This document shows positions 1 through 64,000 of a stretch of 64,000 bases of DNA, one piece after another. Both the position numbers and the translations under genes were made by a program. The DNA comes from Anaerolineae bacterium. GTDB taxonomy: Bacteria > Chloroflexota > Anaerolineae > DRVO01. The DNA lies in the NCBI GenBank assembly GCA_013178015.1, contig JABLXR010000007.1, forward strand, positions 37,682-101,681. The letters run 5' to 3'. The notes beneath the pieces are model-generated. The model ran no database searches. It was given only the letters and a program-made list of their open reading frames with translations, and had not been told where the DNA came from. Every line of letters starts with the position of its first letter. The first letter of the stretch is position 1.

Positions 1-168
1 GTCATTGCCGTCGCCTGCAACAAGGAGCTCCGAGAAGGAGTGGAGGCCCTCGAAGCGGCAGACTGGCCCGATCAGCCTCCTAGCGTGGTGCAAGTGCCGC
101 TCCTGAGAGATGGCTGCGTGGATACCGCTGTTGACATGGACGTCGTGCACTCAGTGCTGTCTACCTAG
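1..168 (+). CDS. 3' end of an upstream CDS that starts before the window; function unknown
   Basis: Frame 1 is open from position 1 to a TAG at 166-168 (…VDTAVDMDVVHSVLST*). It is not in the ORF track because it is short and has no start codon in the window. Confidence 0.25.
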   Translation, partial: VIAVACNKELREGVEALEAADWPDQPPSVVQVPLLRDGCVDTAVDMDVVHSVLST

Positions 169-718
169 ATCTCGCTGTCGCACGCCCCATCACCAGGCTT
201 CCCGCCATACGGCGGCAACGCGAGCGCCGTCTCCTCGCTCAGAATAGCGAAGGCCCGGCTGAACTACCGGGCAAGTTGTCTCGCCACATTCCACCTCATA
301 GGCGGCTTGCCCCTACAGTGCCCAAGGTCTCAGCCCCGGTGCCGCGAGAGGCAGCAGGCTAGCCCCCCAGGCTTCTGGGTCAGCCTAGCGAATCAGGCCG
401 TCCGCTCCTCTGCGGCCTTCATAGTCTTCCTGGTGGTGAGGGACCTAAGGACCTAAGGACCACTCCGGCCAGACCCAGGTGCTCCCTCCAGAGATCGACG
501 AGTCAGCCGCACCAGACATGCACGGCTTCGCCTCCATGATCGCGAGCAAGAAGCGCCTCGAACACCCTGTTCGCCCCCACGGCAGGTCACAGCCCAGCTA
601 GAGGCCCTGACAGCGCCCACCATCATCGCCGTCCAGGGCATAGATGAGGCAGCCGACTGGGCCTCAAGCCGAGGCCGCCCATGTGCCCTGCCTGGGGAAG
701 GCGCCGCGGCACTCCCTT

Positions 719-1477
719 CTATCGGTACTGGCTCAGGAACTCCAGGGTCTGCTTGCCCGTATCCCTGATGGCGGCGCTGTCGGCAGCACAGGTCACGAAG
801 AGAAAGCCCTTCTCCAGCCAGCGCTCGCCTGCCGTGCCGCCCGCGATCCCGGGAATCTTGCCGGTCTTGTGGCAGGCCTCCAGGACCCGCATCACGGCGT
901 CCTCGTGCTTCTGTCTCCCCGAGGGGGTGGAAACGTCCAGACCGAGGGAATTGGCCAGGTCTGCGGGGCCGATCCAGGTGCCGTCCACACCCTCCACGCT
1001 CAGGATGGCTTCTACATTCTCCAGGGCCTCCACCGTCTCGATCTGCACCGCCAGGAACAGCTCCTCGTCAATCCACCGCTCGTAGTTGGCGACCCCGTGG
1101 AAGCCGGTGCCGAAGCCACCCTGGGAGCGGCCGCCCCGAGGCGGGAACCGGGCGGCGAAGGCCGCCTTCTGGGCCAACTCGGCGTTGTTGACCATGGGGA
1201 TGACCAACCCCATGGCGCCTCGGTCCAGGAGGCTGCCGATGGCGTAGAACTCGTTCACGCGCACCCGGGCCATGGGTATGGCCGGCCCCAGGCTGATAGA
1301 CCGGAAGGCGGCAGTGGTAGTGTCCAGGGACCAGTTCCCGTGCTGGCAATCCACCAGGACGAAGTCCCACCCCTGCAGCGAGTAGATCTCCCCCGCCAGC
1401 GGGGTGCCCATAGTGATGGCAGCGCCCAGCGCGGGCTTGCCTCCCTGCATCTTGCGCTTGGCCGTGTTCACCTTCAT
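719..1477 (-). CDS. HpcH/HpaI-family aldolase (2-keto-3-deoxy sugar-acid aldolase-like)
   Basis: 252-aa ORF; its sequence matches the HpcH/HpaI aldolase/citrate-lyase family. ATG at 1475-1477 with a GGGAGAGG SD, and an ATGA overlap with the stop of the upstream LarA-like gene. Confidence 0.8.
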   Translation of the reverse strand: MKVNTAKRKMQGGKPALGAAITMGTPLAGEIYSLQGWDFVLVDCQHGNWSLDTTTAAFRSISLGPAIPMARVRVNEFYAIGSLLDRGAMGLVIPMVNNAELAQKAAFAARFPPRGGRSQGGFGTGFHGVANYERWIDEELFLAVQIETVEALENVEAILSVEGVDGTWIGPADLANSLGLDVSTPSGRQKHEDAVMRVLEACHKTGKIPGIAGGTAGERWLEKGFLFVTCAADSAAIRDTGKQTLEFLSQYR

Positions 1478-2823
1478 GTAGCCTCTCCCGTGTATCTGGA
1501 TTCCCCATAGCCGGTGCTCCCACGCTCGAGCGAGCCGGTCAGCGTCTCGTGGCGAGCCGGGTGGGGCAGTGTCTCCGCTCCCTGGAGGATGATCGTCACC
1601 CGTGTCTGGGGACCGTACTGCCTCAACAGGCGGTCCACCGCCTCTTGAGCGTGTGAGTAGAAGGCGAACCGCATGGCCTCGGCCTCACTCCGTCCCACGC
1701 CCCCAGACACCAGCCCGAAGCGGACTCTCTGGGCCAGGCGCACCAGAGTGGCCGAGCCCGAAGCAGCAATTGGCTCGGCCACCTCGCCCCGGCGTATCCG
1801 CTCCAACAGCGGCTCGACCTCGGGAGCACCTATGTACTCCGGCAGCTCCGCGTGTGGGCCCACACCCTCTGGGCACGGAGTGACTAGCACCACCGTTCCC
1901 CCGTCGGCCGCTACCAGATCGCCCGCCGTCAGTGCCTTGGTCGCCTGCCACAGGTCCAGGTCGGCTGGGTGGCTATCCACTATAACGATCTCGCTGCGCT
2001 CGCGAAACGGCGCCCCCATGACCTCCAGAGCTAGGTTGACCGCCTCTCGGTGTGACTGCACGTAGTGGCCACCGGTGACCCTGTACACCTCGCCCTTGCC
2101 GGTGAGTACCAGGTTCAGGGTGAAATCCAGGCCCACGGTGGCCGCCCACTTCTCGATAGCCACCCTCACCGGGCTGCTGACGTCGCCGAACAGGTTGCGC
2201 GGAGTGGCACCCTGGAGGTAATGCAGCGACCGCACCGTGCGTTCGCCGGCGACTCCGGGGCAGATCATCTTGCCCCCGCCGCCCCAGCCGGCGGCCGGGT
2301 GAGGGAGCACCGTGCCGATGCTCAGCTTCAGGTCCGCTTCCATGACCCGCCGGTCCACGTAGAGGGGCAACCGATCCACTTCGCCCAGGAAGCGCAGCTT
2401 GTCCTCCAGCCAGAACTCAGAGTTGACGACCTCATAGCGGGCCATGACTTCACGGCCGACCTTGCGCTCCATCTCCGCCTGGGTCATGGGCCGGTGGGTG
2501 CCCAGCGCCATCATGATCAGGATGTCCCCGCGGGGGATTCCCGCCCTCTCCAGCCTCTCTAGGACGGGCGGCAGCGCCAGCCACGCTGGCGTGGGGCGCG
2601 TCAGATCGTCGCATATCACTATGGCACTCCGCCGCCCCCGCGCCAACTCGGCCACTGGCGGAGTGCCCATCGGCCGATCGAGCGCCTCCTCGATGTCACG
2701 CACCGGATCCGATGCCGGAGAGACCGGTCGTGGCTCCAGCACCGCCGCCAGGTTCTCCGCCGGCACCACCACATCCATGCCTGCCCCACCGTAGGGCAAT
2801 CGGATCACTCTCCTCTCAGTCAT
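1474..2823 (-). CDS. LarA-family protein (nickel-pincer-cofactor-dependent lactate racemase superfamily; alpha-hydroxy-acid or sugar-acid racemase/epimerase candidate)
   Basis: N-terminus MTERRVIRLPYGGAGMDVVVPAENL… and the overall sequence resemble LarA. The ORF track starts at a TTG at 2841; the ATG at 2821-2823 gives the canonical N-terminus and overlaps the upstream gene's stop by 8 nt. Confidence 0.75.
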   Translation of the reverse strand: MTERRVIRLPYGGAGMDVVVPAENLAAVLEPRPVSPASDPVRDIEEALDRPMGTPPVAELARGRRSAIVICDDLTRPTPAWLALPPVLERLERAGIPRGDILIMMALGTHRPMTQAEMERKVGREVMARYEVVNSEFWLEDKLRFLGEVDRLPLYVDRRVMEADLKLSIGTVLPHPAAGWGGGGKMICPGVAGERTVRSLHYLQGATPRNLFGDVSSPVRVAIEKWAATVGLDFTLNLVLTGKGEVYRVTGGHYVQSHREAVNLALEVMGAPFRERSEIVIVDSHPADLDLWQATKALTAGDLVAADGGTVVLVTPCPEGVGPHAELPEYIGAPEVEPLLERIRRGEVAEPIAASGSATLVRLAQRVRFGLVSGGVGRSEAEAMRFAFYSHAQEAVDRLLRQYGPQTRVTIILQGAETLPHPARHETLTGSLERGSTGYGESRYTGEAT

Positions 2824-3892
2824 GCCCCAACGTCGCTCCAATCCTGATTCTGCTCCCCTCTCGGGCCGCCATGTAGGCCCCCTCGATGATCTCCAGCGTC
2901 TGCATCAGATCGCCGATCTCGAGCAGGGGCGGCTCCTCGCCCCGCATGGCCCGCAGGAAGCTGCGCAGGAAGTACTGGCCGTCCGTGCCCCCATAGCCCG
3001 GTGCGTCCGGGGCGGCATAGCCGATGGTCCGGCCCGGAGAGTGAAACCAGGAGTCCGCTTCGCTCCACACTTCCAGCGTATCCCCGCCACCGGCCCAGCG
3101 CAGCCATCCCCTACTGCCGTACAGCGCGAACAGGAGGTGCTTGGGCTCTCGAGTCATCACGTAGCCGGTATGCAGGCTGCCCAGCATACCGCCCTCGAAG
3201 CCCAGCGCAAGCACAGCAACGTCCTCCACGTCAACCGGCTGGCGGGCCACGTTGGCCGCCACGGCGCTCACCCACTCCGGTCTCCCGCCGGTGACGAACC
3301 GCATCAGGTCCAGGTAATGGACGCCCAGCCACGGCAGAATGCCCCCACCGGTCAACTCCCGCCGGAATAGCTCGTGCTCCGGGCCCCGCTTCTCCACCAG
3401 TGAGGCGAAGAAGCAGGCTTGTACGGTGAGGAGCTCCCCCAGCAACCCCTCGCGCACCACACGGCGCATGTCTCTGGCCACCTGCTTGGCCCGAGTGACG
3501 AACCCGGGGTAGAAAGTCAGGCCCCTGCGGCTCACGGCCTGCGCCACCGGCACCAACTCCGCCGGGCATCGAGCAGCCGGCTTCTCGGCCAGCATGTGCT
3601 TGCCCGCCTCGGCCAGGGCCAGCATAGCGGACGGCGCGGAGCGGGCGTTCAGCAGCACCAGGGCGGCCTCGAACTCCACCGTCTCCAATAGCCGATCCAG
3701 ATCGTCGAAACAAGGGACGTCGCCGTACAGCTGTCCCAGCACCGGCAACGTAGCCTCGGGCCGGTTTCGACAGGCCGCCACCACGGCTACGTCCTCGAAG
3801 GTGCGCATGCTCCGCAGCCAGCCGTCTGCATGCAGGTTCTCCAGGCCTACCACGGCGAATCGCGTCAGCCCCGCATCTGGCGATGACTTCAC
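2816..3892 (-). CDS. Gfo/Idh/MocA-family NAD(P)-dependent oxidoreductase
   Basis: N-terminal Rossmann motif (RFAVVGLENLHADGW…, AEAGKHMLAEKP). GTG start at 3892 preceded by a GGGAGAGG SD. Confidence 0.8.
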   Translation of the reverse strand: MKSSPDAGLTRFAVVGLENLHADGWLRSMRTFEDVAVVAACRNRPEATLPVLGQLYGDVPCFDDLDRLLETVEFEAALVLLNARSAPSAMLALAEAGKHMLAEKPAARCPAELVPVAQAVSRRGLTFYPGFVTRAKQVARDMRRVVREGLLGELLTVQACFFASLVEKRGPEHELFRRELTGGGILPWLGVHYLDLMRFVTGGRPEWVSAVAANVARQPVDVEDVAVLALGFEGGMLGSLHTGYVMTREPKHLLFALYGSRGWLRWAGGGDTLEVWSEADSWFHSPGRTIGYAAPDAPGYGGTDGQYFLRSFLRAMRGEEPPLLEIGDLMQTLEIIEGAYMAAREGSRIRIGATLGHD

Positions 3893-4156
3893 TGATCCAC
3901 CTCTCCCGCGCCTCCAGCCTGCGGCAAACCGAGCTCATGAGCGATCGCGAGCGCGAGGCACCGGCTCGGCCGCATAGAGCTATTCTGCCACCCAGGCAAG
4001 AGAACCATGTCGGAGGGAAAGACGTGACTCGATGCCTGCAGTCATCCCGTCGCCAGGTTCCCTGGGCAGAACCGAGCCCATCTCCTCAGGGTAATGATCC
4101 TTCGCATAGCACCACGTCTTCGCCTCGCGGTGTAGTATGGCGGACGTCTCCACCCG

Positions 4157-5209
4157 CTAGAAGCTGAAGGGCACATGCTCATGAAGACAGGGGTTGCCTC
4201 GGGCCAGCCACAGCACCCCCTCCGCCAGATCGGCCACCAGCGAAGAGGTAGTCCGGATGTCCGAGCCGTGCACGCTGCCCCCATGACGGCAGACCGAGTG
4301 GGGGGCATGAGCATGGTCCTTGAGAGACTCGCAGCAATCCGCCGCAGTCAGATTCCTGCCTTTCGCCTCCAGCAGTTCCTTCAGCCTCTGGCAGCGAGGC
4401 ACCGACTCGATCTCCCGACTTTCGTATACCTCTTCCTCCACAAGGTCGGGGTGAACAATGTGGTTGGCGTGGGTGATGATCTCACGACCCCCTCCCAGCC
4501 GGCGATAGCGGCGGCCTACCACTTCGAAGTCGGCCACTCGTCCCCCGCGCTCTGCCACCATCCAGTTCCCCGGAGCGGAGGTGCCCAGGCGCTTGAGGAT
4601 ATCTTCGCACTGCTCCAGGCTCTCCTGCTCGGCCATCAACCGACGCACCAGGTTCTGAGTGCCCCCGAAGGGGTGCTCCCGCACGTACAGGGAGTTGCCG
4701 AACACGGCGATGCCTCTGCTCCCCATGCCGATGTGCCCCACCTCCCCGGCGTAGGTGAGCAGCATCACCCGGGCCCCGCGAGTGGGGTTGGTGCGCAACA
4801 GGTACATGCGGTCGGCGGAGGCCGGGGCGGTGTCCTTGTTCTGCCCCGCGATGGTGCCGCCACTCGCGGTGACGTCCGCCCCGGCGCCGAAGGAGGTGCA
4901 CTGGGCGATGAGGCTACCCAGATCGTAGCGGGTGTTCAGGTAGAGCACCTCCAGGAAGCTGAGCCCAGCTCCCTCCGCCACTCCCTGCATCTCCTCGATC
5001 AGGTGCGGGGCCAGGTCATGGTACTGCCTTTCGAACTTACCTACCAGCCGCAACGCCGCTTCCCGCGTCAGCCCCCTGGTCCGGGCGAACCGGTCCACGC
5101 CCTCAAGCGCTTCTCTAGCGATGATGTCCCGCCGCTGCTCCCCGTGCTGCCGACCCATCTCCCTGGGCGAGCCCGAAACGTCCACCACCATGTAACGATA
5201 CTCGCTCAC
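4157..5209 (-). CDS. Peptidase C45 / acyl-CoA:6-aminopenicillanic-acid acyltransferase-like Ntn hydrolase
   Basis: Family-typical N-terminus (…DVSGSPREMGRQHG…) and a Cys at about residue 104 (IAQCTSFGAG) where C45 precursors self-cleave. GTG start with an AGGAG SD. Confidence 0.7.
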   Translation of the reverse strand: MSEYRYMVVDVSGSPREMGRQHGEQRRDIIAREALEGVDRFARTRGLTREAALRLVGKFERQYHDLAPHLIEEMQGVAEGAGLSFLEVLYLNTRYDLGSLIAQCTSFGAGADVTASGGTIAGQNKDTAPASADRMYLLRTNPTRGARVMLLTYAGEVGHIGMGSRGIAVFGNSLYVREHPFGGTQNLVRRLMAEQESLEQCEDILKRLGTSAPGNWMVAERGGRVADFEVVGRRYRRLGGGREIITHANHIVHPDLVEEEVYESREIESVPRCQRLKELLEAKGRNLTAADCCESLKDHAHAPHSVCRHGGSVHGSDIRTTSSLVADLAEGVLWLARGNPCLHEHVPFSF

Positions 5210-5231
5210 ACAGGTGCTCCTGGCCCGTCGG

Positions 5232-6614
5232 CTACCGGGCCGCCCGGAACGAGTACAGGCGCGCGTCCCTAAGATAGAAGGCCAACCTCACTCGGCGCCC
5301 CTCCAACTCTCGCAGCGATCGGCCGCTAGTCCACTGGGGCCGGTGGTAGTCCATCCTCCCATCGCGGCTCTCCGTGTCCCCTACGAAGGGCACCGACTCC
5401 TCCAGGCCGTAGCCGTCGAGCGTCCGTCTCGCCTCGTCCAGTACCGCCACCCGCACCGTGCCCCGGTACGTCCTGAAGTAGTCCACCGGCGAGGTGCGGG
5501 TGTCGGCGTTGATCTCCAAGTCGCCGCCCGGCCACAGCAGAGGCCTGGTCAAAAGCCGCCCCTCCTCTGGCCCCGCCTCGATGGACACGAACCCATCGAC
5601 CCGCGAGGTGGCCAGGCCGATACGCGATTCGCGATGGGGTACGGGGGCACCATGTCGGTAGTGCCGCCCGCAGTAGAACCACCACAGCCGTCCCCGGTGC
5701 TCGATGGGCGGGTTGGAGGCTACGTGCACCCAGTTCCCCTCCCATTCCTTCTCCCGCGACAGGAACGTCTGGGCCCGGTCCACTCTCTGCCAGGTTCGCC
5801 CATCGCGGCTAACGGTGAGCTCCTCGTCTAGCACGTCGGGCACGGTGTGCATCCGCTCCAGCACTCCCAGGTACTGGTCCCCGTACACGAACCCGGTCAT
5901 GGAGTAGAACTGCATGTTAGGCCCGTCGGCCAGGTCCGGCTTCATCACCAGTTCAGGCGGGCTCCAATGGACGAAGTCTTCGCTTTCGATGCGGTAGACG
6001 CAGCGGGTGTTGTAGTCAGCCATCATGTTGGGCTTGCGTGTCAGCACCACGAACCTGCCGTTCATGTCGCGAGTGAACATGGCGTTGGTGCGATCCCCAT
6101 GCCCAGGAGCCACCGGCTCCTCGAGGCTGGTCCAGCGCACTCCGTCGGCCGAGAAGGCAGCATAGAGTCCCACGGCCCCAGAGGTGGCAGCGCGATAGAT
6201 CATCTTGTACCGCCGGCCGCCGTCCTCGTCCTCGGGATCATACACCACGCTGGGGCTGTCCAGCGCGCGGCCGGGGCTAACTACGATGTTGTTGGCGCGC
6301 GACCCGTCGAACTCGACCAGGCCTAGGCTGGGCTTCTCCCAGTTGACGCCATCCGAGCTCTCGGCGTAGCAGACGAAGCGATCGCCTCCCGGTTGGCTAA
6401 GCGGCGAGAGGGTCTGATACCACATGCGGAACCTTCCCCCGTCTGAATCGCGCATGGCTGTACCCCAGAGAAACAGCCCCAGCCCTTCCCAGGGACGGTC
6501 GGGCACCATTACGGGCTGGGAATACTTCTCCGGCTGGTGGACGGTGCGTCCCAGCCGGTACGTCTCCTCGATTAGGGTGTCGTCGGCAAAGAGCTGAGTT
6601 CTCGCAAGATCCAT
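5232..6614 (-). CDS. Predicted beta-propeller glycoside hydrolase with Asp-box (BNR-like) motifs
   Basis: Repeated S-x-D-G-x-x-W motifs (SSDGVNWEK, SADGVRWTS, SRDGRTWQR), as seen in GH32/43/130-like and sialidase-like propellers. ATG at 6614 with GGAGG upstream. Confidence 0.6.
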   Translation of the reverse strand: MDLARTQLFADDTLIEETYRLGRTVHQPEKYSQPVMVPDRPWEGLGLFLWGTAMRDSDGGRFRMWYQTLSPLSQPGGDRFVCYAESSDGVNWEKPSLGLVEFDGSRANNIVVSPGRALDSPSVVYDPEDEDGGRRYKMIYRAATSGAVGLYAAFSADGVRWTSLEEPVAPGHGDRTNAMFTRDMNGRFVVLTRKPNMMADYNTRCVYRIESEDFVHWSPPELVMKPDLADGPNMQFYSMTGFVYGDQYLGVLERMHTVPDVLDEELTVSRDGRTWQRVDRAQTFLSREKEWEGNWVHVASNPPIEHRGRLWWFYCGRHYRHGAPVPHRESRIGLATSRVDGFVSIEAGPEEGRLLTRPLLWPGGDLEINADTRTSPVDYFRTYRGTVRVAVLDEARRTLDGYGLEESVPFVGDTESRDGRMDYHRPQWTSGRSLRELEGRRVRLAFYLRDARLYSFRAAR

Positions 6615-6704
6615 GGTCCCTCCGCTGGTGTGGTGGTGAGGTCAGGCGAACGGACCGCCGGCCTCCTCGGCGGCGCTCCGATATCGGGCCGGGCCGTCTC
6701 AGGG

Positions 6705-7595
6705 CTAGGTCCCGGTGCGCCCAGTGAGGGCGATGCCGCGGACGAAGTAGTTCTGCCCCAGGAAGAAGATGACGATCAGGGGCATGGAGGTGAACACGGT
6801 GGCCGCCATGACCAGCCCCTGGATGGGCTCGCCGACGGTGGCGGACACTGCCTGGCGCAAGAACTGAAGCCCGATGGAGATGGGGAACAGCTCCGACCGA
6901 TGCAGGTAGATGAGGGGCTGTAAGTAGCTGTTCCAGTTGCCGATGAAGGTGAAGATGGCGATGGTGGCCAGCACTGGCTTCATGAGAGGCAGAAGCACCC
7001 GCCACAGGATGGCAAACTTGCCGCACCCGTCCAGCTCTGCCGCCTCGTCCAACTCCCGAGGCAGCGTCAGAAAGAACTGACGAATGAGGAAGATGGAGCT
7101 GGCGGAGCCAAAGAAGGCCGGTACCGTGAGGGGAAGCCAGGTATCGATCCAGTGCAGCTGCCGGAAGATGATGTACGTAGGGATGAGGGTGACCCACCAG
7201 GGCAGCATCATGGTGCTGAGCATGAGGGCGAAGGCCTGGCTTCGTCCCCGGAACTGGAGTCGAGCGAACCCGTAGCCTACCAGGGAACAGCTCAGGAGGG
7301 TGCCTACGATGTTGATGACGGTGATGATAATCGTATTCACGTAAAACCGGGAGAAGGGCACCCTCACCCAGGCATCGGGGTAGTTCTGCCAGCGAATCTC
7401 CGAGGGCAGGATCGCGGGGGGAATGCGGTTGAAGTCCGCGTAGGTCTTGAATGAACCAGAGACGGTCCAGAGCAGCGGGTACATGAACCAGGCGAACCCT
7501 ACGATCAGCCCCGCCCAGGCCAAGATCTGGCGAACCCTTTGCTTGCGTCGCCTGGAGGCGAAGTAGCTGCTTCTAGGTGCGGACACCGCCGTCAT
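6705..7595 (-). CDS. Sugar ABC transporter permease (CUT1, MalG-like)
   Basis: EAA loop ELDEAAELDGCGKFAILWRVLLP and 6 TM segments. The 605-aa track ORF is chimeric; the real start is the ATG at 7593-7595 (MTAVSAPRSSYFASRRRKQRVRQ…). Confidence 0.8.
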   Translation of the reverse strand: MTAVSAPRSSYFASRRRKQRVRQILAWAGLIVGFAWFMYPLLWTVSGSFKTYADFNRIPPAILPSEIRWQNYPDAWVRVPFSRFYVNTIIITVINIVGTLLSCSLVGYGFARLQFRGRSQAFALMLSTMMLPWWVTLIPTYIIFRQLHWIDTWLPLTVPAFFGSASSIFLIRQFFLTLPRELDEAAELDGCGKFAILWRVLLPLMKPVLATIAIFTFIGNWNSYLQPLIYLHRSELFPISIGLQFLRQAVSATVGEPIQGLVMAATVFTSMPLIVIFFLGQNYFVRGIALTGRTGT

Positions 7596-7639
7596 AGGCG
7601 AGCCTCCGGGAATCTGACCTGGGCTGCAGGCACTGCCCT

Positions 7640-8584
7640 CTAGCCTCCTTCGTAGAACACCCAGTACTTGGAAGCGAGGAAGTTCACTCCAGTGAGTGCC
7701 AGCACTATGATGAACGCCACCCAGCCCAGAGCGCTGGCGTAGCCCATCTTGAAGTACTCGAACGCATTGCGGTACAGGTGGAGGCCATAGAACAGGGTGG
7801 CGTGCCTTGGGCCACCGTCGGTCATCAGGTAGGCCGCCTGCCAGCTCTGCAGGACCCCGATGAGGCTCATGACCAGGTTGTAAAACAGCGCCGGCGATAT
7901 CTGGGGCAGAGTCACGTGCCGGAACTTGGCCACCTCGCCTCCGCCGTCTATCTCCACCGCCTCGTAGAGATGCTCGGGTACTCCCTGAAGCGCCGCCAGC
8001 ATGATCAGCATGGCGCTCCCCACGCTGAAGAGCCCCATGAGGGCCAGAGCCGGCAGTGCCCACGTGGTGCTGTTCAGGTAGGACGGCCCTTCTACGCCTA
8101 TCAGGGCCAGCGCCCAGTTGATGGCCCCGTTCTTGGCCAGGAGATAGGTCCACACCAGCATCCAGCCCACGCTGCTGATCATGCCTGGCACGTAGAAAGC
8201 GGTGCGGAAAAACGCTATCCCCCGGATCCTCTGGTTCAGAAGCAGAGCGATGGCCACGCTCTGCACCATGCCGAGAGGTATGGTGATGGCGGCGTAGGTC
8301 CAGGTCACCCGCATGGAGGTCCAGTAGACCCGGTCGCGCAGGAACATGAAGCTGAAGTTCTCCAGCCCGACGAACTTTGGTGGGGACGCCAGGTTGTACT
8401 CGGTGAGGCTGAGGTACATGGAAGCGAGAAATGGGAAGGCGGTGAAGACCAGGAAGCCGATCACCCAGGGCGATATGAAAGCCCATCCGGTCAGGTCGCG
8501 TCTGAGACGGCTCGACGACCATCCCGCCCTTCGGTGCGGTACCGTCGCTTCCCTGATTGGAGCTTCAGCTGCGGACACGTCCAC
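7640..8584 (-). CDS. Sugar ABC transporter permease (CUT1, MalF/UgpA-like)
   Basis: EAA loop LYEAVEIDGGGEVAKFRHVTLP and multiple TM segments. GTG start at 8584. Confidence 0.8.
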   Translation of the reverse strand: MDVSAAEAPIREATVPHRRAGWSSSRLRRDLTGWAFISPWVIGFLVFTAFPFLASMYLSLTEYNLASPPKFVGLENFSFMFLRDRVYWTSMRVTWTYAAITIPLGMVQSVAIALLLNQRIRGIAFFRTAFYVPGMISSVGWMLVWTYLLAKNGAINWALALIGVEGPSYLNSTTWALPALALMGLFSVGSAMLIMLAALQGVPEHLYEAVEIDGGGEVAKFRHVTLPQISPALFYNLVMSLIGVLQSWQAAYLMTDGGPRHATLFYGLHLYRNAFEYFKMGYASALGWVAFIIVLALTGVNFLASKYWVFYEGG

Positions 8585-8674
8585 CCCACCTCCGTCCGCC
8601 CGGCGACAGAGGCCGGGCCCAAGGCCTAGAGGGCGGCCTCTGGCAACTGAAGACCGCCCTCACTGGAGGGATGC

Positions 8675-10054
8675 CTAGGTGTTGTACTGGCGCAGAATCT
8701 CCGTGCCCACCTCGTCGGCTTCCTTCAGGACCGCGACCGGGTCTCCCTCACACGTCAGTATCTGTTCCACGATGGGCCGGATCTCGTTACGCCACTCGTG
8801 CCAGCCCTTCAAGATGGGGTAGAAGTCGCCCTTCTGCGTCTGCTCGATGAGAGCTTCCTTGGCGATGGCCGGCTGGTTGGCGAAGTACTCCGGGCTCTCG
8901 ATGACCGAGTGTCGGCAAGGCTGCGAGGTGCCGTTCAGGCCGATGGCCAGCTGGACCTCGTAGCTGGCCAGGTACTTGCCCAACTCCCAGGCCTCCTTTG
9001 GATACGGCGTCTTGGCCGAGATGCAGTTGGGCTGGTGGTTGTGGTTGCTCATGAAGCTCTTGGTGCGCGGGGCCCGGGCGATGCCCACTCGATGCACATT
9101 GAGTCCTGCCGCCGCCGCGGCCCGCTCTTCCATCCGACGCGGGATGCCCACAATGCCAGCGGCCTCGGGGCTGATGCCCAGGGACTCCCTCATGGCGGAG
9201 TAGTCCTCAAAGGGAATGGCCACCTTGAGGTCGCACATGAGTCTGTTGAGCATGAGCATGGCTTCCAGGGTGGCCTCGTTGCTGGCCAGAGTAGTCTCCA
9301 TGGTGTCCGGATTCCAGTAGCTCCCGCCATTCGAATAGACCCACTGGAACCAGTTGGGGCCGTCCACGTCGTTGCCCAGGGTGCAACCGTAGATGTCCTC
9401 GCCAAGGTTATTGATGGCAACGGCCGCCTCTACCCAGTCATCCCAGTTCCACCACTTGTCGCCGGCGTGGTCGTGCTCCCAGGGCATGGGCAGACCCGCC
9501 TGCTCAAACAAGTCTACGTTGATCTCCTCCCCGTAGAAGAGTCCCTGGAAGGGCAGGGCCAGGATTTGCCCGTTCTCGTAGAAGATGGGGTGCTGCTTGA
9601 TGATGTCCGGCTCGTTGATGTCCGGATCTACCTCGAAGAAGGGCTTGAGGTCCAAAAGCCAGTCTCTGAACTCAGGCGTCTCCACAAACGACCAGAGGAA
9701 GATGTCCGGCGCCGTGCCGGCGGCAAACTCCACCCGCAGACGGTCTCCCACCTCAGGCGCGGGCTCGTAAGCCACTGTGGCCACATCGGCGTACTTCTCG
9801 GCGAACTCGCCCAGGAACTGAGAGGTAAGCTCGCCCCGGTCGCCTCCGTACCAGTCTGTGAGATAGCGGATCCGAGGAACGGCGCCGGGTACTGCGGTCG
9901 GGGCGGCCGCCTCTACCACACGCGTTACCTCCTTCTCCACCACCTTTTCCACCACTTGGGGCGTGGCGGCGGCGCAGGCAGTCAGAGCGGCCCCCCCACT
10001 CGCGACAGCGGCTACACGCAAGAAGCTCCGTCTCGACAGACTCTGCCGTGCCAT
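8675..10054 (-). CDS. Extracellular solute-binding lipoprotein of a sugar ABC transporter (twin-arginine signal)
   Basis: MARQSLSRRSFLRVAAVASGGAALTAC… has a twin-arginine motif and a lipobox. Start at the ATG 10052-10054, preceded by GGAGGTG; the track ORF is extended by 27 codons. Confidence 0.8.
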   Translation of the reverse strand: MARQSLSRRSFLRVAAVASGGAALTACAAATPQVVEKVVEKEVTRVVEAAAPTAVPGAVPRIRYLTDWYGGDRGELTSQFLGEFAEKYADVATVAYEPAPEVGDRLRVEFAAGTAPDIFLWSFVETPEFRDWLLDLKPFFEVDPDINEPDIIKQHPIFYENGQILALPFQGLFYGEEINVDLFEQAGLPMPWEHDHAGDKWWNWDDWVEAAVAINNLGEDIYGCTLGNDVDGPNWFQWVYSNGGSYWNPDTMETTLASNEATLEAMLMLNRLMCDLKVAIPFEDYSAMRESLGISPEAAGIVGIPRRMEERAAAAAGLNVHRVGIARAPRTKSFMSNHNHQPNCISAKTPYPKEAWELGKYLASYEVQLAIGLNGTSQPCRHSVIESPEYFANQPAIAKEALIEQTQKGDFYPILKGWHEWRNEIRPIVEQILTCEGDPVAVLKEADEVGTEILRQYNT

Positions 10055-10234
10055 CTCTCGCACCTCCATCAAGTACTCGCTGCTCGGCCCGAAAGATTCC
10101 CCGTACAGCGGTGGACGGAGACCACACGCCACCACCTGTACCTCAGTATAGAGCCCACCGGTAGTGGTTGCTCGCCAATCTGCTGACAGCTTTGTGACAA
10201 GAGCAGGGCTCTTTCCTCTAGTCTGTTCCCGACC

Positions 10235-11389
10235 TCACCCGAGGTTCACGTATGTGCCAAGAACACCGGTGACCCCATCCTGCCCCTGTCCGTAGTAGCA
10301 GACGAACAGCTTGCCAGGAGCGTACTCGATGCTAGCCGGGTACCCCAGATCGCCGTTGGGCAAGTCATCGCGGACCACAAGCTCGTCCTCCACCCGCCAC
10401 GTGCGGCCACCATCCTCGCTCAGGCACGCTCGGATGCCGAAGGGAGGGGAGCGCCGCCCATAGGTGCAGACGATCCGCCCATCACGGAGCTTTAGCAGAT
10501 GCCCAGGGTGCCCGAACAGGCGCGATCTATCCGGCGCACTCCAGGTTCGGCCGCCATCGTCGGAGCGACAGAAGTGCAGGTAGCCGGTGTTGCGGCTATC
10601 GCGCAAGACGCAAAGCAGCCGACCGGGCGCCACCTCGAGCAGATCGGGCTCCCCGTCTATCAGGCCCTTGGTCTCGCAGATGAGCGTGGGCCGGGACCAA
10701 CTGAGCCCGCCGTCGTGGGAGAAGACGATGAAGTTGTGCTCCAGATACGGATGCTCCTCCAGGGCGTAGGCCAGACGCCCGTCGGACAGCTCCACCACTC
10801 CGGTGCGGGTGTAGCCGTCCCGATAGGGACTGGTGTCCACCCGCACCGTACGCTGGAAGGTGCGGCCTCCATCGCAGCTGAAATGCAGGTAGAGACCGTG
10901 GAACCCCCGGGCCCAGGGGTAGCAGGAGCGCTCCCAGTCCGCGTCCGTGAACTTCTCGGTGAACTGGCGCCGCTCCAAGGCGATGGCGATGCGCTCTCCC
11001 GCCTCTCTGCGACGACGCGCCAACCCAAGGGGGTACCAAGCGAAGCGGAACTGGCTCAACACCACCTCTCCGCTCCTCAGCTGCCGTAGGCCCGGGCACT
11101 CCACCCCGTACCAGTCGAAGCTCGGCACGAACTCAGGCATCCCCCACGACCGCCCCCAGTCGGCGGAGCGGCAGATGGCGTTGCGAAAGAAGGGATCCTC
11201 CGGGGGATGTAGGCGCTCCGGGTGCCGGCGAACGTAGTTGAACGCCACCAGCCATTCGCCACTATCCAGGACCTCGATGGCCGGGTGTGAGGCGTAGATA
11301 TGGTCGTCTCGGAATATCGTGACGGTCTCGCCCACGGAGTAGCATTCCACGCTGCTTCCCCCATCTCCCAGGCTACGCCTCTGCCACAC
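10235..11389 (-). CDS. BNR/Asp-box repeat sialidase-like glycoside hydrolase
   Basis: Four Asp-boxes (SCDGGRTF, SHDGGLSW, SDDGGRTW, SEDGGRTW). GTG start with a GGGAG SD. Confidence 0.7.
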   Translation of the reverse strand: MWQRRSLGDGGSSVECYSVGETVTIFRDDHIYASHPAIEVLDSGEWLVAFNYVRRHPERLHPPEDPFFRNAICRSADWGRSWGMPEFVPSFDWYGVECPGLRQLRSGEVVLSQFRFAWYPLGLARRRREAGERIAIALERRQFTEKFTDADWERSCYPWARGFHGLYLHFSCDGGRTFQRTVRVDTSPYRDGYTRTGVVELSDGRLAYALEEHPYLEHNFIVFSHDGGLSWSRPTLICETKGLIDGEPDLLEVAPGRLLCVLRDSRNTGYLHFCRSDDGGRTWSAPDRSRLFGHPGHLLKLRDGRIVCTYGRRSPPFGIRACLSEDGGRTWRVEDELVVRDDLPNGDLGYPASIEYAPGKLFVCYYGQGQDGVTGVLGTYVNLG

Positions 11390-12791
11390 CTAACTCCCGC
11401 AGCCTCTCCCCATCGCCCAGGTAAGCCTGGTAGCGGTGCACCAGGGTGCGCTGCAGCTCCTTTATGTCAATGTCGCGCGGCGTCACCCCGTCGCGGGCCG
11501 CCATGGCCGCCGCCAAGCCCGCCGCCTGCCCCATCATCAGGCACTTCCACCGGTTCCTCATCGAGGGCGGCTGCAGGATGGCTGAGAGCCCAGCGCACAG
11601 CAGCCCCTCCACCTTCTGAGGCAGGAGCTGCCGGTAGGGGAAGTCCGCCCCGCCCTCCACCCTCGGCTGACGCTGATCGGGGTAGTGCACGAAGATCACG
11701 TCGTCGAACCGACGCCCGACCGCCATGTCCTCCATGGTGGTGGCGTGCTCGGCCACGATCCCCCGCCCGCCGCGGGTGTGGAAGTAGGGCGACACCACCA
11801 GCAGGTACGACTGCTCGAACCCGGGAACGTAGCGCCGCAGGAACTGGGCCGTCTCGAAGATGTACAGGCGCGAGCCCGCCTCCAGCCTGCTCATCATCGC
11901 CTGGTCGCCGCTCCGGATGCCCTTGCCCCGCAGGCCCACCTGGGTGCTCACCAGGCCATCCCGAGGGCCGAAGTACTCATTGGGCGAGTGGGGGATGCCG
12001 TGGTCGAGGCTGACGCTGGCGATGCCGTCTATGTCCTTGATGATCCAGTACTCCCCCAGCTCCCAGGCCCTCTTGTAGAAGGGGATGAGCGGGTTCAGCC
12101 GCGGTACGGGAGAGCCGAAGTGCCGGGTGAAGATCTCCTCGGCCCAGGCGAGGTCCTGTGGATCAATGCGATGCTCGCCTCGCAGCCAGCCCATGAACCT
12201 GCCGGTGTCCACCCCGGCCACCGTGAAGTGCATGCCGGGGTGGACGTAGTTCTCGCCCTCGTCTACCGGCGCTCCGGCCCGCATCGCCACGTCAGCGTCG
12301 GCCGTGGCGTCGATCACCACTCCGGCCAGGATGGCCTGGGAGCCCGACTTGTTCTCTACCATCACGCCCACCACCCGGTTCCCTTCCATGATGGGATCGG
12401 CAACGTAGGTGTTGAGCAACAGCCGGACCCGGTTCTCCTCCATCATCCTGAGCCAAACGTACGAGGCCACCTGCGAGTCCCGCAGGTGCTGGTGTCCCAT
12501 CTGTCCGTCAGCATAGCCCTCGCACCGATTGAGGAACTCGCCCGGGATCCCCTTCAGCCCGCCCATCATTGCCTGGGGATAGCCTAGGGCCAGGTGGACC
12601 ACCCCTCCCGACATCATCCCCGGCCCCACGTTGCCTCCCAGGATGCCGAACCGGTCCACCAGCATGGTCCGGGCCCCGTTGCGCGCGGCAGCCACGGCGG
12701 CGCAGCAGCCGGCGATGCCAGCGCCTGCCACCAGGACGTCCACCTCGGCCACCACCGGTACGCGCTTGGTAACCTCCACAGTACCTTCCAC
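11373..12791 (-). CDS. FAD-dependent oxidoreductase (FAD_oxidored / PF12831-like)
   Basis: N-terminal dinucleotide-binding motif VLVAGAGIAGCCAAVAAARNGARTMLVDR…GGN. GTG start with a GGAGG SD. Confidence 0.75.
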   Translation of the reverse strand: MEGTVEVTKRVPVVAEVDVLVAGAGIAGCCAAVAAARNGARTMLVDRFGILGGNVGPGMMSGGVVHLALGYPQAMMGGLKGIPGEFLNRCEGYADGQMGHQHLRDSQVASYVWLRMMEENRVRLLLNTYVADPIMEGNRVVGVMVENKSGSQAILAGVVIDATADADVAMRAGAPVDEGENYVHPGMHFTVAGVDTGRFMGWLRGEHRIDPQDLAWAEEIFTRHFGSPVPRLNPLIPFYKRAWELGEYWIIKDIDGIASVSLDHGIPHSPNEYFGPRDGLVSTQVGLRGKGIRSGDQAMMSRLEAGSRLYIFETAQFLRRYVPGFEQSYLLVVSPYFHTRGGRGIVAEHATTMEDMAVGRRFDDVIFVHYPDQRQPRVEGGADFPYRQLLPQKVEGLLCAGLSAILQPPSMRNRWKCLMMGQAAGLAAAMAARDGVTPRDIDIKELQRTLVHRYQAYLGDGERLRELGVAEA

Positions 12792-12912
12792 AGTCCACCT
12801 CCGGAACTCGTTACGCGGGCGCTCGCGCCCCTTATGCTGGTCGTCACTCCCACCTGCGCCTCAATGGTAGCGCGCTGGGCTCGCCATGGCTTGACAGTTC
12901 ACTGACAGGCTG

Positions 12913-14145
12913 GTGACAATGAGTCTGGATCCGCCGTCGGTTCTGTGGTGCAGGTGCCCGACCATGGGAGCATCGCTGGGGGTCGAAGAGGTTCACGAGG
13001 CACTCCTGTGCCTCTACAGCCCTACGGAGCTCGCCCGGTGCGCTCTGGCGCAGGAGATTGTTGCCGCGCGCGAAGTTGGTGATGTGGTCCTGCGGGCACA
13101 GGCAGTGCGCGATCTCCTTCTGGACGCGCTCGAGACCTTGCGGCCCACCGGTGGTCCGTCACCCTCCGCATCCGCCTCCCGCGCCTACGACTGCCTGACC
13201 TACAGGTACGTCTCGGGCATGTCAGTAGAGGACGTCGCTTACGAACTGCACCTGAGCCCGCGACAGGTCTACCGGGACCTGCGCTGGGGAGAGGAGAGGC
13301 TGGCCGAGCTGCTCAGCTCCCGGCTCTCCGGCCAGGATGCGCCGGACCCGCGCCCCAGCTCGCCCCTCTCGCAGGAGCTGGAGGCGGCCGCCTCCGGGGC
13401 TCAGGCGATGGACCTGGCGGAGGCGGTGGCCTCTTCCGTGGCTGCCCTGGACGCTCTGGCCGAGCGCCTGGATACCACCCTCGAGTACGAGGGCCCCACC
13501 ACGGGGCTACCGATCAGGGGCACGCCGGGCCTTCTGCGCTCCCTCATCGCCCAGGTGCTCAGCGCGTTACTTCAGACCAGTGGCCCGGTGCATGTGTCGC
13601 TCACTTCCGACCACAAGCTCGCTTGCCTCAGCTTCCGGGTACGTCAGAGGCCTGGCATCCTGCGCCGCGAACTGGCGGGGCCTGCCAGCCAGCTGCTTCA
13701 GGTACAGAGGATAGGCTACCGCCTATCGGCCGAAGGCGAGGATGCCATCCTGCAGATGCACTTCCCCCTCAACCCGGAGAGGGTAGTGCTGGTGGTAGAA
13801 GACAGCCCGGGCGCTTGCGCCCTTTACGGCCGCTACCTCGAAGGCACGGGGTGGAAGCCGGTGCTGGCCGAGAGGCCAGGCCTGGTCACCGGTCTGGCGG
13901 TGGCTCACCGGGCCGCAGCCATCATCCTAGACATCATGATGCCCGAGACCGACGGCTGGAGCGTCCTGCAGGCAGTGCGGCTGAACCCTCTTACGGCGGA
14001 GGTTCCGGTCATCGTATGCTCGGTGCTCAGCGACCCAGAGCTGGCCGCCGCCCTGGGCGCTACCGGCTACCTCACCAAGCCTGTGACCCGTCCTCAACTG
14101 CTAGCCGCTCTGGCGCAGGCAGCTCCGGCAAGTAGGCCGGCTTGA
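12913..14145 (+). CDS. Atypical response regulator: N-terminal sigma70-region-4-like HTH, central degenerate histidine-kinase-like (HATPase N-box-like) segment, C-terminal receiver domain
   Basis: The HTH-like segment is YDCLTYRYVSGMSVEDVAYELHLSPRQVYRDLRWGEERLAEL. The middle segment (GLPIRGTPGLLRSLIAQVLSALLQTSGPVHVSLTSD) resembles the N-box of the adjacent kinase (IDRTRIRQVLLNLLANACRFTEKGEITVAV). The C-terminal receiver has VVEDS…ILDIMMP…LTKP with the acidic pocket, phospho-Asp and Lys conserved. Confidence 0.75.
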   Translation: MTMSLDPPSVLWCRCPTMGASLGVEEVHEALLCLYSPTELARCALAQEIVAAREVGDVVLRAQAVRDLLLDALETLRPTGGPSPSASASRAYDCLTYRYVSGMSVEDVAYELHLSPRQVYRDLRWGEERLAELLSSRLSGQDAPDPRPSSPLSQELEAAASGAQAMDLAEAVASSVAALDALAERLDTTLEYEGPTTGLPIRGTPGLLRSLIAQVLSALLQTSGPVHVSLTSDHKLACLSFRVRQRPGILRRELAGPASQLLQVQRIGYRLSAEGEDAILQMHFPLNPERVVLVVEDSPGACALYGRYLEGTGWKPVLAERPGLVTGLAVAHRAAAIILDIMMPETDGWSVLQAVRLNPLTAEVPVIVCSVLSDPELAAALGATGYLTKPVTRPQLLAALAQAAPASRPA

Positions 14146-16255
14146 GTTGCGTCAAGCAGGCACGGATCAGGGTGAGGGTGTCGTCTTCCGACAGGCCCGC
14201 CGCCGAGGTAACGGAGAAGCTGCGCGCTTGACGTCCGGAGCCCTCCATGCCCGGCTGTATCGCCGTCACGGCCACAATGGCCGGGCTCCGCTCGCCCATC
14301 TCCTGCCTGATGATGCGGGCCACCGAGTGGCCGCCCAGGTCGGGCAAGGCAATGTCCAGAAGGACTACGTCAACCGGTTCGCCTCTGACCTTCTCCAGCG
14401 CCTCCTGCCCGCCGTGGGCCCAGATCACCCGGTAGGGCGCTCGCTGCACCTCCAGCAGCCTTCTCACCAGACGGACGAAGGACGGGTCGTCATCCACAAT
14501 GAGTAGCGTGCCTGCCCTGGCCACTCGCTCCAGAGCCCCCGCCAGCCTGTCGTCACCGATGGGCTTCACTAACCAGTCGTCGAACAGCTCGCCCTCCACG
14601 TAGTTGTGGCTCACGGGCAAGGAGCACTGCACTACCGGCACCGGTTCGCTCACGAAGGGCGGAGGTGCGCCGTGGGGCGCGTCCGCCGGCTCCGGTGGCA
14701 CGTTGACGATCACGGCGTCGGGATGCTCTTGCCGGACTAGCTTCCTGGCCTCCAGCAGGTCAGTAGCACCCACGATCCGGTAGCCCTCGAGATGGCGCGA
14801 CAGGAAGGCGCGCCCCTCGGGTTCGTCCACCAGCACGACCGTGGGCACGCGCTCGTCCCTCGGCAGCCCGTCAGCCCCCGCTTCCGGAAGCCGGACCACC
14901 TGCTTCTCCTCCAGCGGCAGAGTAAAGAAGAAAGTGCTCCCCTCCCCCAGCGCGCTCTCCACCCATACGCGCCCGCCGTGCATCTGCACAAACCGCTTGG
15001 CTATGGCCAGGCCCAAGCCCTTGCCCAGGCGGCGGAGCCCGTCCTCATCGCCCGTATCCGCCTGCTCGAACTCCTCGAAGATGCGCTCCGACTCCTCCGG
15101 CGGGATCCCGGGCCCAGTATCGGCGACGGACACCACTACCTCGTCCGCCTGAACCATGACCGCCACCGTTATCTCCCCCTTTTCGGTGAAGCGGCAGGCG
15201 TTCGCCAGGAGGTTGAGTAGCACCTGGCGGATACGCGTCCTGTCAATGAAAAGCTCAGGCAGATCGGACGGGACGTGCCGCACAAGGCGAACCTCTCCCC
15301 TGTCGGCCAGCAATCGGGAGGCCACCTCGATAGCCTCCTCGACGATCACCCGCAGATCCACGTGCTCGCGCCGGACAGGCATCTTGAGAGCCTGCAGCCG
15401 GGCCAGGTCCAGCACGTCGTCAATCAGCTCCGACAGGTAGCGGGCGCTGCGCTGGATCTCGATGACGTCCCTCCTGAGGGCGGGGGTCCATACGGCGCCG
15501 GCATAGACCTCCGGATAGCGCTGCATCACCTCCACGAAGCCCAATATTATGTTGAGTGGAGTGCGCAGCTCGTGACTGACCGTGGTGGCGAACTGCTCCT
15601 TGAGCTGCCGGGCCTCCTGGGCCTCGCGCTGTGCCTGCCCTAGCTCGTTGAGGCTGCGCTTCAGCAGCCCATTGGAGACCCGCAGCGCCTTGTTCAGCCG
15701 GTTGACCTCCTCCTGACGCAGCCGCACCTCCCGCGCCAGAACGTTCAGTTGCTCCGTCTGGCCCCAGGCCTCGAACAGAAGCGACCTGCCGGTAGAGGCC
15801 TGGAGAAGCCCCACCATCCCCACCGAGGCCAGCAACAGCGTTGAGCTCTCCCGACCGACCGGCACCAGGCTCCCGCTCAGAATTAGGGGCAGGAGCGACA
15901 TCCCCACCGCCGCGGGCACAGCGAGCCAGGCCGGCAGCAGGAATAGGCTCAGCAAGAGCGGCAACGCCAGAAAGGGAAGTGCCTCTCCATACCCGAGGGG
16001 TCCCTGGCATACCAGGACCACCGCCAGGAGCAGTCCCACCTGAGCCAGGGCTCCGACGGTGGCCGGTGGGCGCGAGTACAGGGCAATCAACGGCAGAGCT
16101 ATACCGACCGTAAGGAGCAGGCCCACCAGGGCTAGATCCAGCTCCCGGTCACCCAGCTCCACGAACAGCCGCAACCAGCCCAACCCGGCGAGCGACAGCC
16201 CGAGCTTGAGGGCGAGACCCCGACGGCTCTCGTCCCAACGATCCTGCCCCGTCAT
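14072..16255 (-). CDS. Hybrid sensor histidine kinase (multi-TM sensor, HisKA, HATPase_c, pseudo-receiver, receiver)
   Basis: H-box FATTVSHELRTPLNIILGF. ATP-binding N/G boxes (LLNLLANACRFT, DTGPGIP, GKGLGLAI). First receiver-like domain has Asn at the phospho-Asp position (AVIVNVP); second receiver is canonical (LIVDDDP…VVLLDIALP). ATG at 16255 with a GGGGAGGAG SD. Its 3' end overlaps the regulator's 3' end by 74 nt. Confidence 0.85.
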   Translation of the reverse strand: MTGQDRWDESRRGLALKLGLSLAGLGWLRLFVELGDRELDLALVGLLLTVGIALPLIALYSRPPATVGALAQVGLLLAVVLVCQGPLGYGEALPFLALPLLLSLFLLPAWLAVPAAVGMSLLPLILSGSLVPVGRESSTLLLASVGMVGLLQASTGRSLLFEAWGQTEQLNVLAREVRLRQEEVNRLNKALRVSNGLLKRSLNELGQAQREAQEARQLKEQFATTVSHELRTPLNIILGFVEVMQRYPEVYAGAVWTPALRRDVIEIQRSARYLSELIDDVLDLARLQALKMPVRREHVDLRVIVEEAIEVASRLLADRGEVRLVRHVPSDLPELFIDRTRIRQVLLNLLANACRFTEKGEITVAVMVQADEVVVSVADTGPGIPPEESERIFEEFEQADTGDEDGLRRLGKGLGLAIAKRFVQMHGGRVWVESALGEGSTFFFTLPLEEKQVVRLPEAGADGLPRDERVPTVVLVDEPEGRAFLSRHLEGYRIVGATDLLEARKLVRQEHPDAVIVNVPPEPADAPHGAPPPFVSEPVPVVQCSLPVSHNYVEGELFDDWLVKPIGDDRLAGALERVARAGTLLIVDDDPSFVRLVRRLLEVQRAPYRVIWAHGGQEALEKVRGEPVDVVLLDIALPDLGGHSVARIIRQEMGERSPAIVAVTAIQPGMEGSGRQARSFSVTSAAGLSEDDTLTLIRACLTQLKPAYLPELPAPERLAVEDGSQAW

Positions 16256-16304
16256 CGCTCTCCTCCCCTGGCCTCACCCCCGCCACCGGCCCTGCTACCC
16301 TCCG

Positions 16305-17342
16305 TCAGGCGTACGCCATGGGTAGCGGAAGCGAGATGGCGCTGCCGGTGGCGGACGACTGCAGCCCCGCTTCCAGTATCTCCTGCGCGTCCCGACCGAC
16401 CTCGGCGCTGCAGAGGCCGACGATGGGCTCTCCTCGCGCCAGACGACTCAGGAAGTAGGCCGTCGCGCTGGCTTCATCCTCCGGCAGCGGAGGTACTTTC
16501 ACCTCCACTCCCTCGTCGTGCTCTTGGTCCGCCAAAAGGACGCGGCCCTGCTTTCCGGGCTCCACTACCAGAGTGCCCTCGGTGCCGTAGATGACAGTCA
16601 CGTAGGAGGTCAGGTGGCCGATCTGGCTCCAAGAGGCCTCCGCCAGCGCCATGGCCTTCGGCCACTCCATGACGATGACGGCGTTGTCGTCCACCAGTAC
16701 GTAGTCTTTGACCAGCCTGCCCACGATCCCCGTCACCCGGCTGGGCTGTCCCAGGAGGTAGCGAGCCAGGGCGGAGCCGTAGGAGCAGTAGTCCATGAGA
16801 GCTCCTGCCCCGTTCCGGGCGGGATCATACAGCCAGTCGCAGAAATAGGGCGAGCACCCGAGCTCCTTGGGGCCAGCGTGGGCGGCCCGGTAGCGGGTGC
16901 AGAACGGTCGTCCGATTCGCCCGGACTGAGCCAGGCTCAGCGCATGCTGGAGCGCTGGCCACCAGGCGAAGGGCCAGTTCACCATCAGTTGGGTGCCGGC
17001 CCTGCGGCAGGCGGCTATCATGCGGTCGGCACCCAGCAGGTCGGCAGCCATGGGCTTCTCCACCAGCGCGTGGAGCCCTCGATCAGCCGCCATCTCCACC
17101 AGCTCCACCGAGCCGGCATTGTCGGCGTAGACGTAGACGGCGTCCAGCTCGCTCTCCTCGAGCATCGCCTCGTACGAGTCGAAAGTGCCCACGCCATGCT
17201 CGCTGCGGACCCGGTCCAGCAGGGGTTGGTTGGGGTCAGCCACTGCCACCAGTTCCCCCAGGTCCGAGGACTGCAGATCGGCCAGATTGCCCCACACGTG
17301 ATCGTGGGTCAGTCCCAACACGCCTACTCGAAGCTTACCCAT
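16305..17342 (-). CDS. Gfo/Idh/MocA-family oxidoreductase
   Basis: MGKLRVGVLGLTHDHVWGNL…EKP Rossmann motif. ATG with a GGGGAGG SD. Confidence 0.85.
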   Translation of the reverse strand: MGKLRVGVLGLTHDHVWGNLADLQSSDLGELVAVADPNQPLLDRVRSEHGVGTFDSYEAMLEESELDAVYVYADNAGSVELVEMAADRGLHALVEKPMAADLLGADRMIAACRRAGTQLMVNWPFAWWPALQHALSLAQSGRIGRPFCTRYRAAHAGPKELGCSPYFCDWLYDPARNGAGALMDYCSYGSALARYLLGQPSRVTGIVGRLVKDYVLVDDNAVIVMEWPKAMALAEASWSQIGHLTSYVTVIYGTEGTLVVEPGKQGRVLLADQEHDEGVEVKVPPLPEDEASATAYFLSRLARGEPIVGLCSAEVGRDAQEILEAGLQSSATGSAISLPLPMAYA

Positions 17343-17346
17343 CGTG

Positions 17347-18195
17347 CTAGCCTCCCCGTCCCATGGGGTACTGCTCTCCGAAGAAGGGAAAGAGCTCCCC
17401 TAGCGTCTCCTCGGTCACCTGACCGCCGTACTCCCCGAACTCGAACGACTCGGCGTACCGGACTCGAGCGCCCGCCTCGTCTCCATACAGGCGCTTCAGC
17501 AGGTCGCGACAGCGGTCGGCCTCCCGGGCCATCATGCCCAGACGTTGGGCCGCCATCCACTGGCGTCTTGCCTCCCGGCCTTCCGGCATCTGCTCCAGAG
17601 CGCCGTGATTGTAGGGCAGCCATTCGTAGAACTGGGACACGTGGCTGTCCAACATGTCTATCTTGTTCTCCACCACGTCATCAATGCTCACAGCCACGTC
17701 GGGCGTGTGGGGATAGGGTCGGGTGAAGCTGTCGCTCCAGTAAGCGATGACCGGGTTATACCGCAGATGAGGCGTAAGGGCCTGAACGTTAGGGATGGTC
17801 ACCGTGTAAGCAGCATCCTGCACCAGTTGGGAGGTGTAGCGGTGGTCGGGGTGGTAGTCGTTGGGCCGGTTGGTCACCACGAGATCGGGCCGGAACTCCC
17901 GGATCACGTTCACCACTACCCAACGGTTCTCCAGGGACGGGATCAGCTCGGCATCGTGGAGATCGAGCAACTGGTACTCGATGCCCGCGATCTGGGCCAC
18001 CCGCTGGGCCTCCTGATAGCGGCGTCGGGCCAGCGGCCCTCCTCCCTCCCGGTAGTGACCCCCGTCGCCGTTGGTCAGGGAGACGAACTTCACCTGGTGC
18101 CCCAACCGCACATACTTGGTGGCACAACCGCCGAACCGATAGTCGCAGTCGTCGGGATGGGCCCCGATGGCGAGCACCCGCAGGGTGTTCGGCAT
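17347..18195 (-). CDS. PIG-L/LmbE-family N-acetyl-glucosaminyl deacetylase
   Basis: MPNTLRVLAIGAHPDDCDYRFGG…HPDH motifs typical of the LmbE family. Start at the ATG 18193-18195 with a GGAGG SD. The 30-aa track extension is a translation of the heptad repeat and is rejected. Confidence 0.8.
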   Translation of the reverse strand: MPNTLRVLAIGAHPDDCDYRFGGCATKYVRLGHQVKFVSLTNGDGGHYREGGGPLARRRYQEAQRVAQIAGIEYQLLDLHDAELIPSLENRWVVVNVIREFRPDLVVTNRPNDYHPDHRYTSQLVQDAAYTVTIPNVQALTPHLRYNPVIAYWSDSFTRPYPHTPDVAVSIDDVVENKIDMLDSHVSQFYEWLPYNHGALEQMPEGREARRQWMAAQRLGMMAREADRCRDLLKRLYGDEAGARVRYAESFEFGEYGGQVTEETLGELFPFFGEQYPMGRGG

Positions 18196-18213
18196 GATTG
18201 CCTCCATGTTGCT

Positions 18214-19137
<924 letters not shown>

Positions 19138-19449
19138 TGCATCCCTCTCGTGCCTCAGAGTTGGCCCCGTTCGGCCCCTGTGGGTCGAGCTTAGCGCACT
19201 TGGGCCGCGACGCCCAACGCCTCAGGCCGCCCTCTGCGTTCAGTAGCCTGGCCCCGAGCGGTCCGACGCAGAAGCGAAAGCCGGGCGGGAGTCGTGCCGA
19301 CCCCGACCCGGCATGGGGGAAGAGACGCCGCGATGCGTCGTCTGCGATGCGTTGGCTAGGCCTTGCTCCTGTCAATGCAGTGGGACAGTAAAGCTGCCCT
19401 CTTCAGGCTGCGGGCGCCCCAAGTGAACTTCCTGCCCAGGGGCGCAACG

Positions 19450-20550
19450 TCAGGAGAGCTTCATCTCCCTTATCAGCTCCACGTAGCGCATGAAGGAGCG
19501 AAACGAGATGTCGGGCAGGATCATGTCGTCCACCGCTGGAATGTAGCCCCCCTGCTCCATCAGCCAGGGGACCTTCCCCATCACCTCCCGCTCCACCGCC
19601 TCGGGCCCGTCCATCAGCGCCTGGCGCGAGATGTTGCCATACAAGAGCACGTCGCGCCCGTACTCCCGCCGCAGCTTCGCCGCGTCCATCCCCGCCGCTA
19701 CCTCCAAGGGCCCGAACAGGTTGAAGCCCGTCTCCAACAGCACCGGGATCAGGGGCTCGATGTTGCCGCTGGTGTAGAACGAAAACACCTCCACCCCCTT
19801 GCCCCGCAGGTGCTCGATCACCCTCCCCACGTAGGGCTTCCAGAAGCGCCGGTACGTCTCCGGCCCGATCAGGCTGGAGGTCTTGTACGCCAACCCATCC
19901 TCGTTGAGCACCACGTAGTCTACCGGCACCCTCTCTACCACCGGCCCCCACAACGCTATGGTGAACTCGGCCCAAAAGTCGAAGATGTCGTGCACGAAGG
20001 CGGGTTCATCGTGAAGGGCGGCCAGGAACCTCTCCAACCCCAGCATGTAGCCGTTCTTGGGCCCCCGCCCCGGCCCCCACATCATGCTCAGCCCCACCGC
20101 ACTCCCGCCAGTGCGATAGGCCTCGAATAGCTCCGGCCCCCAACTCAGGGGCAGCCGCCTTACGTCGGCGGGGTCGTAGCGACGCTTCATCGCCTCCCAG
20201 TCTTCCCGCGTCTCCACCGACCCTTTGAGATACACATACACCGTGGGGGCCACCGTCTGAGCCTTGAGCCGGCGGACGGTGAAGCCAAACTCGTCCCTGT
20301 ACGTCGTCCACTCCTCGTCCGACGACAAGGTGCGCTGAACGAAGGCGGGGATGGGACCGGTGTGGATGGGAACGAAGGTGTTGCCGTCGAAGCCCACGTA
20401 CTCCCGGATGTCCCGGCCCCAGGGGAACCCCTCCGTGCACCAGCGCCGGACGGCCTGCTCAGTGATGCCCTCCAGGTCCCAAAGGGGAACCCGATCGGGC
20501 ATCTGGAACCGGGTGATGGCGCGGAAGCGCTCTCGTGAGGTCATGCTCAT
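19450..20550 (-). CDS. Uroporphyrinogen decarboxylase (URO-D) family protein, non-haem paralog in a sugar locus
   Basis: MSMTSRERFRAITRFQMPDRVPLWDL… is a URO-D/MtaA-like N-terminus. The start is chosen at the ATG 20548-20550 (GGGAGG upstream); the track ORF begins 9 codons earlier and lacks an SD. Confidence 0.7.
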   Translation of the reverse strand: MSMTSRERFRAITRFQMPDRVPLWDLEGITEQAVRRWCTEGFPWGRDIREYVGFDGNTFVPIHTGPIPAFVQRTLSSDEEWTTYRDEFGFTVRRLKAQTVAPTVYVYLKGSVETREDWEAMKRRYDPADVRRLPLSWGPELFEAYRTGGSAVGLSMMWGPGRGPKNGYMLGLERFLAALHDEPAFVHDIFDFWAEFTIALWGPVVERVPVDYVVLNEDGLAYKTSSLIGPETYRRFWKPYVGRVIEHLRGKGVEVFSFYTSGNIEPLIPVLLETGFNLFGPLEVAAGMDAAKLRREYGRDVLLYGNISRQALMDGPEAVEREVMGKVPWLMEQGGYIPAVDDMILPDISFRSFMRYVELIREMKLS

Positions 20551-20664
20551 TGGCTTGTCAGCCTCCCAAGGCGTCATTCACCGCGGGCGGGTACCGCTGC
20601 CTGGGATCGGTAGGGCAGGGCACCGCACCTGCGTGGTGCAAAGGGCGGACGCAGTGGTCCTCCC

Positions 20665-21795
20665 CTACCCCGCCAGACTGAGGTACCGGGCCAGGAAATC
20701 GAGGCTTTCGACTCCCCGCGCCACGTGGCCCCCGTCGTGCTCGAGATAGGCGATCCTATCCTCGATGCCCAGCCGGCGGTAGTGCTCGCGGGCATCCTCG
20801 TAAGCGGCGCGCGAGGCCTCGTACCACACCGCTCCGTCCTGCCGGCCGGTCTCGGCGGCGAAGGCGCGGGGGCAGATCAGGCTCACCACGTCGGAGTCAT
20901 CGAAGTACTTGAGCCAGCCGGCGAAGAACTTGTCTTCCTCGAAGGTCTTGACGTACGGGGTGCGAGGGTAGTCATAGTCAATCATCTTGCCGATGCGCCG
21001 CTGAAAGAAGGCCGAGGACACGCTCGCCTTGATGCGGGTGTCTACCGCGGGGAAGAAGAGAGCGCTTTGGCCACCCTGGCTCAACCCGTAGAACCCGATC
21101 CGATTGGGATCTACTTCGGGAAGGGTGGACACGTAGTCCAGCAGCCGGGAGGTGCACATGAACTCGGTGCCGATGAGGCGCTCGCCAATGAGGTAGGCCT
21201 TGCGGTAGAGCTGGGTACGGGCCCGGGCCCATTCCTGATCGCCCAGGGCAGGCACGTACCGGGCTCCTCCCTCGTCGGTGCCGAAGCCCCCAACCATATG
21301 CGGCGCCAGCACGACGAAGCCCCGCTCCGCCAGGCGGATGCCCATGCGGTGGTAGCTGTAGTCCGGCCTGATGGCATCCACCACGAAGCCGCAGGCCTCT
21401 TCTGGGGTGCCGCACAAGCCGTGCTGCGCCACCACCAGAGGGCGCGGGCCGGAGCCGTGAGGGATAAGGAACAGCGCATCCTCCCACACCTCCGGCAAGA
21501 CCTGCAGCCAGAGCCGTTTCAGGGAGAAGCGCTCGGTCTGGCCCAGGTCTTCCCACCGGGGTTGGGGGTCGCAATCGGGCTGGCCACCGTAGCCGATCAT
21601 GGCGGCGAAGCGGGCCCGCATGGGCTCCATAGAGCGCTCGTATTCGGGGATGCTGCCGTAGTGCCGGTCCCAGCGTTCCACCCGGGTGTCGAAGGCCTGG
21701 TGGCAGCGCCGGGTGAAGTAGGCGTCGAACCCCTCGTAGAGGGCCCGGCGCCGTTGGTCTATGTCGGCGTAGTCAATGATGGGATCGTCGGTCAT
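20665..21795 (-). CDS. Alpha/beta-hydrolase, acetyl-esterase-like (G-x-S-Q-G nucleophile elbow)
   Basis: GFYGLSQGGQ motif, as in CE7-type acetyl esterases and dienelactone hydrolase-like folds. An alternative start at 21867 is possible; the ATG at 21795 has a GGAG SD. Confidence 0.6.
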   Translation of the reverse strand: MTDDPIIDYADIDQRRRALYEGFDAYFTRRCHQAFDTRVERWDRHYGSIPEYERSMEPMRARFAAMIGYGGQPDCDPQPRWEDLGQTERFSLKRLWLQVLPEVWEDALFLIPHGSGPRPLVVAQHGLCGTPEEACGFVVDAIRPDYSYHRMGIRLAERGFVVLAPHMVGGFGTDEGGARYVPALGDQEWARARTQLYRKAYLIGERLIGTEFMCTSRLLDYVSTLPEVDPNRIGFYGLSQGGQSALFFPAVDTRIKASVSSAFFQRRIGKMIDYDYPRTPYVKTFEEDKFFAGWLKYFDDSDVVSLICPRAFAAETGRQDGAVWYEASRAAYEDAREHYRRLGIEDRIAYLEHDGGHVARGVESLDFLARYLSLAG

Positions 21796-21870
21796 GGGAA
21801 CTCCGTGGCGATCTAGAGCTGCTGCCCACCACCCCGGCTCAACAGGGGCGAAGCTGGCTTCGGGCAAAGG

Positions 21871-22935
21871 CTACTGGTATGAACCGTACTTCCTGACACA
21901 CTCCATCAGCCAGGTGTAGGCGGCGAAGCTTACCCCCGGAGGCACCGAGTGGTCTATGTGGTAGAGGTAGCCTCCCCCCTTCTTAGCATAGCCTACCTTG
22001 CTGCGGACCTCTTCCTCAATCGCGTCTCTGTCCCCTTGCGCCACTACGTCGGCGCTGATGTTCCCGAAGAAGGCGATCTCGTGTCCGTATCGCCTCCTGT
22101 ACTCCCGGACGTCGTTGCCCGCCCGAGCCTCCAGCGGCTGAACACAGTCCACACCAGCCTCGATCAGCAACGGTATCAGCTCCGAGACATCGCCGTCGCA
22201 GTGGTAGATCACCTTGAGGCCCAGCGCGTGGCAGCGATCACAGATCCGACAAAGACGCGGCAACACGTGCCTCCGGTAGACTCGGGGCGAGAAGAGCATC
22301 CCATTGCGGTAGCACAGGTCACTGAAGAACCAAAGCGCATCAACTGCGATTTCCTGCCTGGTGACCTCGTCCAGCATCCCCAGCACGAACTGCGTCACCG
22401 TCTCCAGCACGTCGTCGAGAAAGCCCGGCTGCTCCAGCATGGCTGGCAGAGCGGTCTCCGCGCCCAGGGTGCGGATGAAGAACCAGGCCGGCTCAACCGG
22501 TGAGATCACCACATACTCGCCTCGCGCCTGGGCTGCCGCCGCCGCCTCCCGCGCCCCTGGTGACAACCGGTCCGGTCCTGGTTGCAGGCGGTGCCGGACC
22601 TTCCGCCACTGGTCGAAGGTTGCGATGCGCCACCCGATCTCCGAGGGCGGGGCGTAGGAGTCCTTCCAAGTCTTCATGAGGACGCCGTCGGCGTTCCACT
22701 CCAGCCGGTAGGCCTCGCCTTCTTCCTGAATGGCGGTGGGAAGCTGCAGAGTAGAGTCAATGCCCACCGTGTGGATCCGGTCCAGGCCGAAGTAGTCCCG
22801 CGGGTCGGTTCCCACAGGGAGTCCCTCCTGCTCCCAGCGACGGATGGTGTCCGGCCAGTAAGAGATGTCCACCATGGGCACGCAATCACCCTCTTGATGA
22901 CTCAAGGCTGTGATGATGCGCTCTCGGCCAGTCAT
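21871..22935 (-). CDS. Uroporphyrinogen decarboxylase (URO-D) family protein, second paralog
   Basis: MTGRERIITALSHQEGDCVPMVDISYW… N-terminus typical of the URO-D family. Paralogous to 19450..20550. Confidence 0.75.
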   Translation of the reverse strand: MTGRERIITALSHQEGDCVPMVDISYWPDTIRRWEQEGLPVGTDPRDYFGLDRIHTVGIDSTLQLPTAIQEEGEAYRLEWNADGVLMKTWKDSYAPPSEIGWRIATFDQWRKVRHRLQPGPDRLSPGAREAAAAAQARGEYVVISPVEPAWFFIRTLGAETALPAMLEQPGFLDDVLETVTQFVLGMLDEVTRQEIAVDALWFFSDLCYRNGMLFSPRVYRRHVLPRLCRICDRCHALGLKVIYHCDGDVSELIPLLIEAGVDCVQPLEARAGNDVREYRRRYGHEIAFFGNISADVVAQGDRDAIEEEVRSKVGYAKKGGGYLYHIDHSVPPGVSFAAYTWLMECVRKYGSYQ

Positions 22936-23028
22936 GATCCTGATCCCACAGGTCTTGGAGTGCAGAAACTGGGGGCAGACAGCCTGCTGCCTGCCCCCTG
23001 CGTCAGAGGGTGCCTTAAGACGACGCAG

Positions 23029-24405
23029 CTAGCTGTGCTTGGCGTTCCAGGCGTCTAGCACCTCTTGAGCAAACTGGTTGACCTCATCGAGGAACGCCTG
23101 GATGGGCATCTCCACCTCACCGGACAGGATAGAGGGCCACAGTTCGTTATAGCGCTCCAGCATCGGGTTCACTTCAGGATGGTTCATCGTAGGCACGCCG
23201 AAGTCGAGTGCCTCCAAGTAGCGCTCAATGTGCTTCGGGGGGAGATCACGGCGAAGGAACCTATCGCTCTCCGCAATCTCCCGTACTGCCGGGATCGTGG
23301 CCGCATCCAGGGCTGCCTGCTCTAACTGGGTAGTGCAGAACCAGAGGGTGAAGTCCCAGGCCTCCTGCAGATGCTGGGTTCCACTTATGATGGCCATCTC
23401 CTCAGTGTAGATCGAAGAGTAGCGCCACTTCTTGCCGTTGGCCTCCAGGTACGGCACCGGGGCGATGTCCCACTCGAAGTCGGTGACATCGTTGCGGAAG
23501 GTCGGCACCATCCAGATGTAACCCCAGTGGTTGCCGATTAGGTTGGAGGCGAAGTAGGGCATCATGCCCATCTCGCTGGTGACCTCGGGTGGGGCTGCGA
23601 TCTCGTACTTGCGCACCAGGTCATAGTACATCTGCATGCTTGCGACCCGCTCCGGGCTGTTGAGGTCCATCTCCAACCACTGGTCATTCTTGGATCCCAT
23701 GTTCCCGCCCATGGCCACCAACCAGTGCATCGAGTAGCCCTGGTCCAGCGTAGCAGCGAACTTCTTGTTGGCCGGGTCGGTCATGCTCGGGCCCCAAGTT
23801 ATGAGGTCGCCGAAGGTCCAGTCCCCCGTCTCCGCCGGTGGCTCGACTCCTGCCTCTGCGTAGATGTCGAGGTTGTTCGCCACCACGCAGGAAAGCAGCC
23901 CGAGAGGCATGGCGCTCAGCTTCCCGTCCCAAGTCAGACCAGAGATGGCGACGTCCCAGAAGATGCTCTTGTCCACGTTGTTCTGAACGAACAGTTCGTC
24001 CAGAGGCATGAACACGCCTTCCACCGCCCACTTGGGCCAGCCGTAGCCATGCCAGGCGACATCGGGCGGCGTGCCACCAGCAATGGCCACCGTGAGCTTC
24101 TCATCCGGGTTGGTGTTGTACATGGGCTCGATCTCGATGTGGGGAAACGCCTCCATGTACGAAGCGAAGGCCGTCTCCCCCCACCGAGTCTTGGCCGGCG
24201 TGTACTGCGGCCATTCCACCACTAGCTTGATCTTCTCCCCCTCAGCGGCAGGCTCAGCCTGAGCGGGAGCTTCGGTTGCGGCCGCCGCTGGCTCACCCGC
24301 TTGTGGCGCAGGTGAGGCTCCAGCGCAAGCGGCCAGTAGGACCCCCGCACTCACCAGAGCAGAGCCCTTCAGTAACGAACGGCGGCTAATCCCCTTGCTC
24401 TCCAT
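23029..24405 (-). CDS. Extracellular solute-binding lipoprotein of a sugar ABC transporter
   Basis: MESKGISRRSLLKGSALVSAGVLLAACAG has a lipobox. ATG at 24403-24405 with an AGGAGG SD; the track ORF is extended by 20 codons. Confidence 0.8.
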   Translation of the reverse strand: MESKGISRRSLLKGSALVSAGVLLAACAGASPAPQAGEPAAAATEAPAQAEPAAEGEKIKLVVEWPQYTPAKTRWGETAFASYMEAFPHIEIEPMYNTNPDEKLTVAIAGGTPPDVAWHGYGWPKWAVEGVFMPLDELFVQNNVDKSIFWDVAISGLTWDGKLSAMPLGLLSCVVANNLDIYAEAGVEPPAETGDWTFGDLITWGPSMTDPANKKFAATLDQGYSMHWLVAMGGNMGSKNDQWLEMDLNSPERVASMQMYYDLVRKYEIAAPPEVTSEMGMMPYFASNLIGNHWGYIWMVPTFRNDVTDFEWDIAPVPYLEANGKKWRYSSIYTEEMAIISGTQHLQEAWDFTLWFCTTQLEQAALDAATIPAVREIAESDRFLRRDLPPKHIERYLEALDFGVPTMNHPEVNPMLERYNELWPSILSGEVEMPIQAFLDEVNQFAQEVLDAWNAKHS

Positions 24406-24486
24406 CTCTCTGCCTCCTCTAGTCACGCGACGGTTATCCGCTTTGAGCCCCGCGGCCCGGTGCACAGCCGGTGGCGCAAGGCTTGC

Positions 24487-25389
24487 CTAACCCTTGATGC
24501 CCGTCATCACCAGCCCCTCGATGAAGTAACGCTGGAACAGGAAGAAGATGATGAGCGGTGCCACCGCCACCATCAGGGTGGCAGCCATGAGGTAGTTCCA
24601 CTCGGTGGTATACGGTCCCTTGAACCGGTAGAGACCGAGGGCCAGGGTGAAGTTCTTCTGAGAGTGCAAGTAGATCAAGGGGCCAAAGAAGTCGTTCCAG
24701 TGGCCGATGAACAGGAAGATGGCCACTGCCCCCAGCGCCGGCCGGGCTAGAGGCATCAGGATGTTCCAGTAGATGCGGAAGTTGCTGCAGCCATCTATTC
24801 GAGCCGCATCATCCAAGTCGTAGGGTATGGTCATTAGGTACTGCCGGAGCAGGAAGATGTAGAAGGCGCCTCCGCCCAGGAACGAAGGGACAATCAATGG
24901 CTTCAGGGTGTTGATCCATCCCAGGTGCCTGAAGATTATGTAGACTGGGATCATAGTGACATACCCGGGCAGCATCATGGTCGCCAGCACGATCATGAAC
25001 CAGATATCTCGGCCCTTGAACCTCAGGCGGGCGAAGGCGTAAGCCGCCATTGACGAAGACAGCATCGCACCGATGATGGTAGTCGTTGTGATCAGAAGCG
25101 AGTTCTTCAGCAGGACCGGGAAGTGCATTTGCTCGAACGCGGTAGCGTAGTTGTGCCACTGAGGCTCTGAAGGGAACCACTTGGGCGGATAGGCGAAGAC
25201 CTCTCCTCCGGTCTTTAGCGACGACATCGCCATCCAGAAGAGGGGCAGCAGGTAGAAGAACCCACCTGCGCTCAGAGTAGCCACCACTGCCAGCCGCTGC
25301 AATCGCCGGGCGGTTCTCATGCCTACTCCAGCTGCACTACGGCCCTCGATTCCCGCCGGTCTCGCTGACGCCCGGGATGCTGAGGTCAC
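24487..25389 (-). CDS. Sugar ABC transporter permease (MalG-like)
   Basis: EAA loop DLDDAARIDGCSNFRIYWNILMP. GTG start directly after the upstream stop (translational coupling) with AGGAGGGG upstream; an alternative ATG lies at 25320. Confidence 0.8.
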   Translation of the reverse strand: MTSASRASARPAGIEGRSAAGVGMRTARRLQRLAVVATLSAGGFFYLLPLFWMAMSSLKTGGEVFAYPPKWFPSEPQWHNYATAFEQMHFPVLLKNSLLITTTTIIGAMLSSSMAAYAFARLRFKGRDIWFMIVLATMMLPGYVTMIPVYIIFRHLGWINTLKPLIVPSFLGGGAFYIFLLRQYLMTIPYDLDDAARIDGCSNFRIYWNILMPLARPALGAVAIFLFIGHWNDFFGPLIYLHSQKNFTLALGLYRFKGPYTTEWNYLMAATLMVAVAPLIIFFLFQRYFIEGLVMTGIKG

Positions 25390-26337
25390 CTAGCCCCTCC
25401 TGCCGCCGCGCAGTGACGCCTCATAGTGCACCCACATGGGCGAGCTCTGGAACACCATGAGCGTCAGGACCAGGATGATGACGAAGAGGACCCAAGCCAT
25501 AGCCGACGCGTACCCCATTCTGAAGTACTGAAAAGCGTTCCTGTACAGGAGCAGAACATAGAAGAGAGTGGCGTTGTTGGGCCCTCCGCCGGTCATGATG
25601 AAGGACTGAGTGAAGGTCTGCAGCGCCCCTATGATTCCCATCACCAGGCTGAAGAAGATGGTCGGGGTCAGCTGCGGAATGGTCACAAACCGGAACTCCT
25701 GCAGCGTGTTGGCACCGTCAATCTTAGCTGATTCGTACAGATGAGCAGGGATGTTCTGCAGGCCCGCCAGGAAGATGATAACGCTGCCGCCTACGCCCCA
25801 GAGGCTCATGAGCACCAGCGCCCACAGTGCCCACCTTTGGCTGGTGAGCCAGCGAACCGGCTGTATGCCCACCAGCTCCAGGAGCCAGTTGAACAGGCCA
25901 AAGTTGGCGCTGAAGAGCAGCATCCAGATCAGCGACACGGCCACTCCGCCCAGAATGGTGGGCAGGTAGTACACCGTCCGGAAGGCCAGTATGCCCCGGA
26001 TGCGGACATTCAGCAGGAGAGCAAGAAGTATGGCGAGGCTCATTCCGAGCGGAATGCTCGAGACGCTGTAGACGAAGGTGACTCTGAGCGCTGTGGGAAA
26101 CAGCCGGTCCGAAAGCAGCTCCCGGTAGTTGGCCAGGCCGACCCACGTGGCGCCGCTCAGCAGCGGGTAGTCGGTCAGGCTGTAGTACAGCGACGCGACC
26201 ATAGGCCCCAGAGTCAGCCCAAAGAACCCGATCAGCCACGGTAGGATGAACAGGTAGCCGTCCAGGTTCTCCCGATCGCTGGAGCTCAAGCGGAACCACT
26301 TGCGCTCAGTGGACACCTCCGCTACTGCCAAAGACAC
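25390..26337 (-). CDS. Sugar ABC transporter permease (MalF/UgpA-like)
   Basis: EAA loop LYESAKIDGANTLQEFRFVTIP and 6 TM segments. GTG start. Confidence 0.8.
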   Translation of the reverse strand: MSLAVAEVSTERKWFRLSSSDRENLDGYLFILPWLIGFFGLTLGPMVASLYYSLTDYPLLSGATWVGLANYRELLSDRLFPTALRVTFVYSVSSIPLGMSLAILLALLLNVRIRGILAFRTVYYLPTILGGVAVSLIWMLLFSANFGLFNWLLELVGIQPVRWLTSQRWALWALVLMSLWGVGGSVIIFLAGLQNIPAHLYESAKIDGANTLQEFRFVTIPQLTPTIFFSLVMGIIGALQTFTQSFIMTGGGPNNATLFYVLLLYRNAFQYFRMGYASAMAWVLFVIILVLTLMVFQSSPMWVHYEASLRGGRRG

Positions 26338-26636
26338 ACCCTCCGTGGTGGCGTAGCCCTCGAGCAGCTACACCTCGACACATTCACCGGCCCTCAGAGG
26401 CCGGCCGCCATAGGGACCTGCAAGCTACCGATCCCTATGGATTCCCGCCGCCTATGTCAGCAGCTATAATGATGACGCATGAGGAGCGCAAGAGGAATGT
26501 CATCGCTCTGCCATCTGGCTGCCAACTCTCAGCTTCGGCTATCCGCCGGGGTCGGCCATCCGGCCTGTCTTCCCGCAGAGGCCGAGCAGGCCCGCCCCAC
26601 CCCGGCTTGGCAGACCGCTGGGAGCATCACGGCCGC

Positions 26637-27809
26637 ATGAACGTGGACACGGACACCGCTCGCTGGCTACTGGCCCACCTCAACGACAACCCGGCCCTCA
26701 GTAGTACCGAGTTGCTGCCTGGCCTGCCCGGCCTGCGGGAAGCCCAGCCCCTGAGCCGGGCCGATGCCCTCCGGGCCATAGTGCTGGACTGTATAGAGTT
26801 CCTGCGCCCTCCCCGAGGGGGCACCATCCGCAGCCCTGAGGCCCGGAGCTACGCCGTCCTCTGGCTCCGCTACGTGGAGGGAATGACAGTCGAGGAGGTG
26901 GGTGAGGAGATCAACCTCAGCGAGCGCCAGGTTCACCGAGAGCTCAGGGCAGCCGAAGCCAAGTTCGCCGACGTGCTATCCACCCACCTGGCCACGATCG
27001 CCCAGACCAGCAATGCCGCCGGACCGGGTAGTCGAGAGACTCAAGAGATAAGCGTGGCCGTCCGGCCGGCGCAGTTCGGGCTCGCCCGGGCCATACAGGC
27101 CACCATTGGCACCATTGAGCCCCTGGCCAAGAGCCTGGGGCGCACGGTGTCCCTCGACGTCGACCTGACCGACGATCACCTGTTCGCCGACGAGGGGGTT
27201 CTGCGCCAGTTGCTCATCCAGAGCTTGAGTCTGGTGTTGCAGAGTTCCGCCGAGGGTTGTGTACGGATTGTTGTGTCCGGCGCGAGCGAGAGGATGGCTG
27301 AGGTCAAGATCGGCCCGGTCCCGCTCGCAGGCATTGTCAGCCCCCAGGCAGTTGAGGGCCTCCGGAAGCTGGCAACCGCCCTTAACCTGGAGCTATCAAT
27401 CCGAGAGGACAGGACGTCCCTGGGCATCGCCCTCAAAGTGCCTCTGCACCAACCCAAAACAGTGATGGTGGTGGAGGACAGCACGGTGGCGGTGGAGTTG
27501 TACCGGCGCTACCTGGAGCCGGGCGGATTCTGGCGCGTGGTGGGCGTGTCCGAACCCAGGTTGGCATACGACATGGCCCGAAACCTTCAGCCGTCCGTTA
27601 TAGTCCTGGATCTGCTCATGCCAGGCACCGATGGGTGGACTATCCTTAACGTCCTGCGGGCAAGAGAAGACACGGCGGACATACCGGTGATAGTCTGTTC
27701 CGTATTCGAGGACCCACTGCTGGCAGAGGCTCTGGGAGCTAAGGCGCACTTGCGCAAGCCAGTGTCCCAGGTCCAGCTGCTGTCCGCCGTGAACCGCTGG
27801 GCTCGCTGA
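26637..27809 (+). CDS. Atypical response regulator, paralog of 12913..14145 (sigma70-r4-like HTH, kinase-like middle, C-terminal receiver)
   Basis: HTH-like segment SYAVLWLRYVEGMTVEEVGEEINLSERQVHRELRAAE. Kinase-N-box-like segment VLRQLLIQSLSLVLQSSAEGCVRIVVSG. Receiver VMVVEDS…VLDLLMP…LRKP. The track ORF starts at 26454, but a perfect TATAAT at 26465-26470 and alignment with the paralog favour the ATG at 26637. Confidence 0.7.
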   Translation: MNVDTDTARWLLAHLNDNPALSSTELLPGLPGLREAQPLSRADALRAIVLDCIEFLRPPRGGTIRSPEARSYAVLWLRYVEGMTVEEVGEEINLSERQVHRELRAAEAKFADVLSTHLATIAQTSNAAGPGSRETQEISVAVRPAQFGLARAIQATIGTIEPLAKSLGRTVSLDVDLTDDHLFADEGVLRQLLIQSLSLVLQSSAEGCVRIVVSGASERMAEVKIGPVPLAGIVSPQAVEGLRKLATALNLELSIREDRTSLGIALKVPLHQPKTVMVVEDSTVAVELYRRYLEPGGFWRVVGVSEPRLAYDMARNLQPSVIVLDLLMPGTDGWTILNVLRAREDTADIPVIVCSVFEDPLLAEALGAKAHLRKPVSQVQLLSAVNRWAR

Positions 27810-29940
27810 CCACGTACTCGGCCCTGGCTCCCTCGAGAATCGCTCGCAGCACCGAAAGCGCTTCGGCATCTCGCATGCCGCCGCGCTTGCTCACCTGCAC
27901 CCAGGAGATCCGTGCCTCGTCTCGAAGCCCTGTGGCTCCAGTCACCCCCACGATGGGAATCCCGGCAAAGGCCTCCTCCTGCCTGATAGCTCGAGCCACC
28001 TCCGCGCCGCTCATCGGCTCCATCACCATATCCAGCAGGACCACGTCTGCCGGAGCTGCCCTGAGCTTCTCTAGAGCCTCCGCCCCCTCGTAGGCCCAGC
28101 GAACGTCGAAATGGGTCTCGGATGACAGCAGCATGCGCCGCACGAGTTGCACGAACCCGCGGTCGTCATCCACCACCAGGACCGAGCCCGACTGCACGAA
28201 GCGACGGAGCACCGAAAGGAGCCGCTCCCGGGTCACCGGCTTCCCCAGGAGGGCGTCGAAGCATTCGTCGGCTCCCATGACCGACGGCGCGGGCAGCGTC
28301 GTTGCGATGATCGGGACCCCCGGCGGGAGCGACTCGGCCAGCCGCTCGGCCTCCGTCGCCACCTGAGGCAGAGGGCCTTCCACAAGGAGGGCTCTGGGGT
28401 GATGCCGGTCCAGCAGTTCCGCCACCGATTCCGGACGCGAGGCCGGGATCACGTCGAATCCATCCAGGTGGCGGGCGAGGAAACCATAAGCCTGCTCATG
28501 GCCGCCGAGGCTGACAGCCAGCACCGGGATGGAGTGGCTGCCCGGCACCGACGCGCTCAGGTGGCCCGCCAGCTTGGACACCTGCTTGCCCTGAAGGGGT
28601 ATGGTGAAGTGGAACTGCGAGCCGGAGCCCATGCGGCTCTCAGCCCAGATCCTGCCACCATGCAGCTGCACGAATCGGCGAGCGATCGCCAGCCCCAACC
28701 CTTTCCCGCCCCGCTCGCCCGGCCCCTGTGCCCGGTAGAACTCCCGGAAGATCAGCTCAAGCTCATGAGCCGGTATCCCCACTCCCGAGTCGGACACGGT
28801 CACCAGCACGTCCTCGTCCCGTGCCACGGCCGAGACCCTCACCGTGCCGGCGTCGGTGAAGCGAATGGCATTGGTCAGCAGGTTTAGCAGCACCTGCCGC
28901 ATGCGAGTGCGGTCCAGATACAGCGGCGGCAGGCCCGGACCCAGGTCGAGCTCGAGAGAGATGGCCTTGCCGTCCACCAGCCTCTCAGCTAGCGACACCG
29001 TCTCCTGTATGATCGCGGCAAGGTCGGACAACTCCCGCTTCACCGGCATGCGCAGCGCGTCTACCCGCGCCAACTCCAGGATGTCATCCACCAGCTCGCT
29101 GATGTAGCAGGCACTCCGCCATATCTCGGCCACGTCCCGGCGTAGCATGGGTGGCCACTCGATGGCGCCGTAGGTGGCAGAGGCTCGGTGCATGATCTCT
29201 GCGAACCCTAGGATAATGTTGAGGGGAGTGCGCAACTCGTGGCTGACGTTGGCGGCGAACTCCTCCTTCAGACGCCGCGCCTCCTCCGCCTCCTGGTGGG
29301 CCACTGCCAACTCGCGGTTGCTTCTCTCGAGGAGCTGGTACGCCACGTGCAGGGCAGCCAGGGCCTTATTCAGCTCCCCTTGCCGGTCGCGCAACTGCTC
29401 CGCCAGGTAGGTGGCCTCGGCGCTCCTCAGCCAAGACCAGTCGAGCACGCTGTCGCGAGGAGACAGAACGGCCCAGACCGCCAGGTAGACCAGCAGCACC
29501 TGGGCCCCGAGCAGCAGGCCCGTCCCCGCCAGATCCGCGACAGCGAGCAGCAATACCAGCACCGTCAGCCCCAGCCCGGCTGGAAGCCCGAGAAGCCCAG
29601 CAGCGGCCATTCCCGGCAGGACCAGCAGGGGCGCCACCGCCTCTCGCGGCAAGAGCGTGGGAGACAGCACAGCCGTGGCTAGGCAGCCTGAGAGCACGAG
29701 AGCCGCGGACACCGTGGGCTTACGTTCGGCCCAGTGCCGCGCGACGAAAAAAGTCGGGATGAGCGCCGACGATAGGGCGACGGACTGGAGGTCGGGCCAG
29801 TCCTCGGCCAAGAGCCCCCACCACCAGAACAGGCAGGCGACCATGAGAATCCCCGCCAGTCCACTCGCCGTCCGCGAGCGGATCTCCCTCTGATTCACCT
29901 CGCGGATCTGCCTAACCTGCAGCCGGCTGTAAGCACCCAT
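27739..29940 (-). CDS. Hybrid sensor histidine kinase, paralog of 14072..16255
   Basis: H-box FAANVSHELRTPLNIILGF. ATP-binding N/G boxes (LLNLLTNAIRFT, DSGVGIP, GKGLGLAI). Pseudo-receiver with Glu at the phospho-site (ALLVEGP), followed by a canonical receiver (LVVDDD…VVLLDMVMEP). Start taken at the ATG 29938-29940 with a GGGGGAG SD; the track's TTG at 30000 has no SD. 71-nt convergent overlap with the regulator. Confidence 0.8.
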   Translation of the reverse strand: MGAYSRLQVRQIREVNQREIRSRTASGLAGILMVACLFWWWGLLAEDWPDLQSVALSSALIPTFFVARHWAERKPTVSAALVLSGCLATAVLSPTLLPREAVAPLLVLPGMAAAGLLGLPAGLGLTVLVLLLAVADLAGTGLLLGAQVLLVYLAVWAVLSPRDSVLDWSWLRSAEATYLAEQLRDRQGELNKALAALHVAYQLLERSNRELAVAHQEAEEARRLKEEFAANVSHELRTPLNIILGFAEIMHRASATYGAIEWPPMLRRDVAEIWRSACYISELVDDILELARVDALRMPVKRELSDLAAIIQETVSLAERLVDGKAISLELDLGPGLPPLYLDRTRMRQVLLNLLTNAIRFTDAGTVRVSAVARDEDVLVTVSDSGVGIPAHELELIFREFYRAQGPGERGGKGLGLAIARRFVQLHGGRIWAESRMGSGSQFHFTIPLQGKQVSKLAGHLSASVPGSHSIPVLAVSLGGHEQAYGFLARHLDGFDVIPASRPESVAELLDRHHPRALLVEGPLPQVATEAERLAESLPPGVPIIATTLPAPSVMGADECFDALLGKPVTRERLLSVLRRFVQSGSVLVVDDDRGFVQLVRRMLLSSETHFDVRWAYEGAEALEKLRAAPADVVLLDMVMEPMSGAEVARAIRQEEAFAGIPIVGVTGATGLRDEARISWVQVSKRGGMRDAEALSVLRAILEGARAEYVVSEPSGSRRTAAGPGTLACASAP

Positions 29941-30145
29941 GAGAGTGACTCCCCCACCACGCGACAACAGATACTCGATATAGGTCACCGAAATGGCCAA
30001 GAGACACCGGAGGCAGGCGCCAGGACCGCAGCCCTGAAGCGGGCACGCCCCAAAGCGGGGACAACTACCGGGGCGTTGCCGCTCGCCCGGTCGGTTCCTT
30101 CCTCAGCTCCAGCCTTCCACGCTGCTCGTCGTACCCAGCCGCATG

Positions 30146-31210
30146 CTACCCCTTCACCCCGGTGACCACCACTCCCTGGATGAAGATGCGCTGGGCGAAG
30201 AAGAACAGCAGTATGCAGGGCAGCACTGTCACCAGAGACGCTGCCATCAGCAAGTCGTAGCGAGTGGCCCGGAAGGCGTTGAAGCTCTGCAGGCCCAGCG
30301 CTATGGTGAAGTTGCGCTGGTGGTGCAAATAGATTAGGGGGCTGAAGAAGTCGTTGTAGGCCCACATGAAGTGAAAGATCGCCAGGGTGGCGATGGCCGG
30401 CTTAGCCAGCGGCAGCAGAATACGAAACAGAATGCCCAGGGTGCCACAACCGTCCATCTTGGCGGCGTCGTCCAGTTCCAGGGGTATGGTCATGAAGTAC
30501 TGCCGCAGCAGGAAGACGTCGTAGGCCCCGGCGAAGAACGACGGCACTATCAGTGGCTTGAGCGTGTCCACCCAACCCAGCTTGCTGAACAGAATGTAGG
30601 TGGGGATCAGCGTCACTTGGCTGGGCAGCATCGTGGTGGAGAGCAGCAGGAGGAAGAGCAACCCCAGCCCGGGGGCGCGAAAGCGAGAGAACCCGTACGC
30701 CACCAGCGATGTCGAGATCAACATCCCAGCCATGGAGCCAAACACCACCTTGGCCGTGTTGATGGCGTAGGTGCCGAAAGGCACCACCGTCATGGCCTCT
30801 ACGTAGTTGTCCCAGCGAAGCCGGACCCGCTCCACCGGCTTGGCCCGGTTCACGTCGGCCTCCACCGTGGCGGACAGGTCATCCGGATCGGCGAACGTCC
30901 CCACCCGCTGCGCCTTCGCCACCATCACCAGGCGGCGCGTCTCCCCGTCCAGCTGAACCTCGTACAGCGGGTAGACCTGGCCCCCGACTTCCAGCTTCAC
31001 CTGCTCGGTCGGGATCCACACCGGCGGGAACAGGTCTATCTGGGCCAGAGGCTTGAGGGAGGAGGAGATCATCCACACCAGGGGAAACACCATGGCCACC
31101 GCGCCCAGGCTCAAGGCGACCAACGCCAGTGCCTGCCCCAGCGCCTCCCCCCGGAGCCGGAGTGTCCTCGTCCGCCCGGCCGCTCTGCCTGCGGTTCTCG
31201 CTACGGCCAT
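30146..31210 (-). CDS. Sugar ABC transporter permease (MalG-like, with a long periplasmic loop)
   Basis: EAA loop ELDDAAKMDGCGTLGILFRILLP. Start at the ATG 31208-31210, forming an ATGA overlap with the upstream permease's stop. Confidence 0.8.
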   Translation of the reverse strand: MAVARTAGRAAGRTRTLRLRGEALGQALALVALSLGAVAMVFPLVWMISSSLKPLAQIDLFPPVWIPTEQVKLEVGGQVYPLYEVQLDGETRRLVMVAKAQRVGTFADPDDLSATVEADVNRAKPVERVRLRWDNYVEAMTVVPFGTYAINTAKVVFGSMAGMLISTSLVAYGFSRFRAPGLGLLFLLLLSTTMLPSQVTLIPTYILFSKLGWVDTLKPLIVPSFFAGAYDVFLLRQYFMTIPLELDDAAKMDGCGTLGILFRILLPLAKPAIATLAIFHFMWAYNDFFSPLIYLHHQRNFTIALGLQSFNAFRATRYDLLMAASLVTVLPCILLFFFAQRIFIQGVVVTGVKG

Positions 31211-32136
31211 CAGGCCCTGCCTCCTCTCAATTGGCCCTCGTAGTAGACCCACGCAGTCGAGCTGCGAAATATGAGAAGGGTGAAGAACAGAATGATGACG
31301 AACAGCACCCAGGCCAGCGCCGCAGCGTATCCCATGCGGAAGTAGCGAAAGGCGTTGTTGTACAGGTGCAGGTTGTAGAACAGGGTGGCGTTGTTAGGCC
31401 CCCCTTGGGTCATGACGTAGGCGTTGGTGAAGTACTGGAAAGTGCCGATCGTCCCCATCACCAGGTTGAAGAACACGACCGGCGAGATCATGGGCAGAGT
31501 GACGTAGCGGAGACGCTGGAGGGCCGTGGCTCCATCCACCTTGGCAGCGTCGTACAGCGCTGTAGGCACCGACTGCAGCGCCGCCAGGTACAGCACCATG
31601 CCCCCACCCGCCCCCCACAGGCTCATGATGGCCAGCGAGGGCAGGGCCCAGTTGGGGTCAGCCAGCCAGCCCGGCCCCTTGATCCCCACAAGCCTGAGGG
31701 CCCAGTTGAGCACACCGAAACGTGGGTTGAGCACGTACTGCCACAAGACGGCCACAGCCACGCCGGAGATAACCGAAGGCAGGTAGTAGATGGCCCGCCA
31801 CACCGACAGCCCCGGCACCTTCAGGTTCAGGAGCAGGGCTACCGCCAACCCCACCGCCAGCCCTGCGGGCAGGGACAGCACCGCATAGGTGAAGGTGACC
31901 CGTAGGGACTGCCAGAAAAGAGGGTCGAAGGTGAAGATGGCGCGGTAGTTGCCCACCCCGCGCCATGACACCGGGCTGACCACGTTGTAGTCCGTGAATG
32001 AAAGGACAAACGAAGCCACCATCGGCCCGGCCGTCCACACCAGGAAGCCGATGACCCAGGGGCTGACCAGGACATAGGCCGAAAGAGCTTCCCGCCGGGC
32101 GGGCGAGGTCCTGCGCCCCCACGCAGTGCTCCTCAC
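31210..32136 (-). CDS. Sugar ABC transporter permease (MalF/UgpA-like)
   Basis: EAA loop LYDAAKVDGATALQRLRYVTLP. GTG start. Confidence 0.8.
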   Translation of the reverse strand: MRSTAWGRRTSPARREALSAYVLVSPWVIGFLVWTAGPMVASFVLSFTDYNVVSPVSWRGVGNYRAIFTFDPLFWQSLRVTFTYAVLSLPAGLAVGLAVALLLNLKVPGLSVWRAIYYLPSVISGVAVAVLWQYVLNPRFGVLNWALRLVGIKGPGWLADPNWALPSLAIMSLWGAGGGMVLYLAALQSVPTALYDAAKVDGATALQRLRYVTLPMISPVVFFNLVMGTIGTFQYFTNAYVMTQGGPNNATLFYNLHLYNNAFRYFRMGYAAALAWVLFVIILFFTLLIFRSSTAWVYYEGQLRGGRA

Positions 32137-32200
32137 TTATGCAACCTCGCCTGTTAGGATAGGCCCCGGAGGCACACCTGCTCCCCCGGGGCCGTCGCGC

Positions 32201-33631
32201 TTAGCCTTGCTCCGCCCAGTAGTCGTCCAGATAGCCCTGGACGGTCGCCTGGACCTCGTCCAGCACGATCTGAGCGTCCTTCTGCTCCCCGGTCAGGATC
32301 CGGTCATAGCCGGCCCAGAACGCGTCCCATACCTCGCCGTACCGGGGTATGTACGACTCATGGTTGGGAACGTCAATATAGTTCAGCGAGTCAAAGAACA
32401 CCTGCAGTTGCAGGTTCGGGAACCTGGCGGCCATCTCTTCCTTGTACCTCTCCTGGAGAGAAGCCCGAGGCGGGAGCGCCCCCCAGGTGAGATCCAGGCG
32501 GAGCATCTGATCCGGCTCCAGCATCCACTTCGCCACCTCCCAGGCCGCGTCGAGGTGGGCGAACTGGTTGCAGATGAGGAAACCGTCTACGTCGCACTGG
32601 GCCAGAGTGATCCCTAGGGGGCTGGCTGGGATCGCTCCCACGTTCCAGTGGAACGGCAGTTCCTCCATCTCCCCCATCCGCCAGGAGTGGCAGTGATCGA
32701 TCCCCAGTTTGCCCGTGTTGAACCCTGGCGCCGATGCCTGAGACTGCTGCGCCGAAGGCATGATGTACCACTTCCAGATGGCGTCACTGGCCCACTGCAG
32801 CCGATCCACCCAGGCAGGAGCATTGAAGTACAGAGTACGGAAGTCTTCGCTCCAGCCCATGTTCTCCGCACCCCAGGCTACGGCCAGTGCGTTGAAACCC
32901 AGGCCGCAGTCGACTTCGTCATAGCCCCATTGGACCTGATCTGCCGGGTCGAAGCCGTCCTCAGTGGCTCGTCTGCCGCTGCCATCCTGGCTGAGCTGTC
33001 TCGCCATTTCCACCAGGGCGTCGTACGTCCAGCCCTCAGCCTCCCACTCCTGGGTAGGATAGTCCACCTCCGCTGCATCGAACAGGTCCTCATTGTAGTA
33101 GAGGACGCTGGGATACACGCCCATAACTATCCCATACATCACGCCCTGGTATTTGCCTATCTCGGGAATGAGATCACCGAAGTCACTGAGGTCGTACTGA
33201 TCGCGCTCCACGTACGGCCCGATGTCCAGGTTAGTGTCGCGGAAGCGGCCTACCTGCTCCACACCCGAAGGCATGTTGATGGCCGGTGGAGTACCCGCGG
33301 CTAGCATGGCGGCCCACTTGGTGCGGCTCTCGTCGTGAGGCACGTACATATGCTCGATCTTGATGTCGGTATGCGACGCGTTCCACTCCGCTGCCAGGCG
33401 GTTCTGCGCCTCCTGCTGCTCGGGTGCCGTTCCCGTGCCCATGCCCACGAATATGGTTACCGTGACCGCCTCACCTGCGGCGGCCGGGGCCTCTGCCGCG
33501 GCCGGGGCAGCCGTCTCCTCCCGGGGGACCGGTGTCCCGGTGGCCCCGGCACAGGCGGCGGCGGCAGTCGCGGCGGCAACCGCGGCAGAGAGCTGCAGAA
33601 CTCGACGGCGAGTCATTCTGGTCCGGTGCAT
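32201..33631 (-). CDS. Extracellular solute-binding lipoprotein of a sugar ABC transporter (twin-arginine signal)
   Basis: MHRTRMTRRRVLQLSAAVAAATAAAAC… with a lipobox. ATG with an AGAGGAGGG SD. Divergent from DegT#1 across a 298-bp region. Confidence 0.8.
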   Translation of the reverse strand: MHRTRMTRRRVLQLSAAVAAATAAAACAGATGTPVPREETAAPAAAEAPAAAGEAVTVTIFVGMGTGTAPEQQEAQNRLAAEWNASHTDIKIEHMYVPHDESRTKWAAMLAAGTPPAINMPSGVEQVGRFRDTNLDIGPYVERDQYDLSDFGDLIPEIGKYQGVMYGIVMGVYPSVLYYNEDLFDAAEVDYPTQEWEAEGWTYDALVEMARQLSQDGSGRRATEDGFDPADQVQWGYDEVDCGLGFNALAVAWGAENMGWSEDFRTLYFNAPAWVDRLQWASDAIWKWYIMPSAQQSQASAPGFNTGKLGIDHCHSWRMGEMEELPFHWNVGAIPASPLGITLAQCDVDGFLICNQFAHLDAAWEVAKWMLEPDQMLRLDLTWGALPPRASLQERYKEEMAARFPNLQLQVFFDSLNYIDVPNHESYIPRYGEVWDAFWAGYDRILTGEQKDAQIVLDEVQATVQGYLDDYWAEQG

Positions 33632-33929
33632 TGCGTCCCTCCTCTTTCCGATCCAAGACCAGGAACCAGCTACGCCCGACCTACGTCAAATCAGCATGCG
33701 GACGGGTACGACCGTCTTCGGCCTCATCACCTCCCTTCGACCAGAGCCCCAGGCACGAACCTCAATACGAGTATGGCGACCCATCAGACGCCTGTCAACG
33801 TCCTTTTCACGCCGCCAGAGGTCAGCTAGTATGGTTGTATCGCGTCGCCAGAGGCCCTTCGTCGCTAGGGCGACATCTGCCTCCCGCCCGGCGCACATGC
33901 ATGACCGCAGCGTGCAGAGGAGTGGTGCC

Positions 33930-35180
33930 ATGAGGAGACTGGCTCTCAACGGCGGAACCCCGGTACGGTCCGCTCCCTTTCCCGAGCGGCCCATCTTCGA
34001 CCAACTGGAGCTGACGGCGTTGGAGGAGGTGCTGACCAGCCGCCGCTGGACCAGCGCCCCCTACATCTTCAAGGGAGACATGTCCCTCTCGCGAACGTAC
34101 CGGCTGGAGCGGGACTACGCCGCCTACCACGATTGCCGTTTCGGCATCGCCACCGGCAGCGGCACCGACGCTCTCCAGATCGCCTACGCCGCCGCTGGCC
34201 TGGGCCCCGGCGATGAGGCCATCATGCCGCCCAACACTTTCATCGCCACGGCCACCCCTGCCCTCCACCTGGGGGCTGTGCCCATCTTTGCCGATGTGGA
34301 TCCCGAGACCCTCTGTCTTGATCCCGATGCCGTGGAAGCCGCCATCACCGACCGTACCCGCCTCATCGTGCCCCTCCACCTCGGGGGCTACCCTGCTGAC
34401 ATGGACCGCATCATGGAGATAGCCCGCCGGCACGACCTGACCGTCGTTGCCGACGCTTGCCACGCCGCGGGCACCGAGTGGCGGGGCCGGAAAGTAGCCG
34501 CCTTCTCGGACCTGAGCGCCTTCAGCTTCCAGCAGGACAAGCAGATCACCGCGGGCGAAGGCGGCATGGTGACCACCAACGACGAGAAGCTTTATGAGCA
34601 GTGCTACGTGCTTCACAACGACGGTCGGGGCCTGGGCGAGCACGGCGGGCACTTCGTGGCTCAGGGCTGGAACTTCCGCATGAGCGAGTTCCAGGCGGCC
34701 CTGCTTCTGGCCCAGCTGTCCCGCCTGGACGACCTGCTGAAGAGGAAGAACCGCAACGCGCGCAGGCTCGGGGCGGGGCTGGCCCAGGTGGGCGGGCTGA
34801 GCTGGCCGCGGGAAGACGAGCGCATCACTGCCCAGAGCTACGTCTACCCTCGCCTGCGCTACCACGCCGAGGCGTTCGATGGCCTGTCCGCCGCCACTTT
34901 CGCCGAGGCCCTTCGCGCGGAGGGCATCCCCTGCGGCGCCGGCTCTGGCTGGACCCTCTACCGGCATCCGCTCTTCACCGAGTCCAGCTTTCGCTTCGAT
35001 ACCTCCCGGCGGGTGGACTACCGCCAGGTGCACTGCCCCAACGCCGAGGACGCTGCCGGCCGCTGGATAGGCTTCCCCCAGGAGGTCATGCTCGCCGATG
35101 AGAGGGCCATAGATGACTTCGTGGAGGCAGTGGCCAAGATCAAGGCCAACCTAGGAGAGCTCGCGGCAGCGCCGGCCTAG
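33930..35180 (+). CDS. DegT/DnrJ/EryC1/StrS-family PLP-dependent (amino-sugar/aminocyclitol) aminotransferase #1
   Basis: MRRLALNGGTPVR…, GSGTDAL, and SFQQDKQITAGEGG with the PLP-lysine. ATG at 33930 with a GAGGAG SD. The upstream 190 codons of the 606-aa track ORF are rejected as read-through. Confidence 0.85.
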   Translation: MRRLALNGGTPVRSAPFPERPIFDQLELTALEEVLTSRRWTSAPYIFKGDMSLSRTYRLERDYAAYHDCRFGIATGSGTDALQIAYAAAGLGPGDEAIMPPNTFIATATPALHLGAVPIFADVDPETLCLDPDAVEAAITDRTRLIVPLHLGGYPADMDRIMEIARRHDLTVVADACHAAGTEWRGRKVAAFSDLSAFSFQQDKQITAGEGGMVTTNDEKLYEQCYVLHNDGRGLGEHGGHFVAQGWNFRMSEFQAALLLAQLSRLDDLLKRKNRNARRLGAGLAQVGGLSWPREDERITAQSYVYPRLRYHAEAFDGLSAATFAEALRAEGIPCGAGSGWTLYRHPLFTESSFRFDTSRRVDYRQVHCPNAEDAAGRWIGFPQEVMLADERAIDDFVEAVAKIKANLGELAAAPA

Positions 35181-35326
35181 CCCTCGACTCGGCGCGATGC
35201 CCACGGCTGAGGCCACCGATGCCCAGGTCCGGCAGCGATCGTCGGGCCCCACATCGCGCTCCGCCCCAGTGGCCGCGGGTGCGCCACAGCAGGCTCGATG
35301 GAGATGAGCACGGGAGGCCAAGCCCC

Positions 35327-36007
35327 ATGAAGGGGGACAAGTTGGCACTCTGGCGACGCTGGGTAGCCGCCAACGCCCTGGGGGAGCTGGTGGGCCTCGG
35401 TGCCACCGGGGCGATCGCTGCCCTAGTCTTCGCTAACCTCGGCGAGCAGAACGACACCTTTGCGATACTGACAGCCTTCGTTCTAGCTGTGGCAAGCGGG
35501 TCGGTTGAGGCCACCGTGCTCGGGCTGGCTCAATGGTGGGCCATGCGTCCCTGGTTCCCGACTCTCGGCCGGCGGTCCTGGTGGCTGGCTACGCTTGCCG
35601 GCGCCCTGATCGCCTACCTCCTCGGCTACTTGCCCAGTACCCTTGGGAGCCTGGGGGAGGAGTCGGCAGAAAGCCCGCTGGCTGAGGCGCCCCAGTGGGT
35701 GGTGCTGGCGCTGGCTGCCGGCCTCGGGATAGTGACGGGAGCCACCCTGTCCCTGGCTCAGTGGCTGGCACTTCGCAGGCACGTCCGGGGCGCAGTCCTG
35801 TGGGTCCCTGCCAATGCCCTCGCCTGGATGATCGGGATGCCCCTCATCTTCTGGGGAATGGACCTGGCCCAGAGAGCTCAGGCCCTTTGGCAGGTCGCTC
35901 TGCTTCTCGCTGCCGTCCTTCTGGCAGCTGGAGCTGTGGTCGGAGCCATCCACGGCGCCTTCCTGGTGCGTCTGGCGGAGGACGGCTGGAGGGCCGGAGG
36001 GAGCTAG
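35327..36007 (+). CDS. Hypothetical polytopic membrane protein
   Basis: About 6 predicted hydrophobic helices. ATG at 35327 with a GGGAGG SD. No recognisable family. Confidence 0.5.
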   Translation: MKGDKLALWRRWVAANALGELVGLGATGAIAALVFANLGEQNDTFAILTAFVLAVASGSVEATVLGLAQWWAMRPWFPTLGRRSWWLATLAGALIAYLLGYLPSTLGSLGEESAESPLAEAPQWVVLALAAGLGIVTGATLSLAQWLALRRHVRGAVLWVPANALAWMIGMPLIFWGMDLAQRAQALWQVALLLAAVLLAAGAVVGAIHGAFLVRLAEDGWRAGGS

Positions 36008-36155
36008 GACACCCGGCCCACCCATTCCGTCCCATGCTCGTCCTCCCCCTCCGGTCCCGGCCGCCTGTGAGCCGCGCCGCATCTTACCCTCGGAAGCGTT
36101 ACATAGCTGGGGCTCGATGCACCTGATGCGTGCGCCCGTCCGTCTGCAATACCCC

Positions 36156-36184
36156 TTGACGTGGGGTCTGAAAGCGAGTATACT
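36156..36184 (+). promoter_or_regulatory. Sigma70-type promoter: TTGACG, 17-nt spacer, TATACT
   Basis: Near-consensus -35 (36156-36161) and -10 (36179-36184) hexamers with a 17-nt spacer, 38-65 nt upstream of the candidate ROK start codons. This is a conspicuous AT-rich signal in a GC-rich background. Confidence 0.5.
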
Positions 36185-36248
36185 CACGCTACCGTTGCTA
36201 ACACAGGAGTTGGGAAGTCCCGTGGCGTCGCGTCACCAGATCCCAGCT

Positions 36249-37403
36249 ATGCACCGGGCGGCGATACTGGCCGCCATCAGGTCAGAAGGCCCGATCTCGC
36301 GAGCCGAGCTAGCCCGGCGGCTGCATCTGAGGCCGTCCTCGGTCACGGAGCAAGTGCGAGAGCTCATGTCAGAGGGTCTGATCTGCGAAGTGGGACAGGG
36401 GGGCTCCGATGGGGGCCGGCCTCCGGTCTTGCTCGACATCGCCCGGGCGGGCAACTACGCCATCGGGATAACCCTGGAGCCCAGGGGCATCGCCGCTGCC
36501 CTAGTGCAGTGGGACGGGACCATTCTCGCCCGCGCTCCGTTGCAGTCCGTGGATGCCGGCAGCTCACCTGAGACTCTGGAGGATGCCGCCATTGCGGTCA
36601 CGGAGGAGGTCCTGGCAGACGCCGCGGTACCCCTCTCCTCCGTGCACACCATAGGGGTGGGCGTCTCCGCCCTGGTGGACACCACCGCGAACGAAGCCAT
36701 CTTCAGCAGCACCTTCTCCGAGCTGGGGCGCTTTCGCTTCGATCGTCTGGCGGAGCACTTCGGCAAGCCCGTCTACTTGGAGGACATCGCCTACCTGATG
36801 GCGCTGGGGGAGCGCTGGTTTGTCTATCCCAAGGACCCGCGCCCGCTGGTCTTCCTCCTCATTAGCAGCGGAACCTGCGGGGCTGTTCTGTCCCCGGCGG
36901 GCACGCCGGAGCTACCCCGATTCGCCGCCGAGTTCGGGCATATGGTCCTGGACGCCGACGGCCCTATCTGCGGTTGTGGCAGGCGCGGGTGCCTAGAAGC
37001 CTTCGTCTCCGAGACCGCCCTCGTGGCCACGGCCAATCGCCTCCTGGGGGCGCCCGGGCACCCGCCTTTGGGGCTGGAGGAGGTAGCGCGCCTGGTTCAC
37101 GAAGGCAATCCGGTGGCCCAGAGTATCCTGTCCACCGCCGCCGAGCACCTCGGCCTGGCGGTAGCCAGCATATCCAGCATCTTCGCTCCGGCCCTCCTCG
37201 TGCTTGGCGGGTCGGTAGTGGAGGCCTGGCGCGACCAGTTGGTGCCCCAGGTGCGCGCACACGCCCGTTCACATTTGCTCGAGTTCCTCCAGGATCGCGT
37301 AGAGATCGTCCCTTCGCAGCTGGGGTCCGACGCCGCCCTGCTGGGGAGCGCGGCCCGGGCTCTGGACGCTGCCTTCGTTGCTCCTCGTCTACTGCCCGTG
37401 TGA
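36249..37403 (+). CDS. ROK-family transcriptional regulator (NagC/Mlc-like: N-terminal HTH plus sugar-kinase-like domain)
   Basis: HTH segment ISRAELARRLHLRPSSVTEQVRELMSEGLI. ROK signature with a zinc motif (…HMVLDADGPICGCGRRGCLEAF…). The start is ambiguous (ATG 36249, or GTG 36222 with AGGAG upstream). Confidence 0.8.
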   Translation: MHRAAILAAIRSEGPISRAELARRLHLRPSSVTEQVRELMSEGLICEVGQGGSDGGRPPVLLDIARAGNYAIGITLEPRGIAAALVQWDGTILARAPLQSVDAGSSPETLEDAAIAVTEEVLADAAVPLSSVHTIGVGVSALVDTTANEAIFSSTFSELGRFRFDRLAEHFGKPVYLEDIAYLMALGERWFVYPKDPRPLVFLLISSGTCGAVLSPAGTPELPRFAAEFGHMVLDADGPICGCGRRGCLEAFVSETALVATANRLLGAPGHPPLGLEEVARLVHEGNPVAQSILSTAAEHLGLAVASISSIFAPALLVLGGSVVEAWRDQLVPQVRAHARSHLLEFLQDRVEIVPSQLGSDAALLGSAARALDAAFVAPRLLPV

Positions 37404-37584
37404 GTCCGGCACCCGACGAGGGTGAGTACCGTGCCGACGATGTGAGCCGGGGTCGCCCAGCACCCCGGGACCTGACGGCCATCGGGCGTCCACGGCACTG
37501 CGCGCGGCCTGCGTCCGCGCTGCTGCGTGGATTCTGTCGCTGATTCGGGAGCCTACGGAAGGCGTCTCCAAGGGAGGTCAGGCA

Positions 37585-38844
37585 ATGGCTCGCTATCTCG
37601 AAGACAACGTCGGTGGAATCACAGGTGGCTACGCTTTCGCGGATGGAGTCCAGCTCAAAGTCCCCTACTCCTTCATGGGTTCGATCTACGACGAGGAGGA
37701 GGAACAGGCCCTGCTGCACGTGATGCGGCAGGACTCCCTCACCGCCGGGCCCCAAGTGGCTTCCTTCCAGAAGGAGTTCGCCCAGTGGTGCGGAGTGAAG
37801 CACGCCTTCGCTACCACCAGCTGCACCACCGCCATGCACGTGGCCACTCAGGCCCTGGGCATCGGCGAGGGCGACGAGGTGATCATCACCCCCAACACCT
37901 TCATCGCCACCACCCTGGCCGTCCTCAAAGAGGGCGGCATCCCAGTCTATGCCGACATAGATCCCCGCACCTACAACATAGACCCGGCGGAGGTGGCCAA
38001 GAAAGTCACCGACAAGACCAAGGCCATCTTCGTGGTCCACTATGCCGGGCAGATGTGCGACATGGACCCCATCATGGAGGTCGCCCGGGCCCACGGCCTG
38101 GCGGTGCTGGAGGACTGCGCCCACGCCCACGGCTCCGAATACAAGGGCCAGAAGGCGGGCGCGGTGGGTGACGTGGGCTGCTTCAGCTTCCACTCCCTCA
38201 AGAACATGACTATGGGCGAAGGTGGGATGATTACCACCAACCGGGATGACCTGGTTCCCCGCATCGAGCTGTTGCGCAACATGAACATAAAGAGCTGGGA
38301 GAACCAGAAGTACTACTGGCTCCCCTCCCACTTCGACGTGGTGGATGTGGACGGCAAGTGGGGGGTCAACTACCGCATGAACGAGTTCCAGGCCGCCCTG
38401 GGCCGGTGCCAGTTGCGCAAGCTCCCCATGATGGTCGAGAAGCGCCGCGAGTTGGGCCGCCGCATCAACGCTGGGCTGCAGGGCATTCCGGGCATCACCC
38501 CGGTGTACGAGGACCCCAACTGCCACCACTCCTACCACCTCTACACCCTTTGCGTGGAGCCTGAGGAGCTGGGCGCCAGCCGGGATGAGTTCCTGCGGGC
38601 GCTGTACTACGAGGAGGGAGTGCAGGGCATCCTCCACTACCAGCCCAACTACGACTTCACCGGAGTGAAGAAGTACCTGGAGGAGCGAGGATACGGGGGC
38701 CAGTTCTGCCCCATCGCCGACAAGTTCTTCTACCGCCGGCAGATGAACCTGCCCATCCACCCGCGGCTCACCATGGAGGACGCCGACAACATCATCACCG
38801 GCGTCCGCAACGCCGCCGAGAAGGTGAGGGGCAGCGGCAAGTAA
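37585..38844 (+). CDS. DegT/DnrJ/EryC1/StrS-family PLP-dependent aminotransferase #2
   Basis: SFHSLKNMTMGEGG with the PLP-lysine, and the DegT fold throughout. ATG with a GGGAGG SD. Confidence 0.85.
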   Translation: MARYLEDNVGGITGGYAFADGVQLKVPYSFMGSIYDEEEEQALLHVMRQDSLTAGPQVASFQKEFAQWCGVKHAFATTSCTTAMHVATQALGIGEGDEVIITPNTFIATTLAVLKEGGIPVYADIDPRTYNIDPAEVAKKVTDKTKAIFVVHYAGQMCDMDPIMEVARAHGLAVLEDCAHAHGSEYKGQKAGAVGDVGCFSFHSLKNMTMGEGGMITTNRDDLVPRIELLRNMNIKSWENQKYYWLPSHFDVVDVDGKWGVNYRMNEFQAALGRCQLRKLPMMVEKRRELGRRINAGLQGIPGITPVYEDPNCHHSYHLYTLCVEPEELGASRDEFLRALYYEEGVQGILHYQPNYDFTGVKKYLEERGYGGQFCPIADKFFYRRQMNLPIHPRLTMEDADNIITGVRNAAEKVRGSGK

Positions 38845-38905
38845 GGAGTGGTGAGTACCACCGGGCACTCACCGCTCGTCACCCCCCAGCAAGGAGGAGC
38901 CTACC

Positions 38906-39967
38906 GTGGCAGTGAGATGGGGTGTCATCGGAGCCGGCGGGATCGCCGATCGCAGGACCATCCCGGAGATGCTGCAGGTTGCCGACAACGCGCAGCTGGT
39001 GGCTCTCATGGACGTGAGCGCGGAGGCCGTAGCCCGCGTCGCCGCCAAGTACGGCGTTTCTGCCATCTACACCGACGAGGAAGCTCTGCTAAGCGATCCT
39101 CAGGTGGAGGCAGTGTACATCGCCACGCCGCAAAACGTTCATCACCGCCAGGTGTTGGCGGCGGCCCGTCACGGCAAGCACGTGCTGTGTGAGAAGCCAA
39201 TGGCGACCAGTATGGCGGACGCCGAGGAGATGATCGAGGCCTGCGCTAGAGCGGGGGTCAAGCTCGGCCTCGACTACATGATGCGCTTCAACATCCATAA
39301 CCAGAAGATACGCGAGCTGGTGGCTAGCGGCGCCCTGGGCCAGTTGGTGATGGGCCGAGCAGAGCTCACCTGCTGGTATCCCCCCATGCCCACTGCCTGG
39401 CGCCAGAAGCGAGAAACCGCTTACGGCGGCTCCCTCATAGACATGGGCAGCCACTGCCTCGACATCCTGGAGTGGATCTTCGACAGCCGCATCACCGAGG
39501 TCTTCGCCTTCCACGATACCATCACCCACTCGTACGACGTCGAGGACACCTCTACCACCATCTTGCGCTTCGAGAACGGCGCCCATGGCATTGTAGACAA
39601 CTACTTCAACGTCCCCGACGAGGCCGCCAAGAACCTCCTCGAGGTCTACGGCACCCAGGGCAGCATCCTAGCCTCCGGCACCATCGGGCAGGACCCCACC
39701 GGCACCTTCACTTCCTACCTGGCCCCCCCGGGGCAGACCTACTCGCCCAACCAGGTGAGAGACTCGACCTCGCGCGTGCAGGCCAAGACTTACCAGTTCG
39801 AGGGCGTCCCCATGTACGGGACCATGGTCAAGCTGTTCAGCCAGGCTATCGAGGAGGGGGGCGAGCCCCCCGTGCCCGGCGAGGTGGGCCTGCACAACCT
39901 GCGGGTCATCATGGCCATCTACGAGGCGGCTCGCAGCGGCAGGCCGGTCAAGATCAGCTACGCGTAG
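38906..39967 (+). CDS. Gfo/Idh/MocA-family oxidoreductase
   Basis: VRWGVIGAGGIADRRTIPEM…CEKPMA. GTG start with an AGGAGG SD (8-nt spacing). Confidence 0.85.
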   Translation: MAVRWGVIGAGGIADRRTIPEMLQVADNAQLVALMDVSAEAVARVAAKYGVSAIYTDEEALLSDPQVEAVYIATPQNVHHRQVLAAARHGKHVLCEKPMATSMADAEEMIEACARAGVKLGLDYMMRFNIHNQKIRELVASGALGQLVMGRAELTCWYPPMPTAWRQKRETAYGGSLIDMGSHCLDILEWIFDSRITEVFAFHDTITHSYDVEDTSTTILRFENGAHGIVDNYFNVPDEAAKNLLEVYGTQGSILASGTIGQDPTGTFTSYLAPPGQTYSPNQVRDSTSRVQAKTYQFEGVPMYGTMVKLFSQAIEEGGEPPVPGEVGLHNLRVIMAIYEAARSGRPVKISYA

Positions 39968-39971
39968 GGCT

Positions 39972-40083
39972 CGCCACAGAGACACGGAGGCACAGAGCGA
40001 TGGCCAATAGGGACCAGGCTGGGAGCGGCATGGCGACACCGGCTCTCGCTCGGTTCCGCTCTGTGTCTCTGCGACTCCGTGGC
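39972..40083. repeat. REP-like purine-rich imperfect palindrome (family core CACAGAGACACGGAG)
   Basis: Left arm ccacagagacacggaggcacagagcg (39973-39999) and right arm cgctctgtgtctctgcgactccgtgg (40057-40083), nearly reverse-complementary, immediately after the Gfo stop codon. Confidence 0.55.
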
Positions 40084-40095
40084 TGACCGGGAGGG

Positions 40096-41394
40096 ATGAC
40101 TTTGGCTGAGTTGGCGATTAACGGCGGAGCTCCGGTCAGGACGAGGGAGTGGCCGGCTTGGCCGGTCCACGATGAGCGCGAGGTGGAAGCCATCACCGAG
40201 GTCACCCGGAGCGGCAAGTGGTGGCGCTTCGCTTACGCTTCCGGAGTGGAACTTAACGAGGATTTGAGCGCCCGGGAGCTCTCCAAGGTGGTGCAGTTCG
40301 GCCTTGCCTTCGCTCGCCACCACGGGGCTCGCTACGGCATCGCCATGGCCAACGGCACCGGCACCCTGGAAGTGGCCCTGAGGGCCCTGGGCGTCGGCCC
40401 CGGCGACGAGGTCATCGTACCCGCCTACACCTACGTGGCCAGCGCCACCAGCGTGCTGCAGGTGAACGCCGTCCCCATCTTCGTGGACGTCGAGCCCGAT
40501 ACCTACAACCTCGATCCGTCCCTCCTGGAGGGCGCCATCAGCGAGCGCACCCGGGCCATCATGCCGGTGCACTTCGGAGGCCAGTCCTGCGACATGGACG
40601 CCATCCTCGAGATCGCCCGCCGGCACGGCCTGGCGGTGGTAGAGGATGCTGCCCACGGCCACGGGTCCGAGTGGAAGGGCCGCAAGGTCGGGGCCCTGGG
40701 TGACGTGGGCTCGTTCAGCTTCCAGTCCTCCAAGAACATGACAGCGGGCGAGGGAGGCATCGTCCTCACCAACGATCGAGCCCTGGCGGAGAAGTGCGAC
40801 TCTTTGCTCTGGGCCGGCCGCCAGAAGGGCCGGCCCTGGTATGAGTTCCACCAGCTAGGGTGGAACCACCGTATGACCGAGTTCCAGGCTGCCATCCTGC
40901 TGGTTCAGCTGCAGCGGCTGGAGGAGCAGAACGCCCGCCGGATGCAGAACGTCCGCTACCTTAATGATAGGCTGGCGGGGATGGAGGGCCTTCAGCCATT
41001 GCGCTGGGACGAAAGGGCCACCAAGCACAGCTTCTACCTCTACATCCTGCGCTACGACCCGGCCGCGTTCGGCGGCCTGCCCCGGGCCCGGTTCGTGGAG
41101 GCCCTGGCGGCGGAGGGCGTGCCCGCCTTCACCGGTTACACCTTTCCGGTGTATGCCAATCCCATGTTTCTGGACCAAAACTTCCACGGGAAGGGGTGCC
41201 CGGTCAACTGCCATCACTACGGCGGCACCGTAGACTACGCCAGTTTCGCCCGAACCTGCCCTGTCACTGAGAGAGCCTGCTACGAGGAGTCCATCTGGCT
41301 GGAGCACCGGCTCTTCCTGGGCGATCAGGGCGACATGGACGACATAGCTGAGGCGCTGGCCAAGGTCGGCACCAACGTCAGGGAGTTGGCCTGA
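40096..41394 (+). CDS. DegT/DnrJ/EryC1/StrS-family PLP-dependent aminotransferase #3
   Basis: MTLAELAINGGAPVR… and SFQSSKNMTAGEGG. The GGGAGGG SD abuts the ATG at 40096, so the true start may be the TTG at 40102. Confidence 0.85.
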   Translation: MTLAELAINGGAPVRTREWPAWPVHDEREVEAITEVTRSGKWWRFAYASGVELNEDLSARELSKVVQFGLAFARHHGARYGIAMANGTGTLEVALRALGVGPGDEVIVPAYTYVASATSVLQVNAVPIFVDVEPDTYNLDPSLLEGAISERTRAIMPVHFGGQSCDMDAILEIARRHGLAVVEDAAHGHGSEWKGRKVGALGDVGSFSFQSSKNMTAGEGGIVLTNDRALAEKCDSLLWAGRQKGRPWYEFHQLGWNHRMTEFQAAILLVQLQRLEEQNARRMQNVRYLNDRLAGMEGLQPLRWDERATKHSFYLYILRYDPAAFGGLPRARFVEALAAEGVPAFTGYTFPVYANPMFLDQNFHGKGCPVNCHHYGGTVDYASFARTCPVTERACYEESIWLEHRLFLGDQGDMDDIAEALAKVGTNVRELA

Positions 41395-41558
41395 CCACGC
41401 CGCGAGGATGAACGAGGTGCAAGGAAAGGAGGTGGTGTCGAGCTCGAGGGGCGCCGCGCCCGGCGCGAGGCGCCCAAGGTGGAGCGTCCGCTTCGCAGGG
41501 GAGTAAGTACAGCGTAGCTCCCGCCGTAAGCCAGCGACCTGGCGAGGAGGTAAGGCAG

Positions 41559-42938
41559 ATGTCTGCTCAGAGTCGAGGAATCTCTCGTCGTAGGCTCATG
41601 AAGGCCGGGGCAGCAGCCATGGGAGCGGCCGCTCTGGCGGCGTGCCAGGCGGCCACTCCCCAGGTGGTGGAGAAGGTCGTCGAAGTCGAGAAGGAAGTCA
41701 CCAAGATTGTCGAGCAGACGGTAGAAGTGCCGGCAGCCGCCAAACCGGTGGAGATCCGAGTGGCCTTCTACGTCATGGGCGACTCCTGGATGGCCAACGC
41801 GGAGGAGGCCATCGCGGACTTCGAGAGCAAGAACCCCAACGTCAAGGTCAACATCGAGTGGCGGCCCGGCGCGGAGTACTGGACCAAGCTCCAGACGGAG
41901 TTCGCCGGCGGCGTCGCTCCCGACGTCAGCGTGAACCAGATGGACTGGGTGATCCCGGGCGCTGCCCGAGGCATGTGGTTGGACCTAAAGCCGTTCATTG
42001 AGCGTGATGGCTTCGACATGAGCCAGTATTTCTACCCCATGGACCTGGAGTGGGAGTGGCAGGGCGGGCTCTACGGCGGGCTCCTCTACGCCGGCGGCCA
42101 GACGCTCATGATCAACAAAGACATCCTGGGCGAGGCTGGGCTGGAGATGCCCACCGCCGACTGGACCTGGGATGACTTGCTGGCCTACGCCAAGGCCATG
42201 ACCGACCCAGAGAAAGGCCAGTACGGGCTCTTCGGAGCTACGAGCGCTCCGCCTTACTGGTCCTGCTCCTTCATCCACGGCAACGGGGGCACCGTCCTCA
42301 ACGACGCCTATAACAAGTGCACCCTCACGGAGGACCCGGCGGTCGAGGCAGTGAACTGGCTCTACGAGCGCATGTTTACCGACCAGGTTATGCCTACTCC
42401 GGCGAGCCTCACGGGGCAGGAGAGCCCGTGGCTGACCGGCAAGATCGGCATGGCTTTCCAGGGGACTTGGGCAGAGAGCCAGACGCGCGACGCCAACTTG
42501 TTCGACTGGGACTTCGCTCCCATGCCCAAGCATCCGGTGACGGGTAAGAAGAGCGTCCAGCTCGGCTCCAACACCTGGTCCATCCTGGCCAACACCCGCA
42601 ACCGTGAGGAAGCGTGGCAGTTCGTCAAGTTCATGATGGGGGTCGAGGGCCAGACCTGGATGATGAGATTCGGCATTCCCGGCATCACCAGTGTGGTGGA
42701 GAGCCAGGCCTTCAAGGACCTGCACGCGCCTCAGAACATCCAGGTCGTCGTGGATGACTTCGCCTGCTGCGGTCACGACTACTACCCGACGGCGGACTGC
42801 GGGGAATGGTGGACCGCGTGCGGCCAGGAGTGGAGCGCGATCTGGTCCGGCGAGCTCACCGTGGAAGAAGCGTTGACGAACGCCTGTGTCGCCATGGACG
42901 AGGTGTTCGCGCGACGTCCTCCCATCTACGAGAAGTAG
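41559..42938 (+). CDS. Extracellular solute-binding lipoprotein of a sugar ABC transporter (twin-arginine signal)
   Basis: MSAQSRGISRRRLMKAGAAAMGAAALAAC… with a lipobox. AGGAGG SD. Confidence 0.85.
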   Translation: MSAQSRGISRRRLMKAGAAAMGAAALAACQAATPQVVEKVVEVEKEVTKIVEQTVEVPAAAKPVEIRVAFYVMGDSWMANAEEAIADFESKNPNVKVNIEWRPGAEYWTKLQTEFAGGVAPDVSVNQMDWVIPGAARGMWLDLKPFIERDGFDMSQYFYPMDLEWEWQGGLYGGLLYAGGQTLMINKDILGEAGLEMPTADWTWDDLLAYAKAMTDPEKGQYGLFGATSAPPYWSCSFIHGNGGTVLNDAYNKCTLTEDPAVEAVNWLYERMFTDQVMPTPASLTGQESPWLTGKIGMAFQGTWAESQTRDANLFDWDFAPMPKHPVTGKKSVQLGSNTWSILANTRNREEAWQFVKFMMGVEGQTWMMRFGIPGITSVVESQAFKDLHAPQNIQVVVDDFACCGHDYYPTADCGEWWTACGQEWSAIWSGELTVEEALTNACVAMDEVFARRPPIYEK

Positions 42939-42979
42939 CGACGGGAGCAGCCCTCACCCGCCCTCTGCTCTCGGCCGCG

Positions 42980-43079
42980 AGGGGAGAGGGGGAGACGCGG
43001 CGACGGAGAGAGGGGGAGATACGGAGACAGGGGGAACGGGGCAGGACGGTTCTGCGCCTCTCCCTGTCTCTCCCTCTCC
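42980..43079. repeat. REP-like purine-rich imperfect palindrome between the binding-protein and permease genes
   Basis: gaggggagagggggagacgcggcgacggagagagggggagatacggagacaggg … ccctgtctctccctctcc. The stem-loop sits where differential expression of binding protein versus permease is usually set. Confidence 0.5.
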
Positions 43080-43123
43080 ATGACGGGTGAGGCCCACCGG
43101 AGGAGCAACCTAAGGAGGCTGAC

Positions 43124-44059
43124 ATGCAAGCGAGGGCCGTGGTAAGGGCCGGCAGGCGCAGGATGTCCCCTTCCGAGCGACGCGAGGCCATAGAGGGGTA
43201 CGTCTCCATCTCGCCCTGGCTCTTCGGGCTGGTCATCTTCACCCTCGGCCCCATTGTCGCTTCGCTCTACTTCAGCTTCACCGAATACGAAGTGGTCAAG
43301 ACGCCGGTCTTCATCGGGCTAGACAACTACCAGCGCCTGGTGGGAGACCGTCTCTTCTGGCAGTCGCTCAAGGTGACCGGCACCTATGTCGGAGTCTCGG
43401 TGCCGGTGGGCATCCTGCTGTCGTTCGCCGTGGCTTTGCTGATGAACCAGAAAGTGCGCCTTATCGGGTTCTTCCGCACGGCCTACTACATGCCCAATCT
43501 GGTGCCAGCGGTGGGTTCGGCCATCCTCTGGATCTGGATCTTCAACCCTGAGTTCGGTCTGCTCAACACCTTCCTCGCCAGCATCGGCATCCAGGGGCCC
43601 CTGTGGCTGGCTCACAGCAAGTGGGCCCTCCCGGCCCTGATCATCATGAGCCTCTGGGGCGTAGGAGGGGGGATGCTCATCTACCTGGCCGGCCTGCAGG
43701 GTATTCCCACGGACCTATATGAGGCAGCAGAGGTGGATGGCGCGGGGCAGTGGCGCCGGTTCCTTCACGTGACCGTGCCTCAGATGACGCCCGTGCTGTT
43801 CTTCAACTTGGTGATGGGCATCATCGGCAGCTTCCAGGTATTCACCGCCGGCTACATCATGACCGGCGGAGGGCCCCGATACGCCACCTACTTCTACGTG
43901 CTCTACCTGTATAACAACGCCTTCCAGTACTTCCGCATGGGATACGCCTCTGCCCTGGCCTGGATCCTGGCCATCATCATTCTCTTCTTCACTCTCCTGG
44001 TCTTCCGGTCGTCCAGTGCCTGGGTGTACTACGAGGGGCAACTGCGGGGGAGGGGCTAG
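43124..44059 (+). CDS. Sugar ABC transporter permease (MalF/UgpA-like)
   Basis: EAA loop LYEAAEVDGAGQWRRFLHVTVP and 6 TM segments. Confidence 0.85.
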   Translation: MQARAVVRAGRRRMSPSERREAIEGYVSISPWLFGLVIFTLGPIVASLYFSFTEYEVVKTPVFIGLDNYQRLVGDRLFWQSLKVTGTYVGVSVPVGILLSFAVALLMNQKVRLIGFFRTAYYMPNLVPAVGSAILWIWIFNPEFGLLNTFLASIGIQGPLWLAHSKWALPALIIMSLWGVGGGMLIYLAGLQGIPTDLYEAAEVDGAGQWRRFLHVTVPQMTPVLFFNLVMGIIGSFQVFTAGYIMTGGGPRYATYFYVLYLYNNAFQYFRMGYASALAWILAIIILFFTLLVFRSSSAWVYYEGQLRGRG

Positions 44060-44063
44060 ACAG

Positions 44064-44966
44064 ATGGCGAACACCGCGGCAGTCGCCAAGACCAGCACCC
44101 GGCCCACCGGCGCCAGAGCCTTCCTCGCCAGGCGCTCGGTTCAGAGGTACATCGGCAGGACGCTCATTTACCTACTCCTAGTAGCCGGGGCCGTCGTCCT
44201 CATGATGCCTCTGGCCTGGCTGCTCTCCAGCTCTCTCAAGCCTTCGGGGCTGATATTCGTGGTACCGCCCCAGTGGATTCCTGACCCCATCGCCTGGCAG
44301 AACTACGCCCAGGTCTGGGAGATGATCCCGTTCGGTCTCTACTTGCGGAACACCCTTGTGATAACCGTGTTCTGCATCATCGGAGCTTCGGCGTCAGCGG
44401 CGATTGTGGCCTTCGGCTTCGCTCGGCTTCGATTCCCCGGCCGGGACGTTCTCTTTCTAGTGCTGTTGAGCACCATCATGATCCCGGAACAGGTGACCCT
44501 CATCCCGACCTACGTGCTTTTCCGCATACTGGGCTGGCTGGATAGCTACTATCCCCTGATCGTGCCCGCCTTCTTCGGCGGCGGTGCCTTCAACATCTTC
44601 CTCCTGCGCCAGTACTACATGAGGTTGCCCCTCGAGCTGGACGACGCCGCCCGGATAGATGGCTGCAGCTCCTTCGGCATCTTCCGACGGATCCTGCTCC
44701 CGCAGTGTCGCCCGGCCCTGGGCGTGATCGCTATCCTGCTGTTCATGGGCAATTGGAATGGCTTCTTCCTGCCCCTCATCTACCTCAACTCGCCTGACAA
44801 GTACACCCTGGCTCTGGGCCTCAACCTGTTCCGCGGCACCCAGTACACCGCCTGGAACCTGCTCATGGCCGCTTCCACCATGGTGTCGCTGCCATGCATC
44901 GTGCTCTACTTCGTGGCCCAGAGATACTTCATCCAGGGCATCGTCTTCACCGGAATCAAGGGCTAG
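44064..44966 (+). CDS. Sugar ABC transporter permease (MalG-like)
   Basis: EAA loop ELDDAARIDGCSSFGIFRRILLP. Start at the ATG 44064 (MANTAAV…) with a GGGGAGGGG SD; the track ORF is extended by 16 codons. Confidence 0.8.
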   Translation: MANTAAVAKTSTRPTGARAFLARRSVQRYIGRTLIYLLLVAGAVVLMMPLAWLLSSSLKPSGLIFVVPPQWIPDPIAWQNYAQVWEMIPFGLYLRNTLVITVFCIIGASASAAIVAFGFARLRFPGRDVLFLVLLSTIMIPEQVTLIPTYVLFRILGWLDSYYPLIVPAFFGGGAFNIFLLRQYYMRLPLELDDAARIDGCSSFGIFRRILLPQCRPALGVIAILLFMGNWNGFFLPLIYLNSPDKYTLALGLNLFRGTQYTAWNLLMAASTMVSLPCIVLYFVAQRYFIQGIVFTGIKG

Positions 44967-44967
44967 C

Positions 44968-45120
44968 CACAGAGACACGGAGACACCGAGAGGGGGAGAG
45001 GGAGCGACACGGAGAAGCGCAAAGCACAGACAGTGAGAGAGGAAGAGACACCGACTTCACTCCCTCTCCGTGTCTCATTGTCTCCCCTTCTCTCCCTTAC
45101 TGTGCTTCCGTGTTTCGGTG
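44968..45120. repeat. REP-like purine-rich imperfect palindrome (largest family member, arms about 70 nt)
   Basis: ccacagagacacggagacaccgagagggggagagggagcgacacggag … ctccgtgtctcattgtctccccttctctccc, centred near 45055. Confidence 0.55.
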
Positions 45121-45141
45121 GCTGCCCCGAGGAGGCATCGG

Positions 45142-46308
45142 TTGGATGAGATACGCATAGCCGTTGTGGGACTCGGCTGGCGCGGCATCGGCACCTGGTT
45201 CGGCATCCTGCAGTCCATGCCAGGCTACCGTATCACTGCCATATGTGACCCGCTTGAGCAGCTGCACGAGAGGGCGGTGTCGCGGCTGAAGCGCCCGGAC
45301 GAGGTCAAGGTCTACACCCACTACGAGGACGTCCTGTCCGACGACAACGTTGACGCCGTGGCCCTCACCGTGCGCTGCCAGGAGCAGGGAGCCCTGGCCG
45401 CCATGGCCCTGGAGGCGGGCAAGCACGTCAACAGCGAGGTGCCGGCTTCTCACAGCATCGAGGACTGCTGGCGGATCGTTCTGGCCCAAGAGCGCTCGGG
45501 CAAGGTGTACCAACTGGCGGAACAGACACGTTACTGGGGCTTCGTGGAGGCCTGGCGCGAGATGGTGGCCCAGGGTCAGCTAGGCCACGTCACCCTGTGC
45601 GAGGGTCAGTACTTCCACTACTACGTGGGTCAGCACTTCCGCGATCGGGCCTCGGGGCGATTCCTGCATCCCAGCGAAGTGAGCCGCTACCCGGGAGCGG
45701 AGGGCACCTGGCTCAACCGCATGCCACCTATCCACTACCTCCCCCACGAGCTCAGCCCTATGCTTAAGGTCCTGGATGATCGGGTGACGCAGGTGGTGGC
45801 CATGAGCACCCGGGACCGGAGCTACGCTCATCCCCAGATCGAGACGGCCGACATGCAGATGGCTCTCATGAAGACCGAGAAGGATGCCATCCTCCGGATG
45901 GGAGTCTCCTTCTCTCAGCCTCACCCCGAGGCCAACTATCACTGGTATCACGTCATGGGGACGCTCGGCGCAGTGGAGTGGAAGCGGGCCAATCGAGACC
46001 GGCCCCGCATGTGGTTGGCCAACGCCCAGATGCACGACATGGCCGAGGTGGACTGGCGCTACGAGCGCACCGACGCCCCGGCGGAAGCGCGTGGCAGCGG
46101 TCACGGCGACGCCGACTACTACGTCCACGCCGCCTTTCGTGATGCCGTCCTGCAGGGCAAGCCCCTGGAGTTCGACGTCTACCAGGCCATGGACACGGCC
46201 GCACCCGCCATCCTGGCCGCCCAGTCCATCGCCGAGGGCAGCGTCCCACTGGAAGTGCCCGACTTTCGGCCTGGCAACGGCCGGGCCAGGGGCTCCGGGC
46301 CCAAGTGA
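45142..46308 (+). CDS. Gfo/Idh/MocA-like oxidoreductase with an extended C-terminal domain
   Basis: IRIAVVGLGWRGIG Rossmann motif. TTG start at 45142 with a GAGGAGG SD (6-nt spacing), giving MDEIRIAVVGLG…; the track extension is rejected. Confidence 0.7.
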   Translation: MDEIRIAVVGLGWRGIGTWFGILQSMPGYRITAICDPLEQLHERAVSRLKRPDEVKVYTHYEDVLSDDNVDAVALTVRCQEQGALAAMALEAGKHVNSEVPASHSIEDCWRIVLAQERSGKVYQLAEQTRYWGFVEAWREMVAQGQLGHVTLCEGQYFHYYVGQHFRDRASGRFLHPSEVSRYPGAEGTWLNRMPPIHYLPHELSPMLKVLDDRVTQVVAMSTRDRSYAHPQIETADMQMALMKTEKDAILRMGVSFSQPHPEANYHWYHVMGTLGAVEWKRANRDRPRMWLANAQMHDMAEVDWRYERTDAPAEARGSGHGDADYYVHAAFRDAVLQGKPLEFDVYQAMDTAAPAILAAQSIAEGSVPLEVPDFRPGNGRARGSGPK

Positions 46309-46331
46309 GCAGAGCGAGCGAGGAGAGTGCC

Positions 46332-47354
46332 ATGGCCGAGTACGGCATAGGCATCTGGGGAGCCGGATGGGTGGCAGGAGAGCACGCCCGCGCCTACACC
46401 AACAACCCCAAAGCTCGAGTGGTGGCGGTGGGCAGCCGCACGCTGGAAGGGGCCAGGCGGCGCATCGAGGAGTGGGGCATCGTCGGTTGCCGGGCCTACG
46501 ATGACCTGGAGGAGCTTCTGGCCCACCCGGAGCTGGACGTCGTTTCGGTGTGTACCCCCAACTACCGCCACGCCGCCGACGTGGTCGCCATCGCGTCGGC
46601 GGGCAAGCACATCCTCATCGAGAAACCACCCGCCACCGACCTGGAAGGCCTGCGGGCCATGCGGGACGCCGTCCGGCAGGCGGGCGTCAAGACGCTCGTG
46701 GGCTTCGTGTTACACTGGCACCCGCTGTTCCAGGCAGTGAAGCGGGTGGTCGCCGGCGGGCTATTGGGCCGGGTGATCATGGCCCAGCTGGATTACTGGC
46801 ACCGCCTGACCGCCGAGGACCAACTCCCCCTCTACGCCTGGCTGGTGAGTAGGGAGAAAGCGGGGAGCATCTTCCTGGCCGGCGGGTCCCACCCCATGGA
46901 CGCGGTGCGCTGGTTTCTGGGCGGCGAGATCGAGGAGGTTTGCGGCTACTCCACCGAGCCCTCGGGGGACTACGACTACCCCACCACCACCGTGGGACTG
47001 CTGCGCTTTCGGGATGGCGCCATCGCCAAGATCAGCGCCTGCGTAGAGGCCTACCTACCCTACACCTTCAACATCGACCTGCTGGGGGAAGAGGGTACCC
47101 TGCGAGACGAGCGCGTCTGCAGCCGCAAGCTGGGAGACGGTAAGGAATGGGTGGACCTGGGCGTGGCCGCTCCCCATAGCGGCGAGGTCAGCGCCCATCC
47201 CTTCCAAGCCGAGATCAACTACTTCCTGGACTGCCTAGACCGCGGCGTGGACTCGGAGATCAACCTGGAGGACGGGGTCAAGACCACCGAGGCCTGCCTG
47301 GCGGTGGACATGGCGGCGGTCTCGGGCAGGCCAGTGAAGCTGCCGCTGCTGTAG
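46332..47354 (+). CDS. Gfo/Idh/MocA-family oxidoreductase
   Basis: MAEYGIGIWGAGWVAGEHARAY…IEKPPA. ATG at 46332 with an AGGAG SD. Confidence 0.8.
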   Translation: MAEYGIGIWGAGWVAGEHARAYTNNPKARVVAVGSRTLEGARRRIEEWGIVGCRAYDDLEELLAHPELDVVSVCTPNYRHAADVVAIASAGKHILIEKPPATDLEGLRAMRDAVRQAGVKTLVGFVLHWHPLFQAVKRVVAGGLLGRVIMAQLDYWHRLTAEDQLPLYAWLVSREKAGSIFLAGGSHPMDAVRWFLGGEIEEVCGYSTEPSGDYDYPTTTVGLLRFRDGAIAKISACVEAYLPYTFNIDLLGEEGTLRDERVCSRKLGDGKEWVDLGVAAPHSGEVSAHPFQAEINYFLDCLDRGVDSEINLEDGVKTTEACLAVDMAAVSGRPVKLPLL

Positions 47355-47369
47355 CCCTGCCGCGAACCG

Positions 47370-47436
47370 GCCACAGGGACACAGAGGCACGGAGCACCAG
47401 AGAAGGAACCTCCGTCACTCCGTGCCTTGGTGGGAG
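47370..47436. repeat. REP-like imperfect palindrome (ccacagggacacagaggcacggag … ctccgtcactccgtgcc)
   Basis: Same core as the other family members, immediately after the Gfo stop codon. Confidence 0.5.
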
Positions 47437-47467
47437 TCACGACTAAGCACGAAGTGGAGCAGCCGGA

Positions 47468-48634
47468 ATGGGCAAGAAGGTCTACGATGATCGCGACATC
47501 GCTTACATCAAGCGCGTCCTCGACGAGCCGCAGGACATCACCGGCGCTAAGGTGGTGGCGGAGTTCGAGGAAAGATTCGCCGAGAAGGTCGGCTCTCGCT
47601 ACGCCGTGGCGGTGGCCAATGGCATGTGCGGCCTCCACACCCTGCTGGCGGCTGCCGGGGTGGGCCCGGCCGTCGAGGTCATCGTGGACCCCATCGTCCA
47701 GTTCGGCGCCCTCTCCGTGCTCTACAACAACGGCGTGCCCATTTTCGCCGACGTAGACCCCGCCACCCACAACATGGACCCCCGCTCCTTCGAGGAGCGC
47801 CTCACCCCCGACACCAAGGCGGCGGTGGTGACGCACCTGTGGGGGCTGCCGGCGGAGGTGGAGCAGATGCGGGCTGTCGCCGACAGGCAGGGGATAGTCC
47901 TGGTGGAGGACTGCGCCCACGCCCTGCTGGCCCAGCACAAAGGTCGGCGTGTGGGCACCTGGGGCCACGCAGCGATGTTCAGCTTCCAGGCCTCCAAGCA
48001 CCTTAGCACCGGGGACGGGGGGATGCTGACCACCAGCGACGAGGGCCTCCTCCAGGAGATCCGCTCCCTCATGAACTGGGGGGCGGCGCCGGACCGCATG
48101 GCCTACAATTTCCGCATGCCGGGGGTGGTGGCCGCCGTGGGGCTGGCCCAACTGGAGCGAGCGGACGACTACGTGCGGCAGGACATGCAAAGTGCCGAGC
48201 TGTACCATCAGGCCCTCGAGGGCTGTGAGTGGCTGGTGCCCCAGGTCGTTGCCCCCTACAACACCCACTCTCAGCACATCTTCGCCGTAGCCTTCCGGGG
48301 CGAGGAGCACGGCATTGACTACGAGGAGTTCAAGCGGGTGAGCCGGGAGGAGAAGGCCGGGCTAGGCTTCGGCTACACCCAGCGCACCTGGCGGGAAGCG
48401 CAGATCGTGGCCGCCTACCAGTTCCCCGTGTTCAAGGAGCCGGTGGCCTACGGCAAGGGCTGCCCCACCCACTGCCCTCACTACCGCAAGGACCTGCCCT
48501 ATCGTAACGGCTACTGCCCCAACGCCGAGGACCTGGTGCCGCGCCTGTGCCTCAGGGGCCTCAGCAGCGCTCTACCCGACGACATCGCCAGAGGGGCCGA
48601 GGGCCTGCGCCGGGCCATCGAGCGCGTGAGCTAG
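47468..48634 (+). CDS. DegT/DnrJ/EryC1/StrS-family PLP-dependent aminotransferase #4
   Basis: …AVANGMCGLH…, SFQASKHLSTGDGG with the PLP-lysine. Confidence 0.85.
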   Translation: MGKKVYDDRDIAYIKRVLDEPQDITGAKVVAEFEERFAEKVGSRYAVAVANGMCGLHTLLAAAGVGPAVEVIVDPIVQFGALSVLYNNGVPIFADVDPATHNMDPRSFEERLTPDTKAAVVTHLWGLPAEVEQMRAVADRQGIVLVEDCAHALLAQHKGRRVGTWGHAAMFSFQASKHLSTGDGGMLTTSDEGLLQEIRSLMNWGAAPDRMAYNFRMPGVVAAVGLAQLERADDYVRQDMQSAELYHQALEGCEWLVPQVVAPYNTHSQHIFAVAFRGEEHGIDYEEFKRVSREEKAGLGFGYTQRTWREAQIVAAYQFPVFKEPVAYGKGCPTHCPHYRKDLPYRNGYCPNAEDLVPRLCLRGLSSALPDDIARGAEGLRRAIERVS

Positions 48635-48779
48635 CAGACAAGGGAGGGAGCACCTTGAGGCTGGGAATGGCTGGCCTCGCCTCGGTATACTACTCCGCGG
48701 CCTTCGCCGGCGCCGCCAGACGCATCGAAGAGGTCAAGGGCCCTGACGGCCACCATGGGCCAGGGCGGGGAGACTGCCG

Positions 48780-49640
48780 GTGACTTTGGACAAAGCGTAC
48801 ATCCGCGACGGGCTACGGGCTGGGGGCCTCTCGCCGGGGGACAGCCTGATCATGCACTGCTCCTTGAGCAGCCTCGGCCACGTCGAGGGAGGCGCCGATA
48901 CCCTCATAGACGCTGTCCTGGAGGCGGTGTCGCCTGGTGGCACCGTCATGATGCCCGCCCTTCCCGACATCTACCGGCCCTTCGACGTGCGCACTTCCCC
49001 CTCCACCGCAGGCCTGGTAAGCGAAGTCTTCTGGCGCCGGCCCGATGCCTTCCGCAGCCGGCACCCCAGCCATTCGGTGGCCGCCATCGGGCCGCAGGCC
49101 CGCTGGCTCACCGAGGGGCACGAGCACACCGACCCCACCGGCATCGGCAGCCCCTACCACAAGCTGTACCAACAGGAAGGATCGTGGGTGCTCCTGATCG
49201 GGGTGGACCACGACCGCAATACCATGCTGCACCTGGCGGAGGCACTGGTACGGGTGCCCTACCTGCGCACAAGTCAGCTGAGGGTAGTCAACCCGGACGG
49301 TTCCGCAAGCCACTACCGGGCCCGAGAGATGGCATACGGTCACCGGGAGTTCATCCGCATAGACTGGCCCCTTCGTGAGGCCAACCTCCAACGGCAGGGT
49401 ATCATCGGCAACGCGATAGTGCGGCTTATCCGGGTGCGCGATCTGGTGGACTTCGCCGTCCGGCTGCTGCGGTCCGACCCTGCGGCGCTCCTCTGCGACA
49501 AGCCCAGGTGCATCTTCTGCCTGTGGGCCCGGGCGCAGATCCGCTCCGCTCAGACGGGACAGCCGGACGAGACTGACTGGCCGGACTTGACGCGCCGCTG
49601 GGGCTGCGGCGACCCGCATTGCGAGTGCTGCGTCGTCTAG
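48780..49640 (+). CDS. AAC(3)-family (Antibiotic_NAT, PF02522-like) aminoglycoside N3-acetyltransferase homolog with a cysteine-rich C-terminal extension
   Basis: GDSLIMHCSLSSLGHVEGGADTLIDAVLEAVSPGGTVMMP, RSRHPSHSVAAIGP and TMLHLAEALVRVPY align with AAC(3)-II/IV signature blocks. GTG start with a GGGGAG SD. The C-terminal roughly 40 aa carry 7 Cys (CDKPRCIFC…CGDPHCECC). Confidence 0.8.
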   Translation: MTLDKAYIRDGLRAGGLSPGDSLIMHCSLSSLGHVEGGADTLIDAVLEAVSPGGTVMMPALPDIYRPFDVRTSPSTAGLVSEVFWRRPDAFRSRHPSHSVAAIGPQARWLTEGHEHTDPTGIGSPYHKLYQQEGSWVLLIGVDHDRNTMLHLAEALVRVPYLRTSQLRVVNPDGSASHYRAREMAYGHREFIRIDWPLREANLQRQGIIGNAIVRLIRVRDLVDFAVRLLRSDPAALLCDKPRCIFCLWARAQIRSAQTGQPDETDWPDLTRRWGCGDPHCECCVV

Positions 49641-49646
49641 CAGTTA

Positions 49647-49761
49647 CCGCGGAGACACAGCAAGAAGAAGAGGGGGAGAGGGGGAGACTGTGTGACGCGG
49701 AGATGCTCAAGGGCTGCTTGTCTCCGCGTCCCCGCGTCTCCCCATCACCCCCTCTCCCCCC
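49647..49761. repeat. REP-like purine-rich imperfect palindrome
   Basis: ccgcggagacacagcaagaagaagagggggagagggggagactgtgtgacgcggagatgc … gcttgtctccgcgtccccgcgtctcccc. Confidence 0.5.
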
Positions 49762-49815
49762 AATCCGGAGGGTGAGGCGTTGGCTGAGTTGCTGATGCCG
49801 GTAGGTGAGGTCGCC

Positions 49816-50556
49816 ATGAGGCGGCTGTGTGCGCCCCTGCCCATGATGCGAGGCTGGCGCGCCGCTGTGAAGCGGATCGCGGCCCTGGGTATCGGCACGG
49901 TGGAGCTGGGGCCAGAGTGGCTTCTCGAATCCAACCAGATCAGGGCGGCGGATCTCTCGGACGCTCTGGAAGACGCCGGGATCGAGGCGCGCATCGCCCG
50001 GCTGCCGGCGCCCCCGCTCCATCCCGGTGATCCAGGGCGTCTGCCCCTCTGGGATCTGGTCAGCCGTGCCGATCACTTCTTGCTGCCGAGCGGACAGCTC
50101 GGCCAGATGGCGCCCTCGATAAGCCTGATGGCGGAGATGGCGGAGGTATATCACACCGCCGGGGCGACGCTGCTGTTGGAGAACGACCCGGAAGCCTGGC
50201 CGCCCGATGGCCAGACTCTGGGCCGCTTCGTGGCCGAGGTCGGTCATCCGGGCCTGCTCTCCTGCTATGATCCTGCTCGTTCGGCGGCTCTCAAGAGGCA
50301 CCCCTTCCTGACCGACTTCCTGTCCGGCCCCCTCAAGCAGGGGATGCGCTGTCTGCGGCTGCGGGACGCCCTGTTCGAAAACGGCCGAGAGGTACGGCCG
50401 GGCGAGGGCAACGCCGAGCTGAAGGAACTGGTGTCGGCGCTGGAGTCTCGTCGCTACCAGGGGTGGTACATCCTCTCACCCTTCGGGCGAGGGCCTTATC
50501 CGGACCGGTTGCAGGCGGCCTACGACGCCGTGCGCGGGATCCTAGCCTCGCTGTGA
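49816..50556 (+). CDS. Xylose-isomerase-like TIM-barrel protein (sugar phosphate isomerase/epimerase family; IolE/IolI/MocC-like candidate)
   Basis: …AALGIGTVELG…LLLENDPE… The track starts at the TTG 49780; the ATG at 49816 with an AGGTGAGG SD (5-nt spacing) is preferred. Confidence 0.55.
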   Translation: MRRLCAPLPMMRGWRAAVKRIAALGIGTVELGPEWLLESNQIRAADLSDALEDAGIEARIARLPAPPLHPGDPGRLPLWDLVSRADHFLLPSGQLGQMAPSISLMAEMAEVYHTAGATLLLENDPEAWPPDGQTLGRFVAEVGHPGLLSCYDPARSAALKRHPFLTDFLSGPLKQGMRCLRLRDALFENGREVRPGEGNAELKELVSALESRRYQGWYILSPFGRGPYPDRLQAAYDAVRGILASL

Positions 50557-50689
50557 TGGGGAGGGTGTGCAGGTCTAGGGGCAGGACCCGTGCCTCCCCC
50601 ACAACCACAGTAGGACGGTGACAGTCTGGTCCAGGGCCCGCGCCCCCGCGTCGGCCCCCGACACCAGCGATGTCGTGGAGGTAGAACCG

Positions 50690-52411
50690 ATGGAGATTGT
50701 GGTCCTCACTCGTGCCCAGCAGCGCGTCAATACCTACGGGCGCTTCACCGCCGAAATACTTAAGACCGAGGGCCTTCACGGCTTTCGCCTCCAGCAATGG
50801 GAGGTGGGCTCGGATCCGCAGATCGGCGATGCCTCAGCGGTCATCCTCACTCCCGTCATCCTGCAGTATCCTGAGATAGACTGGCTGCGCGCCTACGTGG
50901 AAAGCGGCGGCAGGCTCATCGCCTTTCAGCCGATGGCTCACCTACTCGCCGCCTTCGGTGCCAAGTCCGAGAACAAGGCTCTGGTGGACGCCTACGTCAA
51001 GCCGGTGGGCATGTACCGCATCGGGCGCGCCATCGGCGGGGAGAGCGTGCAGTTCCACGGCTCCGCCACCAAGGTGTCCTTGCCGGAGGGCTGGGAAGTA
51101 CAAGCCTGGCTCTACTCCTCCCCGGAGGAGCGCACCCCCTACCCTGCAGTGGCCACCGGGAACGTAGGCCAGGGGACCTTCACCTTCTTCGCCTACGACC
51201 TCCCCGCTGTGGTGGCGGCCATCCGCCAGGGCGACCCCCGACTGGCCTATCAGTCTACCGCCGGCTTCGCCTCCGACCACCTGCAGCGCCCCAACGATCT
51301 CTTCACCGGGCACCTGGACCTCAGCCGGGGCCACATCCCCCAGGCCGACGTGCACTGCAACCTCCTCACCCACGTGCTCAACAGCGTGACCCGGGAGCCG
51401 CTGCCGCGCCTCTGGTACTTCCAGCGTCCCGAGCTGAGAAGCGTCGTGGTGATGACCAGCGACGACGACTGGTCCACCCTGGAGCAGTTCAGCGCCCTCA
51501 TCGAGGCGGTGGAGGAGGTGGGAGGACACATCCACGTCTTCATGGTGGAAGGGTCGCGCCAGTCCCCCGAGCAGGTACGGGAGTGGATCCGCCGCGGGCA
51601 TTCCTTCTCCGTGCACACCAATCCCCGCATCCGGGAGATAGACCCGTACTGGCACATGACTGAGTCAGTGCGACGGCACAAGGCCCAGGTCGAGGCCGAG
51701 TACGGTATGCCCTCGCGCATCTATCGCTCGCACTGCGTGCACTGGCAGGGCTACGTGGAGTCGGCCCGCATACTAGCCGACCTGGGGTTCCAGATGGACA
51801 GCAGCGTCATCAGCCTGCTGGACAACTGGGGCCTGTACGTCAACGGCTCGGGTAGGCCCATGCGCTTCGTGGACGAGCAGGGCGATATCATTGACCTGTT
51901 CGAGCAATCGGTCAACTTCTACGACGACGCTTCGGTGCAGAAGGTGCTGACGGGCGAGCCCGATACCGAGATCGCCCGGGCCACGCTGGCCCTGCGTGAG
52001 GCCGCCGATCGGTACCACACGCCCTTCGGCTTCCTTTCCCATCCAGTGAGCTTCTTCACCTACAGCAGCCCCTTCGTCAAGGGCGTGCTCCGGGCGGCCC
52101 ACGACATGGGCCTGCCCGTGCTCAGCGCCGACGAGTGGCTGGAGTTCACCCTGGCCCGTGACGCCGCCGGCATCCGCGATACCGCCTGGGACGGCCAGAC
52201 CCTCTCCTTCAGTGTCACCCGCGGGCGCGACGGCAGCGGGCTGACAGCCATGGCGCCGGTGCCCGAAGGCAGGAGCGCGGCGGAAGCCAGCCTGAACGGC
52301 CAGGAGGTCGAGCCCACCGTGCGCTCCGTGCACGGGCACGACTACGCCTTCGTACCGCTGCCAGCCGGCAGCACTGGCACCCAGAGCCAGGTGCGGGTAG
52401 TGTTCAGGTAG
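50690..52411 (+). CDS. Hypothetical two-domain protein (N-terminal ThuA/GATase1-like fold candidate; C-terminal carbohydrate-deacetylase/hydrolase-like)
   Basis: 574-aa ORF. ATG at 50690 with a GGAGG SD. No confident family assignment from sequence alone. Confidence 0.55.
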   Translation: MEIVVLTRAQQRVNTYGRFTAEILKTEGLHGFRLQQWEVGSDPQIGDASAVILTPVILQYPEIDWLRAYVESGGRLIAFQPMAHLLAAFGAKSENKALVDAYVKPVGMYRIGRAIGGESVQFHGSATKVSLPEGWEVQAWLYSSPEERTPYPAVATGNVGQGTFTFFAYDLPAVVAAIRQGDPRLAYQSTAGFASDHLQRPNDLFTGHLDLSRGHIPQADVHCNLLTHVLNSVTREPLPRLWYFQRPELRSVVVMTSDDDWSTLEQFSALIEAVEEVGGHIHVFMVEGSRQSPEQVREWIRRGHSFSVHTNPRIREIDPYWHMTESVRRHKAQVEAEYGMPSRIYRSHCVHWQGYVESARILADLGFQMDSSVISLLDNWGLYVNGSGRPMRFVDEQGDIIDLFEQSVNFYDDASVQKVLTGEPDTEIARATLALREAADRYHTPFGFLSHPVSFFTYSSPFVKGVLRAAHDMGLPVLSADEWLEFTLARDAAGIRDTAWDGQTLSFSVTRGRDGSGLTAMAPVPEGRSAAEASLNGQEVEPTVRSVHGHDYAFVPLPAGSTGTQSQVRVVFR

Positions 52412-52519
52412 CGCGGGGAGTGACGAGTGAACAGCCACGCTGGAACCGGAGAGGACATCGTCATAGGCGACGTGATCTACTGGGCCCTGGCGCTCGATCC
52501 ACGACGTGGAGGAGCACCT

Positions 52520-53101
52520 ATGGAGGCACCTGGGATGCAGGCCGCGGTGGTGCGGCTGTTCGCGCTGCTGGAGGAAAGGCAGATTCCCTACCTGCTGGTG
52601 GGAGGAATAGCCATGCTCCAGTACGTAGAGGGTCGGAACACCCAGGACATAGACCTGATCCTCGCTCTCGCTTCAACGCGCGAACTGCCCGAACTCCAGA
52701 TCGCCAATGAGGAGCTGTACTTTGCCACGGGCAGCTTTGGCGGCCTACCGGTGCACATACTGCTCACCCGCAACCCGCTGTTCGCTAAGGTCCAGCGTGA
52801 CTACGCCACTGAGAAGCGATTCGCTGGACAGCGCATCCGTTGCGTCACCGTGGAAGGCCTGATCCTGCTGAAGTTGTACGCGCTGCCGTCTCTCTACCGC
52901 CAGGGCGACTTCGTCCGCGTCGGCCTGTACGAGAACGACATTGCCTCCCTGATCGAGGAATACGACCCGCCCCTTGACCCGCTGCTAGAGGAACTACGTC
53001 CGTATCTGAGCGAGACCGACCTGAGCGCAGTGGAAGAGGTGCTAGAGGATATCCAGGGACGGGTGGACAGGTTCCGCCGGGGAATCGGGCCCGGGCAATG
53101 A
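52520..53101 (+). CDS. Nucleotidyltransferase-fold protein (MNT/AbiEii-like)
   Basis: LLVGGIAMLQYVEGRNTQDIDLIL matches the GG-x(n)-D-x-D nucleotidyltransferase signature. Two candidate ATGs (52520, 52535), both with GGAGG SDs. Confidence 0.5.
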   Translation: MEAPGMQAAVVRLFALLEERQIPYLLVGGIAMLQYVEGRNTQDIDLILALASTRELPELQIANEELYFATGSFGGLPVHILLTRNPLFAKVQRDYATEKRFAGQRIRCVTVEGLILLKLYALPSLYRQGDFVRVGLYENDIASLIEEYDPPLDPLLEELRPYLSETDLSAVEEVLEDIQGRVDRFRRGIGPGQ

Positions 53102-53111
53102 AGGAGGTCCT

Positions 53112-53912
53112 ATGGACACACCAAACCAAGGTTACATCATGGAGTTCATGACCGTGCGGGAGATGCGGGAGGCGCTGAGCAAGACGCGCACTGTCATCCT
53201 GCCCATGGGCGTGATCGAGCAGCATGGCTATCACCTGCCTCTCAACACCGACGTCTACAACTGCTACGAGATCGCCAAGCGGGTGGCGCCGGTGGCTGGC
53301 TGCGTGGTAGCCCCGCCCATCATGTACAGCTTCTCCGGCGGCGAGCTGCCGGGCACCACTGACATCAGCCCTCAGACCCTCTCTCTCCTCACCATGGACA
53401 TCATCAAGTCCCTGGCGAATCAGGGCTTCCGCAACATCATCATCCTGCTGGGTCACGGGGGAAGCGAGAACCAGCAGGCAGCCCTCGATGCCGCCGACAT
53501 GTTCTATCGCCGCAACGTCCGCTATCGCGACGTCCGCCTGGCCACCGTCACCTTCACCGACTTGACCCCCTCGGTGAAGGAGTGCTTCGCCGCCAAGGAC
53601 TTCCATGCCGGCTACCTGGAGACCTCTCTCATGCTCTACTGGCACCCGGAGCTGGTTCGCCCCAAGGAGCTGTGGGTGACGGACACGCCCGAGCTGATGG
53701 ACCTCTTCCGCCGCGACCAGGACGCGTATCAGACCAGGACGAAGCTGGTGAACCACCCGCTGGTAGTGCCGATAGTGACCCAGAACCCCGACACGAAGGT
53801 CGGCGTCATGGGCGACCCCAGCAACGCCAACGCCGAGTTCGGCCGCAAGGTCTGCCAGGAGGCGGTAGCCGGCCTGGTGGAGCTGATCCGCACTATGGAA
53901 GGCGCAGATTGA
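53112..53912 (+). CDS. Creatininase-family amidohydrolase
   Basis: …TVILPMGVIEQHGYHLPLNTD…LLGHGG… are typical creatininase motifs. AAGGAGG SD. Confidence 0.8.
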   Translation: MDTPNQGYIMEFMTVREMREALSKTRTVILPMGVIEQHGYHLPLNTDVYNCYEIAKRVAPVAGCVVAPPIMYSFSGGELPGTTDISPQTLSLLTMDIIKSLANQGFRNIIILLGHGGSENQQAALDAADMFYRRNVRYRDVRLATVTFTDLTPSVKECFAAKDFHAGYLETSLMLYWHPELVRPKELWVTDTPELMDLFRRDQDAYQTRTKLVNHPLVVPIVTQNPDTKVGVMGDPSNANAEFGRKVCQEAVAGLVELIRTMEGAD

Positions 53913-54007
53913 CGCGGGCATCCCCGGGACCCCGGTCACGGACGGCGAGCGCCGTTTCCCCGGGCCGCGGACCACTCGGGCCAGGGTTCGATGCCGTCGC
54001 CCTGGCG

Positions 54008-54646
54008 GTGGGAAGAGCGCTTCTGGCTCTTCTGGGCCTGGCACTGCTCTGGAGCATAGGGGCTCGGGTGGCCCGGCGCTTTCTGCGCTTCCCCACGCCC
54101 GCCTTTGTGGGCGCCCTGCTGGACAGCCCCTTTCGCCGGGCTCTGCAGCCGCCCGAAGAGGTGCTGGCGCCCCTCGGCATAGCCCCCGGCATGACGGTGC
54201 TGGAGCTCGGACCCGGCCCCGGGACCTATACCATCGAGGCAGCTCGCCAGGCCTCGCCTGGCGGTCGCGTCATCGCTGCCGATGCCCAGGCGGGCATGCT
54301 CGCCCGGCTGAGCCACAAGGTCCGAAGGCTGGGGATCACGAACGTGGAGCTTCGTCTGGCCGACGCCTACCACCTTCCGCTGCCGGACCAGAGCGTGGAC
54401 GTGGCCTTCATGGTGACAGTGCTGGCCGAGGTGCCCGACCGGGAGCGAGCCCTGGCAGAGGTCCGCCGGGTACTGCGCCCGGGCGGGCTCCTGGGAGTCA
54501 GCGAGTTCCTGCCCGATCCGGACTACCCGCGGCGGGCCACCGTGCGCCGCTGGGCCACGGCTGTAGGCTTCCAGCCCGAACGAGAGGCCGGAGGCTGTCT
54601 GTGGTACGTGCTCACCTTCCGTAAGCCCGGCCCCGAGGGCGAGTGA
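54008..54646 (+). CDS. Class I SAM-dependent methyltransferase with an N-terminal membrane anchor
   Basis: Motif I VLELGPGPGTY and a post-I acidic residue. Start uncertain (GTG at 54008). The longer track ORF overlaps the creatininase gene and is rejected. Confidence 0.55.
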   Translation: MGRALLALLGLALLWSIGARVARRFLRFPTPAFVGALLDSPFRRALQPPEEVLAPLGIAPGMTVLELGPGPGTYTIEAARQASPGGRVIAADAQAGMLARLSHKVRRLGITNVELRLADAYHLPLPDQSVDVAFMVTVLAEVPDRERALAEVRRVLRPGGLLGVSEFLPDPDYPRRATVRRWATAVGFQPEREAGGCLWYVLTFRKPGPEGE

Positions 54647-54666
54647 GAGGTAGGTAGGGAGGAGAC

Positions 54667-55374
54667 ATGCACGACCGATGGGCAAAGATTGGCGACACCT
54701 GGCACGTGGGCCGGGTGATTGACCTGACGGGGGACGTCTACAACGGCATGTGGCGCCTGCCCCCGCCCTACCCAGCGGTGGAGGTCAAGGAAATCCCCCT
54801 GGCCGGCAACTTCAACATCGTGGACTACGACATCTACGCCCAGGAAGTCCGCCTGCCGGTGCAGGCATCCACCTACCTGGAGACTGCCGCCCACATGTAC
54901 CCCGGCCGAGAGACGATAGACCAGCTGCCGCTCGAGCGGCTGCTGCCTTCCGCCGTGGTGCTGCGGATCCCGCGCGACCCCGAGGAGGTGATCACCGCCG
55001 AGGACATCGAGGAGGCCCTGGCCGCCACCGGAGAGACGGTCCGCCCAGGCGACGCCCTACTGCTCGCCACCGGCTGGGACAGTCACTGGGACGAGCCCGA
55101 CTTCATGAGCCGGTCGCCCCACTTCCGCTACTCCGCCGTGGACTGGGTGGTCCGGCACCGCTGCGGCATCCTCGGCTCCGACGCCGCCAACTGGAGCGAC
55201 CTCAGCGAGAAGCCCTCGTTCTTCCCCATGTTCTTCCGCTCGCCGACTCTGCTTCTGGCGCCTTTGGTCAACCTCGCCCAGGTGCCCGTGACCCGGGTGC
55301 AGTTGGTGGTCACCCCCCTGCGCATCCGAGGGGCCTGCGCCTCGCCCTGCCGCGTCCTGGCTCTGGTGCCATGA
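54667..55374 (+). CDS. Cyclase-family protein (kynurenine-formamidase-like fold) with a degenerate His motif
   Basis: AVVLRIP…GDALLLATGWDSHW and ILGSDAANWSD match the cyclase family. The HxGTHxDxPxH metal motif is not intact. Confidence 0.65.
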   Translation: MHDRWAKIGDTWHVGRVIDLTGDVYNGMWRLPPPYPAVEVKEIPLAGNFNIVDYDIYAQEVRLPVQASTYLETAAHMYPGRETIDQLPLERLLPSAVVLRIPRDPEEVITAEDIEEALAATGETVRPGDALLLATGWDSHWDEPDFMSRSPHFRYSAVDWVVRHRCGILGSDAANWSDLSEKPSFFPMFFRSPTLLLAPLVNLAQVPVTRVQLVVTPLRIRGACASPCRVLALVP

Positions 55375-55438
55375 CCACTCACGGCAGCGACCTGGCGGCG
55401 AGCGCCGCCGCCACGGCTGTACTACCAACGGCCCAGCC

Positions 55439-56950
55439 CTACAGCCAGGCTCGCCCGCGGCGCCCCATCGGCGACTGTCGGCGGTAGTGGGGATCAGTCA
55501 CGTTCACGCACTCGGTACCCCAGCAGCGTGCCAGATCCTCCACCAGGTGCGCCACGTGCCCCAACCCGAGGGCAAAATGGTGGGTGGGGCCTTCCAAGCT
55601 CCAGTTCTCGATGAACCGGCCCACGTCCGGCGGGAAGCGGCAGCGGGTGTTGGTGTTCCCGGTGGCAGGGATCGGTCCCGGTAGGGATTCCCCCTCGGCC
55701 AGGACTAGCTTGAACCGGCCGTCATAGGTCTGGGTCAGGCCCACGCAAGTCACCGGACCATGCTTGAGCTGGAACTCCACGCTGACGCCCGATCCCCGCT
55801 TCCCGTGGTACAGGCCCAGCCCCCGAAGCACCGGCCGCCCCTGAGCCAGAGCTATGTGGTGGGGACCATCGTGCCCCACCAGTACGATGTCGCTGTCGAA
55901 GTCGCAGGGGTGAAGTTCGGCGAAGCTGCCCCCCGCCCCTAGCCGATCCAGCAGCAGCATGGCCACGCACGTCTTGATGTCCAGCTCCCCCGCGATGGGC
56001 ACGCCCTGACCAATCAGGAGCGAGCTACCCACGATCAGCGCCGACGCCAACCTCTCGTTGGGGTTGCCGGCCAGCCCGCGGTAGTAGTAGGCGAGGCCGG
56101 TGAGGCGGAAGTCATCCACCAGGTGGTCCAGCCCGCAGGCCACCCGCGCCGCCCAGGCCAGGTCCTCCGGCGCCGCCAGCCCCGCGATCGGGTCCGAGCC
56201 CGGGGGCGGGAAGATGAAAGTCTCGCGGATCTGCTCCAGCTTGCGCTCCACCTCGGCTTGGCTCACCGCCTCCACCCGGGCGTGCAGGTCGTCCAGCTCC
56301 AGGTGTTCGCAGTGCATCCCGAACTGGGCATCGAACATGGTGGGGTCCGAGTTCATGTCCAGCATGCCCTCGTAGACATGGCCCATCACCCCTATGCGAG
56401 CGTTCCTCACCGCTGCGTAGGCCCTGGCCACCCGGCACCAACCCAGCACCCGGTCCCAGGCAGCCGGATCGTGCAGTGCGCCCACTACTATGCCAGGTAT
56501 CTCTATGCCGGCCCGCATCAGGGCGTTGCACACCTCCGGCAGGCTGGTCTGGTTGTCGTGCTCCAGCTGCATGAAAGTGGTGGCGCGCTGGTAGTCCATG
56601 GCCCGGCTGGGCTGCAGCGACACAAGCACCACTGGGACCGCCGCCCGCTGCACCACGGGGAGCACGGTGCTGCTGAGGGCATAGGTGCTCATGTAGCAGA
56701 GCAGGAACCCGACGCCTTCGCTCCGGAAGCGGTTCCCCACCCGGACCGCTTCCTCCGCCGTGTCCACCAGGCCGCCCGACACCACCGTCACCCCGGCCTG
56801 GCGCAGCCTCTCCTCGAAGAAGGCCTGGTGGGCCAATAGCCGCTCCTTGAGGCCCGGGAACTGGTCCCAGTAGAACCAACAGCCGCAGCCGAAGACCCCA
56901 AGTCGCAGTTCGCCTCCTCGCCCGACTTCGCTTGCCACTGCCGTCACCAA
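55439..56950 (-). CDS. L-fucose/L-arabinose isomerase-family protein
   Basis: 503-aa protein resembling FucI/AraA-like isomerases (N-terminal Rossmann-like module plus C-terminal isomerase domain). TTG or GTG start with an AGGAGGGG SD. Confidence 0.6.
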   Translation of the reverse strand: MVTAVASEVGRGGELRLGVFGCGCWFYWDQFPGLKERLLAHQAFFEERLRQAGVTVVSGGLVDTAEEAVRVGNRFRSEGVGFLLCYMSTYALSSTVLPVVQRAAVPVVLVSLQPSRAMDYQRATTFMQLEHDNQTSLPEVCNALMRAGIEIPGIVVGALHDPAAWDRVLGWCRVARAYAAVRNARIGVMGHVYEGMLDMNSDPTMFDAQFGMHCEHLELDDLHARVEAVSQAEVERKLEQIRETFIFPPPGSDPIAGLAAPEDLAWAARVACGLDHLVDDFRLTGLAYYYRGLAGNPNERLASALIVGSSLLIGQGVPIAGELDIKTCVAMLLLDRLGAGGSFAELHPCDFDSDIVLVGHDGPHHIALAQGRPVLRGLGLYHGKRGSGVSVEFQLKHGPVTCVGLTQTYDGRFKLVLAEGESLPGPIPATGNTNTRCRFPPDVGRFIENWSLEGPTHHFALGLGHVAHLVEDLARCWGTECVNVTDPHYRRQSPMGRRGRAWL

Positions 56951-57028
56951 TACCCCCTCCTGGCCCCGGTCGGGTCGCCCGCAGGGGCTCCGACCTCAGG
57001 ATCGGCGAGAGATCTCCGGCCCCCTTGT

Positions 57029-58186
57029 TCAGCCCTGGCCCCTCACCTCGCCCACCGAAACCCACGCGCCGTTGTTGGTCGCTGACCTCTGTAGGGCCTC
57101 CACCACCCTCTGCGCCTCCTGCCCCTCATTGAAGCCAGGGGAGTACCAGGACATCTCCTCGCGGGCCACATTGTTCAGGAAGTCGTAGGCGGAGGCTACG
57201 TGGAAGCGCATCCAGCCTTGAGTGCACTTGGCTCCGGGCAGGGCCCCCTTCTCCGGGTACCGCCCCAGCACCGCGACTTGCTGCCAGCCTCGCTCCCCGC
57301 CCAGGGGCTGATCGGGTGGTCGGCCGTCATAGGCATAGAGCCAGTCTGGCTCCATGAGGTTGAACCGTAGGGCGCCCCGGTCGCCGTAGAGCTCGATCCG
57401 CAACTCATCCTCGCTCCCTGTGGCGAGACGAGAGAACTCCAGCGTGCCCACGGCTCCGTTCGCCAGCTCCGCCTGGGCCAGGCTGACATCGTCAACATCC
57501 ACGTGGCTCAGGCCTGCACCATCGGGACGCGGCCGCCACGGGATGAAGGTGCGTTGGAGGCACGCCACCGAGCGGAACTCGCCCCAGAGGGCCCGCACCA
57601 GGTCCACCGCGTGCACCCCCAGGTCCATCACCGCCCCGCCCCCGCTACGCTTCCGATCCAGGCGCCATGAGTGGGGACGCTGCGGGTCCACGTACCCGGA
57701 GTGGAGATAGGCGGCCCGGAACTGCAGCGGACGCCCCAGGAAACCCTCGGCGATCATCTGACGCGCTCGGCGAATGGCAGGCACGAACCTGTACTGGAAG
57801 GTCATCTGGCACACCGACGTGGTGCCGGCGGCCGCTCCAGCCACCTCCTCCGCCTGAGCCAGATTCAGCGCCAGCGGCTTATCGCAATACACGTGTTTGC
57901 CCGCCGCCAAGGCAGCCAAGACGATCTCCCGATGAGCATCGTTGGGAGCGCAACAGCTCACCACCTGCACGTCGTCGCGCTCCAGGAGTTCCTGGTAGTC
58001 TGTAGTCACCAGCTCGAAGCCACCCTCCCTCCGCACCCGGTCCGCACTCTCCTCGGTGGCCGTGCTGACGCCCACCAGCCGCACCCGAGGAGCTCCCGGG
58101 TAGGTCCAGGGAACAGAAAGATAGGCGAGCGCGTGTATCCTGCCGATGAACCCGTATCCCACTATCCCAACACCGATCTCAGCCAT
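57029..58186 (-). CDS. Gfo/Idh/MocA-family oxidoreductase
   Basis: MAEIGVGIVGYGFIGRIHALAY…CDKP. Start at the ATG 58184-58186; the 113-codon upstream extension in the track is rejected. Confidence 0.8.
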   Translation of the reverse strand: MAEIGVGIVGYGFIGRIHALAYLSVPWTYPGAPRVRLVGVSTATEESADRVRREGGFELVTTDYQELLERDDVQVVSCCAPNDAHREIVLAALAAGKHVYCDKPLALNLAQAEEVAGAAAGTTSVCQMTFQYRFVPAIRRARQMIAEGFLGRPLQFRAAYLHSGYVDPQRPHSWRLDRKRSGGGAVMDLGVHAVDLVRALWGEFRSVACLQRTFIPWRPRPDGAGLSHVDVDDVSLAQAELANGAVGTLEFSRLATGSEDELRIELYGDRGALRFNLMEPDWLYAYDGRPPDQPLGGERGWQQVAVLGRYPEKGALPGAKCTQGWMRFHVASAYDFLNNVAREEMSWYSPGFNEGQEAQRVVEALQRSATNNGAWVSVGEVRGQG

Positions 58187-58829
58187 AGCGTGAGCCTGCA
58201 CCTCCGCCTTGCGCCCAGCGCGATTCCCAGCTACCGGTAACCTATCCTTCCGCATCCCGTCTGTCCAGCCGCAACAACGTGGCGAAAGCACGCTTCTCGC
58301 AGCGCCATCCGTCTCGCCCATCTGCCCATTGGAGGCACAATGGCGCCCAGTTTCCCGCCTGTTGGCATTGATGGCGGGTGCCATCTTGACTATCATGTAG
58401 ACTGTGCCTTCGTGCCGGGAGCGCTGTGCCCGATGGCTGCCACCGCTTGGAGGGTAGGCGATGGTGACCGTCGCTGGCACAGCACCTGTCGGCGCTCGGC
58501 ACACTCTGCCTCGTGACCCGCCCATGGGTGCCTCTGACAGGCACTCGCCTTGGGTCTACGCGTCTGCTCTTTGGCTTCGGCCACGGCAGGCGCGCCCCGG
58601 ACTGCCGCCTGTTCTAGCCGGCGGGCCTGTTGCTCCCACCGTGGGGCACGGCATCCGCCACGTGACCCGCTGAGTACGGACGTCGTCGCTGCCCGCCCGG
58701 GGCGCCGCCGGTGGCGTCTGCGACGCATCGCCAAGGCGCCATGGTTGTCGCTCCTCTGGCTGGGCTACCGCCCGCGGCATCGAATCCTCGACTGCCGCCC
58801 AGTCCACTGTTCTCGCGTGGGAGGTGCTC

Positions 58830-59777
58830 ATGGATCGTGACATCTGCTCCGCATGCGGCAAGCCTCTGATGGGAACACCCCCCGAGGCAGGTGGGCCCCG
58901 ATACTGCGCTGATTGTCAGGCGCGGGTGGATCGCGACCGCGGAGGGCTGTGGTGGGCCAGCCTGGTCGGCGTAGTGGCCACCGCGGTCTTCGTGGCGGTG
59001 GTGGCCCTCCTGGCCCGCTCGGCACAGCCAAGCCTGCAGGGATCGGCGCTGCTCGTCGTCAGCGTGCTGCTCGCGCTGGTTCCGGCGCTGATCTGGATGG
59101 CCGTCTTCTACCTGCAGGACGTCCGCGAGCCCGAGCCCAAACGTATGGTGCTAGGCGTGTTCGTCCTGGCAGCGCTACTGGCACGGGCTGTGGGCATTCC
59201 TCTGGTTGAGGGCGTGTTCCAGGTCCGCAGTTGGCTGACAGCCGGAGTCCTCTACCACATCCTCGGTGCCATCCTGATCATCGGCTTCACCGAGCAGTTC
59301 CTCATCTATGCCGCGGTCCGCTATAGCGTCTACCCCACGTCGGAGTTCGATGAGCGGGTGGATGGCATCATCTACGGGACCGCTGCCGGCCTGGGCTATG
59401 CCAGCCTGGTGAACGTCCAGTTCGTGGTCCAGAGCGGCGGACTGGACCTGACGTCCGGAGCCATTCGCGTGGCCGTGACGGCCCTTGCCCTGGCCAGCTT
59501 CGGCGGCCTCAGCGGCTACTTCCTCGGGCGCTGCAAGTTCGACGATGAGCCGATCTGGTGGATGCCGGCCGGCCTTGCCCTGGCAGCCACCCTCAACGGC
59601 CTCTTCGTCTACTTCCTCGGCGAGGTTAGCACCACGGGCATCACCCTGCAGGGAGGCACCCACAATCCCTGGCCCGGGCTCATCCTGGGCACGGTGGTGG
59701 CGGCTCTCACCTTCGCCGTCCTCTTCTACCTCATCCGGCGCCTCGCTCGCCGGGCCCCGCAAGCCGTAGGGGCATAG
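58830..59777 (+). CDS. Polytopic membrane protein with an N-terminal zinc-ribbon (possible PrsW/CPBP-like intramembrane protease)
   Basis: CSACGKPL…CADCQ zinc ribbon followed by about 8 TM helices. ATG at 58830 with a GGGAGG SD. The protease assignment is tentative. Confidence 0.5.
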   Translation: MDRDICSACGKPLMGTPPEAGGPRYCADCQARVDRDRGGLWWASLVGVVATAVFVAVVALLARSAQPSLQGSALLVVSVLLALVPALIWMAVFYLQDVREPEPKRMVLGVFVLAALLARAVGIPLVEGVFQVRSWLTAGVLYHILGAILIIGFTEQFLIYAAVRYSVYPTSEFDERVDGIIYGTAAGLGYASLVNVQFVVQSGGLDLTSGAIRVAVTALALASFGGLSGYFLGRCKFDDEPIWWMPAGLALAATLNGLFVYFLGEVSTTGITLQGGTHNPWPGLILGTVVAALTFAVLFYLIRRLARRAPQAVGA

Positions 59778-59788
59778 GAGGCACACAT

Positions 59789-60376
59789 ATGGACACCGAA
59801 GCGACTGCCCTCGCCGTCAGGCGCGATCGTTGGGCCTCCTGGGCCGTGGTTGGCCTTGTCATCGTGGCTCTGCTGCTGGGCTGGGCTGTGAAGGCCGTGG
59901 CCGAGGGCCGCACGTGGGTACACGAGGTTGACGGGCTGCGCATACCCTATCCGGCCGGCTGGATAAGAGCGACTGCCGATCCGCCGGTGCTCCTGCAAGT
60001 GGAGAAGCTTGACAGCCCCGCTCGCACTACCCTGACTCTGCAGCGCCGCCCTGTCACTGCCGACGCGGCCAGCCCCCTGAACGCCGTTCACCAGGCCCTG
60101 ACGCTGGAGCGAGGCCGAACCTGGACCGCGTACCGCGTCCTCGAGGTCGAGCCTTCCGCTGCAGTCGCCGGGCGGGAGGCGCTGCGCGTGACCTTCGCTT
60201 ACGTGGAGACCAACGCCAACCCGTTCCTGAAGGCGGCTCCGGTGGTAATGCTGGGGGAGGAGTACCTCTTCGTTGTCGGCCAGAACGTCCAGGTGGTGAC
60301 ACTGACCGCGGCCGAGGCCAACTTCGACCGGGCCCTCAAGGATCTCCACGCGTTCCTGCGCTCGTCGCCGAAGTGA
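59789..60376 (+). CDS. Hypothetical membrane-anchored protein
   Basis: Single N-terminal TM segment. AGGAGG SD 8 nt upstream of the ATG. Confidence 0.55.
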   Translation: MDTEATALAVRRDRWASWAVVGLVIVALLLGWAVKAVAEGRTWVHEVDGLRIPYPAGWIRATADPPVLLQVEKLDSPARTTLTLQRRPVTADAASPLNAVHQALTLERGRTWTAYRVLEVEPSAAVAGREALRVTFAYVETNANPFLKAAPVVMLGEEYLFVVGQNVQVVTLTAAEANFDRALKDLHAFLRSSPK

Positions 60377-60450
60377 GCATTTGCTGACAGCGCTCTGCCC
60401 GTGGGAGCACCGGTGCAGCCAAGCGCTTCCCGACACGAAGGGAGGAAGCC

Positions 60451-62745
60451 ATGAGCATGAGAGCGAAGCATCTTCCGCTGGTAGCACTGGCCCTGATGGT
60501 GCTATTGGCTTGGTTCGGCTCCGATATGGCCGCGGCGCAGGGTCCCCGCCAACACGATGCCAACTTGCCGACTGTAGTTCAGCTTACCGCGGTAGACGAG
60601 GGCCGCGGCGGCCGGCTCACCGCCAAGTGGACGGGAACCGGTACCCTGATCTCCGCGGACGGCCTGATACTCACCAACTGCCAGGTCGCCATCCCACGCG
60701 TCATCTGGGACGATCGTCTGTTCGACTACGACCTGCTGGTCGTCTCCCTGGTGGTGCAGCCGGGTCAACCCCCGCAGCCGACCTACGTGGCCGAGGTGGT
60801 GCAGTACGACGCTGCCCTCGACTTGGCGGTGGCGCGCATCACTCAGAGGCTCGATGGCAGCCCGGTGACACCACGGTCGCTCGGCCTACCCTTTGCCTCC
60901 GTAGGCGACTCCGATGCCCTGCAGGCTGGCGATTCGCTCCAGGTCCTGGGCTACCCAGGCTTAGGCGCTGATATGGCTTCCCTTGAGGCCCAGGTGACCC
61001 GGTTTGCCAGTGGACGCGGCGTTGCCGGCCGCGCCTGGATCGGTACAGATGCCGATCTGGGAGGTGGCATCAGCGGCGCCCCCGCCTTCGATGCACAGGG
61101 ATCAGTCGTGGGGGTGGTGGCCGTCGGCGCTGCCGGATCTGCAGACGACGTGCTCCACTGCCGCTACATGGACGACACCAACGGCGACGGCCTGGTGGAC
61201 CAGAACGACCAGTGCACCAACACCGGTGGCTCCACTAACGCCATCCGGCCTATCAACCTGGCCGCGACCATCATTCAGGCGGCCAGCCTTGGCGTGGAGC
61301 CCCAGCCAACCTCGCTACCCTTTCCCACGGCCATTCCGCAGCCTACCGTCACCCCAGAACCGGAGGCCACCGTCACGCCCGGACCTAGGCCCACACCACG
61401 GCCCGTTGGTCCCCGAATCACCCGCGCCATCTTCGCCCCGGCGATCAACGAGTACGACCAACCCGTCACCGTGGTGCAGTCCTTCCCCAGCGGCACCGAG
61501 GACATCTTCCTTGTCTTCGATTTCGCTGGGTTCGTGGATGGCCCCGTCTTCCAGCCCATGCTGGATTACGAGGGTACGCTCTATGACAACATATGGTCCC
61601 CATACAGCTGGGGCTGGGGCCCAACGGGCACATCCTGGCTTAGCATCCATGCCGAACCCCTTGCTGATGGCCTCTACCAGTTCATCCTGTACTTCGACAA
61701 CCAGGAGGTGGGGACCGCTTCTGTCAGAGTGGGGGGTCCGGCCGATACCGGACCGTCGCTGGCCAACATAACTTTCACCGCCGGAGGCGCGAAGGGTTAC
61801 CTGCTCCCCGCCGGCGCCGACCGGGTTGATGTCACCTTCGACTACCGTAACATGACGCCGAGCGACAGCTGGTCCTACGTGTGGTATCTCGACGGTGAAG
61901 AGATCGACAGCGGCCAGGGCGGGACCCTGCCCGGCACTTCGGGTACTGCCGACTTCGCCCTGACGGCGCGAGGAGGCCTGGAGGAAGGTGTCTTCAGGCT
62001 GGACCTCTATGTCGGAGACCGCCTATCGGCCACCTCTGACTTCCTGGCCACCAGCCAGGCAGAGCAGGACTTCTTCGGTCCCATCACCTTCGCCGAAGGT
62101 GTGGACCGCAACGACCAGCCAGTGAACCCGGGAACCGTGTTCCGGTACGGCCTCAAGGAATTGTATGCCTTCTTCGACTACCGAGGCATGCAAGATGGTT
62201 GGGAGTGGTCCCGTCAGTGGTACATAGATGGCCGGTCCGTGACCTCGATGGCCGACACCTGGGCCTTCGGCGAAAGCGGCGAGGACTTCTGGGTTGCCAT
62301 CAACAGCAGCAGGGACCCGCTGCCTCAAGGGGAGTACCTGCTGGAGCTCTATGTGCGAGGCGAGTTGGTGCAGCAGGCAACCTGCACCATCGGCGGCGGC
62401 CCAGCGCCTACGCCCACTCCCTTGCCGCCCAGAGCCGGCGTAGAGATGTACGGCACGATCTACGACGCCGCTACCGGGCGCGGCATCAAGGGAGCCTTTT
62501 TCCTGGTCCTTCAGCCTGGCATCACCACCGCCACGTTCACCTGGGACGAGAATCAGGTCTACACCTGGGCCGAGACGGACCAATGGGGCTACTACGAACT
62601 GGCCTTGCCCCTTGTGCGCGGCGAGACCTACAGCATGATCGTGGGGGCCGAAGGTTATGTCCTCATCGCCGAGGATGGCATCTACATCGGCCAGGACGCC
62701 GAGCCGTCGTACCAGATTGACATCGCCTTGACTCGCATAAGGTAG
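60451..62745 (+). CDS. Secreted trypsin-like (S1) serine protease homolog with Gln at the catalytic His position, followed by three repeated C-terminal domains
   Basis: Signal peptide present. The expected catalytic triad positions read LTNCQV (His replaced by Gln, CAG at 60682-60684), DLAV (Asp) and GISGAP (Ser). An internal roughly 100-aa repeat occurs three times. Confidence 0.8.
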   Translation: MSMRAKHLPLVALALMVLLAWFGSDMAAAQGPRQHDANLPTVVQLTAVDEGRGGRLTAKWTGTGTLISADGLILTNCQVAIPRVIWDDRLFDYDLLVVSLVVQPGQPPQPTYVAEVVQYDAALDLAVARITQRLDGSPVTPRSLGLPFASVGDSDALQAGDSLQVLGYPGLGADMASLEAQVTRFASGRGVAGRAWIGTDADLGGGISGAPAFDAQGSVVGVVAVGAAGSADDVLHCRYMDDTNGDGLVDQNDQCTNTGGSTNAIRPINLAATIIQAASLGVEPQPTSLPFPTAIPQPTVTPEPEATVTPGPRPTPRPVGPRITRAIFAPAINEYDQPVTVVQSFPSGTEDIFLVFDFAGFVDGPVFQPMLDYEGTLYDNIWSPYSWGWGPTGTSWLSIHAEPLADGLYQFILYFDNQEVGTASVRVGGPADTGPSLANITFTAGGAKGYLLPAGADRVDVTFDYRNMTPSDSWSYVWYLDGEEIDSGQGGTLPGTSGTADFALTARGGLEEGVFRLDLYVGDRLSATSDFLATSQAEQDFFGPITFAEGVDRNDQPVNPGTVFRYGLKELYAFFDYRGMQDGWEWSRQWYIDGRSVTSMADTWAFGESGEDFWVAINSSRDPLPQGEYLLELYVRGELVQQATCTIGGGPAPTPTPLPPRAGVEMYGTIYDAATGRGIKGAFFLVLQPGITTATFTWDENQVYTWAETDQWGYYELALPLVRGETYSMIVGAEGYVLIAEDGIYIGQDAEPSYQIDIALTRIR

Positions 62746-62819
62746 ACGCTGGTGGGCAGGGGCGCCAGGGCGTGGCCAGCGCCCCTGCCCACCGCGATGG
62801 GTATGGACGCGGAGGGAGA

Positions 62820-64000
62820 ATGGGACTGAGGCGCAGTCTACCGATCGTGGCCCTCGCCGTTGTCATGGTCTCGCTGCTGATCTCGCCGGCCGCCAAGGCC
62901 CTGGACCGCCCCACTACCCAGAGGGTGATGAGCGCCGTGGTGCAGTTCATCGCCGTGGACGAGGGCAGGCGAGGCGTCCTGATCCCCAAGTGGACGGGCT
63001 CGGGCACCATCGTTTCCCCCGACGGATTGGTGCTCACCAACTGCCACGTGGCCAATCCCGTATCCATGTACGGCGGGGCTGAGTTCGAGTACGACCTGCT
63101 CATCGTGGCCATCACCATACGCTCAGACGAGCCACCGCGGCCCACGTACATAGCCGAGGTGGTGCAATACAGCCCTGACTTGGACCTGGCCGTGGTGAGG
63201 CTCGCGAGAAGCATCGACGGATCGGCCATAGATCCCGGCAGCCTCAACCTGCCCTACGTGCCCCTTGGGGACTCGGATCAACTCGAGATAGGCGACACCG
63301 TGTCCATCTTCGGGTATCCCGGGATAGGCGGCGAGACCATCACTTTCACCAGCGGCAACGTCAGCGGCTTCTCTAGCGCCCGGGGCATCCAGGGGCGCGC
63401 CTGGATCAAGACCGACGCCACCGTAGCCGGGGGAAACAGCGGCGGCACTGCGGTGGACGACCAGGGCTTCCTGGTCGGTGTGCCCACCAAGTTCGGCTCC
63501 GGCGATGACCTACGGCTGGACTGCCGTCCCTACGCCGACACCAACAACGACGGCAGGATAGACGAGAACGATGCCTGCATACCCATGGGTGGTTTCATCA
63601 ATGCCCTGCGTCCAATCAACCTGGCCCTTCCGCTCATTGACGCCGCCCAACGAGGACTGCACATGCAGCCCTCCCCTACCTCCGAGCCCTCCAGGCAACC
63701 CGCCAGCGGCAAGGCCTCAGTCAGTCGTCTCATCTTTGCCCCGGCAGTCAACCAGTACGACCAGCCGATTACGGTATCGCGGTCCTTCCCCAGCGGCGTG
63801 GAAGACATATACATGCTGTTCGACTACAGCGGCTTCGATGACGGTGCCGCCTGGCAACCGGTGCTGGTGTACGAGGGCGAGACCTACGACGACGTCTGGG
63901 CCCCCGCCTCTTGGGCCGGCGGCGCAAGCGGCACCTCATGGATCAGCATCCACAATGAGCCCCTGGCGGATGGCACCTATGAGTTCCTGATCAACTACGA
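62820..64000 (+). CDS. Secreted trypsin-like (S1) serine protease, paralog with an intact catalytic His; the CDS is cut off by the window end
   Basis: Not in the ORF track because there is no stop codon before the window end. Signal peptide present. Triad residues LTNCHV (His), DLAV (Asp), GNSGGT (Ser). Same downstream repeat domain (FAPAVNQYDQPITVSRSFPSG…). Confidence 0.75.
   Translation, partial: MGLRRSLPIVALAVVMVSLLISPAAKALDRPTTQRVMSAVVQFIAVDEGRRGVLIPKWTGSGTIVSPDGLVLTNCHVANPVSMYGGAEFEYDLLIVAITIRSDEPPRPTYIAEVVQYSPDLDLAVVRLARSIDGSAIDPGSLNLPYVPLGDSDQLEIGDTVSIFGYPGIGGETITFTSGNVSGFSSARGIQGRAWIKTDATVAGGNSGGTAVDDQGFLVGVPTKFGSGDDLRLDCRPYADTNNDGRIDENDACIPMGGFINALRPINLALPLIDAAQRGLHMQPSPTSEPSRQPASGKASVSRLIFAPAVNQYDQPITVSRSFPSGVEDIYMLFDYSGFDDGAAWQPVLVYEGETYDDVWAPASWAGGASGTSWISIHNEPLADGTYEFLINY

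Follow-up and report, generated by a model that had tools for sequence, protein, structure and literature searches.

A response regulator with a sigma-region-4 helix-turn-helix, a degenerate kinase CA domain and a terminal receiver, and its probable role beside sugar genes in Chloroflexota

What kind of switch is encoded by a regulator whose output domain comes first and whose receiver comes last, and which faces a hybrid histidine kinase next to genes for sugar use? We analysed a 64,000-nucleotide stretch of an Anaerolineae genome (the window) in which such a pair, here cassette 1, had been predicted. Both of the convergent ORFs claimed are present (12913..14145 on the + strand and 14072..16255 on the - strand), with 3' ends that overlap by 74 nt, and both peptides quoted for them were found in the sequence. 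The features identified are listed in Table 1. The regulator probably starts at ATG 12964 instead of GTG 12913, because a 100%-identical 393-aa database protein (P0001) and all homologs begin there, and because the GTG falls within a repeat array.

Table 1. Coordinates of features in the window.
Feature	Coordinates	Strand	Basis or remark
Regulator gene	12964..14145	+	393 aa; longest ORF from GTG 12913, 410 aa
N-terminal helical cap, residues 1-40	12964..13083	+	Family motif VxEALxxLYxPxxLxxxxLA
Sigma-70 region-4-type HTH, residues ~41-121	13084..13326	+	Pfam family matches, profile vs PDB, model helices
Degenerate histidine-kinase CA (HATPase_c-fold) domain, residues ~134-272	13363..13779	+
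Canonical receiver, residues 275-390	13786..14133	+	Pfam Response_reg, E 3.6e-14
Hybrid histidine kinase gene, 727 aa	14072..16255	-	Convergent with regulator
Kinase membrane block, residues 1-160	15776..16255	-	Hydropathy scan
HisKA (DHp), residues 219-289, phospho-His H228	15389..15601	-	Pfam, E 2.2e-16
Intact HATPase_c, residues 338-449	14909..15244	-	Pfam, E 6.1e-30
Pseudo-receiver, residues 470-579	14519..14848	-	Profile of 11 orthologs vs PDB receivers
Kinase C-terminal receiver, residues 583-700	14156..14509	-	Pfam match 585-665
Candidate operator, cassette 1	12891..12919	.	Three direct repeats, 11-12-nt period
-10-like hexamer TACCAT	12864..12869	-	Putative FAD-oxidoreductase/BNR promoter
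Second candidate operator copy, CTGACAG-N4-GTGACAA	10183..10200	.	Gap upstream of solute-binding-protein (SBP) gene
-10-like hexamer TATACT	10145..10150	-	Putative SBP-permease promoter
Putative target genes, divergent	6705..12791	-	Pfam
FAD_oxidored	11373-12791	-	Pfam
BNR_2, sialidase-like	10235-11389	-	Pfam
SBP_bac_1	8675-10135	-	Pfam
Two BPD_transp_1 permeases	7640-8584, 6705-8522	-	Pfam
Cassette-2 repeat arrays	26498..26635	.	Arrays on both strands
Paralogous second cassette	26637..30000	.	Two ORFs, convergent
Cassette-2 regulator	26637-27809	+	36% identity
Cassette-2 hybrid kinase	27739-30000	-	43% identity

The regulator opens with a helical cap that has no match in Pfam or among PDB sequences. 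It is modelled as short helices with pLDDT >90, and columns A13, L14, L17, L23 and L28 are conserved in the family alignment. The cap is followed by the HTH, modelled as four helices (41-58, 69-83, 88-95 and 99-121) with S98-P-R-Q-V-Y-R104 as the recognition helix. R73 and R104 are invariant, and R100, Q101 and R104 invariant or nearly so, in the family. The regulator itself matches Sigma70_r4_2 at E 0.0026 and 17.8 bits, below the 25.7 cut-off. Among 66 family members, 49 match Sigma70_r4_2 (best 4.6e-8) and 52 match Sigma70_ECF; the paralogous regulator in the window clears the Pfam cut-offs for three region-4 models, and the family profile matched sigma domain 4 among solved structures (SigF, E 3.3e-4). 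The sigma70 region-4-like HTH proposed for the N-terminus is borne out by these matches of the family, the paralog and the SigF structure. Pfam GerE has no match in the family, and an N-terminal profile returned 10 proteins, all short and unannotated. We rejected identification of the regulator as a sigma factor, as Sigma70_r2 was not matched in any of the 66 members and only ~40 residues stand ahead of region 4 in the predicted model.

The middle domain goes undetected by Pfam, and when a full-length family alignment profile was compared with the PDB, receivers swamped the matches. It has a Bergerat alpha/beta fold homologous to kinase CA domains. The N-box Asn residues are replaced: where the partner kinase has N348 and N352, the regulator has Q197 and A201, and the family consensus across this region is QLLSAxVQS. 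The G1 (DxGxG), F and G2 (GxGxG) boxes and the ATP lid are absent, leaving a gap of ~23 residues with no Gly motifs, and the model has a single 8-residue helix in the ATP-lid region. All ATP-binding motifs have thus been lost, and an active-kinase reading of the domain was rejected. Pfam found no HisKA/DHp domain in the regulator, there is no conserved His in the family alignment, and the helix preceding the CA fold is only 10 residues long in the predicted model. The degenerate kinase core without an H-box that was originally predicted is therefore upheld; that prediction was to fall if a kinase-like fold and an HTH were both missing, and both were found.

The regulator's receiver scores above the Pfam gathering threshold. 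Its site comprises E279/D280, the phospho-acceptor D323, S353 and K372-P373; D280, D323, S353, K372 and P373 are invariant across 66 sequences, and the phospho-acceptor pocket is intact. The domain calls confirm the reversed order, HTH first and receiver last. The AF2 model of the full-length regulator has a pTM of 0.62, so the relative placement of the domains is undefined.

The partner kinase begins with a membrane block of ~5-6 hydrophobic segments joined by very short loops. This block lacks an extracytoplasmic sensor domain, and no match to it was identified in Pfam or NCBIfam. The HATPase_c boxes (N348, N352, G1 DTGPG at 379, G2 GKGLGL at 411) are invariant among orthologs. The pseudo-receiver has a receiver fold (best match PrrA, E 1.1e-8, with the 11-ortholog profile) and, as had been proposed, Asn518 aligns with the phospho-Asp; Asn occupies this position in 8 of the 11 orthologs, the acidic pair is degenerate and K564-P565 is retained. 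The second receiver had been called canonical, which is correct for D588/D589, D634 and T664, but not for the beta5 Lys, replaced by Ser684, nor for the alpha4-beta5-alpha5 face, which is divergent and matched no receiver profile. Pfam covers only profile positions 2-78 of 111 in this domain, and PDB matches end near domain residue 85.

The regulator belongs to a family whose full-length members fall into more than 135 clusters at 50% identity (E <= 1e-98, among the matches listed), and the HTH-pseudokinase-receiver order recurs across this large family in Chloroflexota. Members were found exclusively in Chloroflexota, mostly Anaerolineae, in a limited sample that came from a genome search keyed on the receiver motif, in which 8 of the 80 loci returned were family members. 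Several copies are present per genome. Databases label them merely "response regulator" or "CheY-like protein", and a literature search, which covered few subscription journals, found no description of the HTH-dead CA-receiver architecture. Cassette 1 appears to be one copy of a lineage-specific two-component module, so far of Chloroflexota. The switch type is real yet apparently undescribed, and is common among Chloroflexota.

A regulator followed by a convergent hybrid kinase (~700-790 aa) is encoded in nearly all of ~19 loci (W1, W2, L001, L003-L009, with two pairs in L007, L011 and L084-L090), even where regulator identity falls to 28%. Only L010 departs from this layout: there, at a contig end, the kinase is on the same strand. 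Chance was rejected as the cause of the pairing, and this recurrence agrees with the functional pair that had been proposed. Divergent upstream SBP and/or permease genes are present in nine loci (L001, L003, L085-L090 and cassette 2), and an SBP match lies upstream of the regulator in L002, L008 and L009. The cassette-1 SBP gene is third in the divergent run; the ortholog in L087 is adjoined by the identical gene set (FAD_oxidored, BNR_2, SBP_bac_1, BPD_transp_1). Cassette 2 is divergent from an ABC permease/SBP operon at 23029-26337. The expected link to sugar utilisation is thus seen in the ABC importer and glycoside hydrolase genes that adjoin the pairs.

The region that separates the regulator from the divergent ABC operon contains 2-4 direct repeats with an 11-nt period. 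These arrays are a new observation here and are candidate operators. They surfaced only in a search for phased repeats within each region; shared k-mers across upstream regions did not exceed shuffles, since the repeat unit differs from locus to locus. The cassette-1 array, TTGACAG-N4-CTGACAG-N5-GTGACAA, lies 44 nt upstream of the regulator ATG, reads TTGTCAC-N5-CTGTCAG-N4-CTGTCAA on the - strand, and is conserved in the orthologous locus L087. The sigma-70 promoter match near the regulator is this array itself. The second copy, at the SBP gene, matches 12902-12919 in all 14 specified bases, and these remain the only two matches to the operator pair in the 64 kb with up to 2 mismatches. In cassette 2, TTGGCAG-N4-ATGGCAG-N4-ATGACA was identified on the - strand (26525->26498) and a weaker array, TTGGCAG-N4-CTGGGAG-..., on the + strand (26607-26635). 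Further arrays are present in L087, L088 and L090. No clear array was found upstream in L004, L005 and L089, and relaxed scans for extra operator copies in six other loci gave none that was convincing. Triples with 11,11 spacing are the top-scoring repeat in 9 of 15 upstream regions, always <=44 nt from the start codon.

The class of repeat unit co-varies with the HTH recognition helix across loci: RQ[AV][YH]R helices go with TG[ACG]CA units, RQ[LFM][QR]R or RHLRR helices with GGACA/AGACA units, and the SQFFR helix with CTCCCA/GGTCC units. The position of promoter-like elements is also regular. For 9 of 13 promoters, TAnnnT on the divergent strand begins 32-34 nt past the array; the remaining offsets (22, 22, 42 and 13) are roughly helical steps away. 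TATACT is 32 nt past the second operator pair on the - strand, and TACCAT is ~21-22 nt past the nearest unit of the cassette-1 array (likewise in L087) and 32 nt past the middle unit. Cassette 2 deviates from the 32-34 nt rule.

The regulator probably activates the divergent sugar operon once it is phosphorylated. In the model that we consider likely overall, a membrane hybrid kinase and an inverted regulator activate sugar genes through the repeats. The sensor would be the membrane-embedded kinase, in which 5-6 TM segments, lacking any external sensor domain, precede the DHp, CA, pseudo-receiver and receiver; it may be switched on by a signal tied to the neighbouring sugar ABC transporter. 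Phosphate would pass from His228~P to Asp323 of the regulator, most simply directly from the DHp. In that case the kinase's own Asp634 receiver may gate the transfer or serve as an internal shuttle or sink, and the Asn518 pseudo-receiver may bind a ligand or have a regulatory role, as in ShkA. The output would be the regulator, ordered sigma-region-4 HTH, catalytically dead CA and canonical receiver. Once phosphorylated, it is predicted to bind head-to-tail to 2-4 direct repeats, one helical turn apart, that closely precede the -35 region in the divergent promoter (12891-12919) and in the SBP promoter (10183-10200), and so to activate genes for sugar uptake and catabolism. It probably also autoregulates, because the array covers the regulator's own promoter or 5' leader. 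Control of both flanking operons had been anticipated; operator-like repeats and promoter geometry are consistent with this for the left-hand divergent genes, but no comparable repeats were found for the right-hand gene run that ends in the kinase.

The dead CA domain, presumably unable to bind ATP, is most likely a protein-protein module that may let the regulator oligomerise on the repeats, dock to its kinase, or both. In a tentative extension, to which we give a minor chance, the regulator would amount to half of a hybrid kinase that has become detached and joined to a DNA reader of sigma-4 type. Its dead CA would then take the place of the catalytic domain on the DHp of the partner kinase (kinase mimicry), set Asp323 by His228 without an HPt, and drive head-to-tail assembly on the 11-nt-phased repeats. 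If true, such docking would provide a second, private recognition surface for each paralogous sugar-locus pair, and the regulators would form a new class in which a pseudo-kinase domain, not the receiver alone, sets pathway specificity.

A caveat to direct transfer is that the terminal kinase receiver, with its degenerate alpha4-beta5-alpha5 face, resembles intermediary receivers (PMC9981736), which would argue for a relay via an HPt encoded elsewhere. Phosphate would then run from His228 to kinase Asp634, to the HPt, and to regulator Asp323, with the dead CA and the Asn518 pseudo-receiver as mutual docking surfaces. The CA-then-receiver order of the regulator mimics a hybrid kinase, and the partner kinase has the cytoplasmic order of Caulobacter ShkA, in which a non-phosphorylatable receiver lies between the CA and the terminal receiver, and which feeds an HPt relay (PMC6969517). 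ShkA is soluble with no input domain, its Rec1 keeps the Asp, loses the acidic pair and binds c-di-GMP, and it uses a DDR linker and the HPt ShpA (PMC6969517). In contrast, the kinase described here has 5-6 TM segments, Asn at the Asp position, and a very short linker (...ERVARAGT...) between pseudo-receiver and receiver without a DDR motif. Neither an HPt domain nor a conserved His was detected in the two proteins or the conserved neighbourhoods. We regard this relay as doubtful.

Location is one argument that the repeats mainly serve the regulator itself, as an autorepressor or roadblock downstream of its own promoter, the sugar operon link being merely positional. The array is at a nearly constant distance of 0-44 nt from the regulator start codon versus 100-290 nt from the divergent start codon, and the first and third units of W1 and L087 resemble a TTGACA-N18-GACAAT promoter. 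Several loci have an AT-rich -10-like element that is readable in both orientations; the repeats might therefore sit in the regulator's leader and mainly repress. However, the better match to a -10-like hexamer is on the divergent strand, in several cases with a TGn extension, and the exact second operator upstream of the SBP gene is far from the regulator and has the same 32-nt spacing to a -10-like hexamer; there is only a small chance that autorepression is the main function. It is highly improbable that the sigma-4 domain is instead a sigma mimic that, freed on receiver phosphorylation, titrates an anti-sigma-type partner, as in PhyR. The sigma-4 homology is genuine and the overall logic agrees, PhyR also having an output domain derived from a sigma factor placed ahead of the receiver. 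PhyR has sigma-2-like and sigma-4-like parts but no kinase-like domain, and its binding partner is the anti-sigma factor NepR instead of DNA, whereas here region 4 occurs alone, a dead CA is inserted, and no sigma or anti-sigma genes (NepR or ECF sigma) recur in the neighbourhoods. R100, Q101 and R104 are also retained, and the co-variation of helix and repeats points to DNA binding.

For the preferred activator model, a close parallel is PhoB/OmpR at pho boxes: 7-nt direct repeats with an 11-nt period that abut or replace the -35 element. The cassette-1 unit on the target strand (CTGTCA) even resembles the pho-box unit. The resemblance would concern how the regulator works, not membership, as the HTH is of sigma-4 type rather than a winged helix, the order is reversed and there is an extra domain. 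NarL/FixJ (LuxR/GerE-type) regulators share receiver-controlled DNA binding and an HTH distantly related to sigma region 4, but have the receiver before the HTH, no kinase-like domain, and typically bind inverted repeats as dimers. The degenerate CA domains of DivL, RetS, ChpT and Spo0B keep the DHp hairpin and dimerise through it, whereas our regulator has no DHp; none of the four is fused to a DNA-binding domain and terminal receiver.

No bacterial transcription factors are better catalogued than response regulators, but this family is barely annotated. It offers a clean natural case in which a transcription factor, itself of reversed order, has taken up a pseudo-kinase domain. Its members pair one-to-one with loci for carbohydrate ABC import and glycoside hydrolases in the Anaerolineae, which are abundant, poorly cultured degraders in sludge, sediments and soils. 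The predicted operators offer a direct route to mapping sugar loci per kinase-regulator pair, and also a tractable system for asking how dozens of paralogous pairs remain mutually insulated. Many paralogous pairs, each beside a carbohydrate locus that it controls, are known from the Bacteroides PUL hybrid systems and in the YesM/YesN and XylFII-LytS-YesN systems of Firmicutes. The analogy is one of role only, as their output (AraC type) and sensor domains are unrelated; here, two cassettes are present in 64 kb and two in L007, with glycoside hydrolases and ABC importers alongside.

The two convergent open reading frames (ORFs) of the original prediction, spanning 12913-16255, are present as described, and their 3' ends overlap by 74 nt. 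The regulator most likely starts at the second methionine of its frame (gene 12964..14145, 393 aa; residue numbers refer to this form), because a database protein of 100% identity and every homolog begin there. The upstream GTG start sits within a repeat array.

The N-terminus of the cassette-1 regulator matches Sigma70_r4_2 weakly (E 0.0026, under the Pfam cut-off). At the family level the proposed sigma70 region 4-like helix-turn-helix (HTH) is solid: Sigma70_r4_2, Sigma70_ECF and Sigma70_r4 are matched by 49, 52 and 33 of 66 members, respectively, and the regulator of cassette 2, the paralogous pair in the window, is above gathering scores for all three. A profile of residues 1-124 matches sigma domain-4 structures (SigF, 3.3e-4; another sigma, 0.0034; an ECF sigma, 0.054), in alignments that span both 4.1 and 4.2. 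A conserved helical cap occupies residues 1-40. Identification of the regulator as a sigma factor was rejected because region 2 is missing.

Although the regulator middle segment escapes Pfam (HATPase_c in 1 of 66 members), its profile matches kinase catalytic (CA) domains (ZraS, 1.1e-8; RetS, 1.7e-7; also HK853 and ShkA), bearing out the kinase-like character first proposed. Compared profile to profile, the segment and the CA domains from 11 partner kinases match with 98.2% probability (E 4.7e-14). In alignments, both N-box Asn are replaced (Q197, A201) and the G1, F, G2 and ATP lid stretch falls in a gap of ~23 residues. A 10-residue helix alone precedes the domain, in place of the HisKA (DHp) hairpin, and the family alignment contains no conserved His, as expected of the degenerate core lacking an H-box His that had been predicted. 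With all of these elements missing, the segment is, judged by its alignments, a dead CA domain. The receiver that follows has an intact acceptor pocket.

Pfam identifies HisKA (H228), an intact HATPase_c and one receiver in the kinase. Residues 1-160 are a nearly unbroken hydrophobic block of ~5-6 segments by hydropathy, with no external domain. Residues 470-579 have no Pfam match; a profile built from 11 orthologs aligns end to end with receivers of known structure (PrrA, 1.1e-8) and places Asn518 at their phospho-Asp, as foreseen for the first receiver. At this site 8 of the 11 orthologs have Asn, and the beta5 Lys-Pro does not vary. The C-terminal receiver, thought to be canonical, is so in retaining D588/D589, D634 and T664, but matches to receiver profiles or structures are confined to its first two thirds, and Ser684 replaces the beta5 Lys. 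In this it resembles the intermediary receivers of hybrid kinases, for which degenerate alpha4-beta5-alpha5 faces have been described (PMC9981736). The kinase's cytoplasmic domains follow the same layout as those of Caulobacter ShkA, although ShkA has a DDR linker that is missing here and lacks the membrane block (PMC6969517).

Judged from sequence clusters, the regulator family is large, because more than 135 of the matches listed in a profile search are single-stretch and full-length (380-440 aa). At least 150 representatives (50% identity clusters) occur among the matches listed, all at E <= 2e-98. Named members all derive from Chloroflexota metagenome-assembled genomes (Anaerolineae, Caldilineaceae, Chloroflexia), and source annotations read "response regulator" or "CheY-like", nothing further. 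Two regulator/kinase pairs lie within 8 kb in locus L007. The layouts of L007 and L088, which cover two pairs on one contig or two ABC operons around one pair, suggest large paralogous expansions per genome.

A convergent hybrid kinase (~700-790 aa) directly follows the regulator in ~19 loci, at regulator identities down to 28%; the single exception to convergence is L010, at a contig end, with the kinase on the same strand. Most of these loci have an operon for a solute-binding protein (SBP) and two permeases divergent from the regulator, often alongside glycoside hydrolases, sulfatases or oxidoreductases. L087 is a cassette-1 ortholog with the same FAD-oxidoreductase/SBP/permease neighbors. 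No His-phosphotransfer (HPt) domain or recurrent small gene was found beside the pair in the ~19 loci.

In most loci, a ~7-nt unit recurs as a direct repeat every 11 nt immediately before the regulator start codon, in three or sometimes four copies. Such phased repeats are the top-scoring repeat in 9 of 15 upstream regions, always <=44 nt from the start codon (per-locus shuffle p 0.00-0.04 for most), and L087, L088 and L090 have further arrays. Across the window and the other loci, arrays between regulator and divergent operon contain 2-4 repeats; L004, L005 and L089 have no clear array. A sigma-70 promoter scan had matched the cassette-1 array as TTGACA-N18-GACAAT. In the L087 array the units (TTGACAA/CTGACAG/ATGACAA) are nearly unchanged, while the rest of the sequence differs. 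The unit varies by locus and co-varies with the HTH recognition helix: RQ[AV][YH]R accompanies TG[ACG]CA, RQ[LFM][QR]R or RHLRR accompanies GGACA/AGACA, and SQFFR accompanies CTCCCA/GGTCC. The arrays are probably the operators of the regulator, and autoregulation appears likely because the array and the promoter or leader of the regulator itself overlap.

A second site, upstream of the SBP gene, is identical to units 2-3 of the cassette-1 array at 14/14 specified bases; this motif has only two matches within the window with 2 mismatches allowed. On the divergent strand, TAnnnT begins 32-34 nt past the nearest unit in 9 of 13 promoter regions (the other four offsets, 22, 22, 42 and 13, are roughly helical steps off), and several hexamers have a TGn extension and a TTGAAG-like -35. 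These offsets place the array at a predicted -45 to -72 or so, on one helix face, a geometry matching that of the direct-repeat-binding activators PhoB and OmpR. The spacing was not seen for the cassette-2 arrays.

Coordinates of genes, overlaps and candidate regulatory sites (window positions unless a locus on another contig is named)
Feature	Position	Strand	Remark
Cassette-1 regulator ORF, longest form	12913..14145	+	ORF listing
Cassette-1 hybrid kinase ORF	14072..16255	-	ORF listing
Cassette-2 regulator	26637-27809	+	36% identity to cassette-1 regulator
Cassette-2 hybrid kinase	27739-30000	-	43% identity to cassette-1 kinase
Regulator/kinase 3' overlaps, window	14072-14145; 27739-27809
Regulator/kinase 3' overlaps, other loci	L003 9151-9242; L084 1533-1603; L086 7952-7995; L087 7127-7200
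Candidate operator TTGACAG-N4-CTGACAG-N5-GTGACAA	12891-12919		repeat scan, cassette 1
Second site CTGACAG-N4-GTGACAA	10183-10200		gap upstream of SBP gene
-10-like hexamer TACCAT	12869-12864	-	32 nt past CTGTCAG unit, first array
-10-like hexamer TATACT	10150-10145	-	32 nt past CTGTCAG unit, second site
Cassette-2 array	26525->26498	-	repeat scan
Cassette-2 array	26607-26635		repeat scan
Arrays, other loci	L001 7928-7956; L003 7929-7957; L085 5955-5983; L086 6702-6730; L008 6803-6831; L009 6955-6983; L010 630-658; L011 508-536; L087 from 5940

We consider it probable that the pair acts as a lineage-specific two-component module and activates divergent sugar uptake and catabolic genes. The kinase signal is perhaps transporter-linked, since the sensor consists of transmembrane segments alone. 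Phosphate would pass from kinase H228 to regulator D323, and the phosphorylated regulator would assemble head-to-tail on the phased repeats, activating rather than repressing the divergent genes; the dead CA domain may serve in oligomerization, docking or both. The multi-step relay originally envisaged, with pseudo-domains as docking modules, seems doubtful, given that no HPt was found beside the pair. Far less plausible is a sigma-mimic mechanism like that of PhyR, against which stand the missing sigma-2-like part, the lack of recurrent partner genes, and DNA motifs that co-vary with the recognition helix.

The component parts of such an activating module are all of known kinds (receiver, sigma-4 HTH, pseudo-CA domain, ShkA-like hybrid kinase). 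The HTH-dead CA-receiver combination, which defines a large family associated with sugar loci, is new; no description of it was found in the literature searched, coverage of which is incomplete.

Overlaps of 4-92 nt between regulator and kinase 3' ends occur in nearly every locus, and the protein tails encoded there show poor conservation. Such an arrangement might permit transcriptional interference or antisense coupling of the two genes. Cassette 2 (26454-30000) is again convergent, with a 71-nt overlap, and has a further ABC permease/SBP operon diverging from it. An uninterrupted minus-strand run of genes (14072-26337) ends with kinase 1 and also includes two permeases, an SBP, two URO-D-like genes, an esterase, a TIM barrel, PIG-L and GFO/IDH/MocA. 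As this run starts at a promoter region common with regulator 2, and only 49 nt separate kinase 1 from the preceding gene, the kinase may share a transcript, and be cross-wired, with the operon beside cassette 2. Two 7-nt tandem repeat arrays, CGTGATA x6.7 (18215-18261) and ACGTATC x7.6 (18277-18329), lie in the interval that separates the PIG-L-family gene from the xylose-isomerase-like TIM-barrel gene. They are mutual reverse complements 15 nt apart, could form a long hairpin, and account for the unusual 'ITHHVSR' repeats among the peptides of the mechanical ORF list.

Follow-up and report, generated by a model that had tools for sequence, protein, structure and literature searches.

Two convergent genes make up the locus considered here, which is the second of two such cassettes in the 64-kb window (the whole stretch of 64,000 nucleotides that was analysed). 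One of them, on the plus strand at 26637-27809, encodes a 390 aa regulator (P0001, an exact match to NPV07077.1), which NCBI annotates as 'response regulator' and nothing more. The other, on the minus strand at 27739-29940, encodes a 733 aa hybrid histidine kinase (an exact match to NPV07078.1). An independent gene call on the identical contig returned the same 390 aa regulator and 733 aa kinase at the coordinates in the list of open reading frames, and the positions assigned to both genes in an initial annotation are thereby confirmed. A longer reading frame would start the regulator at 26454, a choice for which homologs give no support. By their coordinates, the two genes overlap by 71 bp at their 3' ends (27739-27809).

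Cassette 1 (12964-16255) comprises a regulator on the plus strand (12964-14145, NPV07066.1) and a kinase on the minus strand (14072-16255), with an overlap of 74 bp. The initial annotation had viewed the two cassettes as diverged paralogs of one regulator/hybrid-kinase pair, and the comparison bears this out. The regulators share 36% protein identity (E 4e-53) and the kinases 42% (E 3e-141), while at the DNA level 657 bp of the kinase core can be aligned, at 63% identity, and nothing more. By tblastn, the window contains two cassettes and no more. A recent origin by duplication, or a repeat created in assembly, is refuted as nearly as such readings can be: the copies are not near-identical, since so little of them aligns, the operons flanking them differ, and cassette 2 resembles its orthologs more closely than it resembles cassette 1.

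The regulator is predicted, from family profiles and structural models, to consist of a sigma region 4-like DNA-binding domain, a degenerate kinase catalytic (CA) domain and an intact C-terminal receiver. Its N-terminal helical domain (aa 1-126, plus strand, 26637-27014) begins with a short extension that bears the family motif 'ALxHLYD', read as AHLND in copy 2, and continues with a helix-turn-helix resembling that of sigma factor region 4. Pfam matches to the helix-turn-helix (aa 73-109, nt 26853-26963) are just over cut-off for Sigma70_r4_2, Sigma70_r4 and Sigma70_ECF, and the N-terminal family profile matches the sigma4 domain of SigF (E 2e-5). The AF2 model of the domain (pLDDT 93.8) has as its nearest folds SigL sigma4 and sigmaE region 4 on -35 DNA, with target-normalised TM scores of 0.66-0.79 and weak Foldseek E-values (0.08-0.3). 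The recognition helix reads RQVHRELR, with R97 and R101 invariant in the family.

A putative Bergerat-fold pseudo-CA domain follows (aa 145-269, plus strand, 27069-27443), recognised by family profile, AF2 and Foldseek; Pfam finds no match to it. The N-box is kept as LRQLLIQSLSLVLQ, with both Asn lost, and the G1, F and G2 boxes and the ATP lid are missing. The family profile matches the CA domains of ShkA (2.5e-8), HK853 (7e-8) and RetS (2e-7), in each case over the N-box half only. AF2 models the region as a high-confidence alpha/beta domain whose Foldseek matches are DHp-CA chains, and the domain of regulator 2 aligns with the CA domain of the partner kinase itself (E 5e-4). The C-terminal receiver (aa 274-390, plus strand, 27456-27806) is a full-length match to Pfam Response_reg at 59.8 bits, with Asp325 (27609-27611) as phospho-acceptor. 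Residues D281, D325, S355 and K374 are invariant among 29 family members, making the set of acidic pocket, phospho-Asp, Ser/Thr and Lys complete. The AF2 model of the whole regulator has a pTM of only 0.53 and fixes no domain arrangement. Neither Pfam nor NCBIfam has a dedicated model for the layout, a limited literature search found no earlier description of it, and it is apparently undescribed before now.

The partner reads as a HisKA-type hybrid kinase with a membrane-embedded input region and the predicted cytoplasmic order DHp, CA, pseudo-receiver, receiver, all of it encoded on the minus strand. In a hydropathy scan, aa 1-165 (29446-29940) form about 5-6 hydrophobic helices joined by short loops, without a periplasmic domain, and Pfam finds no domain there; this region is 31% identical between kinases 2 and 1, as against 55% for the kinase core. 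The HisKA domain (DHp; 29056-29268) scores 60.3 bits with Pfam, is HK853-like (E 4e-42) and presents the phospho-acceptor His234 (29239-29241) within SHELRTP. The HATPase_c domain is intact (28591-28914; 104.7 bits). Pfam calls no domain in residues 471-584 (28189-28530), where the initial annotation had proposed a pseudo-receiver with Glu at the phospho-site. A profile of this region from 17 family members (REC1) matches solved receivers end to end (PrrA, E 2.8e-9; also RpfC and RcsC) and places Glu521 (28378-28380), within ALLVEGP (28372-28392), in the phospho-Asp column, as proposed. The residue in that column differs between family members (E, N, G, D or S), and the beta5 Lys-Pro is invariant. 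After a linker of about 5 residues comes a second receiver, REC2 (aa 586-705, 27826-28185; Response_reg, 60.3 bits), for which the Pfam match ends at profile position 81 of 111. The DDD pocket, Asp637 (28030-28032) and Thr are present, and the alignment shows that the beta5 Lys is not strictly kept in the family.

The cluster representatives matched in an exhaustive profile search with the N-terminal domain of the regulator number 4,507 at E<=1e-3, and 2,924 of them reach E<=1e-10. The best 150 cluster matches are mostly 385-445 aa long, and the layout was the same in all ten that were tested. At least about 21 full-length relatives occur in 185,579 species genomes and, among the matches listed, all are from Anaerolineae/Chloroflexota MAGs. 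The source MAG itself apparently has at least four regulator copies (NPV07066, 07077, 07889 and 08651), judged from one NCBI accession series. The initial annotation had suspected an expansion of this signalling module within its lineage; the thousands of clusters and the copies in the source MAG agree with this, and only Chloroflexota are represented among the matches listed. Regulator and kinase genes are adjacent in 21 of the 21 loci with flanking sequence, among the matches listed, at regulator identities down to about 27%, and in 17 of these 21 related loci, among the same matches, they are convergent. The pairing is also found in L083, L084, L087 and L088, and in L086 the regulator is present with no intact kinase adjoining. 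The cassette is best described as one member of a large, unnamed two-component family of the Anaerolineae (Chloroflexota) that probably controls neighbouring sugar-uptake and utilisation operons.

Divergent from regulator 2 is the predicted target operon, which runs along the minus strand from 26337 down to 19450, as judged from open reading frames and Pfam. It encodes, in order, two permeases, an SBP_bac_1 binding protein with a TAT signal, a URO-D-like protein, an AXE1/glucuronoyl-esterase-like protein and another URO-D-like protein, which agrees with the earlier claim of divergence from a sugar-utilisation operon. Both permeases are of the BPD_transp_1 type and, together with SBP_bac_1, constitute a CUT1-type ABC importer; no ATPase gene lies within the operon. 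Cassette 2 is flanked by an ABC importer on each side, the right-hand one (30146-33631) lying upstream of the kinase. Judging from gene order, the conserved partner is the left-hand importer, divergent from the regulator, because an operon of identical gene order adjoins the orthologous cassette of L002; the right-hand importer is, on the same comparison, incidental in the source genome. Among the matches listed, 17 of 21 genome loci contain ABC components, which in about 14 stand directly divergent from the regulator. Such components also occur in L083, L084, L086 and L087, and the association with CUT1 transporters suggested in the initial annotation holds beyond the window.

Upstream of regulator 2 lies a candidate operator, TGTCA-N6-TGCCA-N6-TGCCA (26498-26524, plus strand), composed of three pentamers with an 11-bp period and situated inside the one block that is strongly conserved among four orthologous intergenic regions. 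A motif scan places the corresponding candidate of cassette 1, TGACA-N6-TGACA-N6-TGACA, at 12892-12918 on the plus strand, and a third array, CGCCA-N6-TGACA-N6-TGACA, occupies 10173-10199 on the same strand, upstream of a binding-protein gene (8675-10135, minus strand). Three TGNCA pentamers with an 11-bp period occur at two sites in the 64-kb window (26498 and 12892), each just upstream of a regulator. TGACA-N6-TGACA was found three times in the window, as against 0.11 expected, and the third occurrence is the one upstream of the binding-protein gene. The array architecture recurs in at least 16 related loci. Three NGNCA pentamers, in the orientation of the regulator and no more than 300 bp upstream of it, are present in 12 of 23 loci, and about 20 of the 22 matches on both strands of roughly 280 kb of locus DNA lie in regulator-upstream regions. 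The locus-specific pentamers (TGNCA, GGACA, GGCCA) are repeated only in those regions. Two loci fetched later and used as a test have one array of three TGCCA pentamers each, at the predicted place; in about one-third of the distant loci the arrays are degenerate or absent. We propose the array of three NGNCA pentamers as a candidate operator bound by the regulator.

The -10-like boxes near these arrays are AT-rich and often readable on either strand. In cassette 2, an element conserved in orthologs (26463-26472) reads TATAAT on the plus strand (26463-26468) and CATCAT on the minus strand (26472 to 26467), the latter 23 nt from the array. The minus-strand boxes of cassette 1 (TACCAT, 12868 to 12863) and of the third array (TATACT, 10150 to 10145) are each 22 nt away. 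All 8 TGNCA-type sites have a spacer of 22-23 nt on the minus strand, the operon side, and an operon-side -10-like hexamer stands at 31-34 nt in 9 further sites, in a genome of 65% G+C. The recognition helix also varies with the array: about 11 loci with T-first pentamers have His or Tyr as residue 100 (9, plus 2 among the later-fetched loci) and 8 loci with G-first pentamers have Arg or Gln, a rule without exception that phylogeny confounds, since the motif classes track clades.

On balance we favour a scheme, built from sequence comparison, in which a substrate-linked signal would act through the kinase to phosphorylate the regulator, which would then bind the array and activate the operon. 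A signal linked to the transported substrate would turn the kinase on, with sensing perhaps within the membrane, possibly via the adjacent ABC permeases, or via the pseudo-receiver. The phosphoryl group might reach Asp325 of the regulator directly from His234, the kinase receiver serving as a regulatory or sink domain, or alternatively by phosphotransfer through an unlinked HPt protein. Hybrid kinases normally require an HPt protein, and none (PF01627) is annotated in the gene-called neighbourhoods examined. Phosphorylated regulators would bind head-to-tail on the three pentamers 11 bp apart (TGTCA/TGCCA/TGCCA, 26498-26524), with the array at about -35 to -62 of a promoter that is without a -35 element and faces the divergent ABC/URO-D/esterase operon. 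The likeliest output would be activation of this operon, the regulator gene being autoregulated at the same time, and paralogs may be insulated partly by pentamer sequence, through the pairing of His/Tyr100 with T-first and Arg/Gln100 with G-first pentamers.

Read on the plus strand, the -10-like element of cassette 2 would put the array on the downstream side of the promoter of the regulator gene, a position that suggests repression. With the same proteins and operator, the regulator might then be mainly a repressor that occupies its own promoter, or the DNA just after it, and blocks the divergent promoter region until a signal arrives. The cassette 1 array coincides with a sigma70-like promoter on the regulator strand (TTGACA-18-GACAAT), and in cassette 2, L086 and L002 the array is preceded, at 27 nt, by a plus-strand TATAAT or TATTAT, which would put the array at about +17 to +50 of the regulator transcript. 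We nevertheless regard this as unlikely: at three sites (12892, 10173 and L022) the box is readable on the operon strand only, the operon-strand spacer is constant whereas the plus-strand alternatives are absent or variable, and the 10173 array is adjoined by no regulator gene. Repressor and activator activities could coexist. A more far-reaching version of the activation scheme, which seems to us decidedly doubtful, would make the sigma region 4-like domain a phosphorylation-controlled stand-in for -35 reading by the housekeeping sigma factor, and the pseudo-CA domain an extra input for ligand binding or oligomerisation. The proximal pentamer resembles the TTGACA core and lies at about -37 of promoters with a -10 box and no -35 box. 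If so, promoter recognition beyond the reach of sigma region 4 at such promoters, and perhaps the contact with the RNA polymerase flap as well, would come from the regulator, and each sugar locus would have its private '-35 code' in the paralog-specific pentamers.

Two other readings detach the regulator from its kinase or from DNA. The adjacent proteins might not be cognate, the kinase feeding an HPt relay elsewhere, the regulator being phosphorylated otherwise and their convergence reflecting mere linkage; the genes are indeed convergent and not co-operonic, the hybrid kinase has no HPt nearby, and the regulator of L086 persists without an intact adjoining kinase. This is quite improbable in view of an adjacency without exception in the 21 loci with flanking sequence among the matches listed, even at the lowest regulator identities, of a regulator receiver that retains all catalytic residues, and of the separate, diverged kinase in each cassette. 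Still harder to credit is a regulator that binds no DNA and works as a PhyR-like partner switch, its sigma-like domain freed on phosphorylation to capture an anti-sigma factor. The gross domain order is common to PhyR, PhyR structures turn up among the lower-ranked fold-search matches, and there is a weak NCBIfam PhyR match. That match (NF006623), however, is on the receiver only, at 34 bits against a cut-off of 240, and no sigma2-like part was detected by Pfam, family profile or fold search. Nor do the gene-called neighbourhoods contain NepR- or EcfG-like genes, while in the recognition helix Arg97 and Arg101 do not vary and the cis-element covaries with the helix.

Anaerolineae, most of them uncultured, abound in sediments, hot springs and wastewater sludge; to our knowledge, there has been essentially no prior insight into how they make decisions on carbohydrate import. 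The cassette family appears to be a multi-copy, locus-specific sugar switch of these bacteria. What is new here is the candidate operator of three NGNCA pentamers at 11-bp spacing, as predicted by motif comparison. Together with the residue-100 covariation it leads to directly testable predictions, and it would permit regulon prediction from metagenomes.

The initial annotation had described the module as built differently from known hybrid systems. This stands for the regulator, which is the unusual component; the kinase is not unprecedented in its cytoplasmic layout, because ShkA of Caulobacter crescentus (PDB 6QRJ) has the identical order of DHp, CA, pseudo-receiver and receiver. ShkA is also the top structural match of the regulator model and the top profile match of the pseudo-CA domain. 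Ligand input to ShkA occurs at its pseudo-receiver, which releases the true receiver (PMC6969517). ShkA is soluble, whereas kinase 2 has a membrane-embedded N-terminus, and their sequence similarity is confined to DHp-CA; the REC1 family profile aligns to ShkA REC2 and has no sequence similarity to ShkA REC1, the domain with the c-di-GMP-binding residues. The REC1-REC2 linker of ShkA contains a DDR tether, for which the short linker of kinase 2 has no apparent separate counterpart. ShkA relays through the HPt protein ShpA to TacA, a step with no HPt counterpart in the gene-called neighbourhoods examined.

Like regulator 2, the alphaproteobacterial anti-anti-sigma factor PhyR has a sigma-derived N-terminal domain followed by a C-terminal receiver. 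PhyR has sigma2-like and sigma4-like parts and no pseudo-CA domain, whereas regulator 2 has sigma4 only and a pseudo-CA domain; PhyR binds NepR, not DNA, and is encoded beside nepR and ecfG, neither of which is annotated near the cassettes. In its geometry the predicted array resembles a class II activator site or the pho box bound by PhoB. There, PhoB/OmpR-type regulators bind, phosphorylated and head-to-tail, to 11-bp direct repeats over the -35 region of promoters with no -35 element. They do so with a winged helix, whereas regulator 2 is predicted to use a sigma region 4-like fold, in reversed domain order, on three repeats with a 5-bp core. The LuxR-type HTH of NarL/FixJ proteins belongs to a broad fold class common to sigma region 4; these proteins have an N-terminal receiver, a C-terminal HTH and no pseudo-CA domain, an order reversed in regulator 2, which is without a Pfam GerE match.

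Dedicated sensors that are encoded next to single carbohydrate uptake loci and control them, with many paralogs per genome, are familiar from the hybrid two-component systems of Bacteroides, from YesM/YesN next to CUT1 importers in Firmicutes and from UhpB/UhpC, in which the membrane-embedded kinase UhpB senses via a transporter-like partner. In the Bacteroides systems one polypeptide combines a large periplasmic sensor, kinase, receiver and AraC-type HTH, whereas the cassette consists of two proteins with no periplasmic domain and a sigma4-type HTH; YesN, a receiver plus AraC, likewise differs from regulator 2. Homology between the cassette and these sugar-locus systems is limited to generic kinase and receiver domains, and it is in role that we infer the cassette to be analogous to hybrid two-component systems.

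Regulator 2 (NPV07077.1; 26637..27809, plus strand, 390 aa) and hybrid histidine kinase 2 (NPV07078.1; 27739..29940, minus strand, 733 aa), which together form cassette 2, are convergent, with a 71-bp overlap of their 3' ends (27739-27809). A longer regulator reading frame from 26454 (451 aa) was dropped in favor of the start at 26637 found in homologs, the gene call and NCBI. Cassette 1 has the same layout, with a plus-strand regulator at 12964..14145 and a minus-strand kinase at 14072..16255 whose 3' ends overlap by 74 bp (14072-14145); tblastn found no third copy in the window. Abutting or overlapping convergent ends recur in most of the related loci, and the partner genes might be subject to antisense transcription or mutual transcriptional interference. 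The initial annotation took the cassettes to be diverged paralogs rather than near-identical copies, and the comparison bears this out. Identity is 36% between the regulators (E = 4e-53) and 42% between the kinases (E = 3e-141); in nucleotide sequence, no more than 657 bp of the kinase core can be aligned, at 63% identity. These values rule out a recent duplication or assembly artefact; the paralogy is established and, judged from sequence, it is old. The bare NCBI label of NPV07078.1, 'response regulator', is an under-annotation that hides the pairing.

Pfam assigns regulator 2 a weak N-terminal match to Sigma70_r4/r4_2/ECF and a full C-terminal receiver, leaving about 165 residues in the middle unassigned. 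The protein scores below the cut-off of every NCBIfam model, and source annotations of the family read just 'response regulator' or 'CheY-like'. An AlphaFold model based on 29 homologs is reliable inside each domain (pLDDT 89.8), though not for their relative placement (pTM 0.53). It divides the protein into a helical domain (residues 1-126), an alpha/beta domain (145-269) and the receiver (274-390), with a disordered linker after the helical domain. The profile of the N-terminal domain matches region 4 of SigF (E = 2e-5). Modeled alone (pLDDT 93.8), this domain has only sigma region 4 structures as neighbors, including sigmaE region 4 on -35 DNA, with TM values on the target of 0.66-0.79 and weak Foldseek E-values (0.08-0.3). 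The middle-domain profile matches the N-box half of kinase ATPase (CA) domains, namely those of ShkA (2.5e-8), HK853 (7e-8) and RetS (2e-7), and the domain can be aligned to the CA of the partner kinase itself. Its N-box has changed from LRQvLxNLxxNAxK to LRQxLxQxLSxAxQ, with both Asn gone, and it lacks the G1, F and G2 boxes as well as the ATP lid; it is a pseudo-CA. The 29 family sequences share no invariant histidine, and all 29 keep D281, D325, S355 and K374 of the receiver. Because of these three assignments, the layout of the regulator is sigma4-like HTH, pseudo-CA, receiver. The arrangement resembles a hybrid-kinase tail to which a DNA-binding domain has been joined in place of sensor and DHp (HisKA). 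A limited literature search returned nothing relevant to this architecture, which is, as far as could be found, undescribed.

In kinase 2, Pfam recognizes HisKA, HATPase_c and one receiver (the match ending at profile position 81 of 111), and the core resembles HK853 (E = 4e-42). The first ~165 residues form five or six hydrophobic helices joined by short loops, with no periplasmic domain, and this membrane region is the most diverged part of the two kinase paralogs (31% identity, versus 55% in the core). Residues 471-584, between the ATPase and the receiver, have no Pfam match. A profile of this segment (REC1), aligned from 17 family members out of the related loci, matches solved receiver domains over their full length (PrrA at 2.8e-9, RpfC, RcsC and others). 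Its phospho-acceptor column holds Glu521 in kinase 2, Asn in paralog 1, and E, N, G, D or S across the family, with the beta5 Lys-Pro invariant. A pseudo-receiver with Glu at the phospho-site had been proposed from the motif ALLVEGP, here located at 28372-28392, and the profile matches and Glu521 confirm it. The terminal receiver (REC2) retains the acidic pocket, Asp637 and Thr, and its beta5 Lys is partly conserved in the family. The domain make-up of both proteins can be considered established.

A word-indexed search returned about 50 full-length relatives of the regulator, the named taxa all being Anaerolineae MAGs and many entries carrying no name. With the N-terminal domain such a search gave fragments only, and family size was taken from an exhaustive profile search with this domain, which matched 4,507 cluster representatives, 2,924 of them at E<=1e-10. 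The best 150 of these 4,507 matches are mostly 385-445 aa long, and the same layout was present in 10 of 10 representatives tested. A scan of species-representative genomes with an 11-sequence regulator alignment found at least ~21 full-length relatives, among the matches listed only in Anaerolineae/Chloroflexota MAGs. The size and taxonomic range of the regulator family are established. Proteins encoded in the window match a MAG labeled 'Anaerolineae bacterium'. Members of a single accession series (NPV07066, 07077, 07889, 08651) suggest that the source MAG holds at least four regulator copies, and a second MAG has two, by NCBI accessions.

Among the matches listed, 21 genome loci could be compared. 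The regulator neighbors a kinase of this type, convergently in 17 and co-directionally in two; in one more the kinase lies a few kb from the regulator, and in the last the contig yields only the regulator's own pseudo-CA/receiver match in the kinase search. CUT1-type permease or binding-protein genes occur in 17/21 loci, directly divergent from the regulator in ~14, in line with the association with CUT1 transporters put forward in the initial annotation. Gene-called neighborhoods agree, and it is established that linkage among regulator, kinase and ABC operon is conserved. The L002 locus, which carries an ortholog of cassette 2, keeps the left-hand operon (19450..26337, minus strand, divergent from regulator 2 in the window), with two permeases, a binding protein, URO-D, AXE1-like and URO-D genes, and lacks the right-hand ABC importer; this marks the left-hand operon as the partner conserved with cassette 2. 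At its 19450-22935 end, two URO-D-like proteins surround an AXE1/dienelactone-hydrolase/glucuronoyl-esterase-like protein, a trio kept in L002 and suggestive of a sugar-acid substrate that is methylated or esterified. The right-hand CUT1-type operon (30146..33631, minus strand) lies upstream of kinase 2 and is co-directional with it, with DegT-type aminotransferase genes and a ROK-family gene beyond (region 30146-37400); no pentamer array was found in 30146-37400. Several related loci show further rearrangements or neighbors. In L086, the closest relative (regulator 70% identical), a 148-aa ORF and a ParE toxin pair occupy the kinase position (2865-3844), possibly the result of a toxin-antitoxin insertion that disrupted the kinase. 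L013 carries two complete cassettes back to back (246-7154; regulator, kinase, kinase, regulator), the second regulator being divergent from an ABC operon, and in L002 a type I-C-like CRISPR-Cas set (Cas2, Cas1, Cas4, Cas7, Csd1, Cas5d, Cas3; 15542-21161) lies just past the cassette.

Alignment of four orthologous regulator-operon intergenic regions revealed one strongly conserved block, a TATAAT-like box followed by GGAATGTCAT...CTGNCA.CTGNNTGNCA. In cassette 2 this block contains the candidate operator TGTCA-N6-TGCCA-N6-TGCCA (26498-26524), three pentamers with an 11-bp period, and its counterpart in cassette 1 is TGACA-N6-TGACA-N6-TGACA (12892-12918). These are the only TGNCA triplets in the 64-kb window, and in 355 kb of window and loci such triplets occur solely upstream of regulators. 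TGACA-N6-TGACA was observed three times versus 0.11 expected; the third match (10184-10199) is preceded by CGCCA, giving an array (10173-10199) upstream of a minus-strand binding-protein gene (8675..10135), which suggests a second target promoter of regulator 1 inside its neighboring locus. With the looser NGNCA, 12/23 homologous loci have a triplet in regulator orientation in the 300 bp preceding the regulator, and ~20 of 22 matches on both strands of ~280 kb of locus DNA fall in regulator-upstream regions. Distant clades use GGACA or GGCCA pentamers, again only in those regions, and several remaining loci have degenerate versions. L087 and L088, fetched later as a test, each contain exactly one TGCCA triplet, located 111 and 132 bp upstream of their regulators. 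In the recognition-helix motif RQxxR, the fourth residue (residue 100) tracks the first base of the pentamer without exception, His/Tyr going with T (~11 loci) and Arg/Gln with G (8), an association that is confounded by phylogeny.

Other readings of this DNA fared less well. An RNA element in the conserved block was rejected, as no Rfam family matches in any part of the window and the leader fold has a z of -0.96. A perfect 9-bp inverted repeat at 26408-26440 (CCATAGGGA-N15-TCCCTATGG), within the predicted ABC-operon leader, was set aside as an operator, as it is not conserved in the three orthologous intergenic regions. A TGTCA-N6-TGCCA pair at 60855, inside a 764-aa ORF, was treated as chance. 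Elsewhere in the window, heptamer tandem arrays (CGTGATA)x6.7 (18215-18261) and (ACGTATC)x7.6 (18277-18329), inverted and ~15 bp apart, jointly form a long imperfect palindrome. They overlap both N-termini at the junction of ORFs 17347..18285 (minus) and 18268..19194 (plus), which is probably an intergenic region.

Each of the 18 pentamer arrays is accompanied, on the side opposite the regulator, by an AT-rich -10-like hexamer at a distance of 10-34 nt (20-34 nt in 17/18), which is notable in a genome of 65% G+C, the value also found for the window. The spacer to this hexamer, measured along the operon strand, amounts to 22-23 nt in 8/8 TGNCA-type sites. These comprise the boxes CATCAT (26472->26467), TACCAT (12868->12863) and TATACT (10150->10145, 22 nt from the third array), together with L002, L083, L086, L087 and L088; in nine other sites it is 31-34 nt, about one helical turn longer. 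These spacers place the pentamers near -37, -48 and -59 of a predicted -35-less promoter reading toward the sugar operon. Class II activators, and PhoB at the pho box, are positioned in this way. The existence, conservation and position of the arrays are established. The cassette 1 array falls on a sigma70-like promoter (TTGACA-18-GACAAT) of the regulator's own gene, and the cassette 2 array has a TATAAT upstream of it on the plus strand; from the sequence, both point to autoregulation as well. A sigma70 promoter scan of 26250-30250 found nothing.

We infer that the regulator, phosphorylated at Asp325, would bind the pentamer arrays and activate the divergent operon. The phosphoryl group may come directly from His234 or via an unlinked HPt protein; the annotated neighborhoods contain none. 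Because the kinase has no periplasmic domain, it might detect its signal inside the membrane, by way of the neighboring permeases, or, like ShkA, through a ligand bound by the pseudo-receiver. The pseudo-CA could serve in oligomerization, docking to the kinase or ligand binding.

The cassette is a two-component system, and thus of a known kind, and its value lies in a large uncharacterized family with a concrete, testable predicted operator code. PhyR, NarL-type and Bacteroides hybrid system identities were rejected, as each misses a defining feature. The cytoplasmic part of kinase 2 is ordered as in Caulobacter ShkA (DHp, CA, pseudo-receiver, receiver). Binding of c-di-GMP to the ShkA pseudo-receiver releases the true receiver, with onward signaling via the HPt protein ShpA (PMC6969517; PMC12632262). 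Sequence likeness to ShkA ends after DHp-CA, and the REC1-REC2 linker of kinase 2 appears too short for a separate DDR tether; the resemblance is one of architecture, not of family. The kinase architecture is already known, but its input differs. In role, the cassette appears analogous to the locus-specific sugar sensors of other phyla, a likeness that supports the earlier comparison with hybrid two-component systems elsewhere.

Follow-up and report, generated by a model that had tools for sequence, protein, structure and literature searches.

In an uncultured Anaerolineae bacterium, genes for a sugar importer and a repressor share a conserved operon with those for four sugar aminotransferases, for ketoreductases and deacetylases, and for an AAC(3)-type acetyltransferase. 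Direct observation covers the genes present, their intact catalytic motifs, their synteny in relatives and their co-occurrence across phyla. Judged from these genes, the island looks catabolic or salvage in function, not nucleotide-sugar biosynthetic, and it is most likely an undescribed mode of feeding on amino-sugar-rich glycans. Our preferred reading, to which we give an even chance, is that the operon is induced by its substrate and serves the catabolism or salvage of an imported oligosaccharide rich in N-acetylated and/or free amino sugars, acting via free keto sugars and not nucleotide sugars.

Extent and conservation of the gene cluster

The window analysed comprises 64,000 nt of contig JABLXR010000007.1 (GCA_013178015.1, Anaerolineae bacterium); outside the cluster it is made up of additional modules for sugar uptake and catabolism (PIG-L, GFO, TIM, esterase, BNR, aldolase). 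A preliminary description of this DNA had delimited an island at 33930-50556, and Pfam scans placed all the genes that it named, among them four DegT aminotransferases, three Gfo/Idh/MocA oxidoreductases (GFO), a ROK repressor, an AAC(3)-family acetyltransferase, a xylose-isomerase-like TIM barrel and a second, divergent importer, at or near the positions expected. Its gene content therefore stands, whereas its 3' limit does not: the conserved unit reaches ~53912 and probably 55374. The features are as follows (SBP, binding protein).

30146-33631, minus: second CUT1 importer (SBP 33631-32201; permeases 32136-31210 and 31252-30146; Pfam)
33930-35180, plus: DegT1, PLP aminotransferase (Pfam DegT/DnrJ/EryC1/StrS, E 3.5e-91)
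35327-36007, plus: 226-aa polytopic membrane protein (gene call on identical contigs)
36222-37403, plus: ROK-family repressor with N-terminal winged HTH (Pfam; long ORF start 36117)
37585-38844, plus: DegT2, PLP aminotransferase (Pfam DegT/DnrJ/EryC1/StrS, E 2.2e-113)
38906-39967, plus: GFO1, Gfo/Idh/MocA oxidoreductase (Pfam; NCBIfam; structure match)
40096-41394, plus: DegT3, PLP aminotransferase (Pfam DegT/DnrJ/EryC1/StrS, E 8.1e-104)
41559-44966, plus: main CUT1 importer (lipoprotein SBP 41559-42938; permeases 43124-44059 and ~44064-44966)
45070-46308, plus: GFO2, divergent Gfo/Idh/MocA protein (Pfam; GH109_C E 0.0013, below cut-off)
46305-47354, plus: GFO3, Gfo/Idh/MocA oxidoreductase (Pfam; distant from all solved enzymes)
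47468-48634, plus: DegT4, PLP aminotransferase, the most divergent paralog (Pfam DegT/DnrJ/EryC1/StrS, E 1.7e-72)
48780-49640, plus: AAC(3)-fold N-acetyltransferase homolog (Pfam Antibiotic_NAT, 7.9e-59)
49780-50556, plus: xylose-isomerase-like TIM barrel (Pfam AP_endonuc_2, 4.8e-10)
50690-52411, plus: p597, putative 573-aa cytoplasmic deacetylase (N-terminal DUF4350/GAT-like domain and NodB-type domain)
52427-53101, plus: p224, 224-aa pol-beta-type nucleotidyltransferase-like ORF (Pfam)
53112-53912, plus: creatininase-family amidohydrolase (Pfam; orthologs 82-83% identical)
54667-55374, plus: 'putative cyclase', kynurenine-formamidase-like (the same family closes a relative's cluster)

The order from the ROK gene to the creatininase-family gene, p597 included, recurs in at least five further contigs from Anaerolineae, with protein identities of 44-91%, which makes the cluster more than a chance assembly; three of these contigs additionally carry an Eis-like acetyltransferase (Acetyltransf_9). 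In the syntenic cluster L003 the ROK ortholog (64% identical) is the first gene and the DegT2 ortholog is 91% identical, while orthologs of p597 (68-75%) and DegT4 (63-66%) recur in relatives, DegT4 always directly after GFO3. p224 is absent between deacetylase and creatininase in relatives and, being specific to this genome, is probably not part of the pathway. The kynurenine-formamidase-like protein, whose family is encoded immediately downstream of AAC(3)-like genes in other taxa, is a probable peripheral member.

It is conceivable that no single pathway exists and that independent sugar operons are merely packed into a carbohydrate-rich genome region, as the four CUT1 importers and seven GFO genes of the window lie in separate modules, the GFO1-DegT3, GFO2-p597 and AAC(3)-creatininase sub-modules are found separately in other phyla, and no orthologs of DegT1 or of the importer upstream of it were found in the related loci fetched. 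We regard this as highly improbable: the conserved order persists despite identities down to 44%, all cluster genes share one strand with spacers of 60-185 nt, none of which contains a terminator-like site, and Terriglobia and Verrucomicrobiota repeat partial combinations of the same families.

Aminotransferases, oxidoreductases and the TIM barrel

All four DegT proteins retain both the lysine of FSFxxxK and the Asp binding the pyridine nitrogen, in agreement with the earlier claim of an intact PLP-lysine. Pairwise identities of 29-44% among the DegT proteins (44% for DegT1 and DegT3) and 25-27% among the GFOs mark both sets as old paralogs. Among solved structures, DegT1 and DegT3 score highest with L-glutamine:2-deoxy-scyllo-inosose aminotransferases (1.8e-65 for the best match of DegT1; 1e-80 for 5w71/2c7t with DegT3), and the aminotransferases closest to these two use free cyclic ketones, not nucleotide-linked substrates. 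For DegT2 and DegT4, GDP-perosamine synthase scores about as high as anything else, and the best solved match of DegT2 is deposited as 'glutamine--scyllo-inositol transaminase'. No protein reached an NCBIfam nucleotide-sugar equivalog cut-off.

The best match of GFO1, over its full length, is 1,5-anhydro-D-fructose reductase (2glx, 4.9e-49), a pyranose-ring 2-ketoreductase. We propose that GFO1 is a ring ketoreductase paired with DegT3; in Planctomycetota, a GFO 55% identical to GFO1 adjoins a DegT3 ortholog. GFO2, whose true start probably lies ~70 nt downstream of 45070, is a candidate NAD-dependent, GH109-like glycosidase: GH109_C is present in its orthologs and in actinobacterial homologs, and the genes of both show translational coupling to those of p597 homologs, which in Kribbella and Tenggerimyces overlap the GH109_C-type GFO gene. 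The TIM barrel belongs to a narrow family (12 proteins), and an AlphaFold2 model (pLDDT 81) confirms its fold. The closest folds are ketose 3-epimerases, the 3-keto-glucoside epimerase YcjR and 3-keto-glucal hydratase, suggesting a keto-sugar epimerase, isomerase or hydratase.

These assignments bear on the analogy first drawn for the island, with rhizopine and inositol catabolism, in which DegT enzymes would deaminate an imported scyllo-inosamine-like aminocyclitol to inososes, for entry into an inositol pathway via IolG/MocA-like and IolE/MocC-like enzymes. The matches of DegT1, DegT2 and DegT3 fit such a scheme, as does the fact that each of the three GFOs has IolG as its highest-scoring NCBIfam model, but the IolG scores (158, 51 and 143 bits) fall far short of the cut-off of 355, and the nearest solved relative of GFO1 is not an inositol dehydrogenase. 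IolE is absent from the top 50 fold matches of the TIM barrel, and the whole window lacks genes of the IolE, IolD, IolB, IolC, IolA or MocDEF type. With an oligosaccharide-type binding protein (see below), and with a conserved deacetylase and GH109-like partners that have no role in cyclitol catabolism, the analogy does not hold up and we consider this route very unlikely.

Import and regulation

The main importer comprises an SBP_bac_1 protein with a lipoprotein leader followed by two BPD_transp_1 permeases (gene boundaries from the existing gene call). Its binding protein, which matches Lmo0181 best among solved structures (8e-38) and then oligosaccharide binders, is by these matches of the oligosaccharide CUT1 type. 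The importer had been described as complete, but neither the cluster nor the 64-kb window contains an ABC ATPase gene. The second importer has permeases 54-58% identical to those of the first, whereas the SBPs share only 21%; its SBP bears a twin-arginine/lipobox leader, a promoter-like site lies nearby on the minus strand (33798-33770), and it stands in line with a hybrid histidine kinase gene (30000-27739, minus strand). Whether it belongs to the cluster is uncertain. The 226-aa membrane protein has only a sub-threshold LapA_dom match. The ROK repressor probably starts at GTG 36222, just downstream of a predicted sigma70-like site (36156-36184, 10/12 matches), in line with the promoter of its own previously ascribed to it.

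Deacetylase, amidohydrolases and acetyltransferase

p597 is predicted to be an Agd3/PelA-like deacetylase. First, its motifs D258-D260, H304, H309, R346, H348 and H451 are conserved in 55 sequences. Second, its structure model (pLDDT 93.8) finds Agd3 (1.4e-15), PelA (2.1e-12) and NDST1 (1.6e-08) as best Foldseek matches, with TM-scores to Agd3 and PelA that are low (0.41-0.43) owing to domain arrangement. All three are deacetylases of alpha-linked HexNAc polymers. The PelA substrate is stated in PMC12022489. Creatininase-family genes also adjoin DegT pairs in Planctomycetota and, in 8 of 39 metagenome loci, genes of the AAC(3)-like kind. Together, the conserved deacetylase, GH109-like GFO and creatininase point to N-acetyl/amino-hexose glycans.

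AAC(3) and Eis enzymes have different folds and are both known from aminoglycoside modification. The homolog here reaches 163 bits, where the cut-off for AAC(3)-IV, the nearest resistance family in NCBIfam, is 420, and has a conserved, clade-specific Cys-rich C-terminal extension (2x CX4CX2C). Such proteins recur with DegT, GFO and amidohydrolase genes in several phyla, and the cluster may reveal the native job of 'aminoglycoside-resistance' acetyltransferases. An alternative is that a neamine- or kanamycin-like pseudo-oligosaccharide, or 2-deoxystreptamine, is imported, instantly acetylated by AAC(3)/Eis to spare the ribosome, and then de-acylated, cleaved and stripped of its amines singly by BtrR-like aminotransferases and dehydrogenases, in effect the 2-deoxystreptamine pathway run in reverse. 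The inosose aminotransferase matches of DegT1 and DegT3, the presence of AAC(3) here and its position side by side with the Eis-type protein in three relatives, the recurrence of AAC(3)-like proteins just described, the equal number of aminotransferases and of amines in neamine-type compounds, and the bioreactor and activated-sludge origin of related contigs are consistent with this. We nevertheless consider it unlikely, as the AAC(3) homolog falls well short of the resistance-family cut-off and bears its clade-specific tail, the inosose aminotransferases are best only among solved structures, p597 resembles polysaccharide deacetylases, genes for an aminoglycoside phosphotransferase or an rRNA methyltransferase are lacking, and the ANT-like match of p224, a gene missing from relatives, is sub-threshold. 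Moreover, the DegT3/GFO1 pair is widespread in soil and water bacteria beside GH20, GH123, PIG-L and TonB receptor genes, which argues for abundant glycans, not rare antibiotics.

A proposed route for amino-sugar oligosaccharides

For our preferred reading, amino-sugar oligosaccharide catabolism, the flux direction and step order are inferred, as are the substrate and what the acetyltransferase does. The ROK protein would repress the operon until the sugar appears, when the lipoprotein SBP and two permeases, with an ATPase from elsewhere, would import an oligosaccharide, possibly of alpha-GalNAc/GalN type. In the cytoplasm, the NodB-type deacetylase and the creatininase-family and formamidase-like amidohydrolases would remove N-acyl groups, and GFO2 would split the glycosidic linkage through an NAD-dependent oxidation followed by elimination. 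Each DegT paralog could then transaminate one ring position, with a 2-oxo acid as amine acceptor, to give a ring ketone that GFO1 and GFO3 would reduce to a hydroxyl, with the TIM barrel epimerising or isomerising next to the keto group, so that the end products would be an ordinary hexose and, for the nitrogen, glutamate or alanine. It is hard to see what an acetyl-CoA-dependent acetyltransferase would do in a deaminating route equipped with deacetylases; the AAC(3)-like enzyme, with the Eis-like one in relatives, might acetylate free amines of a polycationic substrate or its intermediates, either neutralising them on entry or shielding one amine while a second one reacts. The cluster itself has no kinase, aldolase or other gene that would connect the product with central metabolism, and we found no literature precedent for transamination of free hexosamines at C2. 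Nor did we find a published description of such a pathway, which agrees with its having been called undescribed but is absence of evidence only. The substrates are most likely alpha-linked GalNAc/GalN or GlcNAc/GlcN oligomers of Pel or galactosaminogalactan type, most likely from biofilm matrix or necromass.

Neighbourhoods in other phyla

Three sub-modules recur across phyla (DegT3 with GFO1-like; AAC(3)-like with creatininase/formamidase-like; GH109-like GFO with deacetylase) beside ROK/LacI regulators, transporters, hexosaminidase-type glycosidases and varied amidohydrolases, and this recurrence supports the catabolic, deaminating direction originally suggested. DegT3 is one of a very large family of environmental proteins, with >7900 relatives found at E<1e-30; its orthologs (45-63% identity) occur in Acidobacteriota, Planctomycetota, Verrucomicrobiota, Cytophagales and elsewhere. 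Their loci hold GFO, ROK/LacI/AraC regulator, SSF/ABC/TonB transporter and GH20/GH123/GH84/GH3 genes, with PIG-L, ceramidase-like, Amidohydro_2, M20 and creatininase amidases adjoining. In a census of 114 immediate neighbours from ~57 genomes, the 25 most frequent families, which include GFO, ROK, LacI, AraC, TonB-receptor-like proteins, ceramidase-like amidases, GH84 and GH3, contained no glycosyltransferase or nucleotidyltransferase. As noted previously, the cluster likewise has no glycosyltransferase or sugar-1-phosphate nucleotidyltransferase gene, nor does the 64-kb window.

Combinations of GFO, DegT and N-acetyltransferase are classically biosynthetic, and the order GFO3, DegT4, acetyltransferase resembles known sets such as WbpB/WbpE/WbpD, NtdC/NtdA and RifL/RifK. 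An imported neutral sugar or cyclitol might accordingly be oxidised by a GFO, aminated by a DegT enzyme and N-acetylated by the AAC(3)/Eis-like protein, all without nucleotide activation, giving an amino-sugar natural product, compatible solute or cell-envelope precursor much as in kanosamine or neotrehalosadiamine synthesis. Free-sugar amination is known in the DegT1/DegT3-like clade, and the acetyltransferase stays directly downstream of DegT4 in relatives. Against this, which we think quite unlikely, a sugar-type ROK repressor leads the operon, its transporter is an SBP-dependent importer, 2-4 amidohydrolase/deacetylase genes are conserved in the unit, orthologous pairs lie elsewhere in polysaccharide-utilisation-like loci with glycosidases and TonB receptors, and no exporter or resistance-target gene occurs in cluster or window. 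In one locus (L156), a glutamate dehydrogenase gene follows ROK, AAC(3)-like, formamidase-like and GFO1-like genes, which fits transdeamination. Lower-GC metagenome contigs carry DegT2-like genes adjoining AAC(3)-like, creatininase and GFO1-like genes.

Gene organization of the cluster

Genes in the window, which has a GC content of ~65%, were called by codon-position GC with a caller that reproduced the known map, and Pfam scans recovered every gene listed in the preliminary description. The end of the unit, which that description placed at 50556, was wrong: deacetylase, creatininase and formamidase-like genes continue downstream.

Features of the cluster and its flanks (Pfam, identified by Pfam scan)
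30000-27739, minus strand, hybrid histidine kinase in line with the upstream importer
33631-30146, minus strand, divergent upstream importer
33930-35180, plus strand, DegT1, first of four DegT-family PLP aminotransferases (Pfam)
35327-36007, plus strand, 226-aa membrane protein
36117/36222-37403, plus strand, ROK protein with N-terminal winged HTH (Pfam)
37585-38844, plus strand, DegT2 (Pfam)
38906-39967, plus strand, GFO1, first of three Gfo/Idh/MocA proteins (Pfam)
40096-41394, plus strand, DegT3 (Pfam)
41559-42938, plus strand, lipoprotein SBP (binding protein) of the main importer (Pfam)
43124-44966, plus strand, two permeases (Pfam)
45070-46308, plus strand, GFO2 (Pfam)
46305-47354, plus strand, GFO3 (Pfam)
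47468-48634, plus strand, DegT4 (Pfam)
48780-49640, plus strand, Antibiotic_NAT (AAC(3)-fold) protein (Pfam)
49780-50556, plus strand, xylose-isomerase-like TIM barrel (Pfam)
50690-52411, plus strand, p597, 573-aa protein with NodB motifs (motif alignment)
52427-53101, plus strand, p224, genome-specific pol-beta-type nucleotidyltransferase-like ORF
53112-53912, plus strand, creatininase-family amidohydrolase
53582-54646, class-I SAM methyltransferase domain (E = 3e-21) between the creatininase and formamidase-like genes
54667-55374, plus strand, 'putative cyclase' (kynurenine-formamidase-like) protein following the methyltransferase

The main importer comprises an SBP_bac_1 lipoprotein and two BPD_transp_1 permeases. 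Described earlier as a complete CUT1 system, it is not complete within the 64-kb window, where Pfam scans found no ABC ATPase (ABC_tran) gene; CUT1-class importers usually use a shared ATPase encoded elsewhere. Its binding protein resembles oligosaccharide binders (Lmo0181, 8e-38) and has a leader of the twin-arginine lipoprotein type. The divergent upstream importer is present as described and lies, on the minus strand, in line with a gene for a hybrid histidine kinase. The regulator combines a ROK domain (1.6e-39) with an HTH_24/MarR match (3e-8) at residues 46-91, the architecture of ROK-family repressors of the NagC/Mlc/CsnR type. A sigma70-like site (10/12 matches) lies at 36156-36184, just 5' of position 36222, where ROK probably starts, and inspection of the promoter regions by eye found no shared palindromic ROK operator.

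Two downstream ORFs lack conservation in the relatives. The p224 ORF (224 aa) separates the deacetylase gene from the creatininase gene, is absent there in the three relatives, and has sub-threshold matches to NTP_transf_5 (2.8e-4) and aminoglycoside 2''-adenylyltransferase (0.015). The methyltransferase-domain ORF, which in its long form overlaps the creatininase gene, has an ambiguous start codon and is not kept in relatives.

Five operon spacers (39968-40095, 42939-43123, 44967-45150, 47355-47467 and 49641-49779) carry long imperfect palindromes composed of GGAGACAC / GGGGAGAGGG-type motifs, and the 20-mer CCACAGAGACACGGAGRCAC occurs four times against zero expected. RNA hairpins are predicted in four of the five (-59 to -76 kcal/mol, z -2.3 to -3.8), while spacer 47355-47467 (-43 kcal/mol, z -1.6) is no better than shuffled sequence. 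None has a T-tail, and the palindromes look more like REP-like or mRNA-processing/stabilising elements than terminators.

Conservation and genomic neighbourhoods

The same gene order is found in three other Anaerolineae assemblies, running ROK, DegT2, (GFO), GFO1, DegT3, SBP, permeases, GFO2, GFO3 in its first half and DegT4, (Eis-type Acetyltransf_9 GNAT), AAC(3)-like, TIM barrel, deacetylase, creatininase in its second. Two bioreactor-metagenome contigs keep the order from the second permease on (GFO2, GFO3, DegT4, AAC(3)-like, TIM barrel, deacetylase, creatininase), and on two Logan contigs both DegT2 and the gene order are identical. Ortholog identity falls from 91% (DegT2) to 44-48% (TIM barrel), and such synteny at 44-91% identity points to a single functional unit; a juxtaposition of unrelated operons is, in our view, most unlikely. 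Neither DegT1 nor the upstream importer was found in these syntenic loci.

The DegT3 family is very large (>7900 matches at E<1e-30). A profile search over a single genome for each species returned >516 relatives, with members in Chloroflexota, Acidobacteriota, Planctomycetota, Verrucomicrobiota, Spirochaetota, Armatimonadota and KSB1, and in the cultured Cytophagales Dyadobacter, Spirosoma, Runella, Larkinella and Chryseolinea. Divergent GFO and other families are under-detected when neighbours are labelled by single-sequence phmmer; Pfam counts over 114 immediate neighbours of DegT3 orthologs were added: GFO 11, ROK 9, ceramidase-like 8, TonB-receptor-like 7, LacI 4, DegT 3, amino-acid permease 3, AraC 3, GH84 2 and GH3 2.

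Gene content of related loci
Terriglobales: LacI, FGGY kinase, SSF symporter, DegT, GFO, PIG-L deacetylase, ceramidase-like amidase, TonB receptors
Second contig: TonB receptor, GH20, LacI, DegT, GFO, SSF, PIG-L, ceramidase-like
Planctomycetota: two GH123, GFO (55% identical to GFO1), DegT, DegT, creatininase, two Amidohydro_2, URO-D
Further contig: ROK, DegT, SBP, two permeases, two Amidohydro_2, GFO
Anaerolineales MAG: LacI, GFO, DegT3, AAC(3)
Terriglobia: ROK, GFO1, DegT3, DegT, AAC(3) fragment, GFO
Verrucomicrobiota: DegT3, TIM barrel, SSF, M20 amidohydrolase, AAC(3)
Caldilineaceae: Opp-type ABC system with DegT3 and AAC(3)
L156 (metagenome contig, 48% GC): ROK, AAC(3)-like, formamidase-like, GFO1-like, then glutamate dehydrogenase (11275-12543)
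L122: AAC(3)-like, creatininase, GFO1-like, PIG-L

Regulators, importers, glycosidases, varied amidohydrolases and one glutamate dehydrogenase neighbour support the catabolic direction suggested in the preliminary description. The glutamate dehydrogenase of L156 would fit regeneration of 2-oxoglutarate for a transaminase-based deamination.

Aminotransferases and the question of direction

All four DegT proteins match PF01041 at full length and above the gathering score (380, 348, 307 and 245 bits; cut-off 19.8). All four retain the Schiff-base lysine K204 and the pyridine-nitrogen aspartate D175 (both in DegT1 numbering), with the lysine in place of the histidine of the dehydratase branch, and K213 is invariant among 42 DegT3 relatives. 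Pairwise identity is 29-44% among the DegT proteins and 25-27% among the Gfo/Idh/MocA proteins; judged by sequence, the paralogs of both families are ancient. A C-terminal Cys/His motif, GKGCPxxCxHY...CP, is common to DegT3 and DegT4 (41200-41394 and 48440-48634), conserved through the DegT3 family and missing from DegT1 and DegT2.

The best solved match of DegT1 and DegT3 is L-glutamine:2-deoxy-scyllo-inosose (DOI) aminotransferase, at full length (1.8e-65 and 1.3e-80, respectively). For DegT2 the top match was deposited as a glutamine--scyllo-inositol transaminase, with perosamine synthases next, and the matches of DegT4 are more distant. WbpE, NtdA and AHBA synthase were also significant matches among these searches.

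Such enzymes recall the biosynthetic triads WbpB/WbpE/WbpD, GnnA/GnnB, NtdC/NtdA, RifL/RifK and KabC/KabA, in which Gfo/Idh/MocA and DegT proteins act as pairs on one ring carbon, as those of the window would; the acetyltransferase downstream of the GFO3-DegT4 pair adds to the likeness. The triads, however, use UDP-sugars or sugar phosphates within glycan or antibiotic clusters, whereas the window lacks an activating enzyme or glycosyltransferase and holds an importer, a ROK repressor and amidohydrolases instead, with an acetyltransferase of the AAC(3) fold, not LbH or GNAT. No DegT scored above the NCBIfam cut-off for the nucleotide-sugar aminotransferase equivalogs PseC, LegC, ArnB, WecE or DesI (best, DegT2 against PseC with 307 bits, cut-off 423.5; others 184-227 bits), and none of the ten cluster proteins scanned reached an NCBIfam equivalog cut-off. 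Sugar nucleotidyltransferase and glycosyltransferase genes were absent from the 64-kb window and from the nine loci inspected, and neither class is among the 25 most frequent families of the 114 DegT3-ortholog neighbours. The combination of nucleotide-sugar clades with such neighbours, which the preliminary description had associated with biosynthesis, was not found; a nucleotide-sugar biosynthetic island is rejected, with these genes absent here and in related loci, and a biosynthetic direction in general is quite unlikely.

Dehydrogenases and the TIM barrel protein

GFO1-3 each have an N-terminal Rossmann and a C-terminal alpha/beta domain, both above gathering scores. The closest solved enzyme to GFO1 is 1,5-anhydro-D-fructose reductase (4.9e-49, full length), which reduces the ring 2-ketone of a pyranose, and GFO3 is remote from all solved structures. 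GFO2 is divergent, with a sub-threshold match to the GH109 C-terminal domain in the window copy (18.5 bits against a cut-off of 27, E = 0.0013); its orthologs (73-83% identical) and actinobacterial homologs have recorded matches to this domain.

The TIM barrel protein (PF01261, 40 bits; cut-off 31.1) is one of 12 members of a narrow family. E42, D164, H174 and E213 are invariant and are candidate metal ligands. Sequence search against solved structures gave no match, and the fold was assigned from an AlphaFold2 model (pLDDT 81) with Foldseek. Fold matches were ketose 3-epimerases, UlaE, YcjR and 3-keto-glucal hydratase (TM 0.6-0.72, ~15% identity). These enzymes, with YcjR a 3-keto-glucoside epimerase, all act adjacent to a sugar carbonyl. 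An IolE/MocC identity is rejected, IolE not being among the best 50 fold matches.

Known keto-sugar systems include E. coli ycjM-V (YcjS/YcjR/YcjN), the Agrobacterium 3-keto-glycoside pathway (AtHYD), levoglucosan Lgd and C-glycoside DgpA/CarBC. With these the window shares an SBP-dependent importer, several Gfo/Idh/MocA proteins and a TIM barrel; YcjR and AtHYD are among its fold matches and DgpA and YcjN among its sequence matches, and free sugars would likewise be processed through ring ketones. Identity to the characterised enzymes is low (~15% for the TIM barrel), and none of those systems has PLP aminotransferases, N-acetyltransferases or deacetylases, whereas the window interleaves four DegT genes with its dehydrogenases.

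The preliminary description had likened the cluster to rhizopine or inositol catabolism. The rhizopine system (mocABC, mocDEF, mocR) has MocDEF as oxygenase/ferredoxin components, a binding protein of the MocB type and a TIM barrel of the MocC type. A Gfo/Idh/MocA dehydrogenase, a TIM barrel, a binding-protein importer and a repressor are indeed common to both, and aminocyclitol/inosose chemistry is plausible for the DegT1/DegT3 clade. The analogy is not specifically supported, however: there is no equivalog IolG (TIGR04380 scores of 158, 51 and 143 bits for the three proteins, cut-off 355) and no IolE-like protein among the top 50 folds, the window ORFs include no IolB/C/D/A, IolE or MocDEF, and no Rieske/ferredoxin gene occurs in the window. 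The binding protein is of the SBP_bac_1 oligosaccharide type and the TIM barrel is a relative at the level of fold only. The epimerase-like character of that barrel, the anhydrofructose-reductase-like GFO1, the HexNAc-type deacetylase and the GH109-like partners also speak against inosamine or inositol catabolism, which we regard as very unlikely.

A predicted Agd3/PelA-like deacetylase

In p597 the NodB motifs (D258-D260, H304/H309, R346/H348 and H451) are invariant across 55 homologs, although its Pfam sequence score falls just under the cut-off (21.2 against 23.1). The predicted model (pLDDT 93.8) has a NodB fold with an N-terminal GAT-like domain, and its best fold matches are Agd3 (1.4e-15), PelA (2.1e-12) and human NDST1. 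By motifs and model, p597 is a predicted member of the NodB-type (CE4/CE18) metal-dependent deacetylases, Agd3/PelA-like in character. Agd3, PelA and NDST1 all deacetylate alpha-linked N-acetylhexosamine polymers. Pel is described in PMC12022489 as an alpha-1,4-GalNAc polymer that is partially deacetylated and processed by PelA.

With Agd3, PelA and NDST, p597 shares the metal and catalytic motifs as well as the fold. Agd3 and PelA, in contrast, are secreted or periplasmic and bring a polymer to maturity in the course of biosynthesis, whereas p597 has no signal peptide in its sequence and is encoded inside an uptake operon. In Kribbella and Tenggerimyces the genes for p597 homologs and for a GFO of the GH109_C type overlap, and in Kribbella an Opp-type importer adjoins them. 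This coupling is a likeness to GH109 alpha-N-acetylgalactosaminidases, although the GH109 signature is sub-threshold in the GFO2 of the window.

AAC(3)-like and Eis-like acetyltransferases

By its PF02522 match (199.5 bits) the AAC(3)-like protein belongs to the AAC(3) fold, and it matches the solved AAC(3)-IVa at 7.2e-38. A true AAC(3) resistance gene is rejected on NCBIfam scores (163 against 420 bits for AAC(3)-IV and 144 against 270 for generic AAC_3). A clade-specific C-terminal tail (window 49494-49640) carries two CX4CX2C motifs (C239, C244, C247 and C276, C281, C284), both invariant in five orthologs of 52-71% identity (L011, L012, L013 and L018 among the loci). AAC(3)-IVa, of ~260 aa, aligns to residues 14-251 only and so ends short of the final ~35 residues, where the second motif lies; the motifs may form a module for metal binding.

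In metagenome contigs of lower GC the AAC(3)-like ORF reaches 476-497 aa (L135 7803-9233; L122 984-2423; L156 7953-9446; L175 2637-4118), with Antibiotic_NAT fused to ~200 extra C-terminal residues that have no Pfam match, and the next gene is usually creatininase-family or 'putative cyclase' (formamidase-like). Of 39 metagenome loci, each 5 kb or longer, with relatives of the AAC(3)-like protein, DegT genes lay within five genes of it in 12, creatininase-family genes in 8 and GFO1-like genes in 7. A compact arrangement of DegT2-like, formamidase-like, AAC(3)-like, creatininase and GFO1-like genes recurs.

An Eis-type Acetyltransf_9 GNAT, missing from the window, stands next to the AAC(3)-like gene in relatives, and both folds are familiar from aminoglycoside modification. 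Together with the DOI-aminotransferase matches of DegT1/DegT3, the AAC(3)-IVa match and the Eis-type neighbour invite comparison with the 2-deoxystreptamine and resistance enzymes BtrR/BtrS, AAC(3)-IV and Eis. Unlike 2-deoxystreptamine systems, however, the window has no DOI synthase gene, glycosyltransferase or exporter, and unlike resistance AAC(3) its enzyme scores well under the NCBIfam cut-offs, ends in a conserved Cys-rich tail and sits in an uptake/catabolic context. Catabolism of aminoglycosides or aminocyclitols combined with their detoxification is rather unlikely.

A broader 'eat-and-disarm' pathway would take polycationic amino-glycosides, either natural aminoglycosides/aminocyclitols or cationic GalN/GlcN oligomers. 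AAC(3)-/Eis-type enzymes would neutralise the imported polyamine, leaving it to be taken apart by dedicated amidohydrolases, BtrR-like aminotransferases and ketoreductases. We consider this unlikely; if true, it would give two aminoglycoside-resistance enzyme families a native, pre-antibiotic function and an environmental reservoir, and would place a PLP-dependent, phosphorylation-independent amino-sugar catabolism across many phyla.

A model for amino-sugar catabolism

From gene content, motifs, folds and co-occurrence we infer direction, step order and substrate as follows, in a model to which we give an even chance. An N-acetyl/amino-hexose oligosaccharide would be imported, de-N-acylated in the cytoplasm and cleaved at its glycosidic bond by an NAD-dependent GH109-like enzyme. 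PLP-dependent transamination would convert ring amines to ring ketones, which GFO1 and GFO3 would reduce while the TIM barrel epimerises, and the products would be neutral hexose and glutamate or alanine. As substrate we weakly favour alpha-GalNAc/GalN oligomers like those of Pel or galactosaminogalactan. The main gap of the model is the presence of acetyltransferases beside deacetylases; they might neutralise a polycationic substrate, or shield one amine while another is processed.

The preliminary description considered such a pathway undescribed, and full-text searches of the literature yielded no description of a catabolic combination of four DegT proteins, AAC(3)/Eis and amidohydrolases, nor of a catabolic DegT and Gfo/Idh/MocA pathway, for which the slash-separated family name was evidently unmatched by phrase search. 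Keto-sugar catabolism by Gfo/Idh/MocA, TIM barrel and CUT1 proteins is known, as is GFO-DegT-acetyltransferase biosynthesis; a catabolic combination with four DegT, AAC(3)/Eis and several amidohydrolases would be new. The genomic signal is strong and extends over many phyla, and the mechanism is in its entirety our reading of it.

Amino sugars are a major organic-nitrogen pool in soil, sludge and sediments, and known bacterial deamination acts on the sugar phosphate via a deaminase/isomerase (NagB on glucosamine 6-phosphate, AgaS on galactosamine 6-phosphate). A route by free-sugar transaminase and ketoreductase would be a different solution. It would have a bearing on how amino-sugar nitrogen is cycled and on what AAC(3)-family genes natively do, would account for thousands of environmental 'DegT' and 'Gfo/Idh/MocA' genes that now wrongly carry the name of dTDP-sugar transaminase or inositol dehydrogenase, and would give a physiological context to chromosomal AAC(3)-/Eis-like genes now scored as resistance in resistome surveys. 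Since sub-modules are carried by cultured Dyadobacter, Spirosoma, Runella, Kribbella and Tenggerimyces, the idea is directly testable.

Other modules in the window

The remaining window holds more sugar modules, with two more CUT1 importers, GFOs, PIG-L, a second TIM barrel, two URO-D-like proteins, an AXE1-like esterase, a BNR protein, an HpcH aldolase and two response-regulator/hybrid-kinase pairs; no GT genes were found in these modules. A separate minus-strand uptake/catabolic module at 16305-26337 encodes two permeases, SBP, URO-D-like, AXE1-like esterase, URO-D-like, TIM barrel, PIG-L deacetylase and GFO. In Planctomycetota (L007) the DegT/creatininase/Amidohydro_2 block, too, is followed by URO-D-like genes, so a functional link between the two modules is possible. 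A further minus-strand module (719-12791) encodes an HpcH/HpaI aldolase, a LarA-like protein, a GFO, a CUT1 SBP and permease, an acyl-CoA:6-APA acyltransferase-like (Ntn hydrolase) protein, a BNR/sialidase-like protein and an FAD-dependent oxidoreductase. One arrangement is found at both 12913-16255 and 26454-30000: a plus-strand response regulator with a C-terminal receiver domain converges on and overlaps a hybrid histidine kinase on the minus strand, the last gene of a sugar-importer operon on that strand. The regulator at 26454-27809 additionally has a sigma70 region-4-like HTH.
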